In this document: positions 1 to 64,000 of the stretch, piece by piece
How positions within the stretch are numbered: position 1 is the first letter of the stretch
How the letters are laid out: every line of letters begins with the position of its first letter
From: Podarcis cretensis
Lineage: Eukaryota
Assembly (NCBI GenBank): GCA_951804945.1
Contig: OX638159.1
Location: 25,296,001 to 25,360,000 of the forward strand
Length of the DNA stretch: 64,000 nucleotides
Reading direction: 5' to 3'
The notes under the pieces: model-generated
What the model saw: only the letters and a program-made list of their open reading frames with translations
Databases searched by the model: none
What the model was told of the DNA's origin: nothing
Made by a program: the position numbers and the translations under genes

Positions 1-635
1 AGGTGAATGTTCACTTTTTTATTAAATGAAAGGCAAAATACCCCGGCACCATAAATTAGAAGGGATGTGGGGATGTGTTTGTATTTTATGAAGCTCAAGC
101 TAATCGAATTCAGCTCCAGGGAGCCAAAAGCCAGCCATAAAAGGGAATAAAGTTGGGAAATCTCATTCTCTCTTCATATTGACTTGGCCAGCGCTTCTGT
201 GGGAATTAAAGGCCTTAAATTACAAAAAGCAGCTACTCCCCCAGATAATTTTTGTTTTAAATTCTTGTGAAGTGAGATGCACTGTTCTCGTGTCTTCGGT
301 GTCAGGGACATAACTAATAGTTCTTTGTTCACTCGGGTTTTCTCTTTCAGGCATGAAGCAAAAGGCAGTTTGGGGGGGGGGGAATCTGCCATGATTCTGT
401 AAACTGCCACACTTATGCTGCAACTATATTAAAGGAGGTATTGGTTTATCTAACATGGTTCAGTGCACAGCCTCAGAACAGGGCGGGGTTTACCATTTCC
501 AAGTGATGGGGAAACCTGGGCCTGGGGGCCAAATGTATCTCTCCAAGCCACATTCCTACTTCCCAGGCCACACCCCTAAGTACCTATACTTTGGACCCTC
601 CCTGAGAGTTTGTGGAAGGCTGAAATGTGTCCTTG

Positions 636-961
636 CTCTGATAAAGAGTGTCTCCACCCCCATCGTTCAGGCCGGACACTGAGGTCCAGCGCCAAGGGTC
701 TTCTGGCAGTTCCCTCACTGCGAGAAATGAGGTTACAGGGAATCAGGCAGAGGGCCTTCTTGGTAGTGGCGCCCGCCTTGTGGAACACCCTCTCATCAGA
801 TGTCAAGGAAATAAACAACTATCTGACTTTTAGAAGACTTTGGAAGGAAGCCCTGTTTAGGGAAGTTTTTAATGTTTGATGCTTTATTGTATTTTAAATA
901 TTCTGTTGGGAGCTGCCCAGAGTGGCTGGGGAAACCCAGCCAGATGGACAGGGTATAAATA

Positions 962-1000
<39 letters not shown>
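636..1000 (+). mobile_element. L2-clade LINE 3' fragment with (ATT)n tail
   Basis: Decayed ORF2 C-terminus (RAFLVVAPALWNTL), then the conserved tail GCCCAGAGTGGCTGGGGAAACCCAGCCAGATGG..GGTATAAAT and (ATT)n at 962-1000. The same sequence recurs at 12504, 32543 and 57987. Confidence 0.85.
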
Positions 1001-1001
<1 letters not shown>

Positions 1002-2284
1002 GGCCTGGATGGTACAGAGGGTACAGAGAGGTGTGTGAATGTGTGTAGGAATGAGCCTACTGTACAAAAATACAGTGAAATACTCACAAGTTAAGGAAGC
1101 CTCTCTGTTAATGGACTGATTAACATCACTATATATTTAGTCCATTTACAGGATAAAAGAGTGCTGTGGGACTCTACACTACTAAATCCACTAGAAATTA
1201 GAAACACTGCACAAAATACTTATATCAATTTATTTGACATTTCCGTTGTGCAACGTGGTGACAAAATAATAAAATAAATTAAATTACCTTATGGGTACTT
1301 GGAAGGTGTATCGAGATAGCTTATCTTCGAGTCACATAGCTACCTACTAATAATTAGTAATGCATAAAATAGGGATTAGGGATATCCTGCAGCTGAATAT
1401 AGAATCCCTTTTTGATTTAAGATTCAAATCAGCTTGTACTTATTACTGTGTAGGCTGTAAGCTTTACATCTCTGGAATAGTTATTATTAGATGTGCAGCC
1501 TATTTTGAAAGGGAATGGTGTGCTTAATATGTGTCTTTCTGAATGCTGAGGTACTTAGCCTGCCTGGTTTTCTTGTGCAATTGTTTCACTTCACTGCAGT
1601 CCTTCTTGCAGTTATTCTTGCTTTCCTTGTTCTTGTATATTTTACTGGCAGCCTCATATCTGGCATTGCTTAGGAATTCCAAGGAACAACAACCACAACA
1701 AAATCAGTGCTGAAGTTGTGGGTTAAAATCAGTGCAGTTTTAAAAGCTTCGGGCCACCATTCTGCTTCAAAACGATGTCCAGTTGTTTCTGAACATAGAT
1801 GAAACCCTGCTCTTTCATCTCAGGAACCACCTTGCAAAATCTAGTTCAGATGTCTCAAGAAATGTCCAAATGCAACACAAACAAATAAGGTTCCAAAATG
1901 TAGAGTAGATTAACATTTTCATCAGATGTGCAGCAACTGTTGCATGAATTAGAAAAAAAGAGAAACACACAAGGAGTTTCTGCAGGCTGCTGGTAGCTTG
2001 CCCACTATGTCAGTCTTCCACTGGTCCACACTGGCTAGAGATTCTTGAGGAATTTGATTGTTGCAAATTCATATACAAAATGACCAGGTCTACACCTGAG
2101 CATCCTCACTCTGGTGGATTAAAACTTCTATTTCCACTAGATTTTGGGCTAGCATATTGCAATGCCTTTCTGGAACTTTAAATGTCACTTAAATATCACT
2201 TAGTACACATTTAAATACAATGCTGAGATAATTATCTTTTGGTGAACCACACATTAATGCTATGTTGAGATTTTTTGTGAACTA

Positions 2285-2940
2285 CACATTAGATTACTGC
2301 AATGTGTTATACATAGGGCTGCCTCTGAAGACAGATTGGAAACTTCAGCTCGTGCCGAATTCGGCGGCCAGGTTGCTCACCAGAGCAAGACGGTTTGAGC
2401 ATATTACACTGATCCTGGTCCAACTGCACTGGCTACCAATTAGTTTCCGGGCCCAATTAAAAGTGCTGGTTTTGACCTATAAAGCCTTAAACGGCTCAGG
2501 ACCACAATACCCCAAGGACCGCTTCTTTCCATATGAACCTACCCTGTCCCTGAGATCATCTTCTGAGGTCCTCCTTCGTGTGCCTCCTCCTTGAGATGTC
2601 CAGAGGGTGGCAACATGAGAACGGGCTGCCTCTGCAGTGGCTCTCCATCTGTGGAATGCTCTCCCCAGGGAACTTCACCTGGCACCTTCATTATATACCT
2701 TTAGGCACTAGGCAAAAACGTTCCTTTTTAACCAGGCCTTTGGTTGATCTTATTGACATCCAACACCCTTTTAGAATGTGGTATTTTTTAGGAGGGTGGG
2801 GTTATTGGCTTACTGCTTTTGGTTAGATTTTATATGTTGTGGTCTTGTTGTGAACTGCTCTGAGACCTCCGGGTATAGGGCGGTGTATAAATTGAAATAC
2901 TACTACTACTACTACTACTAATAATAATAATAATAATAAT
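2285..2940 (+). mobile_element. L2-clade LINE 3' fragment (second subfamily)
   Basis: Translation LDYCNVLYIGLP..KLQLV..AARLLT..HIT..L.QLHWLPI..R...KVLVLTYKAL is typical of the L2 ORF2 C-terminus. Ends in a (TAC)n(TAA)n tail. Confidence 0.85.
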
Positions 2941-5124
2941 GCTGTTGCACATGTTTAAGTGTGTGTATGTATATATAAATACAGTTCATATTTTGTGAAG
3001 AGATTTTTTTCTTTAAATCAAAGACTAATGCAGTAATGGCATATAGCAGAATTATGGATTGAAACATACAAAAGTGGCATGGGCAAGAAATGGACAAAAC
3101 CATCCATCCCTGGTTCAGACAGTATATAATTTAAAGCTAATTTCCAACTTTCCCCCACAAAATCTTCTCACATACCCTTTAGGGTTCCAGAGCATGCCTC
3201 CAGGCACCTGGAAAAGTTCTTTGAAGACATGACCTGAGCTGCAAGCAGGCTTGGGGTGTGATTATATAGGTAAATGGTAAAAAGGTAAATGACCTTGCTG
3301 TGGACAAAGGCTAGATTAAGAAACACGAAGAACACCTGCTGGTGATCTTTGATTGCTTCATCTTTCCTAGGCCATATACATACATTCATTCTCTCTTTCT
3401 CTAGCACATAAGTGAAGAGAGACCTGAAAACCAGTACCTTTTCCTTTCACTTGAATCAGTACTTCATCTAGACATTGATTCTCATCTACTGGTGACTATG
3501 TTAACACTTCCTACAGCTCGGAAAATGAATACTTGACTAGGTGATAAAGTAAATGTCAGGATGATTGAGAAATTAGGTGCCATGTTGCAACCCTAGGAGC
3601 AGAGTTTGTCCTAACCTATTGCTATAGATCAAAATTGCTGAGGTGGACCTACCAGAAGAACTCAATACCCGCTCCTTTCCCTGATGAGCATATCTGTGGT
3701 TAGTTCACTGAAGGTTAGTTCACTCGCTACCCCACTCAAGACCATGATTTTACAACCTCAAGCTGGTCCAGAGAGTTGCTGTGTGTGCAGCTCTGAGCAT
3801 GTCTGCATGGAAAGAGCAGGAACTATCCTTGAGTATCTTAACAGAAGTCTTGGCCTACTTGAAATGTCAACATCATTTCCAGGTCTTTTCAATAATTGGG
3901 GACTTTTCAGACTCTTGGCTTTGATTTTTCATGAAGGTCAATGTTAATGATTCAATTTGCTGTAGTTATACTCCTGCTACAAAATGTGTATTTTAGTGGG
4001 GAAGAAAACGTCAACGCGACTGTGTCAGTAGCTAAAAAAAAACTATCACTACTTCTCCCTGCAATATTCATCATTAAAATCATTCCCCTTTATACCCTTG
4101 TGCTAGCCCCCTTTTGGATTTGAAGAATGGAAAAGAATATAGCTGGTAAAAGATGGTGGGTGAGAGGAGATAAAAACGCATGTTCTCTCATCAGGTTCTC
4201 CTGCAAAAATGTCAACATGAAGGCTCATAGTAGAATCAGACCATTGCTTCTGCCACCCAAGAAGATAGTAAGATATTAACATTATAATTCTGGATTGCAT
4301 TAAATCAAAATAAATGATCACCCTTGAAATAATCATTACAACCATTAGAAGAACATTTGAAAAATATATTACAATGAGAAGTATTAAATATTAACAGGTT
4401 TTCAGACCAGAAGGTACTCACTCAAGGGGTCTGAATTGTCTGCCAGACAATGAGAATTGGAACTAATTAAGCAGAAAATTAGTTCAAAGGTACTGAGGTA
4501 GACAGCTATAATTGGGTGACGGGTGATGAGTAGTGATACCCCTTTAAATAGGCCACTAAATGTTCTCAGTGGGTGAATACAGAGGAGCACCAACACCTGT
4601 GTGTGTATGTGACTATATTCTAACTGTGTACAATGTATATTATCTTTTCCCCTCCTTAATCCAAACTGTGCAACAAGAAAATCCAAACCTGTGTGACCTG
4701 ATGCAGTTCTGCTCTTCTTACTTCAACAAATGCCTCATCCAGATTTTCTTTTGTGCTGCACATTCCAGGTGCAGGTCTTTATGTTAAAGCTCCATGTCTG
4801 AGAGTCCCCCCCCCCATTTTCCCCAGGAAAATGACTACTGAACAGGAGCAAATAACAATCTGTGGAAAACCAGTGTTAAAACATGGGTTTTCCCAGGGAA
4901 AGCACCAGGACAAAAACCAGCAAACGAAGCCACATTCAGACACAGAGCTTTAAAGGCCAGACCTGTGCCTAGAAATGCAGCAGAAAGAGAAGTCTAGATG
5001 AGCCCAAAGATAGTAATCAAAGACGCGCTTATAGAAGTGTAAAGCTTATGCTAATGAAAACACAGTCTCATTTTAAACAGCACAATCCTATCTCCTGCCA
5101 TGTTGATGGCGGCAGGATGATACA

Positions 5125-5468
5125 CAGACCTTCCAAGTGTACCTATTTTCCAGGGATAATCCCAGATTTACAGAAGCCATCCTGGTTTCAAATTTGATTC
5201 TGGAATGTGCCTCTTTTCCTTAGGACGTCTCTATTTTCATTGGAGCAATGTTGGAAATAAGGAACTATGCAACCTGTAAAAGCCATCTGGTGACAGCCCT
5301 GTATAGGGAAGTTTTTTTATGTTTAGTGTTTTATTATGTTTTTATAAATGTTGGAAGCCACCCAGAGTGGCTGGGGCAACCCAACCAGATGGGTGGGGTA
5401 TAAATAATAAAATGATGGTGATGCAATAGAACATCCCTATTTTCATTGGAGTAATGTTGGAGGGTATG
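5125..5468 (+). mobile_element. MITE carrying an internal captured L2 3' tail (copy 1)
   Basis: Inverted termini CAGACCTTCCAA / TTGGAGGGTATG with an internal L2 tail at ~5280-5410. Same architecture as 51798-52167. Confidence 0.7.
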
Positions 5469-5844
5469 GACACATAGGATTCCATCCACTGGCCTTTGTT
5501 GGCAGAGAAGATCACCATTGGTGGAGGGGTTTCCCTGCAGTGGTAGCCCCAACATTTGCCAAGGTAGAAGATCAGCTGCCACTGGTCATTCTCCTGTTGT
5601 AGGTAGTGTGCAGAAAGCTCTAAAGTAAGGCATTGTGCAGCATAGGTGGGATACCAGCAGCTTTAGATCACTGGATCCAAAGCCCCATGGTTCCACCAGA
5701 AGCCTGACCACAGACTCTGCAGCTATGTCAGTTCTGAGCTGGTGTAAGGGAAAATAATATTCAAAAACCTGCCTCCCACTTTCCACCTTGGCCAGCACAA
5801 GGCAGCAGGGTTTTGGTTGCAATGATAGTTGTTCTCATTTCATT

Positions 5845-6070
5845 TCATTTTACTTATTACCTTTACATGCCACCTTTTCCTCTAAGGAGGTCAAAGTGAT
5901 GTACCTGGTTCTCTTCTCTCTATTTTATCTTCATAACAACTATGGGAGGTAATTTAGGCTGCAAACTAGTGACTGGCCCAAGGTCACCTAGTGAGCATCA
6001 TGGCTGAATGGGGATTCGAACCCTGCTCTCCCAGGTCATAGTCCAGCACTTTAACCACTACACCACACTG
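5845..6070 (-). mobile_element. Old tRNA-derived SINE (Squam3/MIR-like)
   Basis: Minus strand reads CAGTGTGGTGTAGTGGTTAAAG (A box)...GGTTCGAATCC (B box)...GGTGACCTTGGGCCAGTCAC (core). Confidence 0.75.
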
Positions 6071-6703
6071 TCAGTGTTGCTGTTCTGTTTGGATCCTCCC
6101 AAGCACCAGGTTTGAATTGCTTTGCCTGCTTATCTCCCCTCCATTGTAATAATACAATTCCTCTTTAATCATAACAGAGTTGTTATGAAGTATCTCTCAC
6201 TGAGCTGAGGACTTGACTATATTCTAAAGCTAACTGTAGAATACAGCAACTGTAGTTGGAATGGTTTTCATCCTCCCCGCCCACAAAAAGGGACAAAATC
6301 CAGCAGGACATTCTGCAACACAAGCCCCATTGAAATACTTGCATGAAATGTGTCCAAATTCTACAAATTTAATTTCAGTAGAAAAATAACAGATTAGACA
6401 GCAATTGAATCAAATTCAGTTTACATTTTCTTGGCCAGCCACCTAAAGCTTTCATTTTCTTTTTTAAGAATCTGGAAAGTTAATAAAATCTCCTTAGATG
6501 GAAAAACTTCAAAACAAATGAAAGAAAGTATAAACTATTCCTCTGCATTTATTTATATTATATGGGACTTTCACCAATAACTTGTAAAAGAAAACCACTG
6601 TTAAGATATGACATTGTGGGCATGCAGGGTCTGCTCGTAAGTACAAGACTAACTTAGGTTTTCAGTGTCTTCACTTTCAGGAGTGTTGATAGCCACAAAG
6701 AAA

Positions 6704-7068
6704 AAGGTAAAGGTACCCCTGCCCATACGGGCCAGTCTTGACAGACTCTGGGGTTGTGCGCCCATCTCACTTAAGAGGCCAGGGGCCAGCGCTGTCCGGA
6801 GACACTTCCGGGTCACGTGGCCAGCGTGACATCGCTGCTCTGGCCAGAGCCAGAGCCAGAGCCGCACACGGAAACGCCGTTTACCTTCCCGCTGGTAAGC
6901 GGTCCCTATTTATCTACTTGCACCCGGAGGTGCTTTCGAACTGCTAGGTTGGCAGGCGCTGGGACCGAGCAGCGGGAGCGCACCCCGCCGCAGGGATTCG
7001 AACCGCCGACCTTTCGATCGGCAAGCCCTAGGCGCTGAGGCTTTAACCCACAGCGCCACCTGCGTCCC
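6704..7068 (-). mobile_element. Sauria SINE, full length, young subfamily
   Basis: GGGACGCAGGTGGCGCTGTGG head, B box GGTTCGAATCC, (ACCTTT)n tail. 13-bp TSD AGCCACAAAGAAA at 6691-6703 and 7069-7081. Confidence 0.95.
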
Positions 7069-7164
7069 AGCCACAAAGAAAGGGGGGGACTAAAGGAGCA
7101 AACTGATTCACAAGAAGCTGGTGTAAAGCAAGCTGGTGTAAATTAAGCAACCTGTTAGATGAAA

Positions 7165-7238
7165 AATCCCTGCATTTCAGGGAGTTGGACTAGATGATCC
7201 TTGTGATCCCTTCCTATGCTACAATTATATGATTCTAT
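7165..7238 (+). mobile_element. CR1-type 3' tail (CR1 or tRNA/CR1 SINE remnant)
   Basis: CCTGCATTTCAGGGAGTTGGACTAGATGATCCTTGTGATCCCTTCC...TATGATTCTAT. Confidence 0.65.
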
Positions 7239-7489
7239 TAAACAGGGTTGCCAGGTCACATGACTGATCTGAACGAAGTGAAGAATATTGACATCAATCC
7301 CTTGTCATAGTTAGATAGCTTCCTATTGAGATTTAGGCTTTCAGCACCCTTCCCCCTCTGAAGAGGCAGCATGGTGCACTACTAGCATGGTGCACTGTTG
7401 GGGATGATGGATCCAGTGGGCTTCCAGATGGCTCTGGGAGATTGGCACTCCTGATATGATTGGCACTCCCGTCAAAGCCTTGGCAGACC

Positions 7490-9352
7490 TATGGACATCT
7501 AAATGGTTCAGGCAATTGACATGATCACCCCTGAGTGCCACCTCCTGCTTCACTGAGCCCACTTGGCTTCTTGGTATTCACCAGAGCTTAGGGCAATGAG
7601 AAAAGCTGGAAGATGGCTTGAAGGCAAGTGGAGGAAAAATACAGGCAAATGCAATCAAACACTGGTGAGGGCTCATCATCAAGGCTACTTTGTGGTAGTG
7701 AAGGCAGAAAAGTGAGAGACACTTTGTTTCCTACGTTGCATCCTCACTATGCTGTCCAGCAGAGCTTTTCTGGGTAATACAGTCTGGCCCAAAGTGGGTA
7801 ACAGAACCAATGGTAGCTCACTTTGACTTGTTTGCAAAGCATTTTGGGGATAAAATCACTTGCATCTGTTGGGACCTTCGCTGTTACAGCTGATGGATCT
7901 CAAGAGGGGTCCATAGCACTGTGCAGTCCTATTATGTTGGATGAGCTTCAATGAGTAAGGTTTGAGAATAATGACAAAGTACATGGATGAGTCAAAGTGA
8001 CCACTGACACTGGACACCTTCTTCTCATGGCTGAAAAACTAGCAGGGAGGGGACATCTGGCTGTGCTAGGGAAGTGATTATTGTCTTCTTGTGAGAAATG
8101 GTGGTCCCTGCTTGCTTGAAGGAGGCAGTGGTAAGACAACCCCTCAAGAAACCCTCCCTGGATTTGGAAAATCTAAGTAATTACTAGCCAGCTGCCAATC
8201 TCCATTTCTTGGGCAAGGTTCTTGAGTGGGCAGTCATGGACCAGATCCAAGAACTCTTGGAGGAAACTGATTTTCTAGATTCATTTCAATTGGGGTTCAG
8301 GCCCACTTTTGGCACAGAAATTGCTTTGGTCACCCTGAATGATGACCTCTGACAGGAGAGAGACAGACAGGGGAAATTGTCTTTGTTAATTCTCCTCGAC
8401 CTCTCGTTGGCTTTCAGTACCATCAACCATGATATCTTCTGGAGTGGCTATCTTAATTGGGAGTGGGTGGCACTCCTTTGTGGTGCTCCTGGTCTTACAT
8501 GGATGGTCGTTTCAAGAGGGTGATGCTTGGGGAGTGCTGTTCGGCTTCATGAAGACTTCAACATGGGGTTCCTCAGGGTTTGATTTTGTCCCCTGTGCTA
8601 TTTAACATCTATATGAAACCACTGAGTGGGGTTATCTGGAGGTTTGGAGTACATCAGCAATAAGCTGATGACACACAGCTCTGCTTCTCCTCTACATCTG
8701 CAGGTGTGGCAGTGGAAGTGCTGAACCGCTGTCTTGCCTCGGTAATGGGCTGTATGAGAGCCAACAAACTGAAGCTCAATCCAGTTCCCTGGTCTGGATG
8801 GATGAGAGGTTGCTTGCTCTTGATGGGGTGACCGTTAGAATTCCTGTTCCGTGATTGCAGTCATGGGATTTTTGTCTATCACATGATGGTGTATATTTTG
8901 ACTCCACAGAGTGGGAAGTGACAGAGACAGGATGTTTGTGTTAACTGTGTTCTGTGAAGTGGGACTATTGTCCTTTGTCCTTTTTCTCTTTGCTGTCTGA
9001 TGCTAGAGAGAGAGGGAGCCATGTTGCAGTGCTCCGTGTGTGCTTATATGTAAATAAAGTAGATTAGCCAAAATACTGAGTTGCTAAGGTCTGTTACGCA
9101 AGCTGTGAAGACTCTGCGGATCCCTAAGTGTGCCGATATCTGTTGGCATCAGTCGCCGTGATGTTCGGGCTGAAGAAAGCTCCCGAAGCTCCCGAAGGAT
9201 CAACCAGGAGAGAAAGAACATGCCAGTCGGGCATGTGTCTCTGCCAGGGTCCTACTCGAGTGTAGGACGAGCTCTTGACAGACACACCTTCTGAAGGAGC
9301 AGGTGCACAGCTTGGAGCAACTTCTTGATCCATTGCTGTCTCTTGAGGCTGA
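7490..9352 (+). pseudogene. Decayed L2 ORF2 reverse-transcriptase region, interrupted by a solo LTR at 8833-9280
   Basis: RT motifs with stops and frameshifts: NLHFLGKVLE, FQ.GFRP.FGTE.AL, LILLDLS.AF.TI.H, GVPQG.ILSP.LFNIYM, Q*ADDTQL. The L2 resumes after 9281. Confidence 0.85.
8833..9280 (+). mobile_element. Solo LTR inserted in the L2
   Basis: 448-bp interruption of the L2. Starts CGTTAGAA (TG altered to CG), ends TCTTGACA, AATAAA at ~9054. Only GAC is duplicated at the flanks. Confidence 0.65.
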
Positions 9353-12300
9353 AATTTCTTTGGGTTCCCTGGGCAAGATAAAATGACTGACAATTTTAAT
9401 AAATAAATAAAAAGGTAGGAAATTTAAAACTCCTGAAAATCATCTTCTAGTGCCCCCCCCCATGTTCACAGATGATGCTCACAATTACAAATTAAGCCAA
9501 GGGAGATTCAACCATCACTAAAATGGTTTCATTTTGATGTGTTCCTCAGTTTTCTTTGTTGTTTAATAACTAATGAAATTGCCCAACATCACTGCTTATT
9601 ACATATTGCATTTCATTCCTGTTGATATCTGAATGAATTTGAAAATGTAATTTTACTCATTAAGCAACTAGCTAAGAGAGCAGATGATTAAAAAATAATA
9701 ATAATTTTGCTAGGCTAGGTAATTGAGGAGCATGAGTTAGACAATAAAAGCCCAGCATATGCCAGAGTTGTGGATCATTCTATAGATGAATCAGGCTATT
9801 GAAACTAACGACTTTGGAATGGTTATCATTTTGATTGTGTGGTAAGGAATGTTTGTCTGCATCTAAAAGGAAGCAGAAGTCATTACAAATAATTTGAACT
9901 GTTATTTCATCTGTCCATCCTGACTCTACCCTCACCTTATAACCAAGGCTATATAAATCAAGGTTCAGATTTTCATTGAATTTGATAGCCTTCAGAAAAC
10001 ACCCCTCATTCTAGAGCTGAGACTGAGCTGTGACGTTTTATAGAAAGATTTAAAGCAGCAGTGATCTGGGCCAGAACCAAAAGCAAATAGGGTCACCCTT
10101 TTCTTGTTCTTTCTTTCTACCCCTCTCTCAGTCACTCTCTCCCCCTAGAAGGCGGCACAGAGGAGGGACAGATCCCTGTTGCTATGCATATGAGCCTTAT
10201 AGAGGGCTTTCCTTAGTCTACTTGCATTATTATAATTAATCCATTTAATATAATTTTCCATCTCACTGTGTTATTTTATCTTTATTCTGCCCCCTTATCT
10301 TATTTATTTTTACTAAATCTCTTTATTTCTGATTACTTTATATTAATATAAATACAGGTTTCCAATCTCTGCTTTAATCTCTGCACCCCTAGAAAAAAAA
10401 TCAATGAACAAAATTGAAATTATTTATTCTCACTTCTGAAATTTAATTATCTGTTGCACATAGGAAACTGATTAGTACCATAGTATCTATACCATAAATT
10501 AGCTGCAACCAACTTTGTCCTGGTCTTTGTATCTTTTTTAAGGATTTAAGGATGTAACCCTATACAAACCCACCTAGGAGCAATTTCCATTACACTCAGT
10601 AGGGCTTCTGAGTAAATTTGCATGGGGTTATCACATAGGTGTCTTATTTGTCTAGGGAGAAGAAACAAATGGTTATTTCAGACATCTCAAAGCATCTTCT
10701 CTGTCATCATAAAATAGTTTTTAGAATAACAACAAAAAATGGTTTCCTATTTGTTACTTGATACTTTACATAGTTTAAAGAGTAAATAAAGCACATCACA
10801 TTACATTTAAGACCCAAGCCATACACCTCCTCTGCACCTCCCATAATTGCAATGGGCCATGAGCAGGAGAACTTCCAGGTGAACTGTGTGTTTTAAAAAT
10901 AATATATATAATAGCATTAAATTGCATTGATATTATTTTAACAGAATAAAGTAGAAGATGATAAATAACACAAAATAGTGAAATACGAAATCATTCTTGT
11001 GTCTATGGAAAATTCCAAAAGTGGCTGCAAGATCTAAGTGTTTTACATACATTTGAACTATTATGACAGGAATGTTGTTATCCATCACCTGCTATTCTTC
11101 TACTTAAAATGTCTGGTCAGAAAACTGAAGTTGTACCAAGCTCTTTCTTTTATTTCTTTTTTGCTGAAAATGTAATCCTTGTGCCAAGTGCCGTGAATCA
11201 GTAATGGGACAAATAGTCATGTCAGCAATTTCTATCATTACTTCTTTATCCAGGCCGTGATTTACAGAGCACCTGCCTGGCAGCAATATAAAGCACAAGG
11301 TTATTGGCTGCCCAACTCTAGTTAACTAGAGTTAACTTCATTGACTTCATGGAACAGTGTAGAACTTAATTCAAGTTGTCTGGCATGTTGGTATGTTAGG
11401 TAAGAAGTAAGATTTCAAATAGGTCACCTAAGCAATTTGACAACCCACAACTAGAATAAACAATCCCCTTTATAGTCACTAAGATGATGCCCTTCCTACT
11501 TTCAAACATAGTGAACATTACAGTATTGATATGTCTAAAGAAGGAAACAAAACCTTGGGATGTATTTGTACAGCCCATGAGAGGAAGATAGCACTTTCAT
11601 TGTTCATTCACAATAAAAAGGATCTACTTTTTATCTAAAGGGGGAAACTTTACCATTCTTGTGAAAAAATTAGACCATCAAAATTTCCAGCTAGAATCAC
11701 AGCAGATACTCCTATGGGAATGGCTTTCAGTGATATATACGCAGATTGCAAATAATGAAAGTCAATGTAATATTTACATTATTGAAAATCTTCTTTACCT
11801 TGACACACCCTGTTTCTTCTGCAAGCATCATTCAATCCCTTTGAACCTCCTTTTGAGAAACAGGGCTGGATTTCTCAACAGATATGGAAATCTAAGATAA
11901 AAGTGTTAGTGAATCACTGTCCAGGACATCACTGCAAAGTGATGTGTGAGCACAGAAGCTCACACGCCATGCAGAAAGCAACTGAAGTGAGGTGGTCCAG
12001 ATAGTGTAATATATGTGGAAGCAGATTCAACTCCAGATGCCTTTAGGAATGCCTAAGGTAGTTATTGGAATCCCAGTTGTAATATTTACATACTGGGGCA
12101 GCTGCACTGGTCATGTTGTTTGCCTACCCCACCCCCTTGGCAGCTCCCACCTTCTTTGCCAACTCACCACCCTTTAAACCTCACCCAAACTGCCCATCTC
12201 CTAACACCTCCTATAACCGCCACACCTTTGCCTATCTGCCATCTCCACCCAATTGTCCTTTCCCCCTGCTCCACAGTTTGCACCAAACTACTCATCCCTT

Positions 12301-12503
12301 CACAACTTGCTCCAGTCACAAGATCCCACTGCCACTCATGGAGGAGAGGGGAATGAAGAGGAGAAGACATATCTCCCCTTTCCTTCCCACCAATGACAGA
12401 AATGGGTGAAGGCGGAGTGTGTTTTTTCCTCCTCAGCCCCTTCTCTTCTGCAATTGGCAGTGACAGCGGGATCATAAAATTAGGGCAAGTTGTGAGGTGG
12501 CAG

Positions 12504-13110
12504 TAATAATAATAATAATTTATTATTTGTACCCCACCCATCTGGCTGGGTTTCCCTGCCACTCTGGGTGGCTCCCAATAGAATATTAAAAACATGATAA
12601 GACATCAAACATTAAAAAAACTTGCCTAAACAGGGCTGCCTTCAGATGTCTTCAAAAAGTCAGGTAGTTGTTTATTTCCTTGACATCTGATGAGAGGGCG
12701 TTCCACAGGGTGGGCACCACAACCGAGAAGGCCCTCTGCCTGGTTCCCTATTACCTCACTTCTTGCAGTGAGGGACCCACCAGAAGGCCCTTGGCACTGG
12801 ACCTCAGTGTTCAGGCAGAACAATGGGGGTGGAGACGCTCCTTCAGGTCTACTGGACTGAGGTCATTTAGGGCTTTAAAGGTCAGCAGCAACACTTTGAA
12901 ACATCCTGGGAGCCAATGAAGGTCTTTCAGGACTGGTGTTATGTAGTCTCGGCAGCTGCTCCCAGTCACCAGTCTAGCTGCCGCATTCTGGATTAGTTGT
13001 AGTTTCCAGGTCACCTTCAAAGGTAATCCCACGTAGAGCACATTGCAGTTGTCCAAGTGGGAGATAACTAGAGCATGCACCACTCTGGCAGGACAGTAGG
13101 GGAACTTGGG
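12504..13110 (-). mobile_element. L2 3' fragment
   Basis: Reverse-complement L2 tail. Translation VHALVISHLDNCNVLYVGLPLKVTWKLQLIQNAAARLVTG...LHWLP. Confidence 0.9.
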
Positions 13111-15237
13111 GTGAACTGTGAGTGGTGGCAAGAACAATGACAAGGAGTGCATGAAGGCCTCTGGCTTTCCTTTGCCCTGTTGAGCATGCATGCAAGCAGG
13201 AAGTTGAATGGCAACAATACCACAGGGAACAGGAGAGTACCTGCCTGCGTCACCTGCCTTGCTCACTTGCGGACTGTGCTGGTGAGCTCAGTTGCTCTGT
13301 GGGGGCTTGCCTGGTTTGCTTGCTCACTCCCCCTGCTGTTGTCATGCTGAAGTTTGTGTGACTGCCTTTTGACAGCCGCACAGATTGCAGCTTGGCAGCC
13401 TTGGGTGGCAAAAGGGGAATGTGCTACTCCACCCGCCGCCACTGCCCCTCCAATGAAGCCTCGCTTAGTGGGGTCACACAGTAGCAGGGATGGGATTCCA
13501 CCACCTGAGGTGGCTGCTTTAGTTAGCCTCATAGGTGGGCCGGCCCTCTGTAGATAGATAATGTGACAAGGATTGTACAGCCATGATTCCAAGTTTTTCA
13601 GAGAGTTTCTGAATAATCTAAACACAAGTTTCAGTGCTTTAGCTGTATTGTAAATTGCCGTTTGACAGAGTCATGGAATTTCTCCCCCTATTATAGACTT
13701 ACCTCAAGAGCTTTGTTCTTCACAGCAACCCCATGAAGATGAGGGGAAAGGGTAATTAAATGTTCTTACTAGAAGTGTTATAAAAAAGGAGAGAAATAAC
13801 AGAAAAGAAGTGTCTTTGGTGACACAGCCTTCACTCTCTTTTATAGGGAAGTAGAAATGTGTGTATACAAACAACATGTGTATAGTTATAAGTGCTAACA
13901 GTTCAAAATCTGAAGAGACTTAATATGTACTGTCTATGCTTTCTCTTAGTACAAAAAATATTGCATTAATTGTGTAGAGTTCCTAAACAGAACTTTAAAA
14001 TAAATAAATTCATTTTTTAAAACCTTGACTGATGTTATGCCGTAGATAAAACAAAATCTGAGAGGAAATATTTAACTCATAGATGTAAATGCATATCTGA
14101 CTCTACCTTCTTCAGTATTCTCTTCCGAAAAGACAACAGCCTTCTTTTCTTAAAATTAAGTGCAACATTAAAATATAGCCTGCGTTTTGTGTGGTTGAGG
14201 GGGATGGGTGAGAGGAGGAAGAGGTAAGTGTGCACTCAAAGGATTTGTTACATTTTCTACTATATTTTAGCTGTGTTTTGCAAAATGGCAAAGAAAAGGC
14301 ACCTGGTTGGAAGAATTGGGAGCGTTAAATTAAACATTAAATTATTGCCACTTACGAGGCTAGCACTATTCAAGACTTGCCGCTGCTCAGCGGGACTCTT
14401 TAAGCATATCATGCATTCTTTCAGGAGAATTGTAAACAAGTGTGAAGCATTCTGTCGCAGCAGGGGTGCCCTATGTGTGTAACAGCTGCCAGTCAAATAG
14501 ACTTCAGGAGGCAGCTCTGCTGTCACTTGATATGAAATCCAGCACTCTTTCTGACATAAAACATCACAGCGCTTTGCAAAGAACAGATAAATGAACATGA
14601 ACTAAGTAATGTGACAGGTTTGCAAAAACAGGTAGAATATCAAAAGATCCCTTTTCAGAAGGAAAGGTCTTACCATGAATCTGACCTCTATTGATCACCA
14701 GATAAACCTCATCTGCTGCTTTTGTGAGCCTTTAAATAGTTTCTGTCCCCCATTTACAAAACGGGCTTTTAAGCAGCGGACTCCTTGTGCACATAAGGAA
14801 GTACTGAAACATGGCTCCTTAGCAGCGGCACTCTTGTTGTCCTGGACAGAGCCTTTGTGCATTAGTTGCTTTATGACAGCCACAAATCCAGCAGATACAG
14901 CCAATGCAGTTCAGTATTGGGGAAGGCTGAACCTGTTGAATTCATGCCTGGTGTTGAGAAATGCTTAGCGTGGGAGGAAATTTATTTTTTGGCAAATTTG
15001 GAGGAAAAGGCAAAAGCAAAAAAGATAAAGTGGAAAAACGTTCACTGTTTCACCTTTGAGGAATGTGGGGTGAATTTTCGGAGTAGTGAGCAATATTCAT
15101 TGTCAGTCCTGCAAATACCCCATTGACTTGCAGACAATACTTTTATTTTGCCTGGAATGTGTTTTTCTGAGTCCTGTTTTGGAGGGGGATAGTGATCCCC
15201 CAGTGGCAGCTAAAATTTATTGCCTCTCTCTCTCTTG

Positions 15238-15484
15238 AAGAAGAAGAGTTTGGATTTGATATTCTGCTTTATCACTACCCTAAGGAGTCTCAAAGCGGCT
15301 AACAATCTCCTTTCCCTTCCTCCCCCACAACAAACACTCTGTGAGGTGAGTGAGGCTGAGAGACGTCAGAGAAGTGTGACTAGCCCAAGGTCACCCAGCA
15401 GCTGCATGTGGAGGAGCAGGGAAGCGAACCCGATTCACCAGATTACGAGTCCCCCACTCTTAACCACTACACCACACTGACTTC
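15238..15484 (-). mobile_element. Squam3-type tRNA-derived SINE, full length
   Basis: Minus strand CAGTGTGGTGTAGTGGTTAAGAG...GGGTTCGCTTCC...GGGTGACCTTGGGCTAGTCAC...AAATCCAAACTC(TTC)n. CTCTTGA is present on both flanks. Confidence 0.85.
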
Positions 15485-16072
15485 CTCTTGAGTGTTACAC
15501 TGTATGCTGTGTTATGAAGTGGCATCATTCTAGGCATTATTGAAACAGAAGAGGCAGCTGCCATTTTGAGAAGCCAGGAAGAGTTTTGCACATCCTTTCC
15601 TCCATTGATTCACCAATGAAAAGAACAAAAACCACCACCAAATTCCATAGCCTCTGGGGCTGCAAAAAGGGGGGAATTTTCATTCACTCCTAACAGCAAA
15701 GAATCTCTGTCAAGAATAAGATAGCAATTCTATGGCTTGCCTATCAACTTATTTTGACTTAATATGGAGGTGGGCAGGAGGCCCACTGGCAGTACCTACC
15801 ATTGCAACCCCAAATGCGCCTTTGGGGGTGAAGTCAAACCATTGGAAGGTTACAGTGCCTACTGTAACTGTAGAGACTAGTACAGGAGACATGTTTTATT
15901 GCAGCTGGGGCAGATGAAGATGACTGCTTGGTGTACCATGGCATTTCTCCTTTCTGCATTCTTCCTCGCAGTCATTGCTTCTCTGGTCACTGCTGTGTGG
16001 ATATATGACCTGACTGGTTGTCTCCAGTATTCATGTGTCTTTTCCCACCCAAATACCTCTATTCCTCTTAAT

Positions 16073-16324
16073 CAGGGGTCAGCAAACTTTTCCATCATGG
16101 AGCTGGTCCACTGTCCCTCAGACCTTGTGGAGGGCTGGACTATATTTTGAAAGGAAAAAAATGAATGAATTCCTATGCCCCACAAATAACCCAGAGATTC
16201 ATTTTGAATTAAAGCACACATTCTACTCATGTAAAAACACACTGATTCCCGGACCGTCTGCGGGCCGGATTTAGGCAACGATTGAGCCAGATCCGGCCCC
16301 CGGGCCTTAGTTTGCCTATCCATG
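16073..16324. mobile_element. hAT-type MITE
   Basis: TIRs CAGGGGTCAGCAAAC / GTTTGCCTATCCATG. Exact 8-bp TSD CTCTTAAT at 16065-16072 and 16325-16332. Confidence 0.9.
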
Positions 16325-17394
16325 CTCTTAATCATGCCTTGAGCTTGAGCTCTTCATATTCTCTTTCAAATTGTATTGTGTGTTTGCTTTCTACCCTGCT
16401 TCAGTCCCATTTGATACATCACAGAATTGTGAAGGAAATTTATCATACTTGAAATATTTGTACAGACATAAAACAAGTATTTGACTATCCTCTGTGGCAT
16501 TTCATTGAAATCTGTCTATAATTACTAGTGATTAGCATCAGGATTGGAAGCTTTACATAATTACTAGTTTCTGTTAATGAATGATCCCTTTTTCTCCTCT
16601 GTGTTTGGGATTCTTTGGGTGGTGCTTTAACCTCTTCCTGTCTTTTAGTGTAAACATCCAGCAAACATGATAATTAAATGTAAACCTTAATCAGAGTTGT
16701 ATGTGAAAAATTATAAACTGAAGATAGAATTGTTTAAGGTTTGAAGGCATTTTTTTCCTCAGGCAGCAGATACAACAGTTGAAAACAGATAACTCCTCAG
16801 TATCTCTCCTGCAATTAATCACCCACTGAAGCAAGCTCTCGCATGTATCTAAACTTTTTTGAAAAGTCACGAATGCTAAAAATGTTATTCCCCTCAACAC
16901 ACATATTTCAAATGGCATTTGCAATTTATTAATTTATTTTGATGATTTATATCTTGCCTTTTGATAAAATGTTTCCCCGTGTAGTTTAGGATGCCTGCAG
17001 ATGACCTGTTTATTCCACATTCATCCATATTTGCTCAAACAAAGTTGATATGGAATTAGACTATGTATTTGTTCTGATTTGTTTTCCAGGAGATTATACA
17101 ACTATAAGCATCCATTCTGATTTACTGACATGAAAGAGAGACCCTTCTAACCCCTGGATTCAGTAAGTGTTCAAATATAAGTAAGGAATCAGATTTCTGG
17201 AATAGCCAGACTACCTTCCTAGTGGGGTGATAGCCTAGGTAAGGTGATAGCCAGTGGGCCATCAAGGGAACAAAGGAAGTGGATCTGTGTCAGATGACAA
17301 GTGGATGCCCCCACCTCTCTCAACTGGCTGGTTATTAGAAAAATAAGATGAGAGTTGAGTGTGTAAGCTAGAAGCTGGAGCAAGAAGCAAGCTG

Positions 17395-17486
17395 AAATAA
17401 TAATAATAATTTATTTATTGTACCCCACCCATCCGACTGGGTTGCTCCAGGCACTCCGGGTAGCTTCCAACATAATATATAGAAAC

Positions 17487-17525
<39 letters not shown>

Positions 17526-17876
17526 GAACAGAACAGAAAGGGCTGCTTTCAGATGTCTACAGAAGGTTGTACAATTATTTATCTCTTTGACATTTGATGG
17601 GAGGGCATTCCACGGGGCAGGCATGACTAAAGAGAAGGCCCTCTGCCTGGTTCCCTAAAACCACATCTCTCACCTTGAGGGAAACACCAGAAGGACCTCA
17701 GAACTAGACCCTAGTGTCCGGGCTGAACAATGGGGGGGGGGGTAGAGAGACTCCTTCAGGTATACTGGGCTGAGGCCATTTGGGGCTTTAAATGAGAGCA
17801 CCAACACTTTGAATTGTGCTCCGAAATGTACTGGGAGTCAATGTAGATTTTTAAGGACCAGTCATGTATAGTCCTG
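17395..17876 (-). mobile_element. L2 3' fragment with internal (AAC)n microsatellite
   Basis: Reverse-complement L2 tail and APWNALPSNVKEIN translation. (AAC)n at ~17487-17524. Confidence 0.85.
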
Positions 17877-18471
17877 TTGAAAAAACAAGGGTTCACAAGG
17901 GTTTCTTTAACCACATGTTTAGGAGAAGCCAATTTAAGGTCTGGACTAGACATTAAGATATTTTAGGGGGAAAAGACCCCTGGTTGGATTTCACCAGCAG
18001 AAGCTGTTACAGTAAAAAGGAAAAATATAGATAGGACTTGGGGAAAGTACAAAGATCTTGATTACAAAGAGGGCAACATAAAACTAAGAGATCGGCAGGA
18101 AATTTCCAACTGGATTACTGATTGGTTTCAATATTTTCAAACTAACGAGAAGTCCAAAAAAGATAAGGAAAGAGGGTTTATTCAAGAAGGTTCAGAACTG
18201 GGGGGGAGGGGGAATAAAAAAACTAATTTCTAAAATATATAAATGACTGCTATAGTGGGAAACTAAAGATGAACTTACAAAGGAAGCAATGATTAAGTGG
18301 GCCATCAATATTGGGCATGATGTTGAAATTGGCAAATGGGAAAAATTATGGAACCAAACAATGAACTTCTCTGCATGAGATCAAATAAGAGAAAATGCAG
18401 TACAGGTGGTATTTGATACTGGTCAACCTAGCCAAAATGTATAAAAAAGACGCAAAACTTTGTTGGAAATG

Positions 18472-19607
18472 GGGGGGCACTAGGGGGCGCATCGGAAGAT
18501 GGCTGACAATAACATCTCTCTGACCCACACGAGGTAATTTGGAGGCTATGATGGGAGTAATTAGCCTCCCTACCCCCCCAGGATGTGGGGGGGGGACTGC
18601 CCTTGCCTGCTCTGCCCTATACCACCCCCAAATTTGTGGGGATGGGGGCACTAGGCACAAAGCCCTCCTGTGGGATTCCGGCACTCCTGGACGCCGTCCC
18701 TGATCCGCGCCACTAGCTGCAAGAACTTCAAAAGAAACAATTTGGATGAAGGAATGCACATATTTCAAGGAAGGAGGGGGAGTAAAGACTGCTAACAGAA
18801 GAGATCTCTGATAAAACAAGACAAGAATAAAACATGAGAAGATACGCCAAGATACGGTATGGCAAATGACTGATGGGGGAGGGGGGGAAAACTTTCCTTT
18901 CTTTCCTTATGTGATTAAACAAGAATCCCCTCCCCTCATGAGTCAGAATTGTCATTTTAAGGACTTAAGCTGTGGATTTAAGGCTGTGTGGAGATTAACT
19001 TTCGAACCAAAGCATGTTTTAAGAAGAGCGTGGAATGTATAAGAGCTTTGGAATGACGCAGTTAAAAATGCCGTCGCCATATTGGGAAGTTCTGTCAGAG
19101 GTCTTGAGTCTGGGAGGAGAAAGAGAGAAATATAGCTGTTTATATATTGTGGGTGAAACTCCTCAGAGGGACTTAAGAGTGACAGTTTTATGAGATCAAT
19201 GATGGAAAGAGTGATGTTATCTATGAAGGTGATGATATATGGAAACCATCTCGATTTGAGGATTGGAAGAACGGAAAATTCACACAGGATTATTATTGGT
19301 GTTTATTGGCTTAAGGAGACTATCAGAAGAGATCATAAAGAAAAAAAAGAGAAAATATATGAACAAGATGTGATGTGGAAACAGCAAGATAAGACTGGAT
19401 AGAATTATGAACTCTGTTTGGACTGATTTGGATTGATTTGGACATTAACGCAGTAGCAAGAAGATGATCAGAATCCCCCTTCGGATCTTGAAATATGGGT
19501 CCTCCCAACAAAATTTAAAATTCGGCTTTGTAATTCGGAATTTATGTGATGTGATTTAATTTGATTTGATTGGCCGGTTAATAAAAATTATTTTTTTTTT
19601 TAAAAAA
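18472..19607 (+). mobile_element. Non-autonomous, L1-mobilised ~1.1-kb retroelement
   Basis: 18-bp TSD AAAACTTTGTTGGAAATG (18454-18471 and 19608-19625), G-run 5' end, AATAAA at 19580 followed by a T/A tail. No long sense-strand ORF. Confidence 0.85.
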
Positions 19608-19748
19608 AAAACTTTGTTGGAAATGTTTAGAAACTGAGGGCACATTTTTTCACCTATGGTGGCAATGCAACTGGGCAAAGGAATTTTGGGATATTGTGTA
19701 CAATGAGCTAAAAAATTAATAATCTTAAAATTTGCAATTCCTAAGAAC

Positions 19749-20176
19749 TGTCAGCTTCGCCTTTGAGCCAGTGCCACCGACTGGACTCAACCTCTTCAGG
19801 GCCAGGCGAGCGGGAAAGCACTTCCAGAGACCTTCTTCTGCAGGAACAGGTCTAAGTGCTGTGGACTCACAACTCAGAGCTGTGAGCACCAAACTCACTT
19901 CCAGTAGTCAGCGGAGCACAGTAGAGCATGAACCACACGAACGACAGCTTCTGTAGAATAACTTCTTTTATTCTCTACAGCTACTATACAAACTAACTAC
20001 ATACTAAATGGAGACGCTGGACTGCACTGAGTGTTACAGCTGCATGAGCAGCGACCTTATCTATACACAGATAACACTCAGACTCCCTCTTTGAAGTCAG
20101 GCTGGAGCGGAATAAGTAATGAGCAAAATCCGCCCCCTTCTTTCTGAAACGTCAGCAGATTCTTGCAATGGGAGTA
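19749..20176 (-). mobile_element. Partial solo LTR inserted in the L1 fragment
   Basis: Interrupts the L1 frame after CCTAAGAAC. The minus strand has AATAAAAG and ends GAAGCTGACA. The other end is ragged, with AGAACCCCAAAG duplicated. Confidence 0.55.
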
Positions 20177-21965
20177 GAACCCCAAAGGGAAGAACCCCAA
20201 AGCATTCTTCCTTGATTTAACTGAGAATGAACCTTTACCTTTTAAAAGCCCATAACTTATTATTTATTTTATGCTACTACATTATTTATTTAACTTATTT
20301 ATTTTATGTTACTACAGCTGCAATGCTAGTTTATGCAATATACTGGAATGGTCAACAATAATAATTAGCAACAATAATTTAAAACATTCATCAAAAATGT
20401 AATGCTGGGTTGAATGTTGAGCCAGTGAGGCCATGGTATGCTTGTTGGGTTGGCAGACCTAGGATCCTCATAGCAATGAGGAATAATTCATTCCAATCGT
20501 TTCTGCAGGTCTACAGGTTGCACCAGAAACATGCCCTGGAATTGGTAGGGAGATAATCCTCCCCTCATTAAGGATTTTTCCTGCCCAGACTATGTTGATT
20601 TGGTTCAATATTGTTTAAAATTGTGTGTGTCCCTGCCCTCCCCCCCCCCCCGCACCGATCCTCAACACTTTTATATTAATAAATATAACCTTTTCCCACT
20701 TTCAGCTTGGTGTCTTGAGCCTTCTTTCTGGGTGTGAAGGCAAAGCCATATTGATTTATTTCTGATTAAACATGCAGAGGATTATGCTGCACATGGGGAA
20801 AGAACAAGGATAGAAGAAATGTCAGAAAGGTGGCCGATCTCTTTCAGGCGCTGCAATTTGTCACACCAAAGGAAAGGGCAGTTACAAATACCATCAGGAG
20901 CAGGAGGAGCAATTAGGGAAGAGATTTTCAGTGCCGTCTTTGATTATGTTGCATTTTATGCCAACATAGCTCTCATAGAATGTGTCCCCCTTCCCAATGT
21001 CTAAAGCTATGTTTTGTAGCACATTGTATCTGAAAACAAGCTTATTTCAATGCTATAGGAATCCTAGTAAAGTAGGGTTGAGCACCGGCAGGGGGCATGG
21101 ATACAAACTATTAATTTGTCTCTAAGAGAGATACTGTCACCCTTGGGAAAGTTATTGCCTCCATGCATGTTCCTCATTACCCCAGTAAGCAATTAATCCG
21201 GATACTTGACCAAACCCTCACATTTATCTCCACAAATCGCCACCTTCTTTTTTAATCAGTGTCCCTCGAACACTGTGAGACATGACTCCTGATGTCATAA
21301 GCATTTCGTGTGAGCAATTCAGCTGGAAAATAATGAAACAAAGTGTTGAAGATAATTCTGTATATGTGTCCATTATTTCTGTCGGCGGAGACCTCACTTT
21401 GATTGCAACATCAAGGGCAGTGTAAACATCCGGACATTGCCATTAGAGGATTCATTCATTTCACATCGAAAGTTTGCATCAGTCTCTCTCCCGAATATTA
21501 TTATTTTACAATGGGAGAAAAGGACGGAAAGGCAAAGTCTAGAACTGGAGTTTGTTCATACAGGTGTGCTTTCTTTTGGGCTTGACATTTGCAAAATATA
21601 GGCACAACTAATTTTCTTGTAAATGTCTGTGTTCTTTATGCATGAAGGGAAATGGCACATCAAAGAAGTAAGTTTTATATTAGAAAGTGAATTCAGCTAA
21701 AGAGCTGCTAAGGACGTCACATTACAATTCCGATGAGCAGCCTGTTTACACCAGATTGGAGTTTTGTCCACAAAATATTATTTATATATGCCTGTTATCT
21801 ATTTCAGATATGTGTAAATATCTACCTACCTACCTTCCTCTACTAAGGCCTTTCAAGTGCAAATGCTATGATCATAAGCTCACTGAGTGGGGTGTTGTTA
21901 AGGAGATTTTTTTTGGGGGGGGGGAGTGGTAACATTTACATTTGGAGATGGTTCATTTTTTGCTT

Positions 21966-22307
21966 GGGCTTGCCAATCAGAAGGTCAGCGGTTTGAATCC
22001 CCGCGATGCGGTGAGTTCCCGTTGCTCGGTCCCAGCTCCTGCCAACCTAGCAATTTGAAAGCACACCAAAAAAAGGTGCAAGTAGATAAATTGGTACCGC
22101 TCTGGTGGGAAGGTAAACAGCATTTCAGTGCGCTGCTTTGGTTTCGGTGTTCTGTTGCACCAGAAGCAGCTTAGTCATGCTGGCCACATGACCTGGAAAA
22201 ACTGTCTGTGGACAAACGTTGGCTCCCTCAGCCTGTAAAGCAAGATGAGCGCCGCAACCCCAGAGTCATCTGCGACTGGACTTAACTGCCAGGGGTCCGT
22301 TACCTTT
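21966..22307 (+). mobile_element. Sauria SINE, 5'-truncated, older subfamily
   Basis: CAGAAGGTCAGCGGTTTGAATCC...GTGCAAGTAGATAAAT...CAACCCCAGAGTC...TACCTTT. Confidence 0.9.
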
Positions 22308-22806
22308 ATTACATTTCACATCTTCATTTTTGGACCTTATCATGAATTATGTGAGGATTGTTTAATCGCTGAGATTTTTTTCATTTATTGTTTTTGACTA
22401 CTTAAATGTTTTTGTAATTACATAAACCTACTGATCTAAGCTGCCTTGAGCATTCTTTAACAATGGAAAGGTGTCATACAAATAAATGTTGATATACACA
22501 TTTCTATGCTCATGTTTTAGTGTTTATGGTGCTCAAGGTAGCGCATGGGGTGAGAATATGAATGTGATGGGAATGTCCATTGCCAGAGAGCTAAAGAGGC
22601 TTCAGCCAGGGTGGTTTATGCTGTAAGTTTAGAACCACCATCAGGAAGAATTACATATTCAGATTATTTCAGAATTTTTAGGGCTAGTTTTCTGTTATTT
22701 TTCTCAACATTCTTCATTGCAAAAAAAAAAAGGGGGGGGAGCCAGTTTCACAACTCAAATGATCTACCCCCAACCTTTTGCTGCCAAGACTATGGTGGGC
22801 AGAATA

Positions 22807-23670
22807 TTGCGTGGGCAGGCGGAGTCCCCAGATCCCGAGTGGTCCCCCCCCCCCCGTCATGTGGAATAACGACTCTAGACAATGTGCTATGGGATTAAAT
22901 TGGCCACAACTTTATTAAATTTCAAATGTGGGTAGACCTTGGCTCAGGCATTGGGCGTTCTCCCTCCCCAGTCCCCAGCCGGGGACCTAGGGAGCTACAG
23001 GGTTATCCAGTGTGTGTGGGGGGGGGGATGGGCTGGCTCTGGAGAACATATGTTCAAGCAGAGATAGCCGCCCCCGTTACGCCGCCGCCGCAGGGGAGAG
23101 CAATGACGACCTTTCGGCGTACGGTCAAAGCCTCCCTTCAGAAACCCCTTTAACGGGGAACCCTGGTATCGCCGCCGCAAAGAGGAAGATGGACTAAAGG
23201 ATTCCGCCCAAGGCCTGATACCGCCAAAGTTGTGATGTTTTGCTACGGGAAAGGCGAAACCTGCCAATGCAGGGAAATTCCTTTCCGGCCCTTTAACAGC
23301 GACCTTATCGTAGCAGCGCCCGCATACCTGTGGAGAAAGGTTAACCTGCAAAACCTATGAAGAAAAGTTAACCTGCAAAAGAAGACATTAACTGAGGGTG
23401 GGTAGGGTGGGAGAAGCTCTGGAGCCAAGTGAGGATTCCCAGGTAAGATCCACCCTCTATTGTGTGGGCAGGTAATCCCTCCCCCTACCTGGCCTGGTTT
23501 CCCTGGCAACGCTTCCCCCAGGTGGGATTGGACAACTCACTGGGGTAGGCGGGGATCTCCAGGTATCCCACCTGAGGGAAGGCAAAGCCTATGCTGATGG
23601 GGCCACTCCAGATCCAGGGCTGCACGCGTCCACGCAAAGGGCGCCCCCCGTTTTAAGCGGGGAGCGGTCA
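22807..23670 (-). mobile_element. ~0.85-kb structured interspersed repeat, subfamily II (Ngaro/DIRS solo-repeat-like)
   Basis: Homologous to 47269-48317. AATAAAGTTGTGGCC on the minus strand; terminal TTGCGTGG is inverted to CCACGCAA (23630-23637), which lies next to a hairpin at 23642-23666. The repeat is clear; the superfamily is inferred. Confidence 0.7.
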
Positions 23671-25959
23671 TAGCTCAGTTATGGTCCCTAAAGTAAATAG
23701 GTTCCTTAACTGTTTCTGACATTCCCTATGACAGTGTTCTTCAACTTCGAGTTTCAGTATAGTGTTGGGCAACAACTCTCGTCCCTGACTATTTGCTGAT
23801 ATGGCTGGGTATTGTGGGAATTGAAGTTCCACATCATCTGGTTGGAGAACAACTACCCTTTGGGACCAATCCCTTATATATAAGTATTCTTTGAAGGTTA
23901 TAATAAGTTTTCAAAATGTGGAGGCAACCCGCATTCCCCAGACATTTCATTTCCTTGGCAGACCTTTGATGTAAAATTAAATGGCACTGAAATAAACTAA
24001 TCTTCACTAAACCCACTAATATTTGGACTTAAAGGTAAATAGACCGATGTTCTGATAAATGGTTTTTAGGAAGTTATTAAAAGCTTACTAGATGAGTAGC
24101 CTCCATTTGTGACTGCAACTCAGTTATCTAAATTGTTCTAACTTTGGACCTAAGAATAATGGGATCCTATCAGACAATGTCTGCAGGGTGCTAATTATCT
24201 GCAAGGCCCTCACAGGGAAGTGTTATTTTGTGTATTTTATTATCTCAGAGCCACAGTTTTGTCTCTTGTCTGCAATATCAAGTTTGTTCTCTGAAATGAC
24301 TCTGTTCTCTCTAGTCAATAATATGCACCCAAAAGTTTTTTATAACCATTGTTCAGCTGTTGTTAGCTTTCTGGAAGAAATAACTTTTCTGGCAGTCCCA
24401 TTCAAAATACATTTATAGTGCACTCTAGACATGTTGCCTCATAAGTAAGCCTTATTTAGTTGAATAGAGCTTACACTTTTGTCAATGTGTTTAAGATATT
24501 TGATTGAGTTTATGTATATGCTGCTTTTCCACAACGAGTTGTGCCCAAATTGGCTGACAGAAAACATTCAAAACATAAAAACGCAGAGCCTTGGAAATAC
24601 AAATATACAAAAATACAGAGCATGTCAGTAAATAAATAAATAAAAGTGCTGCAGCTTCCTTCTTCCCTCCCTTTCTTCTTTCTTTTGTTTCTTCCCTTCC
24701 TTCCTCGTTTGCTTGAAGTTGCAGACTAAATTTTATTCTCTTGCATACCCTTCTAAATCAGTAGAAAATTGTCTTGGATTAAGGTTAGTAGTAGTTTTAA
24801 GCATAACCCTTTTAGGGTGATTTAATTATGAGTGATGAGTGAGGATGTAGGTCTGAGCACGCTGGTTTCACCCCGTTGCCATTTCCATTATGTTCCGAAT
24901 CATGGAGGGTCAACGTATTCATGGAGGCTCCTCATGCATTTTAGGTTCCTGAATGCCAAGGTTTTAAAATGTGCAGAGAACCACCATAAATACAGAAGGC
25001 TTCCTACTCCAGATGGTTGAAGGGCGGCAGGAACAGAGATGAGGAGCCACGTGTTTTCTCAGCACTTAATTATAATGCCAAAATATGTAATGCTCAGATA
25101 CAAGTATCCCAAGCAAGAGAACCATAGTTCTGTGCTGGCTAATCTGAAACAACACCAACATGGACCTTGTAAGAAAATTATGAATTGGAGCCCAAGCTAG
25201 AACAGCAGAGAAGTCACTGTTATGGTGCACTGAGATCTATGGTTAGCATGTGCCAGCGTTGGATGGTATGGTGTGGTGAACTCACTTTCAAGGCATCACT
25301 GTTGCTGAAGCTTATTTGGGTGGGACAGGACAGCAGTGATTTGGGGGCTGTTTGAATACACAGACAGAGCTCCACTGGTGCATTCATGCAGCCCCAAACT
25401 CTCCACGCTCCACTATTCAGGAAAGCTGCAGTGACGTTGGTGTCGAGAGGAAGCACTAAGGTACATATCACTCCAGCTATGCCACCCAAAGTGATGAGCA
25501 GATGCAAGATGCCATGAACTTGAAACCTAGGCCCTAATACGCAAGTTCCTCAGCTAACTCTTCTCCCAATGAGGCAGCTTGCCAGAAAAGGAACTCGCAA
25601 CTTGAGTGAACCAAATACGAGGCACCAAAACCGCTGTCTGGTGTCATACATCCACTCTGAATACTACCGATTCAGTAGTCTCACAGGAGGCCCAAGAATC
25701 CACTGCATACCACACTTTGCCCCTAAAGCAGCCATTTTTGCTGTTTAGCTAGAGCAAATTATTACTCTGTTGGGGTAAATTTGCTGCTGGACTGTGCTTC
25801 TTACAGACTACTAACTTAGCTTAGATCCACTCTTTTTGCCTTTTATTTTAACTGTACCTTTGGCTGCCTGGAATCTCTGCAATCTACTACACATCCATGA
25901 TCTCATATGAGCTAGATTTTTTCCCCCATCTATCAGCAGATCCTAAGTTTAGGGATGCA

Positions 25960-26040
25960 CTATTGTATTTTAATATTTTGTTGGAAGCCGTCCAGAGTGG
26001 CTGGGGAGGCTCAGCCAGATGGGAGGGGTATAAATAATAA
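25960..26040 (+). mobile_element. L2 3' tail remnant
   Basis: GGAAGCCGTCCAGAGTGGCTGGGG..CAGCCAGATGGGAGGGGTATAAATAATAA. Confidence 0.8.
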
Positions 26041-26138
26041 TATTTTGTTGTTGTTGTTGTTATGGAGTAGATATATATCTTAGGAGCACATCACTTTAAA
26101 TGTATGGTTAGTTCAAAGAATTCCACACAGCAGCATAA

Positions 26139-26199
<61 letters not shown>

Positions 26200-26205
26200 A
26201 AGAGA
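26139..26205. repeat. Compound microsatellite (TC)n(TG)n(AG)n
   Basis: Read directly from the sequence. Confidence 0.95.
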
Positions 26206-28718
26206 GTTATGAAATGAATACACTGTTAATTTGATTTAGTCTTATCCTCTCTTTTCCAAGTTGTTTCTGTCAAATTTATGATGCTAATTACAGAAGCAGA
26301 GTGAAAATATTACTCAGAAACAACAGCAGCCAATAAAAAATGTAAGAGACGAACTGCCATCTATGGATATAAATATCATTGTCCAGCTTATTTTGGAATT
26401 TCAGTCATTCAATCCAGTTTAGAATTGTGCCTAGTGTTCATCAGCATGTGTGTGTGGAGTGCTGGGTGGAGGGACAGCTCAATTGTGAAATCTGAGAAAC
26501 TTTTCATCTATTTGGGCATGTAGAATAGAAGCATGATAAAGCAAAAGCGTTCTCCTTTTGCTCCTCTGGATTTTTACAAATCCATATCCAGATGTTTCAT
26601 GGGCCATTTTTCACACAACACTCACTCACATGGAACAGTCCTGTGTCTTTAGCTCTGAAATCATGTGGCTACTCCCAGCCCCAGTGTGACCACCCACCCA
26701 CCAACATGGCCTATTTATTCATTTATTTCGACAACTGGTATGCTACTTAATCACAATTGTCTTTCAGCAGTATACAGGAGAACCAATTTTTAAAAAAATG
26801 AGTTAAAATTATAAAGTCAGAATTCAGTTGAAAAGCTCCCTGGAATAATATATATTTTAAAATCAGTAAGGAAGTATATTTCACCTCATCTGGAAGCAAG
26901 TTCCACAAAATTGGCCCCACAATTCTGAACACATGACTCCTTGTGAAGATGAGTCACACATCTAAGCCATGCGCAGGAACACTAACAGTGCTTCCCCCTG
27001 AAGACCTTGGTGATTGAGCAGCAATATAAGAGATCAGGTGGTGTCTGAGATATATTGAACCATTCTGTGAAATGGAATATTTCTGGCAGAGGCAGAAAAA
27101 GAGAATTGTCTCCCTGTAATGGGCAGCTTGCCATCTGTTGAAGAAGAAAACTGAGGGTTCAAATGAGTTCTGTGTTTTGCAGCACAGATGATAATTCTGC
27201 CTTCTCAGGCTCAATTTGCCTTCTGTGGAATGAATGTTTTGCAACTAGTCATACCCACCTTAGCAGTCATTTTGTCAATATACGTGCCCCTCGTGGTTGC
27301 AACTTTCTGATGGCAGCCATACCACTCTCGAACTATGTCCATGGGGCTAAAAAAACTAACACAAAGCTAAGACTTGAAAATAACAGAAATGAAACTGTGG
27401 TGCAAGCAAACATTTCACTCTCATAATGGCAAGGCAAAGGAACAAGTCACAACATGCCAACTATTGCTTTTCCCCTCTTCGTGTGAGTTTATCACATTCT
27501 AATTAGGTCTATTGTCCAATTAAAATCTTTAACTTGATAAGCTTTGCTGCTCTTAGCAAGCCAATATATTGATTAAGTAGTAAACGTTATAGCAACTCAA
27601 TATGGCTTACGCAACAGAATTCCCTGATCTTTTATTGTGTGTTTGTTTTGTTTTAAACCTGATTATAAAAACCAATTGTTAGGTTAATGTTTTCACCATG
27701 AGGTGAATTTTTAATTGTTAGGTTCATGTTGTGCACATTTCTGTTAAACATTCCCTTTTTACCTGATAATAGCTGAAATTTACCACATTCTGATAGCTGA
27801 TACCAGAAATGTATCACAGCTCAAAGCTAAAATTATCCATGTGATATTAAAACTCACTCCAAAATGGGAGCTAGGTAACTGTGCTGTCTTGTCCATATGT
27901 AAAATGAATCTAGAATCAGAAATTACAAATACATGTACATTTGGGATGCTTACTTTGACCGAAGGCTAAATCCCTATGGTGGAGTCTGTGAGTCTGTTCC
28001 CTCCACCATGCTTATAAGCAGAATTCTGGAACTGAACCTGACCACTGGTTGAGATCCTCAATTCCATGCCCACTCCCACAGTTCAGCACTGATAGGAAGG
28101 CAGCACTACCCACTTGTCAATCACCTGACAGCATAACGAAATGGTAAACTACCATCATGTGCACACTTACCTAAGAGAAGTCCAATGGACCCATTGTGAT
28201 TTACCTACAGGAGCAGCTGGCATTTTAGCAACGAAATTGCTGCCACTTACCAGGATAGAGCAGGGTGAGGGAGGCATGGTGTCAGTAATGCTGGCACAGC
28301 ATGGATGCACCAATGGGAGCACTCCACAGGTACAGCCCTGGCCTTGGCACAACCCTGCCCCACCCTAACCTCATGTGTGGCAGTGATGCTGCTGTCAGGA
28401 GGGTAATGTCCTGGCATTGTCCCACTCCACTGGGCAGGGTAGGTCCTCCAGCTTATTCTCAGTAGACGTGAATAGGATTGCACTGTTAAACACAAGAAAG
28501 CATTAAAATGAGCAATGAAAATACAAAACAATATAACTGTAACCAAAAGTTTACTATTTCAATATGTTGCAAACCATTTTGGAAATAATATTAATAATAA
28601 TATTAATAATAATAATAATAATTATAATAATATTTGTAGCTCACCTATCTGACTGTGTTGCCGCAGCTTCCAACAAACACAATAAAACAATGACAAAAAG
28701 TGTAGATATAATTATTTA

Positions 28719-28901
28719 CAGTGTTTTTTTCTGGGGGGATATGCAGGGGTACGTATACCCCTAAACATTTTGTGAAACTTTGTACTTTTGTCCATTTACT
28801 GTATTTATTTTTCCCAAATTGAACTATAAAATGGTGATTTTTCTTGAGTCAAAATGAGAGCACCCCTAAACATTATTATTTTTTTTAGAAAAAAAGCACT
28901 G
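28719..28901. mobile_element. hAT-type MITE
   Basis: TIRs CAGTGTTTTTTTCT / AGAAAAAAAGCACTG. 8-bp TSD ATTATTTA / ATTATTCA. Confidence 0.85.
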
Positions 28902-29711
28902 ATTATTCAAATTAAATAAAATAAGCAACTTTATCACTAGAAGGTATGCTTCTATAGGCTGGCATCTCATTAGCCAGGCTGTGAGTCCATCTTTAGCTTC
29001 TTTTGAACCCTAGCCTGGAACCTAGACTATATGTTCAAGTGCCAGGGATTTAAAGAGTTTTCCAGATTATCAGAAGCAGTGATTCTATGTACCAGTATCT
29101 TTACTAACGGCTAATTCCCAAGTCCATCTGCAATTTCTTCTGCCCCTCTTCCTCTCAATCACTAAAAGGGACTGTCATGAACACCTCCACATAAATCCCT
29201 AAAAGAGTATACTTACTGTGGACTGTAATTATACACTGCTTGGGGAGAAAATCTTGCATAAAAAGCAGAGAACAACAACACCAATGCCAACAATATGTGC
29301 TAATATAATATACTTTCTTTCTTTCTTTTGCAGATTACAGTTACAAGCTGTTCTGAGTACAGATCTTGAATAGAGAACAGCAAGATCCATGGCAACAGGG
29401 TATTCATCCCAGGTAACACCTGATCCAGGCTGCAGAGCTGGAAGGTATAAAAAGACCAGTTGCCCAATCTCCTAGACTACCTACTCATTGATTTTCTGCA
29501 GAGCAAGCCAAATCAGACACACCACGCTATGGTCAAAGAAAAGAACATCAATAAACACAGTGTCCCAGGTCAGAGATGTTGTTCGGGACATATAGCACCA
29601 AATGACACAAGCAAATGAGAATGCCATGTAAAGAAGGGGAAGGGGAACTTCCTTGCTGAATGCATCTGTGGTAAATGGACATTGAACAAAGCAGACCCAT
29701 CATAACAATGT

Positions 29712-30110
29712 AATAAGAGCTTGCTGGAACAGGCCAGTTGTCCACCCAGTCCAACATCTTGTTTTCATAATGACCAACCAGATGCGTACGACTGGTGTGG
29801 TGAACCCTTGACACACACACCCCAGGTGTTGCTGAACTACAACTCCCATCAGCCTCAGGAATCCTTGCCATTGGACAAGGGCGATGGGAGTTGTAGTTTA
29901 GCAACATACGGAGGGTGAAATGTTCCCCACACTTGGCCTATGGGAAGTCCACAAACACAGTCTGAGCAGAACAGCAGTCTCATCTCCTGTGGTTTCCAGA
30001 AATGGGTTTTTAGAAGCACATCACCTCTGACCATGGAAGTAGATGACACTAAAATAAATTGTTTGAGGGTGCACATCCATTTACCCCCTCACCATGTCCT
30101 TTCTCTAGTA
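29712..30110 (-). mobile_element. CR1 3' fragment interrupted by a palindromic MITE (~29790-29932)
   Basis: Similar to 33013-33400. The insert has the inverted core AACTACAACTCCCATC / GATGGGAGTTGTAGTT. Confidence 0.55.
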
Positions 30111-32189
30111 GCATCAATCCTGGTGTCCACTGCATCTTCAATAGGAACTGATAGTAATACTAATTTTCTGATAAATCCAATTATTTTACTTTGTGGAATC
30201 ATGACTAAGTCATTGAGACTAGGGCACATTTCCATCTTCATAAACAGAAAGAGTCTCCTAATTAGTGAAGCAAGCTTATGAAATACATTGATTTTATACC
30301 ATTTAGGCTCCTCTAGAGTGCCCATTAAAATTCAACTAGCAGCACTAATGTAAAAAGCCCAGCATATCCTCAGCTAAAATATTGTTATAGCCTAAATATA
30401 TGTCTATATACTTTCCATGAAATCCAAATAGCATGCCTATTATGCATCCTAAATTACTGGTTGCTCGGCAGCATCTTGAGTTGGACTTGTGCAGAGTGAT
30501 TCTAACTATCATGTTTGTTCTAACATTAATCTTGTTGTTCATTATATCATTTACTGTTCATTATATCAAGAGATAAATTGCAGAAATGCTTAATATTGTT
30601 AGTTCAGCTTGGCTGGCTTCTTCAGTGACACTAATTCTATAGAGCAGTTGGGCAAAATCAATGTATAAAGCAGCATTTGTATTAAATTATACTTGTTGTA
30701 TGATTGAATCAACACTACACAGAGTTTTCTCAAGTTAATTGATCAGCTCCAATGTAACAAATTAACACAATGCAGAAAACTTGCATAAGTTCACAACAAA
30801 TGCAAACAGTAAACAACAGGCAGCAAAAACCAGGTCAGGTGGGACCGAACAACCAAAATCCATTAGTGTTCAAAAGGTCAGCATCACATGGAATTAAGGC
30901 TTAATGTTCTTTATTTAATAACAGGTTGTGAGTTTAAAATAAGAATCACATTTAAAAGGGTATTTGTGCTTGGAAAGCTTTCCGCCTTTCTACAAATTGA
31001 TTTTCAACCTGTGTTTGGCCATGCTTCAGTGAGATATGCAAGGATGTGAATAATAGGAGAAGAAGTGGATGTGTTATTAATATCAATAGAAAGAGTAACA
31101 GAATGGGAATAGAAATAGAAAATGACCCCTTAGCCTCCTCTCTCTTCCAAAGCATGTTTTATGTAAATCATCCTAAAGTTATTTGCCATTTTCTAATTCT
31201 GGGATTTAGTTTTTGGACTGAAGTTTCTGGGGAACAATAAACCCCATTCCGAAATTTGTGCCATTTAAGTTACCTTGGACGATTTACATCAGAGAACCCA
31301 TTATTTTCAGCAGACAACCATAAGGAACTTCTCATTTTAAAGTTGGCTTTGATAAAGTGATGAAACGATCTATAATCCAGAGAGCTCATCAACTACTCCA
31401 CAGTATTCTTATCCAAGATTCAGCTTCATTAAGGACTTTTTTGAGTTTATATGAGTCCCTCTTACACGTATTCCTATATACCATCTTTTCAATTCATTTC
31501 ACCAGTGTTTCCATGACTACATATTGTATTGCTATTACTGTTAATAACATCCACGGTTGCTTATGTTGTTTATGGGTCTCATTGACTTTGTCTCTGGCTT
31601 TTGTGCATCTGAGAGACCTTCTCTTTTGTCTTTACAAATGGCATGGGATTGTCAAATTCTACTGTGCGATTCGCTGCATCTGAAGTGGAATCTGGCTTTC
31701 TGGAACTCTGTAGCTTTAATATGTCTCAATAAAATTCTTTTATTATTGAATTTTCTGTGGATATACATCATTTTGTTTGTTTTTGTATATGGGTTGTAGC
31801 TCCATTTTGCTCAAAAACACAAATTTCCTCTTAAAAGTGTATTCTAACATAATACTACCTTTGAGCTCCTGTTTAAGCAACTGACTATTACCTTAGGGAA
31901 ATACCATTTATTTTATTTTATTTTATTAAAAAGGAACAGTGATTGCTAAATTATTCTCTTAGATGACGTTAACAGGATTTACAAGCTTCCTAGAACCGTA
32001 ATAGCATTTAGCAGTTTCCTCTGTCCTTACATTAAACACACTAAAAGATAAGTCTGGCACAAGAAGTAAACAGCTTATTCTACTGGATGTTTATTCCTCA
32101 ACACCCATTTGTGTTGTCTCTGGAGATGTGCAGAAAACTGAGCCTGAGATATGAAACACAGAGGCAAATGCTTTGCAGGAGGTACCATA

Positions 32190-32395
32190 GTTTAATGGTA
32201 TGCCATGATGGTTAGGCTCTGCCTCCATGGTCAAAGGCAGTAATGCTTCTGAGTACCAATGGCTGGGAACCCCAGAAGAAGAGAGGGGTCTTGTGCTCAG
32301 GTCCTGCTTGTGGGCTTCCAACAGGCATCTGGGTAGCCACTGTACAAACAGGATGCTAGACTAGATTGGCCTGATCCAGCACGTTCTTCTTATAT
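32190..32395 (+). mobile_element. CR1 3' end fragment
   Basis: ACAGGATGCTAGACTAGATTGGCCTGATCCAGCA..TTCTTATA; reverse-complement similarity to 33013-33230. Confidence 0.6.
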
Positions 32396-32542
32396 TACGA
32401 AGAACGTCCCAGGTTCAGTTCCTGGCATCTTTAGTTTTAAGGGTGAGGGAGCCAGTGGTGGGAAAGTCGTCTGACTAGGATTTTAAGAGAACACTTGTCA
32501 GACAAAGAAAATAGTATTCCTTGGCCAAGGAATACTTGGCTT

Positions 32543-32946
32543 TAATAATAATAATAATAATAATTTATTTATACCCTGCCCATCTGGCTGGGTTTCCCCA
32601 GCCACTCTGGGTGGCTTCCGACAGAATATTAAAACCACAATAAAACATCAAACATGAAAAACTTCCCTAAACAGGGCTGCTTTCAGATGTTTATTAAAAG
32701 TCAGATACTTGTTAATTTCCTTGACATCTGATGTGAGGGTGTTCCACAGGGCGGGTGCCACTACCGAGAAGGCCCTCTGCCTGGTTCCCTGTAACCTCAC
32801 TTCTTGCAGGGAGGAAACCGCCAGAAGGCCCTCGGCGCTGGACCTCAGTGTCCGAGCTGAACGATGAGGGTGGAGACGCTCTTTCAGGTATGAGCCGAGG
32901 CCGTTTAGGGCTTTCAAGGTCAGCACCAACACTTTGAAATGTGCTC
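32543..32946 (-). mobile_element. L2 3' fragment
   Basis: Reverse-complement L2 tail with (AAT)n. Translation FKVLVLTLKALNGLG..LKERL...RAFSVVAPALWNTL. Confidence 0.9.
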
Positions 32947-33012
32947 TAGGAATATGGTTTCTACTATATCCCATCACAGCGTATGTTAGTGGGTATGGGA
33001 GTGTGGCTTTAT

Positions 33013-33400
33013 GAACAACACAGGAGGAGCCCTGCTGGTCAGGCCAAAGGCCTATCTAGTCCAGCATCCTGTTCTCACAGATGCCAATCAGAAGCCAATG
33101 AGAAGCCAACAAGCAAGTTCTAAGTGCAGCAATGCTCTCCCCACTTGCGGTTCCTAGCAACTGGCATTCAGAAGCATACTGCTCCAACAATGGAGGTAGA
33201 ATACAACCATCATGGCTAGCAGACATTGGTTGCCTTATCCTTCAATTTTGTTTTTCTAATCCTCTTTTAAAGCCACCCAAGTTGGTGGCCATCACTACAC
33301 CCTGTGGCAGCAAATCCCTTAATTTAACTGTAAGAAGTGTCAAGATGTACTTCCCTTTGCACATTCATTTGATGGCCCGGAACCTATTCCCCTTTTAATA
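33013..33400 (-). mobile_element. CR1 3' fragment
   Basis: CTGCTGGTCAGGCCAAAGGCCTATCTAGTCCAGCATCCTGTTCTCACAG...CTAATCCTCTTTTAAAGCCACCCAAGTTGGTGGCCATCAC, as recalled for squamate CR1 ends. Confidence 0.65.
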
Positions 33401-33694
33401 GCTGGCTAAGGATTGACAGAGGGACACAGATGGTGCTGTGGGTTAAACCACAGAGCCTAGGACTTGGCGATCAGAAGGTCGGCAGTTCAAATCCCCACGA
33501 TGGGGTGAGCTCCTGTTGCTCGGTCCCTGCTCCTGCCAACCTAGCAGTTCAAAAGCACGTCAAAGTGCAAGTAGATAAATAGGTACCACTCCAGCGGGAA
33601 GGTAAACGGCGTTTCCGTGTGCTGCTCTGGTTCGCCAGAAGCTGCTTAGTCATGCTGGCCACATGACCCGGAAGCTGTATGCTGGCTCCCTCGG

Positions 33695-34292
33695 TGTGCT
33701 GGTCCCAGGGGGAGGTTACCGTGGGGCGAGGTCCAGGACCTGAGTCAAGGGTCGGCAGACAGTCCTCCAAGGGCGAAGCGGGGTCCAAGGCGAGGAGCAG
33801 GGCTAGGACAGGAACTCTCGAGGAACAGGACAGGGTGCTGGCCGAAACAGCTCTTCAACGACATTGCTCCCACAACCTGGGACCGGGCTGACTCGCCTTT
33901 ATCTTCTCTGAGGCCAGGGGCGGTCCCGGCCCCCAGGAGACCCGCCTCTCCTGGCCTTAAGGCGAGCATTCCTCCTGGGAGAAACCAGTTCCCTCCGCCT
34001 CTCTGACCTGAGCCTCTGCAGCTCAGGAGAGGCTGGAGGGTTAATGGACCCAGGGGGAGACTCACCTTCCCCTGACAAGGCTGGGAGAGGCACACCTGTA
34101 GGCACTGTGTCTTCAATCAACTCCGGAGCCAGAGAGGATTCACCTTGTGCCTGCTCCTGAGGATCCGGCACAGGTGCAGGTGCTTCATATCCAAGGCCCT
34201 CCCCCAGTTCAGCCGGCCCTGGAGGTGGGGACTCTTGTGCAGGCTGGGGTTCCTCCAGTTCAGCCTCTGAATCAGATTCCCAGGCCATCACA
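33695..34292 (-). mobile_element. Solo LTR (598 bp, probably Gypsy/Ty3-type)
   Basis: TGT...ACA termini with imperfect inverted ends (TGTGCTGGTC / TGTGATGGCC). 5-bp TSD CTCGG / CCCGG. TATA-like GATAAAAG on the minus strand at ~33896-33903. Confidence 0.88.
33899..34288 (-). CDS. Putative LTR(U3)-encoded 129-aa acidic/Pro-rich plus Arg-rich protein
   Basis: ATG at LTR nucleotide 5; the stop lies inside the TATA-like box. Residues 1-91 have 19 D/E and no K/R; residues 92-129 have 14 R and 1 K, including SPRRNARLKARR. Translation is not demonstrated. Confidence 0.45.
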   Translation of the reverse strand: MAWESDSEAELEEPQPAQESPPPGPAELGEGLGYEAPAPVPDPQEQAQGESSLAPELIEDTVPTGVPLPALSGEGESPPGSINPPASPELQRLRSERRRELVSPRRNARLKARRGGSPGGRDRPWPQRR

Positions 34293-37200
34293 CCCGGCCA
34301 ATAAAGCGAGATGAGCGCCGCAACCCCAGAGTCTGTCACGACTGGACCTAAGGGTTGGGGTCCCTTTACCCTTTACTTTTTAAGGATTGACAGAGGACTT
34401 ATTTACTTCCTTACCAGTCTTGCCTTCCCCTCAGTCCCCAGAGGAGACTTCATAAGTGCAGAACATACCACCTATACAAGAATTTGACAGAGCTCAGTGC
34501 ATGCAGTGCAGCTGTTGTGATTCTGTCCTGTACAGAAGACTTGGCATGAAACAATGGTATTATTTTCCTCCATGGGCTACTAGAGCCTCTTATTTTCTCC
34601 TCGATCACCATTTTGCAATGAGGCCCCCCTCCTCAGCTATCACTCAGTGGCAACAGCTTATAAATATACAGCATGCACCCTTGTGGGAGCCAATGAAAAG
34701 CTAATTAGAATTTTATGAAGAGATGTATTTATTTTAATATTTCATGTGAAATTTCGCTTGCTCTCTTCCCCCCACCACTGGCTCAGTAATAGAAGAAACG
34801 GAACAGAGCAGGTGGAAGAGAACTCCAAACTCCCCACTCTGATGCCATTTCAAGCAGATATTTTACAAACCCTTCAAAGCGCTATGCCATTGTTGATCAT
34901 AGACTTAATTAATGAATCAATAGGACCTCCGAATATTAATCCTTGATTCTGTGCATCTGTACAATTGATTAAAATAATGGATGGAATTGATTGTGGGCTT
35001 GGAGTATATAACTTGAAAATCAAAAGGCTTTATTTGCAAAGGATCAACCTGTGAATGTTGTTATTTTTAAACATAGCTAATTATGCTCATTATTTCAAGT
35101 CCAGGGTTGATGGCAAAAGTGCATGCAACTGTGATGTTTGCTGACATTTTGCATTATCCCCCAGCATTACTATATTTTGGAATTCATTATTAAGGAATTG
35201 AACAGCTTTTCACAGTGTGATTCCCTCCAGATGTTTTGGACTACAACTTCCATCAGTTCCAGCCAGCAATTGGGGACAGCTTGATTGCATTGTAGTACAT
35301 AATTTTTGCATGATTGTATAATGCGAAATCAATGTATTTTTTAAAAAAATATATTAGAATGGAATGAAATATTCATCACAAAATTTATATTTTTTCAGTG
35401 CAATGTATTTAATATTCCAATAATGTAACCAATATAGGAACTATTTTTAAGGCCTGCAAGGGTCATAGACATTTACTTGAAATAATTGTTCTGAAGCCAA
35501 TCCAGGCTTCTCTATTCATTTCAGTGGGACTCAAGCTACTGTTTCAGATCACATTATAAGGCTATCATGTATGTTACCCATCTTCCATACCAAAGATGTT
35601 TGGATTCGCATAATAAATGTTGATAATATCATAGCAATATAAATGCTAATGAGCCATATTTGGAATTATACTATACTTCCTTTAATCTCTACATGTAATA
35701 ATAAATATCAAAAGCACAGGATGAAATTCAATGGCACAGCTGGGCTTTACCTGGTGGGTGACACAAAGCATATTCAAAGGAAAGAATATTCCATTAGTTG
35801 TGCTTATTATATAGAAGATGCATGAGGAACCTCTGATGAGGTATTTTATTTATTTATTTATTGTAGTGGAGATTAAAATTCCCATGTGAGCATCATTGCA
35901 GTGTGACACATATGCTCCTGAGCTGCGAGAAATGGTATCTGAAAACGCAAAGCGAACTGAGGAAGAGAATACTGTAATACAATGTCCATCTTTTGAAAGG
36001 AGGCAAGACTGATCCATAGAATAATATGATACTTGGCTTGCAATATCTGAATAAGTGCAAATCCCAAAATATGGCTATGTTTTGGTTCACATGTTGCTTC
36101 ATAAAGTGTTAATTAGGTAAGTATGCCTTTAAATGTGAGCAGAATCGTATTTGTCCCCCATCCAGCAATGTGTCAGACACCAATTCTCAAGCATAGCACA
36201 TCATGACGGCCATCTTGGTTTCGGTACCCTAACCATGACACAGTCTCCCCAGAGAGGTCCAGTTGCCCCCCCCCCCGATGATTTTAGCTAATTAGTTCAA
36301 ACACTTTTCTTCCTCTGGGTCTCTGACAAGTTTAAAATTCATGCTGGTTAAATGGATTGGTTTTTTGCTCCGCCTGCATGCCTGCTTTTGGAAACCTTTT
36401 GTGTTGTATGTTTTAATATTGTAAGCTGCCTTGAGGCCTTTTTCAGAAACAAAAGGAAGGAATATAAATTATTGTATGACGAAATGAGCACTAACACGCT
36501 ACTGGGGGTAGAGGGATCCAAGAAATATATCTCTTGGATAGTGATCAATCTGTTGGCTGCTGGATGTTCCCTCCCCACTTGGGTGGATAATGAGTTTTAG
36601 TACTGTGAGTCAGGATAATGCACACATTTTTTTCCAGCACATGCCTTACGCGGTTTTGATCAGAGCCACAGAATCTTGCTTTAATTATATTATATCATTT
36701 GTTAGCACATACTGTATATGGGGATGACATCAGCATATATTTTGATGTACTAGAACTTGTTTTGGCATGAAATCAGATGAAATCATACGTATTACTGTTG
36801 TCTCTTTTAAATATGTTGGTGGGGGCAAAAGGCCCATCTCAGATTTCAAGATGGGCATTTTGCCCCCCACCATCACATTTAAAAGAGACAAATTAAAGCT
36901 TATGCCAAACCAAAGGATGCCAGTGGAGTTTATTTCAGCATGTTCATTTACTTACACACATTAGACATCATTAGTATGTTTCATCCATAAGTTATCCTTA
37001 ATTACCTGAAGAATATTCCATTTACTTTTGCAATTTATGGCTTCATAAGAAAATAACTTGTAGAAGAAACATTTCCCTAATTTGCATGGCCTAATTAGGA
37101 GAATATTAATTGCTTATTTTACAATCAGTAATTTGATTTTTGTTTTGGGCATGTGTATACGTAAAGACAAGACACTATTTCCAATTAGTTAAAATGAAAT

Positions 37201-39439
37201 TGTTACCAAGCAGAGATGCCTTTAATGTTTTGTTGAAACCTGCGAAGGGAATATTTACCTTTGCATTTTGTTCTGACCTTCTCTGCTCCACCAACATATG
37301 CTCAATTTTCTCTCCATTTTACCCCTTCAGATGTAGAACTTTGTGATTAATATCGCTTCCTGGCATTGCCTCTTCTGCTAATGAAAAATATTGGGTGTTC
37401 CTTTTTTGCATCCCTGAATGGGAACTCACACAGACCAAATAGTGTAGGTGAACTCTTCATTCACTCTTCTAATTGGTTAGGAATAGTGTTTGAAAGTCTC
37501 AAGTAATTTGCCATTATTATAATGAATAGCATAAACTGCAATTTTTCATAGTAATTAACTTGTGTCAGCACCATTATTTTTCATTAATTATAAATGAAAA
37601 AGAATGAAAGAACACCCACAGAAACAGATGTGTGAAATTGTCTCCGAGGTTCTGTTCTACGCCTCCCACCCGCTTCCTCTTTAATAAATTGTGCGTGATT
37701 TGGGGACCCAGCTAAACAAGAATGCAGATGGTCCTAGCTATCCAGGGAAGAGAAGGACAAAGAGCATTTAATAAGCCTGCTGCCCACAAACTCCACTGTT
37801 TCCATGAAAAACACTGTTGATACTGACACTAGAGATGCAGCAAATACCAACTGGAACATGTAGCAGAGGCAGCTGTGAAAAGTTGGGCAAACCCAATCTG
37901 ACAGGGCAGCTATCCATTTTGTTTAGAAGTCAAAATAACACTATCTGTTTTTGTCAGGCTTATAAGCCCCGGGCGAGCTTGATTAAAGGCAATGGACGGA
38001 AACCACACACTTTAATTTAAAGCAATATTTTTGGGCTTGGAAAAGTTGAATATTAATTTGTTTACGGTTATTCTCCTTCCTTTCCCAAAGCTCTTAAGCT
38101 GTGTCTGTTTCTCAGATTTGAGCATGTTGGTCTCTGTGGAAGTTTACCTGCTATCCTTCTTTCCAGTCTCATTTCTTTGAATTGTGACTTTAACTTCCTA
38201 CTGACAGAAGAAAAAGGTTGCTTCATCCAGACCTATTATCCATCAGAACAATGGCAGTCTTTGTGTTACTGAATGTATTATGATGCTGAGCAATAAACCT
38301 GGTACTAAGAAGGTGAGGCACAAGCAGTGGGTTGAGTTAGGACCATATTTCATTAATACTATCTACAGAGGAAATGAGAAGAGGCTCACTTAACTTCAAC
38401 CATGGGTGAGCAAAACCCTGCCCATCCCAAAGCCTGGACCCCACCTTATGGAGGGTTGGAGGCCTTCCTACTCAGCCACGTTCCAAAGAACCACAACTCT
38501 GGACATATATTCTATATCCAGGATAAGGACCTCACAACCCAGAGCAGCTGGATTGTGGAAATTCTGTTTGCCCGTTCCTTTGTCTAACATTAACCTTTCC
38601 TTCTCCTTCTAGCCAACGTTGTGACCATTCAACCCACTGATCTACACTGACCCCTAATTCCCCTAGAATTCAGTACAGGCAAAAATTTGCCGGCCAATTT
38701 GCAGGTAGGCAAAAAATCCCACAAAACCCTACTCAGCCTTGAAGCAACTGGAAAGCCTATCCTGGAGCAGAGGAAACATGGCCAAACCTGTGGATGCCCT
38801 CTCCCTAAATTCAGATGCTTGCATGTGTGCAAATGGTCTTGCAACCATTTCCCCAGATACAGCACTACAAGGCAGGCAGAAGTAGACTTTAGTTTGCCAC
38901 AGCTGCCAAAAGCAGTGATCCTGTGGTGAATTTTATATGCACACATCTTTGCATGAAGTTTAAAAGGTCTTATCACGCCAATAGTCCTTATCATGCTATG
39001 AGTAACCATGCCCTTGTCTTCTGCATTCCTAATGACCTCTGTTTGGGGAGTTAATACTCTCTTCCCAATTAAATACCTTTTATTCATTTTAATGGAACAG
39101 TTTTTAATCATTTTAACTTCTCACCTCTGGATTTCTTTAGATAAATGGTTGGCTTTAATCACTTTTCCCCAGTAGACTAGCTTAGGATGTGCAGAGCAGG
39201 CTAGGTTAGGGGACACAGGGGGATAGGGTTGCATCTTCTACCTAAGGCAACTGCCTCCGCATTCTGTCTAATGGTAGAACCGGCCCTGATTTTTACTATA
39301 TATTATGTAAGTGCACTTGTGGTCTTTTTTCGTACTAAATTTCAACTTACCATGTGACATTTGTGTGTATCATTGTCCACATCTGTGCACCAATTTGCCG
39401 ACAGATATTTTCCCCCACCCAGTCTCCTCCACACATCTG

Positions 39440-39980
39440 CATCCTACCTGCAAAGCTAAATAGTTTTAAAAGAAAGACATGCTTTTACCTATGCAAGATT
39501 GAACGTACTGCCATCAGCTGTACTCGAGGGTCGCTTCCATCAAATTCCACTTGAAAAATGTTTATGTCCATGTGGAGACGGCAGTATCAAATCAGTAGCG
39601 CATCTTCTGCTAGCTTGTTCTCTTTGTAAAGATCTGAGTAACAAGGTTATGATTCCTCTTTTATTATCTATACATACCAGGTCATTCATCCACTGCTATA
39701 GTGTCTTTACTTCTTGCAGACCAAGATTACCAATTAGAATAAGACCTAAGCACCTGACTAATCTTTATTAATGAAGGAAAGTAAAGAAAGCCCAGTCACT
39801 CATGTTTTAACTGTGGTCAAGGACAGTTATTAACTTTTTTATTTGTATAGAACTAAATTCCTAGAATGTATTTTGTATAGCCAACCAGTTAGTTATATTT
39901 GTATTTTACTCCTTTGCTATGGCTTGTGGTTGACGCAAATAAAGATTCTATCATCTATCTATCATCTATATCTATCTATC

Positions 39981-40017
<37 letters not shown>
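39440..40017 (+). mobile_element. RTE-X-like LINE 3' end with (TATC)n tail
   Basis: Translation RHAFTYARLNVLPSAVLEGRFHQIPLEKCLCPCGDGSIKSVAHLLLAC (C-terminal Cys/His knuckle). AATAAAG is followed by (TATC)n at ~39948-40017. Confidence 0.7.
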
Positions 40018-40018
<1 letters not shown>

Positions 40019-41058
40019 GCCCTCAAATACTTGCCTGGGAGTGCCAGAGGGTGATGGATAGAAAAGATGTCAGATCCCCTGCCTACTGAAAGGGATTGTG
40101 GTGAAAGAATGAAATAAGAATTACTGTGTTCTGTGGTAACAGTAACTATTCTCCCACCCAAAGTCTAGTCTATTTCCATAATTCTTTTCAGCTGGTGCTG
40201 GGCCCAAATCAATGTCTGTGTCCTCCTCCCCAATTGTACAAAGGAACTCATGCTGTAAGCAAATAATTAGGCTGCCTGCAATTGGCTATAGTATTTAGAG
40301 ACATCTGAAAAGATGATTTAAGTTGTTGGGTTGTTGCTGTTGTTTTTACATTGCATGTGACTTAATTACCAAAATGGCCAAATGACATGCATTTGCATTT
40401 CACATTCATGAGTGAATGAGGGAAAAATGAACTAACAAACTTTTGTATGGATATACAAATTCAGATTCATGTATTCACTCACATGCACAAATTCTCGCAT
40501 TTGGCTCATTAACTTGAACTGGGCACTTTGTTTCAGCTCTGTTGCTTTCTAATTTAGGGACACTGAATGAGAATAGGGTAATTAAAGAGAATCCTATAAT
40601 TACAAGCTACTCTAAATGCAACCTAGGGTGTAGCAGAGTTGGGGGGGGGTGGAAATAGTTGTACAAGGGTAAAATAATGTGCTTGCTATTCTTGGGTTCT
40701 TGTTGGATGAAGATGCATGGAAAAGCAAGAACACATAACTGCAGAAAACTGGCTTCCAGAGTATGATGCCCATGTCTGAAAATATACTTACTGACAGACT
40801 AAAAAATAAATAAATAGCCTGATAAACTCCAATTCACACCAACCTGTTGCCTGTGCAAAGTAAATACCCACTGAACTCTTGCATGGGAAAAATGTTATAT
40901 TTCTCTGAGGTTGCAATTTTCTGAGTTCCCTGGGAAGACGAATTGATTGTTAAACCACTCTGGGAATTCCAGATCTGTGATAGAATAGGGGCCTCCTAAC
41001 AACTCTCATCACACTTAACAAACTACACTTTCCAGGTTTCTTTGGAGGAAGCTGTGAC

Positions 41059-41806
41059 CAGTGCCAGATTTATGTATAAGCTAATCAAGCTATATAGGAC
41101 GCAGGTGGCGCTGTGGGTTAAAGCCTCAGCGCCTAGGACTTGCCGATCGAAAGGTCGGCGGTTCAAATCCCTGCGGCGGGGTGCGCTCCCGCTGCTCGGT
41201 CCCAGCGCCTGCCAACCTAGCAGTTCGAAAGCACCTCCGGGTGCAAGTAGATAAATAGGGACCGCTTACCAGCGGGAAGGTAAACGGCGTTTCCGTGTGC
41301 GGCTCTGGCTCGCCAGAGCAGCGATGTCACGCTGGCCACGTGACCCGGAAGTGTCTCCGGACAGCGCTGGCCCCCGGCCTCTTGAGTGAGATGGGCGCAC
41401 AACCCCAGAGTCTGTCAAGACTGGCCCGTACGGGCAGGGGTACCTTTACCTTTACCTTTAATCAAGCTATAGCTTAGAGCCACACTCTCTTGGGGCCCCC
41501 CACAAAAATTAAAGGAAAAAAAACCACCTGGATGTACATTTCCAAAATCTAAGATAAAAAACAATACAAACCTACATACAGCAACAGTGTTTTGTGTTGT
41601 GTAGGCTCCTATGATGTAAGTAATTGGCCCAGCCTACTTGCCTGCTCCCTAAAATATCACTGGTTAGATACCTATTAGGTCCATAAATTACCATATAGCA
41701 TATATTCAACACAAAAAACAGCGACAATTTGTTGTTGACAAAGGACAGTTGGACAAATAAAGGGCCCCATTACCTTAGGGCCTCATCAAACCTAAATCCA
41801 GCCCTG
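41059..41806. mobile_element. hAT-type MITE (contains a Sauria SINE)
   Basis: TIRs CAGTGCCAGATTTA / TAAATCCAGCCCTG. Exact 8-bp TSD GCTGTGAC at 41051-41058 and 41807-41814. Confidence 0.9.
41097..41458 (+). mobile_element. Sauria SINE, full length, young subfamily
   Basis: Near-identical to 6704-7068. 13-bp TSD TAATCAAGCTATA at 41082-41094 and 41459-41471. Confidence 0.95.
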
Positions 41807-41970
41807 GCTGTGACTGTTTAATGTGGTGTGTTATAGCCTAAGATATCTAGGGCAGTTGGGGGCCTAGTCATATTTAGAAAAGACCTACTGAAATAAATGG
41901 GATTGACTAAGTGTGAATGCAACCTGATATATTCTGGTGCCTTCCAGCTCAGGTCATGAAGCTTTTTGCA

Positions 41971-42747
41971 AGGACTCTCCTCCCTGAAAGAGAGGGGAGT
42001 GGTTGTGGACGGGAGCCCGAGCACCGCTCCTAGCAGGGGGCATTGCCCCCTGCCTCCAGCTCACCTGGCTGGCACTCACGCGCCCCCCCCCAGTGGCCGT
42101 CCAACCAGGTGCAATGGGGGGGGGCGTGTCCAGCAGCCTTTATGCTGCAGTGCCAGCCTCTCCCCCGGCCTCATTTCTCTTTGTCGTCCTGGGCGAGTCA
42201 CCCACCCTCCACTCCCTTTGAGTTAGGGCTTAGGTCATTGGCCTTGCTATGGACCTTAGGTTGGTCGCCCCGGTTGCCCGGGGGGCCTGGTAGGAGTTTT
42301 TCCATTTGGCATTAGGCTTTTTGGTTTTTTCGCCTACCTCGTAGCAATCGTCACAACTTTTTGGTGGTATTGGTGGGTAGGTTAGGCATTGGAATAATGT
42401 GTTGTGGTGTGTCGAAGTGCTAGGTGTGGCCATCGCCTATGCCTTCAATTTCTAGGGGTATTCCGTTAATGGAATCTGGCGGTCGTGTATTCCGTCCAAA
42501 GCCTGCTTGGCGGGAGGCCATGGCACGACCCTCGGTGACATCAGGGGTGAGCCTATAGTTGGATTAGCATCAACAGGTGATGAACCCCTGGTGAATAAAC
42601 CCACTTGTTTCGCGATCCAATGCCTAAGCCAATACCTTTTCATTGCTGTAATCAATAAAGTTGTGGCCTTTTCTAGCCCATTAACCTTATATCACATGTC
42701 CCCGTGTCTTCATTTTACTTCGCGGGGGTCGGGTCCTCGAACCACAA
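41971..42747 (+). mobile_element. ~0.78-kb structured interspersed repeat, subfamily I (Ngaro/DIRS solo-repeat-like)
   Basis: Homologous to 55078-55843 and 61637-62437. 5' hairpin at 41974-42000; TTGTGG inverted to terminal CCACAA; AATAAAGTTGTGGCC at 42654. Confidence 0.72.
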
Positions 42748-44062
42748 TAGGCAAGTTTACTAGGATTAGAAAACCAATGTTTCATAGACACTTTCACCAT
42801 TTTTTGAAGCCCAAAAATAAGTACAGTGGCATCACAAGAAGTAGAAACGAGGTTTTCTCACCGACCCGAGTATCTGTTCTTCTGTTAGAGAAAGGCGTGA
42901 TAAATGCACATTCAAAGTAGAGATGCTGAAAAGGGAGCAGCTAAAAATACTACCTAAAAGGAAGTTAAGAGAGTCCTTATGTATCTTTCACACTAGAGAA
43001 AATAAAATCTCCAAACTTTACAGCAGGTGGTTGGCATTTACAACGTTCTAAAATAACCTTGATTGAGATAATTCCATCCCATTATGGCTCAGCTTCTCAA
43101 AATAGGACCATTCCCGGCATGTTGAGCAGCTGTAGTTATGTTCCTTCCATGAAATGAGTGATAGTTCACGTGACCAGCTGAAGTGACAGTGATCAAGCCT
43201 TGCACTTAATAGACTTGTTCCCTCTGATGAGCAATGTGTTCCTGAGATAACAAAGCTCAAGCCCGTGATAGCTGATCTTCAGGCGAGCAAGATATCATGT
43301 GATAGTGACTGTTCCCATGCTTGGGGAAGTTGTGTTCCATAAATGCTATTTCTGATTGCTGGTAAAGGGTTTTCACCTTGAGCTATTGGCTCAGCAGTGC
43401 AGCTAAAAAGAATCGAGGTCATTTTGCTTGTTTTCTTTCTTGTTTTCCATTTGCTGCCACAAATGGATGGCCCTGGAAAAGAACAATTGCGACTCAACTA
43501 CCTGTGGCTGCTTATCTTTTCAAATGCCATGTAATTACTCTGTATTTTACCCTCTGTCATCTCTACTTACTGCCCGTCAAAGCTATCCACCAGCTGAAAC
43601 TGTCAGGAGGGATGTGTTTTTCATTTGTGTGCAAATAAATGACATGAAAAACTTATGTCAATGTCAATCTGCCTAGTGCTGGAAAAACAAAAAAACAGCT
43701 ACAATAGGTATGAGCAAGTTCATCAGCAACACTGATAAAGAAAGCAAATGAATTCCAATGATAACTTTGTATTTGCACTGGCGTTTCTGACTATAATCAG
43801 AATCTAGCACATTATAATAGGAGTCTGGCACCTGAGATTTAAGGGCAGGGTCCACATCACCAAATTCCAACCATTTAGGGATCGTTACTGCTAATGCTTA
43901 CAATTTATTTGGAATCTGAATGTGGGAGAACAATTTCTAGAGTAACTCAAGTCCTCAGCCATACTAAGTAGGCACTGTTTTCTCTTTGTGTGCATATATG
44001 GACGTGGTGTTAAGTATAGTGATTTAAGTACTGAAATTGGGAATGCTTAAAGGTATTAATGT

Positions 44063-44410
44063 GGACACCGGTGGCGCTGTGGGTTAAACCACAGAGCCTA
44101 GGACTTGCCGATCAGAAGGTCAGCGGTTCAAATCCCCGCAACGGGGTGAACTCCCGTTGCTCGGTCCCAGCTCCTGCCCACCTAGCAGTTCGAAAGCATG
44201 TCAAAGTGCAAGTAGATAAATAGGTACCACTCAGGCGGGAAGGTAAACGGCGTTTCTGTGCGCTGCTCTGGTTCGCCAGAAGTGGCTTTGTCGTGCTGGC
44301 CACATGACCCGGAAGCTGTACACCAGCTCCCTCGGCCTATAGAGTGAGATGAGCACACAACCCCAGAGTCGGTCATGACTGGACCTAATGGTCAGGGGTA
44401 CCTTTACCTT
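44063..44410 (+). mobile_element. Sauria SINE, full length, older subfamily
   Basis: GGACACCGGTGGCGCTGTGGGTTAAACC head and GGGGTACCTTTACCTT tail. No clear TSD. Confidence 0.92.
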
Positions 44411-45028
44411 AAGTCTGGAATGCTCCCCAGTAACTCTTGTGTGATTGGCTAACTCTGGTCACATGGGTATCTTATTACATCCTCCATTTTGTTTTGTGCG
44501 TGAGAGTGACTTGACTGTAATGGCTTCATCTCCATAAACACTGAAGAAGAGACCATGTTAAATAACTCTCTCTCTAAACGCAGTAGAAGAAAGGAGTGTT
44601 AATGTTTCTGTGTGAATGTATGCAACAGAAATACAGATGTTGATGTTCTCCCAAAGATGCAGTAAGGAGAGGTCTGCTGGAAGGAGAAAGTGGAAACCTC
44701 TCAGAAGAAAATGCATGGCCCAGCTGGGTAATGGACAGAAGGCTCAGTGCAAGTGCTGGAAAGAAAGAAAAACTCAGTTTGTTTGAATGTTTAAGGAAGA
44801 ATCTGTAATCCTCAACTAAGAAAAACTAAGCCCATGCTTGGATAAGCATGTGCATGTAAATACTTTGCATATATTCTTCTTTAGCTATGTGTTCTGCAAG
44901 TAAAAGCCTTTTGAATAGTTTAACAAGCACACCATTTTAATTTCAAGTAAAGAGTCAGTATTGCATGTGATTTGGCTTCCTAGCTGCAATTTAGCTACTC
45001 TGCCAACACGTGGTTCCTAGAAGTGACA
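44411..45028 (+). mobile_element. Possible old LTR fragment
   Basis: GATTGG box, CCATTTTG, AGTAAA poly(A)-like signal, ends GAAGTGACA. No TSD found. Confidence 0.3.
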
Positions 45029-45745
45029 ATTGCACACAATGTCTACCATGATGTGGATTCTACAATTCTATGATTCTGTGACAGATTCTGTGGACGGTTG
45101 ACAGGTAGGTTTCTGCTGACTATGTGAGCTATTTACTAATGGAATGCAGAAGGCTTCATTATGAACAACTAATGTTGAAGGCTAATTCCAGACAAATGCA
45201 GCTGGGATGCAGTAATGATGCCTTTAGCAAACATGACTGTGGATGAGAGAGGAAGCAATCACATCTTTTACCTAGATCCACTTAACCTACATTCTGAGTG
45301 TGCCGACTTTGGTCATACAACTTGGCCCAAAAGCTCAAGTCAATATGACAAAGAGGCATGAAAAGAATTAAATATTGTCACTTCCATACAAATGCCACAA
45401 ACATAGCTTTTGAATTATTGAAGTCAGAAATTAGAGTGTTAGTCACAGCTGGCGAAAATAAGATGTGTAGTAGGTGTCAAAATCCATGACAAAAGTCAGA
45501 AACCTGGAAAGAACGGAATATAAATGTAGTTGTAAATGTAATTATTTGAAAATGTTTGCTTTTCTTGACAGATCACTTGCCGAGAAGCACTGGAGCAGAA
45601 TGTCAGACCCCTGTTTTTTAAATATGCTGGATGAACTCCCTGTCAATTTGCAAGCGAGAGATGTAGGCAGTGATAAAGGGGAGAAAAAACACCAGTCCTT
45701 CCGTGCCAGTTTGGGATGGATTGTGAGCTTTTGTTCTCTGTGATG

Positions 45746-45835
45746 TAGAATCATAGAATCATAGAATCATAGAATCATAGAGTTGGAAGAGACCACAAGG
45801 GCCATCGAGTCCAACCCCCTGCCAAGCAGGAAACA
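45746..45835 (-). mobile_element. CR1 3' terminus with (TAGAATCA)n octamer tail
   Basis: Four TAGAATCA units, then TAGAGTTGGAAGAGACCACAAGGGCCATCGAGTCCAACCCCCTGC. Confidence 0.9.
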
Positions 45836-47268
45836 ATGTCTCCCATGCACAGGGAAATGTCCATGTAAGGGACTATTGCATCATTTTTAATGCCACATGT
45901 TTCTATATTGCCCAGCAAAAAGTATTCCCCAACAGCTTTTTATGGACATTGTAAATAGATACACTGCATAAGGCACTACCAGCACTGAAGGTCCTAATCT
46001 ATTCTTAGATGTGTCTGGCAAAAGACTGTATAAGAGCAATTGCTTATTAGGTATGACTTTATTATTGAGCTTCATACTCATTTCTATTTATGGTGATTTT
46101 TTTAAGGAGTAGGGAGGTAAACCAGTTCTTTATTTACCATCAGTAAATAAAGTTTATCAGCGGGGCAAGCATTGAGCTTTATAGAGCTGTGCAGCAACAC
46201 AAAACTTTTGCCTCTGTGGCATATATATGACCATGAAAAAGGCCCAGACTTCCCTGAAACTAATGAGTGCTCAAATGCTAGAACTTCTTCCCAGTCCTTC
46301 AATGTATCCTGGGCTGAAACATCTACTGCTGCTGACAGGGCCTTGCTACACATATATCCATGCTTCATTCCTAGGCCCACTTGACTTCTTTGCTTGCCAC
46401 TTCTTCTCCCCAAACATTCAACTTTTTCTGTAATAACAACCTCTCTAGTTTTCCTTTGCTTCATGTCATGCATCAGCAATAGCAAGTTTAGCTTTAGCAG
46501 TAGCATGACTAGAGAGCTCCCTTCCACTTCCTGATGAAGAAATGCAACTTTAGAGAAGCACGTGCTTTCCATGGTTCCACATTAATCTCTGGCATCTCCA
46601 TGTCTGAAACCATGGCTAGCTAGTATCCAGTAAATAGTCCAATAGTTCCTTGCTTGGCTGCTTTTGCTCTACCTCCCTTGGTACCACAGCATGCAGAAGG
46701 AGAGCAGGTAATGCACCTCTTGCTTTTCCCTTCTAGAACTGTCCCAACTTCCTAGGGCAAAGAGATGACATCTGTGCTACTGTTTAGTCTCTTCAGCGAT
46801 GCAAGAGGACTCCCCTTTTCAGACATGGCCTGCAGTCCACCAGTTACTCCATTCTCCTCCTAGTCAACCCAAAGCATGGGAACTGTTCAGTACTGCCTGC
46901 AGACTTCTATGTCCCCATGTTGCTAGCTAGTCACACTGGCTGCTCCAAGATTTCTCTCTTTACTTGCCTGTCAATCAACTAAGCACTCTTCTGCCAACCC
47001 CTTCCTTTCCTCTTGAGTTATAAGGCATTTTGAAGCCTCAAAGCCAACCGCTGTGTCTCATCACCCCTGTTTCTCATCTGCCTTATCAGGCTACTCTGGG
47101 GGAGGCAAAACCGCCTGACTTATCTGCAGGCAAGCGCTGTTGACTGGGGCCCAGATTCGGACTCCAAGCAGGTGAGCAACACAGGATGCAGCCAGGAGGT
47201 GCCTAGAAATCCTTCAGATAACACAGTAAAACTATTCCATCAAAACATTTCAACAAATGAAAAGGCCT

Positions 47269-48317
47269 TTGCGTGATCAGGTGGCGACTGCCCCAGCCCC
47301 CAGGGACCACCAGAAAGGAATACAGTGGTACCTCGAGTTACATACGCTTCAGGTTACAGACTCCGCTAACCCAGAAATAGTACCTCGGGTTAAGAACTTT
47401 GCTTCAGGATGAGAACAGAAATCATGCGGCGGCAGCAGGAGGCCCCATTAGCTAAAGTGGTACCTCAGGTTAGGAACAGTTTCAGGTTAAGAACGGACCT
47501 CCAGAACGAATTAAGTTCTTAACCCGAGGTACCACTGTAATGACTCTGACAACGTGTTATGTAATTAAAATTTGACCACAACTTTATTAAATTTTCAAAT
47601 GTAGGAAGAGCTTGGCTTAGGCATTGAGCGTGTATCCCTCCCAGCCCTCCAGCCGGGGGAAGTGGGGCTCCTCAGGGTAAATGGGATATGGGGGTGCACT
47701 GTAAGACATATGTATACGCAGGCAGCCCACCCCATATCCCCCCACACAGGGTAGTCCACTGACAACCTTTCAGTGTATGGCCAGTGACACCCATATTACA
47801 ACCCCTTTAAGAGGGGACCCTGGAATAGCCGCTGCGGGGAAGGGGGGTGAGTCACCACTTCATGCCCCCCCCCATTATAAGGAAGAAAAGACTAAAGGAT
47901 TCTGCCCAAGGCCATAAACCACCAAAGTTGTGATGAATTGCTACAGGGAAGATAAACCTGTCAATGCAGGAAAATTTCTTCCTGGTTCTTCAACAGCAAC
48001 CAGTCAAAAGACCGTAGCAGCGCCCACTAAACAGGAAGAAAAAGGTTAACCTGCAAACAAGAAACATTAAACAAAGGGAGGGTTGGGTGGGTGAAGCTCC
48101 TGAGCCAACTGCCTGGCTGCTGCTGGCTCCACCCTCTATTTATGCGACTGGCCCCACCTCCCAGCAGTGCAAATTGACTAACTGAGGCTGGGCGTGAACC
48201 TCCAGAGAATAACACTGAGAGGCAGGCCAGCCCATACAAACTGGTAAGTTCCCTGGGGTCCGAAGCACCGCGCGCGATCCTGCAAAGGGCACCCACAGTA
48301 TAAAGTGTGAGTGCTCA
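47269..48317 (-). mobile_element. Structured interspersed repeat, subfamily II, interrupted by a Tc1/mariner MITE
   Basis: Collinear with 22807-23670 once 47323-47539 is removed. Terminal TTGCGTGATC vs subterminal GATCCTGCAA; hairpin GCACCCACA / TGTGAGTGC; CATAAATAG TATA-like box on the minus strand. Confidence 0.7.
47323..47537. mobile_element. Tc1/mariner (pogo/Tigger-like) MITE
   Basis: TIRs CAGTGGTACCTCGAGTTA / TAACCCGAGGTACCACTG, flanked by TA on both sides. Confidence 0.93.
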
Positions 48318-48865
48318 TTCTCCATGTTACCAAAAGCTGATAATCATTACCACAACCCCTGTCAAAACTTGCTAGGTCCTATTTGCTGATCTTAATGCCC
48401 TTTCTAGGCAGTGGAGGGAAAGATTTTCAGACAACCTGTTCCAGAATTATTTAGGGTTATAAATGTAAATGGCAGGACCTAAAAACTGGCTTAGCGGTGA
48501 ATGGGCCAGTGGGGCAGGTTCTCTAGCACTGGCATAATATGTACGTGATAAGGAGCACCACTCACCTGTGGCATTTTGTACCGACTGTGGCCTCCAGACC
48601 AACTGCAAGGAAAGCCCCACAAAAAGCGCTCTTATGTTCCTTTCCCATGAAAGGGCTTCCTGCAAAGTGCTACACATCTCTATTTAGAAGTAAATCCCAC
48701 TGAATTCAATTTTGATTTGCTCCCAGGTAGGTGTGTATAGGATCACAGCATTAGAAACTAAGGCTGCAATGCTAACACCACTTACCAGGGAGTAAGCACC
48801 AATGAATTCATCAGGACATCTGAGTAGGCATGGTGAGGTTTGCATTGCAAAACATTCTCCAGAGA

Positions 48866-49410
48866 CCATATTTTTCGCCCTATAGGACGCACCGGCCCAT
48901 AGGACACACCTAGATTTTTTTGGGGGGGGGGAATAAAGGGAAAAAATTATTTTCCCCCCCCCGCCAGGTGCGGGGCTGGGGCGGGGGAAGCCCAAGCTTC
49001 CCCCTCCCCCAGCCCCCAGAACGGGACCCAGAGCGATGCCGAAGCTGCGTGCAACTTTGGCATCGCTCTGGAAGCTTGCGGGGCTGGGGGAGGGGGAAGC
49101 CCTCTGCCAGCCTCCAAACCAGGTCGGGAGACAGCGGGATGGCGCGCTGCGCCTCCCCGCTGTTCCCCGAGTTTGCGGGGCTGGCGATGGGGAGCAGCAG
49201 GCTTCTCCCCCCCCCCACCAGCCTTCTAACAAAGTCGGGGGACAGCGAGATGGCGGCGTTCCGCCTCCCCGCTGTCCCCCGAGCTTGTGGCGCTGGCGGT
49301 GGGGCTCTCCAGGCTTCAGCGAAAGCCTGCATTCGTCCCATAGGATGCACACACATTTCCTCTTCATTTTTGGAGAGGAAAAAGTGCGTCCTATAGGGCG
49401 AAAAATACGG
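48866..49410. mobile_element. Tc1/mariner (Tc2-like) MITE with GC-rich interior
   Basis: 27-bp TIRs CCATATTTTTCGCCCTATAGGACGCAC / GTGCGTCCTATAGGGCGAAAAATACGG. TA on the right flank, GA on the left. Confidence 0.9.
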
Positions 49411-51797
49411 TATTTAAAGGAAAGGGTGCAATAACCCTTTTGGTGGTTTTGGTTATAAGAACCAAGGTAAGAGGAGGTAAATAAATTTATTACAGTTTTA
49501 AAAGTAGTTATCTGTTTGATTCAGATGACAGTTGCATGAGTATCAAAGAGAAAGAAGTACACAATCACCACAATCCATCTCCTTGCACAAACGGTAGCTT
49601 CGGTGTATGAATTAAACCACTGAGCTTGACAGAGTGGTCCCCATTCATTTAATTGGTTAGAATAGCTCAGTGCATGAAAAATAGATGCAGGCAGTGCTCC
49701 TTCCATTGTAGTGAATGACAAACCTTGTCACACAGACAACAGAGCATTCGTATTAGGGGGGACGTCCCCAAATTCAGCAAAGAAAGAATAAAATGATGTT
49801 GCAAAAGAGAAGCTTCGGTATGTTTTCATTATCAGGGTTTTTTTTCTTCTTCTTCCAAAGGGCAGGAAGACACTGTGTCCTTTCTAACCTCCAATGTGAA
49901 AATATGTCAAAATATATGCAAACGTAAAAGACTGTTGACTAACATTGAAATTGTGCAAAGGAAAAGAAAAGGAGAGATAATAATCAGCCAAGAAGAAAAC
50001 CATAACTGGGTAGTAATTGGGGGGGGGATAGTAAAGAATGATTTAAAGCCATCTATATGATGTATTCCCCCCAAACTGTACAATTGATCTTCCTGAACTA
50101 GTTTGCAAATCAAGGGGGGAAATATTTTGTAATCCCCACGTCCAAGTTGTTACATACTTCTTGATGAAGTACCTGTGAAAACTCTGGAGGTTAGCCATCT
50201 ACTTTGAGAGGCCATGTGAAGTACTGGCTGTTAGTTCTGATTTGAATACCGTTGCTCTTCTTCCCATCTATCAAGGTGACTTGTGCCAGGTCTGTCTCGA
50301 TGAATAATGTAATTGGCTGTCATGTGTAAAAACACTCAGTTGAACAAATATATTAAAAGCCATCCCCAGAAGAAAGTTGGTCTAAATGCTATTAGCCGAA
50401 TGAAATAATTTTTGCAAAGAGAAGTCACCTCTTGCACCTTGTGTCCTTAATATTTCAGATTAGTGTTCCAAGTACTTTCTCGGATAATAATCAGTCTTAT
50501 CATCAAACATGCTCCATTGAACTGGCCTTCCTACTATTAGAGGCATCAGCATACACAATAATCTCTTTGGCACATTTCCCAATATATACACTTTATTTAG
50601 TAGTTAACTGTGTAATTAATATTTCTCAGTCTGAAAGTGGAGTAGCTCCAGGAACCAAATATTAGCTGAGGAGAGGAAATGAACAGAGAAAGGAATTGGA
50701 GAGAAGTTAACAATGAAGGTTAATTCTAGGAAATTAATTATCTGAGGGAAGCGTACATCATATTGTTGAATATTTGATGTGAGACTCAGCTATATCCTTC
50801 ACATCTTCCACCTACTGTTCCCATTACGTATGTCATTTGCAGTGGGTTTCGGTGAAGGAGGAAGCATTAGAAAATAGCTCTTGAGCTCCTCTGCTTCAAT
50901 GGCTTTAACAATATTCTTTTTAACCAATCTTCCTTATTAGCGAAAGAGCAGCTATTGTTTTTATAATTCCTCCCAGTGAAGCTGCACAGAGTAAATTGTT
51001 ATTTGGAGTTGTGGTTTTCTGTTAAAATGTTCTGCATTTGAATAAATAAAGTGCAGCTCAGAATATTTACAATGGCTCCTCCCACCCCCCCAAAGATTTT
51101 CTTCTATTCTGAAGGAATGGCAAAGTCTGGAAACGAAGCTGAGCTAAATTTAGTAAAGTAGTAAAGCAAAGCAAAGAAAGGGAAAGAAAAGCCTGCAATG
51201 TACCTTTCCCTGCCATTAATTCTGTAAAACAGGAATATATATAGTATGACACATAATGGAAGCTAAATTCCAAGAGAATAGAATTATCAACTGTGAAGGA
51301 AAAGCGACTTGAAAGGCCATGGTGATATTTGAGAGAATGTATCAGTTCAAGCAGATTTTGTTTTTTGTTTCCTAAAAAAGAGTTGCTTGGCAAGGCTATC
51401 GCTTTAAATGCATGGAAAAGAAACCAGGCTGCAACTAACATTTTAAAGTAACAAGCACAGTATGTGTGCCTGTATACATCTGCACAGATAAGAAAAGACT
51501 CATGGCTTCTTCTGACCAGTCCTTCCTTTCTAGCCATCTGTCAATCTTCTGGACAAAGCTTGCATTTTGGAATGCTCCCCTTAAGAAGAAAAAGGTCCAC
51601 TATCTCCATAGCAATGCTGTGATGTTGGGCGGAGAGGCAGTGGCTAGTCCAATGTCACCCAGTGATGTTCATGGTCAAATGGGGTCCTCAGCTGCACTCT
51701 GATTGCTACACAGTGCTGGATCTTAATTTGTCAATATTTCTATTGTTAGATTGTACTGTACATATAAAAACCACAACTTTTCTCTACCAAAATACTG

Positions 51798-52167
51798 CAT
51801 ACCCTCAAACATTTCTCTCATGGAAATAGGGACATCCTATTTCATAATGATGATGATGATGATTTATATGCTGCCTATCTGATTGGCTTGCCCCAGCCAC
51901 TCTGGGCAGCTTCCAACATATATAAAAATATAGCAAAACGTTAAACATTAAAATACTTCCCTATTCAGCGCTGCCTTCAGATGCCTTCTAAAAGAGCCAA
52001 GATTTCCTTGGCTCAGGGTTCACACAACTCCACACCCTCCAACATTTCTCCAATGAAAATAGGGATGTCCTAAAGAAAAGTGGGACATTCCAGGATCGAT
52101 CAGACACAGGGACAGCTTCTGTAATTCCGGGAATGTTCCTGGAAAATAGGGACACTTGGAGGGTCTG
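51798..52167 (-). mobile_element. MITE carrying a captured L2 3' tail (copy 2)
   Basis: Termini CATACCCTCAAACAT / ACACTTGGAGGGTCTG with a reverse-complement L2 tail at ~51845-51990. Collinear with 5125-5468. Confidence 0.7.
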
Positions 52168-53106
52168 AAATAGCTTTGCCAACTTTGGCTTTTTTTTAAG
52201 GAAAATGTCAAATCTGAACTTATGTTTTACTGGTTAATGGGTATGCAGTATATTTAAAATTCGGCTCATAGGGACAGCACAAAATTGAGTTTAATAACAC
52301 TAGGGCCAGCCCTGCTGGTTGTATTATTAATTTCATATATAATTCAAGAATAAGCCCCTGCTTTAAATCATATCTGAGACTGTCACATAACCTACAGCGC
52401 TCAGGATTGGAATACAATAAAAAAAGATAGCTCCTTGATGCTAAAATTCATGCCAAGCTTCCAGCAGATTATATGGGCCACGATTCTACCAAGGATTGAC
52501 TGAAATACAAATTAATGACTTAAAACTTAGGACTAGCATTTCTGCTGGAGAAAAAATGTTAAGTGGAGTTTGTATCTTTGACACCATATGAAGTGAGATT
52601 AGGGTAAGCTTCTCTGTGTGTGACTAGGACAAGAATAATGAAATTAAACAGCATTGTTTACAGTCAAGCATGCAATCAGCTACCTGAATGTTAAATAAAG
52701 CTATCTATTTAAAGAAGGGCGAACAGCACAGGCATTAATTCTAGTGCTATTATATAGTGCTTTTTTTAAAAAAAAAACACCTCTTACAGTTTGTTCTTGT
52801 ACTAATTTTCCTAAAACACCTGTCACCTTGGTATCTAATCCCCAAGCAGGTAAAATGGGTGCCTTTTTAAAAATGTACTGGTTAATTCAATCGTTTGGTA
52901 TTTCTGCCCTTGTTACTAGGTTTGATTGTCCCAGTGGTATGTGCAACATAGGATAATGTTCAAAGCACTCTGATTGTGACTTAGCTAGAATGTCACCCAA
53001 TGTTTTTAATTATCCAAAGAATTAAGACTAAAGAAATAGCATTTAGGCCAGCAGAGGTATTTAGGCCCAAATTTCTATTGTGCTCTGAGCTAACTATAAC
53101 TGATTT

Positions 53107-53229
53107 CTGGATAGCTCAGTTGATTAGAGCATGGTGCTGATTTCAGGTTCAATACCCGTATGGAACAACTGCATATTCCTGCATTGCCGGCTGGTGGACT
53201 AGGTGATCCAACTCTACAATTCTATGATT
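53107..53229 (+). mobile_element. tRNA-Ile-derived SINE with CR1 tail (degenerate)
   Basis: TAGCTCAGTTGATTAGAGCATGGTGCTGAT..GGTTCAATACCCGTATGG, then TTCCTGCATTGC..GGACTAG..CCAACTCTACAATTCTATGATT. Confidence 0.7.
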
Positions 53230-53742
53230 GTATCATCACTGAAATTTTCTACAATGGTGGCCACAATATTAGATAACTTGATGTACAAAGCTATGATTTT
53301 AAATGCCATTTAAACCATGAACTTCACTGGGTGACCTTAAATAAATGATGGTAGTCTCCTTCACACAATGTGATGAATGCTAGGGGTATGCATTAGCTCT
53401 GTGTGTACCCTGAGCTATGAGACAAATCAGGATCAGTCAGAGAAGGTTCTGATGTTTTCATACTGCTGTCATGGCATCCTCGAATCAGAACAGGGCTCTC
53501 CTAGCTTTTGAGTGGCTCTGTGGCCTTGAATATCCAAAGTAAGTCCAACCTAGGAGAATGAAATCAACTAATTGGGGAAATGTCCAGAGGTCAGGGGAGA
53601 TGCAGATGGAGAAGTGGGGATCTTATATTTTTATGGTCAGCTCTAGTTTTTAATTACAGTCAATTATTTCCCCATGGCCCTCCAATAATAGTGGTTTGGA
53701 CAAAAGGCTAAAAATTGTTTTTCATGTAGCTCTGTGCCTTCT

Positions 53743-53815
53743 TCTGGTATAGCTCAGCCAGTAGAACATGAGACTCTTAATCTCAAGGTCTTGGGTTCGA
53801 GCCTCATGTTGGGCA
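53743..53815 (+). pseudogene. tRNA-Lys(CTT)-derived sequence (SINE head or tRNA pseudogene)
   Basis: TAGCTCAGCCAGTAGAACATGAGACTCTTAATCTCAAGGTCTTGGGTTCGAGCCTCATGTTGGGCA closely follows vertebrate tRNA-Lys-CTT. The acceptor stem is broken and there are CpG-type changes. Confidence 0.85.
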
Positions 53816-53818
53816 AAA

Positions 53819-54205
53819 TGGCAGACCAACTTTTCTCTGACGAAGAGCTGGAAGAGGAAGAGCCCACCCCCTGTCCACAGTGTGTTCAGAAGCAGAGAGA
53901 CAGACAGAAGCTGAACAGCTAAGGGAGGAGTTACCCAGTTTTGAGATAACGACAAGAGAACCAGAAGGGAGGGGGCAGCTAGTTAAGACATCTCTTGAGA
54001 GCATGGGGGACCCCGCCCCCCACCATGGACTCGGAAGTCCAAACGTATCAGAGAGCAAAGGAGTCAGAGGGAGGGAGGAACTTCCCGTTGGCGCCCAAAA
54101 TGCTGCAGTAGTCAGAAGGAGGATTAGACTAGCCAACTGCCCTCCTTGCGGATTTGTGTATTTGTGCTCGCAACATGATACTGTAATAAAAGGACTAATT
54201 TTATA
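53819..54205 (+). mobile_element. LTR-like fragment with short acidic ORF remnant
   Basis: Starts TG immediately after the tRNA head, encodes MADQLFSDEELEEEEPTP.., AATAAA at ~54185. No terminal CA or TSD found. Confidence 0.45.
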
Positions 54206-54310
54206 ATGAATGTTTTTAGAATGTTGGATTATTTTGATTGTTGTTAGCCGCCCTGAGCCCAGCTTTGGCTGGGGAGGGCGGGATATAAATAAAATTTATT
54301 ATTATTATTA
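54206..54310 (+). mobile_element. LINE (L2-like) 3' tail
   Basis: GTTAGCCGCCCTGAGCCCAGCTTTGGCTGGGGAGGGCGGGATATAAATAAAA followed by (TTA)n. Confidence 0.7.
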
Positions 54311-55077
54311 GGAAGGAAGGACTCTCCATACCTGTCCCTATGATCTTTAGGTGCAAGTCTATTTTACTGCTTCTTTAATATTAGAAATTATTATTCCAGA
54401 TTACTACAAAGTGAATGTTGAGGAAATATAGATGTACAACTGTAAATGAATTCCACATTTAAAAACAATATAATTTAAACAAACAAAACACTATATGTAA
54501 GTGTTAGATTTGCCTGTATCCCTAAATCTGCTAGAAGCACATGTTAATTAATGTATCTGGCCCAAATGTTCTTACCTACGAAGCAACCCAGTTCTACAGT
54601 CACACACATGCCCAGCAGTTCAATGGTGAATGTGTTGTCTTCTGAATGCAGCTTGTTTGTTAAGCAGGTGTGTGAATGTTGATTAAAAGTAATTTGGCTT
54701 TGAAGAACTCTATCCGGATGGTTTGTTGCTTACCACTGGGTTTTACCTACTGCATCTTACATATTCCCCCTTTCTTGGAGATGAGTAACCTATAATTCTG
54801 TGCAGAGACTTAAGATATAAGTAAAGAGTGAGGTATTTCACATCGGGTGGTACTAAAGAGAGGCTATAAAATATACTGCCTGGGTTTTAATTGGAATTGA
54901 CATTAAATCATGTAGAGATGGGAAGGAGGATATTACATAAAATCTTCTGACAAGCGAGGAAGACAAGTACCTCCGTATTTTAAATCTTGACTTAAATACA
55001 GTTTAGCAAGTGCTGCAGATTCACCAGGTCAACCATCTTCCTAATTGCAAGTATTCTGTCTTGCTATGTCTACAATA

Positions 55078-55843
55078 AAGCTTCTCCTCCTTCTGGAGGG
55101 AAGGGGTTGTGAGCGGGAGCCGATTCCTGCATCATACAGGGGGCTCTGCCCCCTGCCCTCCCATCATAGCTGGCGCGCCACGCCTCCCAGTTGGGCACCC
55201 AATCGGGTGCCACCACGGGGGCATGGTCTAGCCGCTCAAATGTTGCGCCAGCTCTCCCCGCCATTGCACCGCAGATTTCCACGAGTCTCTCACCCACCAC
55301 TCCCTTTAGAGCATAGCTTCTTGCTTGACCTTCTATGGACCCATGGTTGGTCGCCCTGGTTGCCCAGGGGGCCTGGTAGGAGGTTTTTCCAATTGGCAAA
55401 TTGGCACGGCCTCTTGGTTTTTTTCACCTACCTCGTAGCAACTTTCTTGGTATCTGGCGGTTAGGCACTGGAATGTGTTGTTGGTGTATGGAAGGGCAAG
55501 GTGTAGCCATCACCTAACCCTTCACTTATGGGTATTCCGTTAAAGGAATCCTGTCCGATGCCCTGTGTTGCGGGGGGCCATGGCACGACCCCCGGTGACA
55601 TCAGGGGAGAGCTTATAGTTGTATTTGCATCAACAGGCTCCCCCTACTGGTGGTTAACCCTTTGTCAGACTCACCCCTCTCCGAGTGGGTGGAGTCAGAT
55701 TTGCTGTTGTTCAATGCCTAAGCCAATACCTTCTCACATGCTGTAATCAATAAAGCTGTGGCCTTTTCTAGCCCATTGACCTTATATACTGTGTCCACAT
55801 GTCTTTATTATTCCCAAGCGGGGGGCGGGTCCTCGAATCACAA
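55078..55843 (+). mobile_element. Structured interspersed repeat, subfamily I
   Basis: Collinear with 41971-42747. Hairpin at 55081-55103; TTGTGA inverted to terminal TCACAA; AATAAAGCTGTGGCC. Confidence 0.72.
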
Positions 55844-57473
55844 AAACAAGCTCCAAAGAGAGGGCTTTGTTCTTTTGAAATGTAATCTGCAAAGCCTTTT
55901 GGAAGTAGCACATCGAAAACCCAACCGATGTAAAAAAAAGTTTTTACACATATTTTGTAATAATAATCGAGTTGCATAGTGATGTCTTTCATGGAGTCCC
56001 TTTACCAGATGCCGTTTTTCCCCTGTCCAAGTAGATACACTGATGACAAAACAGAACTAAGAAACACAGATTATTAACTGCAACTGCAGAAGACAGAGAG
56101 ACGATTTTATTGTTTTAACAGTGACCATCCAATTTGTTACACAGAGCGCAATGCACACGTTACAGGGTAGATGAAACTGGCAAAGCACTTATTTATAGGG
56201 TTTTTTGTTTTTTGTTTTAAAAAGTCATGGACATTTCCTTTTATAAGAAAAGTATCAGGCCATTGTGAATGGTGGAAAATCCATTGCATCGATGACAAGG
56301 GAACAACAGATCTTCGAACACAGCTGCTGCAGCCATATTGCACCTAGCTGTGTACTAAAACTATATTGGCAATATTATAAATCTTCTTAATAATAATCTT
56401 CCCCCAAACTTTACACTCTGCTGTTATCGAAGGAGCATTAAACTAAACACCACAAGATTTACAGCTTGGATAGTTGGCCAATTTCAATAAACTGGTTAGC
56501 TGTTAATAACCAACATTTGAAAAATTACAGCTAAAACAAAAGATCAGTGGTGTCTGTGGCAGATTATAAAGTGAAGGAGTAAATCTATATAAAAGAAATA
56601 AAATCCAAGAAGCTCTATTACAGATAAAAAGAACTAATGACCATCAAACTAAAGACACCTAAGGAAGTTCAGCTGAGTGTGATATGAAAAATGTATCCAA
56701 GTTAGTGAAGCAAGAAGTGTTCTAAGAGGTAATCAATAGGGTTACTTACACTCCATAGAAGAGCAATGGAAAAATATCAATTCCAATGAGGATAACTGTG
56801 CAATTGAGGAAGAATAGTGTCACAGCAGTCAGGAATTATAAATTCATTTGGCAACAATAAGATCCTTTCTACAGATGCATTGCTCAAGGAAAGCAATACA
56901 TTTAGATGATATTAGCCACAATATCCAGTTGTCCCTATTGCCGACTGGTAAACGTGGAGAAAGAAAAGCAATTTTTGCATGCCATCAATTCAATACTATG
57001 CAGAAGCCATTTGTTGCAAGGCTGATTCACACAGTTCAATCATTACAGGAAGGCTGTTTGAAACCACCTGCAGCTGGTCGAGGCTCCATTTTGTCCATAT
57101 CACTTCACCAGATGAATCAGCCCTGTGAAGTGCATCCATTCCAAAGGGAAATAGATTAGCATTATGTGCATTTGTAGTGACAAGTGTAAAGGTACAATTA
57201 AGCTTCTGAGCAAGAAGGCCAATGAGAAGGGTCTTAAAATAATCGGCAATCAAGGCCAGTAGCTCAGCGATATCTTGTGGAAGGGCTGTAACCCAGCATA
57301 ATCTTTTAAAAAAGCAAATTAATTTAATAAATTGTCACACACAAGAAGCACAAATCTGAACAAATAGAATACTAGGTTTGAGAACTTTCATGCATATCAT
57401 TAGCAGATATCTACGAGTGGCAGGCATGGGGAGAGCCTGGAAAATGACAGTAGACTTTAAGAGACAAAACATA

Positions 57474-57985
57474 CCGTATTTTTTCTGTGTATGAGACTAT
57501 ATTTTATCCTTAGAAATAATAGCCAAAAATTGCGGGTTGTCTTATGCACAGAAAGCAGGGGGGGGGGGCGATTGGTGGCAGCAGCCAGCAGGAGATTGGC
57601 AGCGGCGATTGGGCGTGTGTTTGGTTGCTGCGGCAAGGTCTGCTGGCGATTGGCTGTGGTTGCGGCAATTGGGCAGTCGATTTACGGCAGCGGTGAGGCA
57701 TGCGTGCAATTGGCTGTGGTTGCGTCAAGTGGGCAGGTGGGCTTTTGGCTGCAAGCATGCAGGCGATTGGTGGCCGCAGCGATACATGCACTTTGCATTT
57801 GTGGGCAGGCTGTAGAGCAATTGGCGATGGTGACCCCCCCAAAAAAGCTCAACAACTATGTGCAATTCCCCCCCCCCAAAAGTTCAACAACTGTGGTCAA
57901 TTTCCCCATCAAAATCTTTTGTTGCGGTCCCAAAAAATAGGGATTGTCTTATACTTGGGGGAGTGTTATACACATACAAATATGA
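57474..57985. mobile_element. Degenerate Tc2-like MITE with internal minisatellite
   Basis: TA|CCGTATTTTTTCTGTGTATGAGAC left end and TTATACACATACAAATATGA right end, with repeated GGCGATTGG units inside. Confidence 0.65.
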
Positions 57986-57986
57986 T

Positions 57987-57987
57987 G

Positions 57988-58022
<35 letters not shown>

Positions 58023-58205
58023 TTATTACTTATACCCCACCCATCTGGGCAGCTTCCAACAGAACATTAAAAACACAATAAAAAACATTAAACATTGAAA
58101 ACTTCCCTAAACAGGGCTGCCTTCAGATGTCTTCTAAAAGTCAGATAGTTGTTTACTTCCTTGACATCTGGTGGGAGGGTGTTTCACAGGGTGGCCGCCA
58201 CTACC
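57987..58205 (-). mobile_element. L2 3' fragment with (AAT)n
   Basis: Reverse-complement L2 tail with an internal deletion of part of the terminal stem. Confidence 0.85.
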
Positions 58206-58459
58206 TGAGAAGGAGAAATACAATGTTGCATTATGGCAATTTCAGCTTTCCAGACAGAACAATCTACCTTCTCCTAACCTGCATACTGTTCTGGGTGTTC
58301 TCCCACTCCCTGAGCGTGGTGGGGGACACATTCTGTGCCCAGAGAGAAGTGATGCATACATCTTTGTGTGCAATTTTTGCCTAAAACGGCACACACATTT
58401 TTGCAAAGCATTCCCCCCCCCCAAAGCAATGCACTTTTGAATTGTTGTTTTCCTTTATA

Positions 58460-58822
58460 AGGTAAAAGGTAAAGGTACCCCTGCCCGTACGGGCCAGTCT
58501 TGACAGACTCTGGGGTTGTGCGCCCATCTCACTTAAGAGGCCAGGGGCCAGCGCTGTCCGGAGACACTTCCGGGTCACGTGGCCAGCGTGACATCGCTGC
58601 TCTGGCGAGCCAGAGCTGCACACGGAAACGCCGTTTACCTTCCCGCTGGTAAGCGGTCCCTATTTATCTACTTGCACCCGGAGGTGCTTTCGAACTGCTA
58701 GGTTGGCAGGCGCTGGGACCGAGCAGCGGGAGCGCACCCCGCCGCAGGGATTCGAACCGCCGACCTTTCGATCGGCAAGCCCTAGGCGCTGAGGCTTTAA
58801 CCCACAGCGCCACCTGCGTCCC
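58460..58822 (-). mobile_element. Sauria SINE, full length, young subfamily
   Basis: 13-bp TSD GTTTTCCTTTATA at 58447-58459 and 58823-58835. Appears to sit inside an older repeat ending CCCCATCCCTA at ~59038. Confidence 0.95.
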
Positions 58823-59989
58823 GTTTTCCTTTATACATACGCTCAAATGTGCTCTTTGCCCTTACATATGCATTTTTGCACACATTACATGGCTGGAGAA
58901 CCGTACTGTGAAATTCAAAGAAATCTGTATTTCAAAAAAAAATAGCTGTGTTTTGGTTCAAGGACTGATTCAGAACGTGTGAATTTGGTAGGTATGCCTA
59001 TAAATGCAAAAGTGAATTGAGTATTCTCCCCATCCCTAGCTTGGACCTTTCTGATGGTCCCAGCAGACAAGCTGAAGAGACCTGTGAACTTGAGAAAGAT
59101 CATGCAGTCCTGTAACCCCTCTCTCCGTGTAACTGAGGCATTTTATTGCTTCATATCCATTTGATTCCAGTGAGTTTGCAAGCTTCATATGCATGGCTTC
59201 ATAAACACAACAAACGCTTCTTTATATGATGTTTCTGTATGATGCTACAAATCAAAGAGATATATCTAATAGCTATGCTGGTGGCAAGGAGCACATAATT
59301 ATTTCACTCCAAAAGCAGTTTTGTAAGTGATGTTGATTAGAGTTTTAACCAATGTAGAAGCAAATTAAGAACATAGTATTAAAAAGACCAATGGCCTCAT
59401 TAAAATCTATTTTGCCAAGACTGCATGCCCCACAAGTGCAAACAGTAGCAACAATTAGCACTAAACAGCAACAATGAGTCTTGATACAGTTAATTCACAT
59501 GTCAGAGGATAATTTGTAGGATTCAGCATTACCTGTTATTAAATTGGCTGAGGATGCTTTGAAAACAGCTTTCTAGAAGGGCGGAAGATAGCTTAGGAAA
59601 GCAACGTCACACACGTGCTATCATCTATTCTTATTAAGATTCTCCTAAGAAGCAATATGCTTAATCAATTTTACATTGTTTCTGCTTACATGCGGGGATC
59701 TCATTATCTGAATAAGAGCATACATTTTTTAAAACATATATGTATAGTAGAAGTGCTGCAATATAGCATCTGTATATCTAACCTGTTTACTTATCCAGCT
59801 CAAAATCACAGAATTTGTGGAAGGCAACAATGCAGTTAAAACTCAGTAACCTGACAATTAAATAATAATAATCAAACAATGGACATTCCCCACTAATTTT
59901 TGCATCAGATAGAAGCCCAAAAACTGAGACATGAAGCAGGAATCTGTCTTAGCTATGATGATTTTTAGCTGAAGCTTATGTACTGGTTC

Positions 59990-60360
59990 GGACGCAGGTG
60001 GCGCTGTGGGTTAAAGCCTCAGCGCCTAGGGCTTGCCGATCGAAAGGTCGGCGGTTCGAATCCCTGCGGCGGGGTGCGCTCCCGCTGCTCGGTCCCAGCG
60101 CCTGCCAACCTAGCAGTTCGAAAGCACCTCCGGGTGCAAGTAGATAAATAGGGACCGCTTACCAGCGGGAAGGTAAACGGCGTTTCTGTGTGCGGCTCTG
60201 GCTCTGGCTCTGGCTCTGGCCAGAGCAGCGATGTCACGCTGGCCACGTGACCCGGAAGTGTCTGCGGACAGCGCTGGCCCCTGGCCTTTTAAGTGAGATG
60301 GGCGCACAACCCCAGAGTCTGTCAAGACTGGCCCGTATGGGCAGGGGTACCTTTACCTTT
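59990..60360 (+). mobile_element. Sauria SINE, full length, young subfamily
   Basis: 14-bp TSD TTATGTACTGGTTC at 59976-59989 and 60361-60374. Confidence 0.95.
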
Positions 60361-61636
60361 TTATGTACTGGTTCACTGGAGAAACAAAAGTATGTTGTTC
60401 ATTCTAGCATTCTGAGTGGGTGTTTGGCATTTGGAAGGAAACAATGGCATTGAATGGACTTTAGACTTGGTTCTCTGAAACACAGTGCCAGTGATTTGGC
60501 ACTGAAGACAACCAAGTATAGTTGCCAGTTGTCCTTACTGGTGATTATGTTTGAGAGAAAATACACAAATCAATATGCAACATGTAACCAAATGTATATT
60601 TTGAAAGCTTTTAAAAAGTAGCAAACAAATGTGGAAACAGCATGGGACAGAATATTTTTTTTGGGGGGGGGGAGGGGATGTGCAAAAGTGACACAGGGTG
60701 GAAAAGGGCAAATTCATCCATTGCACTGAAATCATTGAGTAGTGATCCTGCTTTAATTTTTGGAATTTGCAGCTATATATGTTTAATCAAAAAAGTTTTG
60801 TTTTTTTAAGTACTGTAATCAGAAGAGGTTGATAAGAAACCTATCTCAAAAAAACTGGAGTGCTGGAGATATGGCCCTTGAAGCAAGTTGCGTTATTTAA
60901 TATGCTTTTCTGTGATGGATTTTGGTCAGCGTTACACCAGTATGCTTGTGCTTTAAATAGGATAATCTGCTTACTGGGCTCACGCATGCAGCTGATCTGG
61001 AATCTTGAAACTGCATTCCTCTGTAATCTAATCAACACAAAATGGTTGCCAATCCCCTGAGCACAAGTTCAGAAAGGACTTTTTAATAATAACAATTTCC
61101 AGCCCTGCGAGAGAAACTTTAAAAATTCCTGGTTTGTATTTTCTTCATAAAAAAGAATAATTGAGGGGGTGTGTGTGTGCAAGGGAGTTCTAATGAGGGA
61201 CAAACGTAGCAGACTGGAATCAGCTGTGGCTCATACAGGTGTTGTGCAGGCTTCTGCAGGCATCTGCCAAACTCTTCTCCTCTGTAGTACTGCCAGTCTT
61301 GTTCTTCTTCTTGCCCAATCGATAAACCATACTGATTTGCTTGGTAATGTACACCTGTGGATCCTAAACATTTTCCCCTCACCCCGTGGACCACATGAAA
61401 ATGACTGAAGGTCTTGGCAGACCATTTAATGATTTTTCTGCCTTTTGTATTAATCATAATTTGCCGTGTAAGATCAGGGGTGAGGAACCACAGCCCACAG
61501 GTTGATATTGGCCCTCAAGGGAATCCAAGCAGGCCCATGAGGCCATTTACCCCAAACCGAACCCACCCACCAGCTGATGTCATTGTCAATGTCTGTTGAT
61601 GGGCAGGGTTTACTCCTGCAATGGTCATGTACCCTG

Positions 61637-62437
61637 TTGTGATTTGAGGACCCGATCCCCGCTTGGGGAATAAAGTCACGTGGACAAAGAATGTAAGGTT
61701 AATGGGTAAGGTAAAGGCCACAACTTTATTGATTACAGCATGTGAGAAGGTATTGGCTTAGGCATTGGACCACAGAACATTAGACTCCACCCACTCGTAG
61801 AGGGGTGAGTCTGAGGAGGGGTTAACCACCAGTAGGGGAAGCCTGTTGATGCTAATCCAACTATAGGCTCTCTTCCTGATGTCACCGAGGGTCGTGCCAT
61901 GGCCTCCCGCCACAAGGGCATCGGACAGGATCCACGACCGCCGGATTCCTTTAGCGGAATACCCAAAATTGTTGGGGAAGGTGATGGCCACACCTTGCCC
62001 CCCGAAACACCAACAACACATTCCAATGCCTAACCGCCAAATACCACAAAAGTTGTGACGGTTGCTACGAGGTAGGCAAAAAAACCCCAAGAGGCTGGGC
62101 CAATTTAGCCAATTGGAAAAAAAAACCTTCTACCAGGCCCCCTGGTTAAACAGGGCGACCAACCAGAGGTCCATAGCAAAGTCTCAGGAACAGCTAATCT
62201 AAAGGGAGTGGAGGGTGGGTGACTCGAAGAAAATGTGTGTGCAATGGTGGGGATGGCTGGTGCGGCTGCGTTTGAGCAGCAAGCCAGGCCCCCGCTGAGC
62301 TTCCCTATTGGGTGCCCAACCGGGGAGGGGCGTGGCGCCAGCCCTGGTGTTGAAGCAGGGGGCAGAGCGCCCCCTGCATGACGCGGGAATCGTCTCCCGC
62401 TCACAACCCCTTCCCTTCCTGAGAGGAGGAAAGGCTT
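61637..62437 (-). mobile_element. Structured interspersed repeat, subfamily I
   Basis: Reverse complement collinear with 55078-55843. TTGTGA at 61637 and TCACAA at 62401, followed by a purine/pyrimidine hairpin. Confidence 0.72.
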
Positions 62438-63146
62438 TCCCAGCAAAAAGCAAAATCACACAGCAAGGTTTATCAGCAGCTGAGAAGTGGGAATTAAAGT
62501 GCTTCTCAGAATCTCACCCACCCTTCATCTTCCATTGCCCGCTGACTCGCAGGAGTAGACTGCTGCTTCAAACAGTGCTAGAAAAGGAGCGTGGGTACTG
62601 TCTTAAAACACTCCTCAAAAGTGTTGTCTGAAGCACACACACACACACTGCTTTCATTTACAAGAGTAGGAAGATGAGTGCTTTCAACAGGATTTTTGAG
62701 AAGGGCTTTCAGGCAGCCCCCTCAGTCCCATTTCAGATTGAATACGACCAGGACACAAATCTAAATTTAGATTTCCATAACGGCCCAAGTATTAGGTGTA
62801 GCACTGAATACCCTGCATTCCCCCCATTATGAACTGTTCATTGGAAACATTATCTTTTTCCTGTCTGAGAATCCAAACTCATTTCACTGATTATGAACTC
62901 CTTCATCAGAATTGCCCATCGATATCATTAACGTCCAACATGTCAAGACATAATTATCTGTCTACTTTTGGTTTTCTAACCTAGTTTTTTCGTTTTTGTT
63001 TTACTTTCCTCTCCAAAAGGATTCCCAGTAGTGGAGATAGAGTTGTAATCTGAGTTGCCTTCTTAAACATGTGAGCATTCACTTACATTGTGGTTGTGTG
63101 GTCCTTCTATGGACATACAAGTATGGACAGTATGAAGGTCCAAGAC

Positions 63147-63335
63147 CAAGGATGGGGAACTTCAGGCCTGGAGGCCAAATATGGCCACATCCATTTCTAG
63201 CCATATCTGCTCTCCCCAGGCCACCTCCCTCACCCAGCCAGCTTTGCCCCATCCCATCCCCATCCCCCCCAGCTTGAGTGTTTTTTCTTGGCTAGAACAT
63301 GCTTCTATGAAATCTGACTAAGCTTCTTGCTTGCC

Positions 63336-63381
<46 letters not shown>

Positions 63382-63534
63382 GTATGTTTGTAAAGACATA
63401 CATTTATACAAATGTAAAAATCATTTGGTCCTCTTTTCACTTTTGCTTCCGGCCCTGCTGATCATTGTCATGTGGTCCCCAGAGGTTTGCCCCAAACAGA
63501 ATGCAGTCTTTGGGCTGACAAGTTTCCCATCCCT
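63147..63534. mobile_element. Old hAT-like MITE containing (GAAA)n
   Basis: Ends CAAGGATGGGGAACTT / AAGTTTCCCATCCCTG; (GAAA)n at ~63337-63380. A related left end lies at ~500. Confidence 0.6.
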
Positions 63535-64000
63535 GGCGCAGACCTTGATCCACTGATCAGCAATCTGTGAAAAATTAGAGCTATGTCCATATACTTCCTG
63601 GATTTTTGGACTGTCTGCTTCGGAAGCATTCTGAAAGCCAAATATTCTAGGCCCCTTTTGCTGAATACAATGACCATACTTCATATCACATGTGCTCAGA
63701 TGAATCATTAGATTGTCATCGCTAATAGGCTTCTTGGGGAAGAGGTTTGGCAGGCATCTCCATTAAAGCATGCACATTTTGACTTATATCTTCCTGGAGT
63801 TTCAAAATATTATTAACATCTTCTACCCTGCCTCCTGTCTGTGAAATAATGTCATTTGTGCAAATACATTTAGTATTTAGTACTCACATCATATTTCATA
63901 TCCTAAAAGTATCTGTCTCTCAAAAGAAAACAGGCCAAGAAATGGAAGTTATTACCATTGCTGCTTTGGAAGGAATTCATCTTCTTCCTCCTCCAACCCT

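Follow-up and report, generated by a model that had tools for sequence, protein, structure and literature searches.

The five units of about 0.8 kb in the window (the whole 64,000-nucleotide stretch of Podarcis cretensis DNA analysed here) are, with a probability of about 0.97, solo A-C-B remnants of Ngaro tyrosine-recombinase retrotransposons in this lacertid genome. They correspond to the A2-C-B2 part of a full Ngaro element, whose layout is A1-gag-RT/RH-YR-SGNH-B1|A2-C-B2. The first-pass annotation had preferred Ngaro to Helitron2 and had proposed a search for flanking ORFs; long elements of this layout, with RT/RH (reverse transcriptase and RNase H), YR (tyrosine recombinase) and SGNH hydrolase in an A..B-A-B arrangement, were found and bear the preference out. 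The hairpin and the "asymmetric inverted termini" described there are both present but belong together: in a single predicted fold, the hairpin makes the inner stem and the termini make the outer one. The B|A junction across which this fold forms is tentatively read here, at a little below even odds, as a folded single-strand recombinase substrate that would work like the attC site of integrons.

Coding content and known relatives

The split direct repeats A1 ... B1 A2 B2 are complete in 8 of the 14 loci with a YR, the other six being without the repeat pair, and more loci besides these 14 also show this layout. In Pfam searches, RVT_1 was above the cut-off in L046 and L322, Phage_integrase was above the cut-off in L046 and had an E-value of 3e-5 in L322, and the matches to Lipase_GDSL_2 (SGNH hydrolase; E-value = 5e-7 and 4e-5) were both slightly below it. 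ORF1 has a weak CCCH finger in L322 and no Pfam match in L046 and L314, and RNase H, with no Pfam match, was read from the sequence following RT. The YR reading frames are open and their catalytic residues conserved. The genome holds about 9,600 matches to the B motif, and single-B remnants number in the thousands.

No Dam/MT methyltransferase domain was found in the nine ORFs scanned. Absence of a methyltransferase domain belongs to the definition of Ngaro in the part of PMC9210276 that deals with the group, in which vertebrate members have an SGNH hydrolase after the YR. PAT-like and DIRS-like elements were ruled out, because there is no MT match and the repeats are direct rather than inverted. 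An ordinary solo LTR was also rejected: the ends are AA|WG ... CRCAA with a 2-3 bp core, not TG..CA with a 4-6 bp target-site duplication, and the copies do lack TG..CA ends, as had been noted.

The same A1-ORFs-B1-A2-B2 split direct repeats, with gag, RT/RH, YR and SGNH hydrolase as here, characterize Ngaro elements (order DIRS) in the sections of PMC9210276 and PMC8547959 on DIRS-53_XT of Xenopus and on Cafeteria, respectively. Solo AB units are already known, since the Cafeteria Ngaros have, in that section, solo AB repeats like the isolated AB units here (PMC8547959). Compared with Ngaros as presented in those sections, the lizard elements have a unique spacer C between A2 and B2, thousands of single-B remnants, and a covarying B|A fold around the AA|N crossover, which those sections do not mention. 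SIRE of Trypanosoma cruzi, the A2-unique-B2 of VIPER, is similarly a short non-coding unit composed of A, an exclusive internal piece and B, and the passage on it states its own mobility versus remnant status as an open question (PMC6681497). However, VIPER/SIRE belong to a separate kinetoplastid YR clade, SIRE is about half as long, and no junction fold is mentioned in that passage (PMC6681497).

Copies in the window

All five copies are real and were rightly placed, apart from a one-base shift in the boundaries of copies 2, 4 and 5 (Table 1). Copies 1 and 3 show 67% similarity, and copies 2, 4 and 5 show 71-80% to one another; the two groups distinguished earlier thus exist, but the copies fall into at least four subfamilies genome-wide. 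The four hairpins and the motifs complementary to the opposite terminus read as they had been quoted, AATAAA is located some 90-110 bp before the 3' end, and the TATA-like box, CATAAATAGA, was found in copy 3.

Table 1. Features of the five Ngaro solo units
Feature	Position	Strand	Evidence or remark
Copy 1, solo A-C-B unit, 864 bp	22807..23670	-	96.3% over 864/864 to A2-C-B2 of full element L046
Copy 1 repeat A, with 5' hairpin, partner motif TTGCG and a promoter-like segment	23410..23670	-	copy positions 1-261; 96.9% to A1 of L046
Copy 1 unique spacer C, starting with CCCACCC motif	23227..23409	-	occurs once per full element, separating A2 from B2
Copy 1 repeat B: AATAAA 22911-22916, terminal CCACGCAA	22807..23226	-	copy positions 445-864; 95.2% to B1 of L046
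Copy 1 inner hairpin with T-G wobble	23642..23666	-	sequence; same stem folds in natural junctions
Copy 1 TTGCGTGG, outer-stem half of junction fold	23630..23637	-	pairs with 3' terminal CCACGCAA (22807-22814)
Copy 2, solo A-C-B unit, 776 bp	41972..42747	+	98.2% to A-C-B ends of L282
Copy 2 parts: hairpin 41974-42000, TTGTGG 42003-42008, AATAAA 42654-42659, end CCACAA		+	
Copy 3, solo unit of old subfamily, ~832 bp plus nested MITE	47269..48317	-	67-72% to L046 ends
215-bp MITE in repeat B of copy 3, outside Ngaro unit	47323..47537	.	TA on both sides
Copy 4, solo unit, 765 bp	55079..55843	+	top copies 80-89%, sharp common ends
Copy 5, solo unit, 800 bp, grouped with copy 4	61637..62436	-	80% to copy 4 over 810 columns

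The element matching copy 2, L282, encodes gag, RT, YR and SGNH. Copy 3 reaches 1049 bp because the 215-bp, TA-flanked MITE is nested inside it; sister copies continue through the TA without the MITE. None of the 39 other top copies of its subfamily (83-92%) has a B1 upstream, no full-length partner of this subfamily was found, and the junction-pattern search gave no match for it and two matches for copy 4. Repeat B of copies 4 and 5 matches B1 of L320, an element with RT, YR and SGNH, at 79% and 82%, respectively, and these two copies are only 71-82% similar to the nearest full elements.

Insertion sites and the fold of the B|A junction

The earlier statement that there is no target-site duplication proved wrong in detail, since empty sites reveal that insertion duplicates a 2-3 bp AA core. 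An empty site contains the target, AA (CAA or AT in some cases), a single time, the sense-strand readings being AA|C, AA|A, AA|T and TA|T; in a filled site it flanks the element on each side. Three paralogous empty sites were found for the copy-1 family. In the comparison of orthologous sites that had been proposed, exactly the 864 bp of copy 1 is absent in a contig of sequencing run X5, and the 776 bp of copy 2 is absent in contigs of runs X5, X6 and X10; runs X2 and X10 carry copy 1, run X11 had no coverage at that locus, and copy 3 is present in X5, X6 and X10. Flanks of the copy-1 family have A at base -2 in 24/25 cases and at base -1 in 24/25, the AA core occurs in 10/10 S6 solos, and the targets have only AA(W) in common. 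In 57 right flanks, the element's first six bases never follow as a continuation (0/30, 0/17 and 0/10), and the targets thus lack a 6-bp overlap homology.

The junction had served as an alternative integration point in none of the 89 informative junctions, and no permuted element was found. Three candidate permuted loci had other explanations: L296 has a duplicated flank, L255 an A-to-B-end deletion, and L271 has lost B2. The youngest tier of the S7 family comprises 13 normal copies, one A-ORF-B form and no permuted copy; that permuted elements are hidden among A-ORF-B forms was rejected for this tier, in which such forms are only 1/14.

The predicted nested fold arises only where B meets A. 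In natural B1|A2 junctions it begins with an outer stem (CRCAA/TTGYG); a small internal loop directly follows the AA|N crossover, and the inner stem beyond it carries a conserved T-G wobble. The junction search pattern, which gave 71 matches minus three chance ones (L241, L263 and L274), imposed CRCAAWG and TTGYG, so that the conservation of those columns is selected. On 16 natural junctions, representing subfamilies, RNAalifold found unaided a 5-bp outer stem and an 8-bp inner stem, and the co-variation of the terminal pairing asserted at first holds: both-sided (compensatory) changes occur in 10 of the 18 stem pairs, 89.6% of the cells are paired (42-57% in slid registers), and the covariation score was reached by 0/500 shuffles, by statistics that ignore the kinship of the 16 related rows. 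All of this structural evidence stems from one genome. A T-G stands at one column in 15/16 rows, and in the misaligned 16th row a separate T-G lies one position further inward. Some solos depart from the wobble: L174, L196 and L205 apparently have G-A, and L211 T-T, when read by eye.

By shuffle z-score, the sense strand is the better one in 9/10 subfamilies, and in 8/10 the score of the stem is better for RNA than for DNA. RNA folding yielded the nested stem in 10/10 subfamilies; DNA folding was no better than shuffles in two of the ten (L261 and L240), and the best DNA fold of L240 is another structure. Scans for Ngaro junctions beyond this genome gave four metagenome contigs of 1.1-2.4 kb, too short for a junction, and one weak, unrelated viral match. 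No report of a folded Ngaro junction was found in the literature searched, which did not include the founding Ngaro papers, and a prior mention is possible.

Candidate mechanisms and the origin of the solo units

The suggestion that recombination uses the hairpin and inverted motif as cis-signals agrees with a crossover lying inside the fold, but is not proved by it. On the sense strand, the B|A junction is predicted to form a hairpin, at which time it would be single-stranded or extruded, and the recombinase would probably recognise its shape. The outer and inner stems would then be two binding arms, 6-7 pairs apart; the enzyme would cut once at AA|N and link the junction to a short chromosomal AA site. 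The T-G wobble, placed where the mirror-image cut would fall, would disable a second exchange, leaving repair or replication to complete the insertion. Reverse transcription may use the B|A template to rebuild the left end, because internally deleted copies break at A 218-255. One-sided exchange is supported by the right flanks without 6-bp homology together with the 0/89 permuted junctions. Single-stranded cDNA is made by DIRS-1 (PMC7192593).

The likeness to integron attC/IntI is a works-like analogy only: on the present reading, both have a site conserved in structure and not in sequence, with one strand preferred, a single cut that follows AA in the hairpin's 5' arm, and a short double-stranded target (10.1101/2022.09.11.507474). 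IntI joins folded attC to a short double-stranded attG by a single cut in 5'-AAC-3' (10.1101/2022.09.11.507474). The combination of a conserved fold, variable sequence and strand bias that marks attC was found here computationally, two of the ten subfamilies being weak as DNA, but both profile and fold mark the Ngaro enzyme as Cre-like and not of the IntI family. The R and L boxes of attC have the consensus RYYYAAC/GTTRRRY; Ngaro junctions are without it, and the Ngaro target is AA|H whereas that of integrons is AW|C. In the profile search with the Ngaro recombinase, Cre was closest (E-value = 9e-16), with no integron integrase at E <= 0.01. In the fold comparison, all matches listed at ranks 1-30 were Cre and its variants, with Tn1549 Int at rank 31 and IntI 2a3v at rank 43 among the matches listed; Cre, at a TM of about 0.76, is the nearest solved relative. 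That the recombinase is Cre-like rather than IntI-like counts against the folded-DNA reading, as Cre acts on double-stranded sites. A further objection is that first-strand cDNA would have the antisense sequence, which folds more weakly. The spacing of 6-7 pairs within the folded junction suits a YR overlap; loxP, however, is a duplex that needs matching spacers, whereas the Ngaro junction and its targets have only 2-3 bases in common. A fuller version, more doubtful than the junction reading itself, would be that an integron-like route evolved on a Cre-type enzyme, with the newly made end junction folded and single-stranded, one strand exchanged at AA|N with nearly any chromosomal AA, and the identical internal junction inert as duplex.

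A strong rival to the folded-DNA reading, if rather unlikely overall, keeps the Ngaro identity and lets the fold act in the sense RNA, masking the poly(A) signals of B1 or serving as a packaging or strand-transfer signal. Because B1 and B2 share AAUAAA and A2 follows B1 alone, the stem could mask the downstream G/U-rich signals of B1 and force read-through to B2, which the layout would require. The RNA z-scores and the nested RNA stem of all ten subfamilies reported above point this way, as do the G-U wobbles and sense-strand bias, typical of RNA, and the outer pairing that extends to the G-run at the end of B. However, it leaves unexplained why the crossover lies exactly at the boundary of stem and internal loop, why the cut-to-wobble distance is constant at 6-7 pairs, and why targets need only AA(W), and of B only the final 25-30 nt take part in the pairing, 70-100 nt beyond AAUAAA.

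Most solos are probably later products of A1 x A2 recombination. It is unlikely, though compatible with the folded-junction explanation, that they were inserted directly as 0.8-kb mini-circles, arising by a reverse-transcription short-cut or by YR excision of A1-ORFs-B1. Such an origin would suit the 10/40 S6 copies that are already solo at 99.9-100% identity, the 34/40 copy-1-family copies already solo at 99-100%, the roughly tenfold excess of solos over A-ORF-B forms (though B1/B2 are longer and closer than A1/A2), and one tandem B|ACB|ACB element (L282). In the S7 family, however, solos are 0/13 at >=99% identity, 2/8 at 98% and 19/19 at <=95%, and A-ORF-B forms rise likewise, from 1/14 at >=99% to 17/19 at <=94%; this trend looks like the pattern of loss after insertion, in a measure, identity to one query, that mixes age and subfamily distance. 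The mini-circle origin was therefore not adopted for most solos, the S7 age tiers being contrary to it and the S6 and copy-1 families compatible.

Less probable again is a recombinase acting on a double-stranded circle without overlap homology, the inverted motifs being sequence-read arms or a strand-neutral cruciform. The integrases of Tn916/Tn1549 work without overlap homology, the Ngaro enzyme is Cre-like with Tn1549 Int as its next fold match, and targets show a mild preference for the element's own +1/+2 bases (T 24/42, G 17/42; counted by hand). The classical model also invokes a double-stranded circle, with a trinucleotide core (PMC7192593). Yet the arms would be 28-33 bp apart in duplex DNA, far over a 6-8 bp spacer, the inner-stem sequence varies while its pairing is preserved, the two equal junctions of a symmetric circle disagree with 0/89 permuted elements, and the product of second-strand exchange is absent from the 57 right flanks.

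Helitron2 elements have a terminal repeat, a subterminal repeat and a 3' hairpin, and insert between T and T without duplication. That the copies are non-autonomous Helitron2/Helentron elements read in reverse is exceedingly improbable: the end anatomy is superficially alike on the antisense strand, but the long elements with these ends already refute it by encoding RT/RH, YR and SGNH in an A..B-A-B layout, no Helitron genes (Rep/helicase) were found in the long elements inspected, and the AA core is duplicated on insertion, with empty sites that are not T|T. The Ngaro identity explains how the remnants mimic Helitron2 ends, and is independent of how the mechanism is read.

No experiment had yet addressed the YR specificity of DIRS-1, and a circle junction could not be amplified by the authors (PMC7192593). 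For the insertion of tyrosine-recombinase retrotransposons without a homologous target, the lizard Ngaros would offer a first handle: the crossover is mapped, a stretch of about 70 nt is the candidate substrate, and many subfamilies supply natural compensatory variants, which, together with the open YR frames, bring integration within reach of a straightforward enzyme assay. Were the folded-strand reading true, attC-style chemistry would extend to eukaryotes, in the form of a small tyrosine recombinase that acts on a folded single strand and uses a donor site of 70 nt and a minimal target of two bases.

Solo units of Ngaro elements in the window

All five copies reported in the first-pass annotation were found in the window at the places it had given, and the hairpins and end-complementary motifs quoted for them are present in the sequence. 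Self-comparison of the window grouped copy 1 with copy 3 (67%), and copies 2, 4 and 5 with one another (71–80%). A 15-base motif of repeat B has 9,609 matches in the genome (1.5 Gb, 51 contigs), against 14 for a control. Members of the MITE family found inside copy 3 serve as the target of other Ngaro copies (L080), or adjoin them.

Repetitive features of the window
Feature	Position	Remark
Solo A-C-B units (split direct repeats A and B, unique spacer C), copies 1 to 5	22807-23670, 41972-42747, 47269-48317, 55079-55843, 61637-62436	
MITE, 215 bp	47323-47537	TA-flanked, very abundant
SINE-like repeat, ~360 bp	6697-7073, 41097-41459, 58464-58822, 59984-60362	four copies 94-98% alike (window self-comparison)
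Older copies of the ~360-bp SINE-like repeat	21963-22308, 33421-33694, 44063-44410	
LINE-like 3' end fragments	643-984, 12504-12901, 17396-17821, 32543-32946, 57982-58213	
Reading frame, minus strand	12811-13287	may resemble the end of a LINE ORF2
Imperfect palindrome, 95 bp	36798-36891	window self-comparison
G+C-rich stretch with nested inverted and tandem repeats	48996-49317	window self-comparison

A genome-wide profile search with PF00589 yielded 19 matches, of which 15 loci were examined. Fourteen were retroelements, viewed over 10 kb for their layout; the other (L031, G000:C29:3261-6731) encodes a 428-aa phage-type integrase among bacterial-looking neighbours on a small contig, and is likely assembly contamination. 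Eight of the 14 retroelements showed A1, ORF1, RT/RH, tyrosine recombinase (YR) and SGNH, followed by B1|A2-C-B2, and six had no repeat pair and ended at B. In nine scanned ORFs Pfam recognized RVT_1, Phage_integrase and a sub-threshold GDSL/SGNH match, and no methyltransferase or Helitron domain, so that these elements are Ngaro as defined in PMC9210276 and PMC3783388. The earlier preference for Ngaro over Helitron2 is borne out by the long elements, which carry RT/RH, YR and SGNH in the A..B-A-B layout. Copy 1 is 96.3% identical over its whole length to A2-C-B2 of a full element (L046), and copy 2 matches the element ends of L282 and L322 at 98% and 89%, respectively. Copies 3, 4 and 5 are members of older subfamilies, their nearest full elements being 67–82% alike, and no full-length partner of copy 3's own was found in the genome. 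The window copies are almost certainly Ngaro solo remnants. Both the class and its solo units are already known; solo AB units are recorded in Cafeteria (PMC8547959), and SIRE bears the same relation to VIPER as the solos here to Ngaro (PMC6681497).

Exact patterns of the copy-1 family matched one C variant 323 times, the ORF/B1 boundary 52 times and the junction 26 times; of 30 loci with that boundary, 17 stop at B1. In family S7 the share of solos with falling identity tier is 0/13, 2/8 and 19/19, a trend that fits loss after insertion. Solos number 10/40 in the near-identical family S6 and 34/40 in the copy-1 family at 99–100% identity; direct insertion of solos as mini-circles is a less likely origin, at about one chance in four. 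The element L282 (G000:C4:36634500-36644499) ends in a partial B and then a tandem pair of full A-C-B units that are 99% alike. The end repeats of S6 are near-identical in dozens of copies, and since the two copies inspected (L308 and L310) match only the last 60–80 residues of the RT/RH ORF, S6 may be non-autonomous and mobilized in trans.

Ends, crossover and rebuilding of the left end

In exact-ended copies of the copy-1 family, flank bases -2 and -1 are each A in 24/25. Paralogous empty sites of three copies sitting in other repeats have AA once, and the filled sites have AA at both ends. Orthologous empty sites were also found: copy 1 is missing from a contig of run X5, the gap being exactly its 864 bp, and copy 2 (776 bp) from contigs of X5, X6 and X10, where CAA is present once. 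Because target and junction share only AT in copy 1 and only AA in L080, the crossover lies at A|A or AA|N, and the G at -1 of one copy, L078, favours AA|N. The element's first six bases continued the right flank in 0/30, 0/17 and 0/10 flanks of three sets. Targets of the copy-1 family mildly prefer the element's own +1 and +2 bases (T 24/42, G 17/42; hand count); the +2 preference is absent from the copy-4 family (G 2/17).

On a full circle the same junction would occur twice, and integration through its internal copy would yield A-C-B|A-ORFs-B. This permuted form was seen in none of 89 informative junctions (25 of 26, one being a fragment, and 67 of 68, one being uninformative, with three shared by both sets). 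Quick decay of permuted forms to A-ORF-B is ruled out as the cause in the youngest tier of S7, where 13 copies are normal, one is A-ORF-B and none is permuted. The two junctions thus play unequal parts in integration, as would fit a difference of state, for example single versus double strand. L310 has an identical 260-bp host-flank duplication (1159-1418 and 8743-9002, reverse strand) around an element with a shortened right end, possibly an aberrant integration.

A 218-255 is the break position in 16 of the 19 distinct copy-1-family copies that are internally deleted and have A in view; the remaining three break at 96, at 101 and in the leader. The inner breakpoints are scattered; the eight breakpoints inspected show 0–4 bases of overlap, and their left ends are all exact. 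This combination suggests that a B|A piece is made beforehand, with its end close to the transcription start, and would be linked to cDNA of differing length prior to integration. Five copies (L002, L095, L096, L107 and L112) are cut off inside or just before B1 and keep the B|A junction, L095 being only ~130 bp and centred on it. In six young copy-1-family elements (L093, L098, L101, L103, L105 and L113), a ~116-bp unit is tandemly expanded in the SGNH region.

The predicted fold at the B1|A2 junction

The terminal hairpin and inverted termini of the first-pass annotation come together in full elements, at their natural B1|A2 junction. A junction pattern had 340 matches in the genome, and the 70 loci examined (the first 30, 20 chosen for diversity and 20 from a listed 100) held 71, three of them by chance. 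For 16 subfamily representatives, RNAalifold, unaided, predicted an outer stem of 5 bp and an inner stem of 8 bp, separated by a 2x2 internal loop that immediately follows the crossover; the 18-pair structure tested adds five pairs past a usually unpaired base. In this structure 89.6% of cells pair (42–57% in slid registers), ten pairs change on both sides, and the covariation score was matched by 0/500 shuffles, a statistic that ignores the kinship of the 16 rows. Two of the five measures, both-side-changed pairs and further pair types, were no better than shuffles (72/500 and 241/500). Because CRCAAWG and TTGYG were specified in the pattern, the columns they cover were selected; the inner stem was free, as was the R/Y column of the outer stem, with G-C in 10 rows, A-T in five, G-T in one and A-C in none. 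A T-G pair occupies one alignment column in 15/16 rows, and in the copy-1 row, shifted by the aligner and having a larger loop, it lies one step deeper. Some solos, judged by eye, have another pair at this wobble (G-A in L174, L196 and L205; T-T in L211). In the copy-1 family, a small perfect hairpin adjoining B1 on its upstream side (L046:7640-7665) repeats the CGCAA/TTGCG core of the junction and occurs in 29/30 loci, L139 having it deleted. No description of a folded Ngaro junction was found in the literature searched, which did not reach the founding Ngaro papers.

The junction as a possible recombinase substrate

We put the probability that the junction is a folded DNA substrate of the recombinase at about 0.45. 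Folding energy is lower for the sense strand than for the antisense in 67/68 true junctions, and the sense strand has the better shuffle z-score in 9/10 subfamilies; as DNA, the junction reaches a z of -3 or better in 8/10, the other two being not above shuffles. The cut would follow AA on the 5' arm, with the wobble 6 or 7 pairs further in, a distance that matches the overlap of tyrosine recombinases. On the 3' arm, read from its own end, the mirror position would show GAG or GGG in place of the CAA of the cut site, so that the wobble's G would stand instead of an A where a second, staggered cut would fall. An RNA signal is a somewhat less probable role for the fold. As RNA the nested stem is predicted in 10/10 subfamilies, with z-scores stronger than for DNA in 8/10; the two roles are compatible and both can hold. 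Homology-free integration via duplex DNA is quite unlikely, as the inverted motifs lie 28–33 bp apart in duplex form, too wide for a site of the overlap type.

The cut and spacing of a folded junction would resemble attC, whose bottom strand, when folded, is cut by IntI within 5'-AAC-3' and can, with one cut only, be joined to short duplex attG sites (10.1101/2022.09.11.507474). The catalytic residues of YR are kept across 78 relatives, including those of lizards, amphibians and molluscs, the nearest named being those of Podarcis, Lacerta and Zootoca, which identifies the host as a lacertid lizard. By its structure model (pLDDT 94.6) and by profile, YR is closest to Cre, Tn1549 Int ranking 31 and IntI 43 by fold, so the junction is not an attC nor the enzyme an IntI; by analogy, the pair may work like attC and IntI. 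In DIRS-1, PMC7192593 describes the cDNA as single-stranded and mostly linear, and the specificity of YR as untested. For a known element class, the folded junction would offer a concrete, testable answer to how Ngaro-type elements integrate.

Follow-up and report, generated by a model that had tools for sequence, protein, structure and literature searches.

MMTV Sag and HIV Nef are separate proteins that overlap the long terminal repeat (LTR) and are made from their own spliced mRNAs, and in Ty1, Ty5 and MLV the C-terminal tail of integrase sets the choice of target. In plant chromoviruses of CRM group A, and in Beetle7 and Bingo1-4/7 of beet, gag-pol has been described to extend into the 3′ LTR (PMC3059260; PMC3605345), and the LTR of CRM group A encodes a putative integrase targeting domain, the CR motif (PMC3059260). 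Chromoviruses are already known from reptiles (PMC4131045). The vertebrate V-clade of Tf1/sushi contains Sushi-ichi, Amn-san, Amn-ichi and Amn-ni in the table of PMC6317226, a self-priming layout has been described for Tf1/sushi chromoviruses (bioRxiv 10.1101/2022.12.06.519325; PMC6317226), and the Sushi LTR profile begins TGTYANR (PMC3601003). Here, a reading frame in U3 of a solo LTR of the lizard Podarcis cretensis probably represents the C-terminal end of the Gag-Pol polyprotein of a chromovirus, a tail that purifying selection has maintained and that likely serves as a nuclear-import and chromatin-tethering arm of integrase. That Pol can read on into the 3′ LTR has precedent in the plant CRM chromoviruses, and the tail is present in public Podarcis annotations; the selected, HMGN-like integrase tail in squamate elements appears to be new, with no description of it found in the literature searched. 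As in CRM group A, the integrase tail is encoded in the LTR; in the CRM elements the CR motif replaces the chromodomain, whereas here an intact chromodomain precedes the purine tract and the LTR supplies a further, acidic-basic arm. Membership of CRM group A was considered and rejected, a canonical chromodomain being present upstream of the purine tract. Relative to the V-clade as described in the table cited, the present elements have a selected tail of 114-140 aa that follows the chromodomain and lies within U3. Literature searches, with Butler et al. 2001, supplements, Repbase and Dfam outside their scope, returned no such description and no retrotransposon integrase with a motif that is HMGN-like or directed at the acidic patch, and a phrase search, which is a weak one, returned no vertebrate 3′-LTR read-through.

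The window is the whole stretch of 64,000 nucleotides that was analysed, and the features at issue are the following.
33690..33694, no strand: low-side target-site duplication, ctcgg.
33695..34292, minus strand: solo LTR of a Tf1/sushi-type chromovirus (Ty3/gypsy), 598 bp, TG...CA, with full-length parents found in the genome.
33864..33873, minus strand: self-primer-like stretch GTGGGAGCAA, complementary to the primer-binding site of full-length copies; presumed start of R.
33896..33903, minus strand: TATA-like box GATAAAGG, overlapping the stop codon, its position kept across subfamilies; presumed promoter.
33899..34288, minus strand: U3 reading frame of 129 codons, probable remnant of the Gag-Pol (integrase) C-terminal tail, from read-through and selection.
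33947..34027, minus strand: basic segment PELQRLR..RRRE..RRSARL, aa 88-114, net dN/dS 0.19 (0.05-0.50); candidate nucleosome anchor or nuclear-import signal, from this value and the motif tally.
33959-33976, minus strand: RRNARL, the form of RRSARL in the window copy, within the basic segment.
34028..34198, minus strand: Pro/acidic linker, aa 31-87, differing in length among subfamilies, net dN/dS 0.46 and 0.51, with a 30-nt in-frame deletion in four subfamilies.
34199..34288, minus strand: start of the tail, aa 1-30, acidic and rich in Ser, net dN/dS 0.19 (0.09-0.37), its ATG overlapping the attachment end TGTGATG.
34293..34297, no strand: high-side target-site duplication, cccgg, with one mismatch.

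The preliminary description had already delimited this solo LTR by its target-site duplication, leaving the strand unstated. The duplication is 5 bp long with one mismatch, and the LTR lies on the minus strand, with TGTGATGG at its start and AGCACA at its end. A perfect 5-bp duplication flanks 37 of 54 solo copies of the same LTR family, for which a first look gave 2,610 candidates in the genome, 40 of them scored. The sequence on either side (33420-33689 and 34298-34350) belongs to a high-copy short repeat that hosts the insertion, recurs in the window and at many other loci, and may be the Sauria SINE.

Judged from domain order, self-priming layout and LTR ends, the window LTR belongs to a Tf1/sushi-type chromovirus. 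A search for the pattern of a purine tract before the LTR returned 40 matches, 33 of them with the junction RAGGGGGGATGG followed directly by TGTGATGG, and 0 in the reversed control. The LTR pairs of full-length natural copies are 91-99% identical. At one locus (L023) an LTR copy is followed by the primer-binding site and the start of gag, and a natural copy of 1544 codons (P0002) has, in Pfam order, capsid, protease, RT, RNase H, integrase, SH3 and chromodomain, then the tail, with the zinc knuckle and one protease model scoring below the cut-offs. PDB matches of the full-length copy are to Ty3 Gag-Pol, the PEG10 capsid and HP1-type chromodomains. Group I chromodomains are defined by three aromatic cage residues, Y, W and Y (PMC3605345), and all three are found in EYEVE...LIDWKGY of the present element. 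The TG...CA ends, the purine tract ahead of the 3′ LTR and the short target duplication are likewise those of a chromovirus. The primer-binding site of full-length copies is not tRNA-like. In all four full-length copies examined, a sequence located about 30 nt past the TATA-like box is the complement of 10 nt of this site; in one copy (L103) a matching change has occurred on both sides of this complement. An unconstrained fold of 341 nt of RNA did not recover the pairing (z 1.14). Since the complement of the primer-binding site lies about 30 nt after the TATA-like box, the open reading frame fills U3 and ends at the presumed promoter, and what had been presumed to be U3 is U3.

The frame had been proposed to encode a separate accessory protein of the MMTV Sag or Nef type, with in-frame continuation upstream of the 3′ LTR left as a point to be examined. 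Full-length elements have such a continuation, running from the chromodomain through the purine tract into U3. Of the 30 junction loci fetched, among which 25 are true junctions and most are broken somewhere, 4 have no stop in the frame of the LTR ATG throughout the 505 codons upstream, and frames of 1544, 1237, 1231, 694 and 584 codons stop about 355-365 nt within the 3′ LTR in the same frame. The protein across the junction reads chromodomain-KPGPDPRLRGGPGRGDGV-MAWDSDSEAE, and no stop lies between the chromodomain and the LTR. In-frame junctions are also found in the window's own subfamily (L114/L207, broken further on within the LTR) and in the oldest subfamily (L206). Consistently, public proteins of Podarcis muralis that are annotated as Gypsy integrase-like end in the same tail, with a value of 93% across it. 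The ATG itself overlaps the attachment sequence, and two full-length copies that still read through (L219, L221) have ATT or GTG in its place. The idea of a separate protein is not supported; the candidate gene of Sag or Nef type has no frame of its own apart from Pol. The likeness to Sag and Nef is confined to protein-coding sequence in U3 of the 3′ LTR, the difference being that the window's frame continues Pol. Two other parts of the preliminary description stand in altered form: the product would come from the 3′ LTR, into which Pol reads in the same frame, and the frame is left behind in solo LTRs, where the tail is kept as a remnant upstream of the LTR promoter. Because U3 is copied to both ends in reverse transcription, every LTR carries the tail, and in a solo LTR it would lie upstream of the LTR's own promoter and decay neutrally. 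What looked like an accessory gene is better read as an integrase extension that doubles as U3 and hence has been spread genome-wide in every solo LTR.

A protein from U3's own ATG on a spliced or read-in transcript, instead of or besides the Pol tail, is nevertheless conceivable, since 139 of 141 copies have the ATG at the LTR start and its positions -3 and +4 are occupied by G. A search of indexed sequencing runs listed no RNA run as containing the sequence, and RNA was followed in four shallow runs of a related species, of which 6-13% each was read. In these runs the internal region has a depth of about 0-6, mainly in the sense-expected orientation in two runs, and the LTR has about 10-40 on both strands, some ten times as much; such transcription of the LTR on both strands in a relative means that host read-in RNAs containing the frame exist. 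Many reads at the LTR start continue into flanking sequence of other kinds, the pattern to be expected if transcription reads in across solo LTRs. The LTR promoter itself cannot transcribe the frame, because the frame ends at the TATA-like box. The splice acceptor into U3 that had been envisaged was not seen in the same shallow runs, where the five joints listed all lie in R-U5 and none has GT..AG ends. Together with the unbroken continuity with Pol, the position of the ATG within the attachment end, its replacement in the two read-through copies, its absence from other families and the neutral appearance of single-copy variants in solo LTRs, these observations make an accessory protein very unlikely.

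The frame itself is as first reported: an ATG at LTR nucleotide 5 opens 129 codons, here on the minus strand, of which the first 91 residues contain 19 Asp/Glu and no Lys/Arg and the last 38 contain 14 Arg and 1 Lys. The stop TAA does lie within the TATA-like box, but the sequence there is AGA-TAA-AGG, with one A fewer than the AGA-TAA-AAGG given before. No Pfam family covers the 129-aa tail, a search for homologues that used only the tail as query and was limited to proteins 70-226 aa long gave 103 candidates with none at E ≤ 1, and the ESM Atlas returned no usable match for it. In dinucleotide shuffles of the sequence, any of the six frames is open for 129 codons in 3,126 of 20,000, so that openness alone means little, and a run of at least 91 codons free of Lys/Arg occurs in 20 of 20,000. 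The charge segregation rarely arises by chance, as 129 open codons with 91 Lys/Arg-free codons in the same frame occur in 0 of 20,000 shuffles. Among the 30 best DNA matches, which include the window copy and were chosen by likeness to it, 24 keep the 129-codon frame intact.

Selection on the frame was measured on 150 extracted LTR copies, 141 of them in nine groups, with 3′ LTRs near locus ends skipped; the 568-bp group includes at least two copies placed there wrongly. Pairs of natural copies served to calculate the net divergence between groups. Since similarity to query copies decided which copies entered the set, and one group came mostly from a protein search, retention counts lean to intact frames. 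Between subfamilies the net dN/dS is 0.31 (codon bootstrap 0.21-0.44; five groups, 112 copies), not near 1, while sense frames +1 and +2 of the same copies give 1.21 and 1.49. It is 0.45 (0.28-0.69) when the oldest group is left out; the subfamily pair W-B gives 0.65 (0.36-1.2), an interval that spans 1. In seven groups the values for R-U5 are 0.66-1.09 depending on the frame, and the value for the antisense frame whose third positions coincide with those of the tail is 0.50. Divergence between subfamilies at codon positions 1, 2 and 3 is 0.156, 0.138 and 0.249 (p=1e-4; 5e-4 without CpG sites). R-U5 has no third-position excess, and singleton rates are flat across codon positions. This excess between subfamilies with flat singletons indicates that selection acts in propagating lineages and not in solo LTRs. 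Variants in single copies have pN/pS 0.79 with 17 stops, and those in at least three copies have pN/pS 0.49 with 0 stops. The coding constraint proposed earlier is thus borne out by dN/dS below 1 in one sense frame and by the third-position excess after CpG masking. Of the indels, whose frame bias had been suggested as a check, a fixed 30-nt in-frame deletion in four groups agrees with a kept frame; the rest of the tally against the oldest subfamily is too noisy and was left unused, because its frameshifts, some of them paired (-1/+4), resemble alignment noise.

These data bear directly on whether the frame is a chance product of a GC-rich U3 in which constraint acts on promoter DNA. The frequency of equally long open frames among shuffles is what such an origin would predict, but the third-position excess is confined to one frame whether or not CpG sites are counted, no stop occurs among the variants that copies share in the tallied frame, the fixed deletion is in-frame and the frame is continuous with Pol. 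A chance origin is thereby refuted unless the alignment of the oldest subfamily is faulty, and net dN/dS stays at 0.45 without that subfamily; we regard it as extremely unlikely.

Constraint is uneven along the tail. Its acidic start, aa 1-30, and its basic segment, aa 88-114, are the most constrained parts, both at 0.19, and the tail as a whole is less constrained than the Pol core (net dN/dS 0.33-0.65 vs 0.04-0.23). The length of tail and linker varies among subfamilies from 114 to 140 aa. In a tally of 40 distinct junction sequences, identical ones merged, 6 without an anchor were dropped; among the 34 kept, the commonest spacing is 54 nt, which is in frame and occurs in 17; a further 1 keeps the frame despite a deletion, and the other 16 are shifted by 1-2 nt. 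The 16 out-of-frame junctions would imply a tailless integrase from such copies, and the tail may be dispensable at times. The shifts fall in a run of eight G about 25 nt upstream of the 3′ LTR, ahead of the purine tract (L031-L114, L206-L222). This is the sole run of that length in the coding region, and it has indels in 10 of 22 copies vs 0-2 at three six-base runs. The length shifts may arise from post-insertion slippage, assembly error or RT slippage, or may constitute a real on/off switch.

The basic segment contains the motif in which the preliminary description had recognised an HMGN-like sequence. The HMGN/Dsup nucleosome-binding motif is RRSARLSA, in which RRSAR is the part that has been modelled, for HMGN2, on the acidic patch of the nucleosome (PMC12487698). 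Of the 141 copies, 98 contain RRSAR, among them 18 of 18 in three groups from full-length elements with near-identical LTRs (D650, E576, F618), and is absent from the window copy, whose RRNARL is rare, being shared by 2 of the 37 copies in its subfamily. Apart from a three-copy group, where it is 1 of 3, RRSARL outnumbers every other form in all eight subfamilies that have at least two copies, and the HMGN-like motif thus prevails in every subfamily of more than three copies. Most copies without RRSAR, often old solo copies, have His or Cys at the last Arg, a pattern consistent with CpG decay. The tail resembles the HMGN motif, as modelled in the source cited, in that its most constrained basic segment is commonly RRSARL in a low-complexity, probably disordered context; it differs in continuing RRSARLKA, not RRSARLSA, in being carried by a retrotransposon integrase and in having no other HMGN likeness (no Pfam match), and its binding is predicted only.

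Translation of the full-length RNA would yield an integrase followed by chromodomain, acidic linker and basic segment, and the tail would stay on integrase after protease cleavage. The arginines of RRSAR may then dock on the H2A-H2B acidic patch as in HMGN2, with the chromodomain reading histone marks alongside, and the basic segment may double as an import signal. By analogy with HMGN2, such docking in concert with the chromodomain, the model preferred here, is put forward tentatively, as possible rather than probable; that the tail acts mainly as a nuclear localisation signal is only slightly less so. A complex prediction of H2A and H2B, taken from the genome, with a 34-residue tail peptide scored 0.02 and bears neither way. 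A selected RRSARL behind a chromodomain offers a route to asking whether a vertebrate retrotransposon reads the acidic patch like HMGN.

The tail could instead be translated with Pol as a loosely constrained, disordered extension that adds charge, solubility or generic import, its likeness to HMGN being coincidental. A dN/dS well above that of the Pol core, a linker of variable length and the loss of frame in about half of the junctions are all in keeping with this, and squamate relatives keep the charge pattern and not the motif, many fish relatives having short run-on tails. Moreover, RRSAR is five residues long and within reach of chance in tails rich in Arg and Ser. Against this stand the basic segment, which at 0.19 is among the most constrained parts, and the prevalence of RRSARL in nearly all multi-copy subfamilies, though its last Arg has often decayed to His or Cys. 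We therefore consider a loose extension improbable, and a selected tail of integrase remains the preferred reading.

Tails of this kind are not confined to the window's family. In at least two other chromovirus families of the genome (L208/L209; L213/L224), Pol reads about 300 nt into the 3′ LTR and ends in an acidic-then-basic tail that has no ATG at the LTR start and no RRSARL; their chromodomains are 34-56% identical. In the single pair L208 (G000:C2:4306800-4314800) and L209, the 101-codon tail within the LTR has dN/dS 0.21 vs 1.1 and 1.5 in the other frames. Acidic FxGF motifs lie just past the chromodomain in L208, L209, L213, L224, L210 and L216 (EEEEFIGF; DEEGEFEGF; SSEDEESSFRGF), and none was found in the window's family; FxGF with acidic residues is given as the consensus for partners of the LEDGF integrase-binding domain (bioRxiv 10.1101/624023). 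These observations raise the speculative and rather doubtful idea that squamate chromoviruses use U3 as a slot for host-mimicking integrase tethers, with an HMGN-type anchor in the present family, LEDGF-type FxGF and basic tails in its sisters and an on/off switch in the run of eight G. In predicted proteins of the amphisbaenian Rhineura floridana and the viper Vipera latastei, the chromodomain likewise leads into a tail that is acidic and then basic but lacks RRSARL; because predicted proteins were what was compared, the position of these tails in an LTR is presumed. Several fish matches have short run-on tails only. One of the other chromovirus families in the genome is very young, with LTR pairs that are 100% identical and dozens of frames of 1333-1334 codons.

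Charged open reading frames in reptile solo LTRs can accordingly be Pol remnants, and gene predictors splice such remnants into false genes. A case is P0030 (UniRef A0A670IYC7, Podarcis muralis), a gene model that fuses gag to a U3 tail from a 5′ LTR; it is probably an artefact of gene prediction that the ATG in U3 set off. Within the window, 53818-54197 on the plus strand belongs to a different repeat family of greater age, with 226 candidates at 81-86% identity, and holds a decayed acidic-then-basic frame that starts MADQL..DGELE. Elsewhere, the LTR at L018:2100-2566 sits in an older, oppositely oriented LTR of the same family, and L023 is an internally deleted element consisting of a 5′ LTR, the start of gag and the last 38 nt of the LTR.
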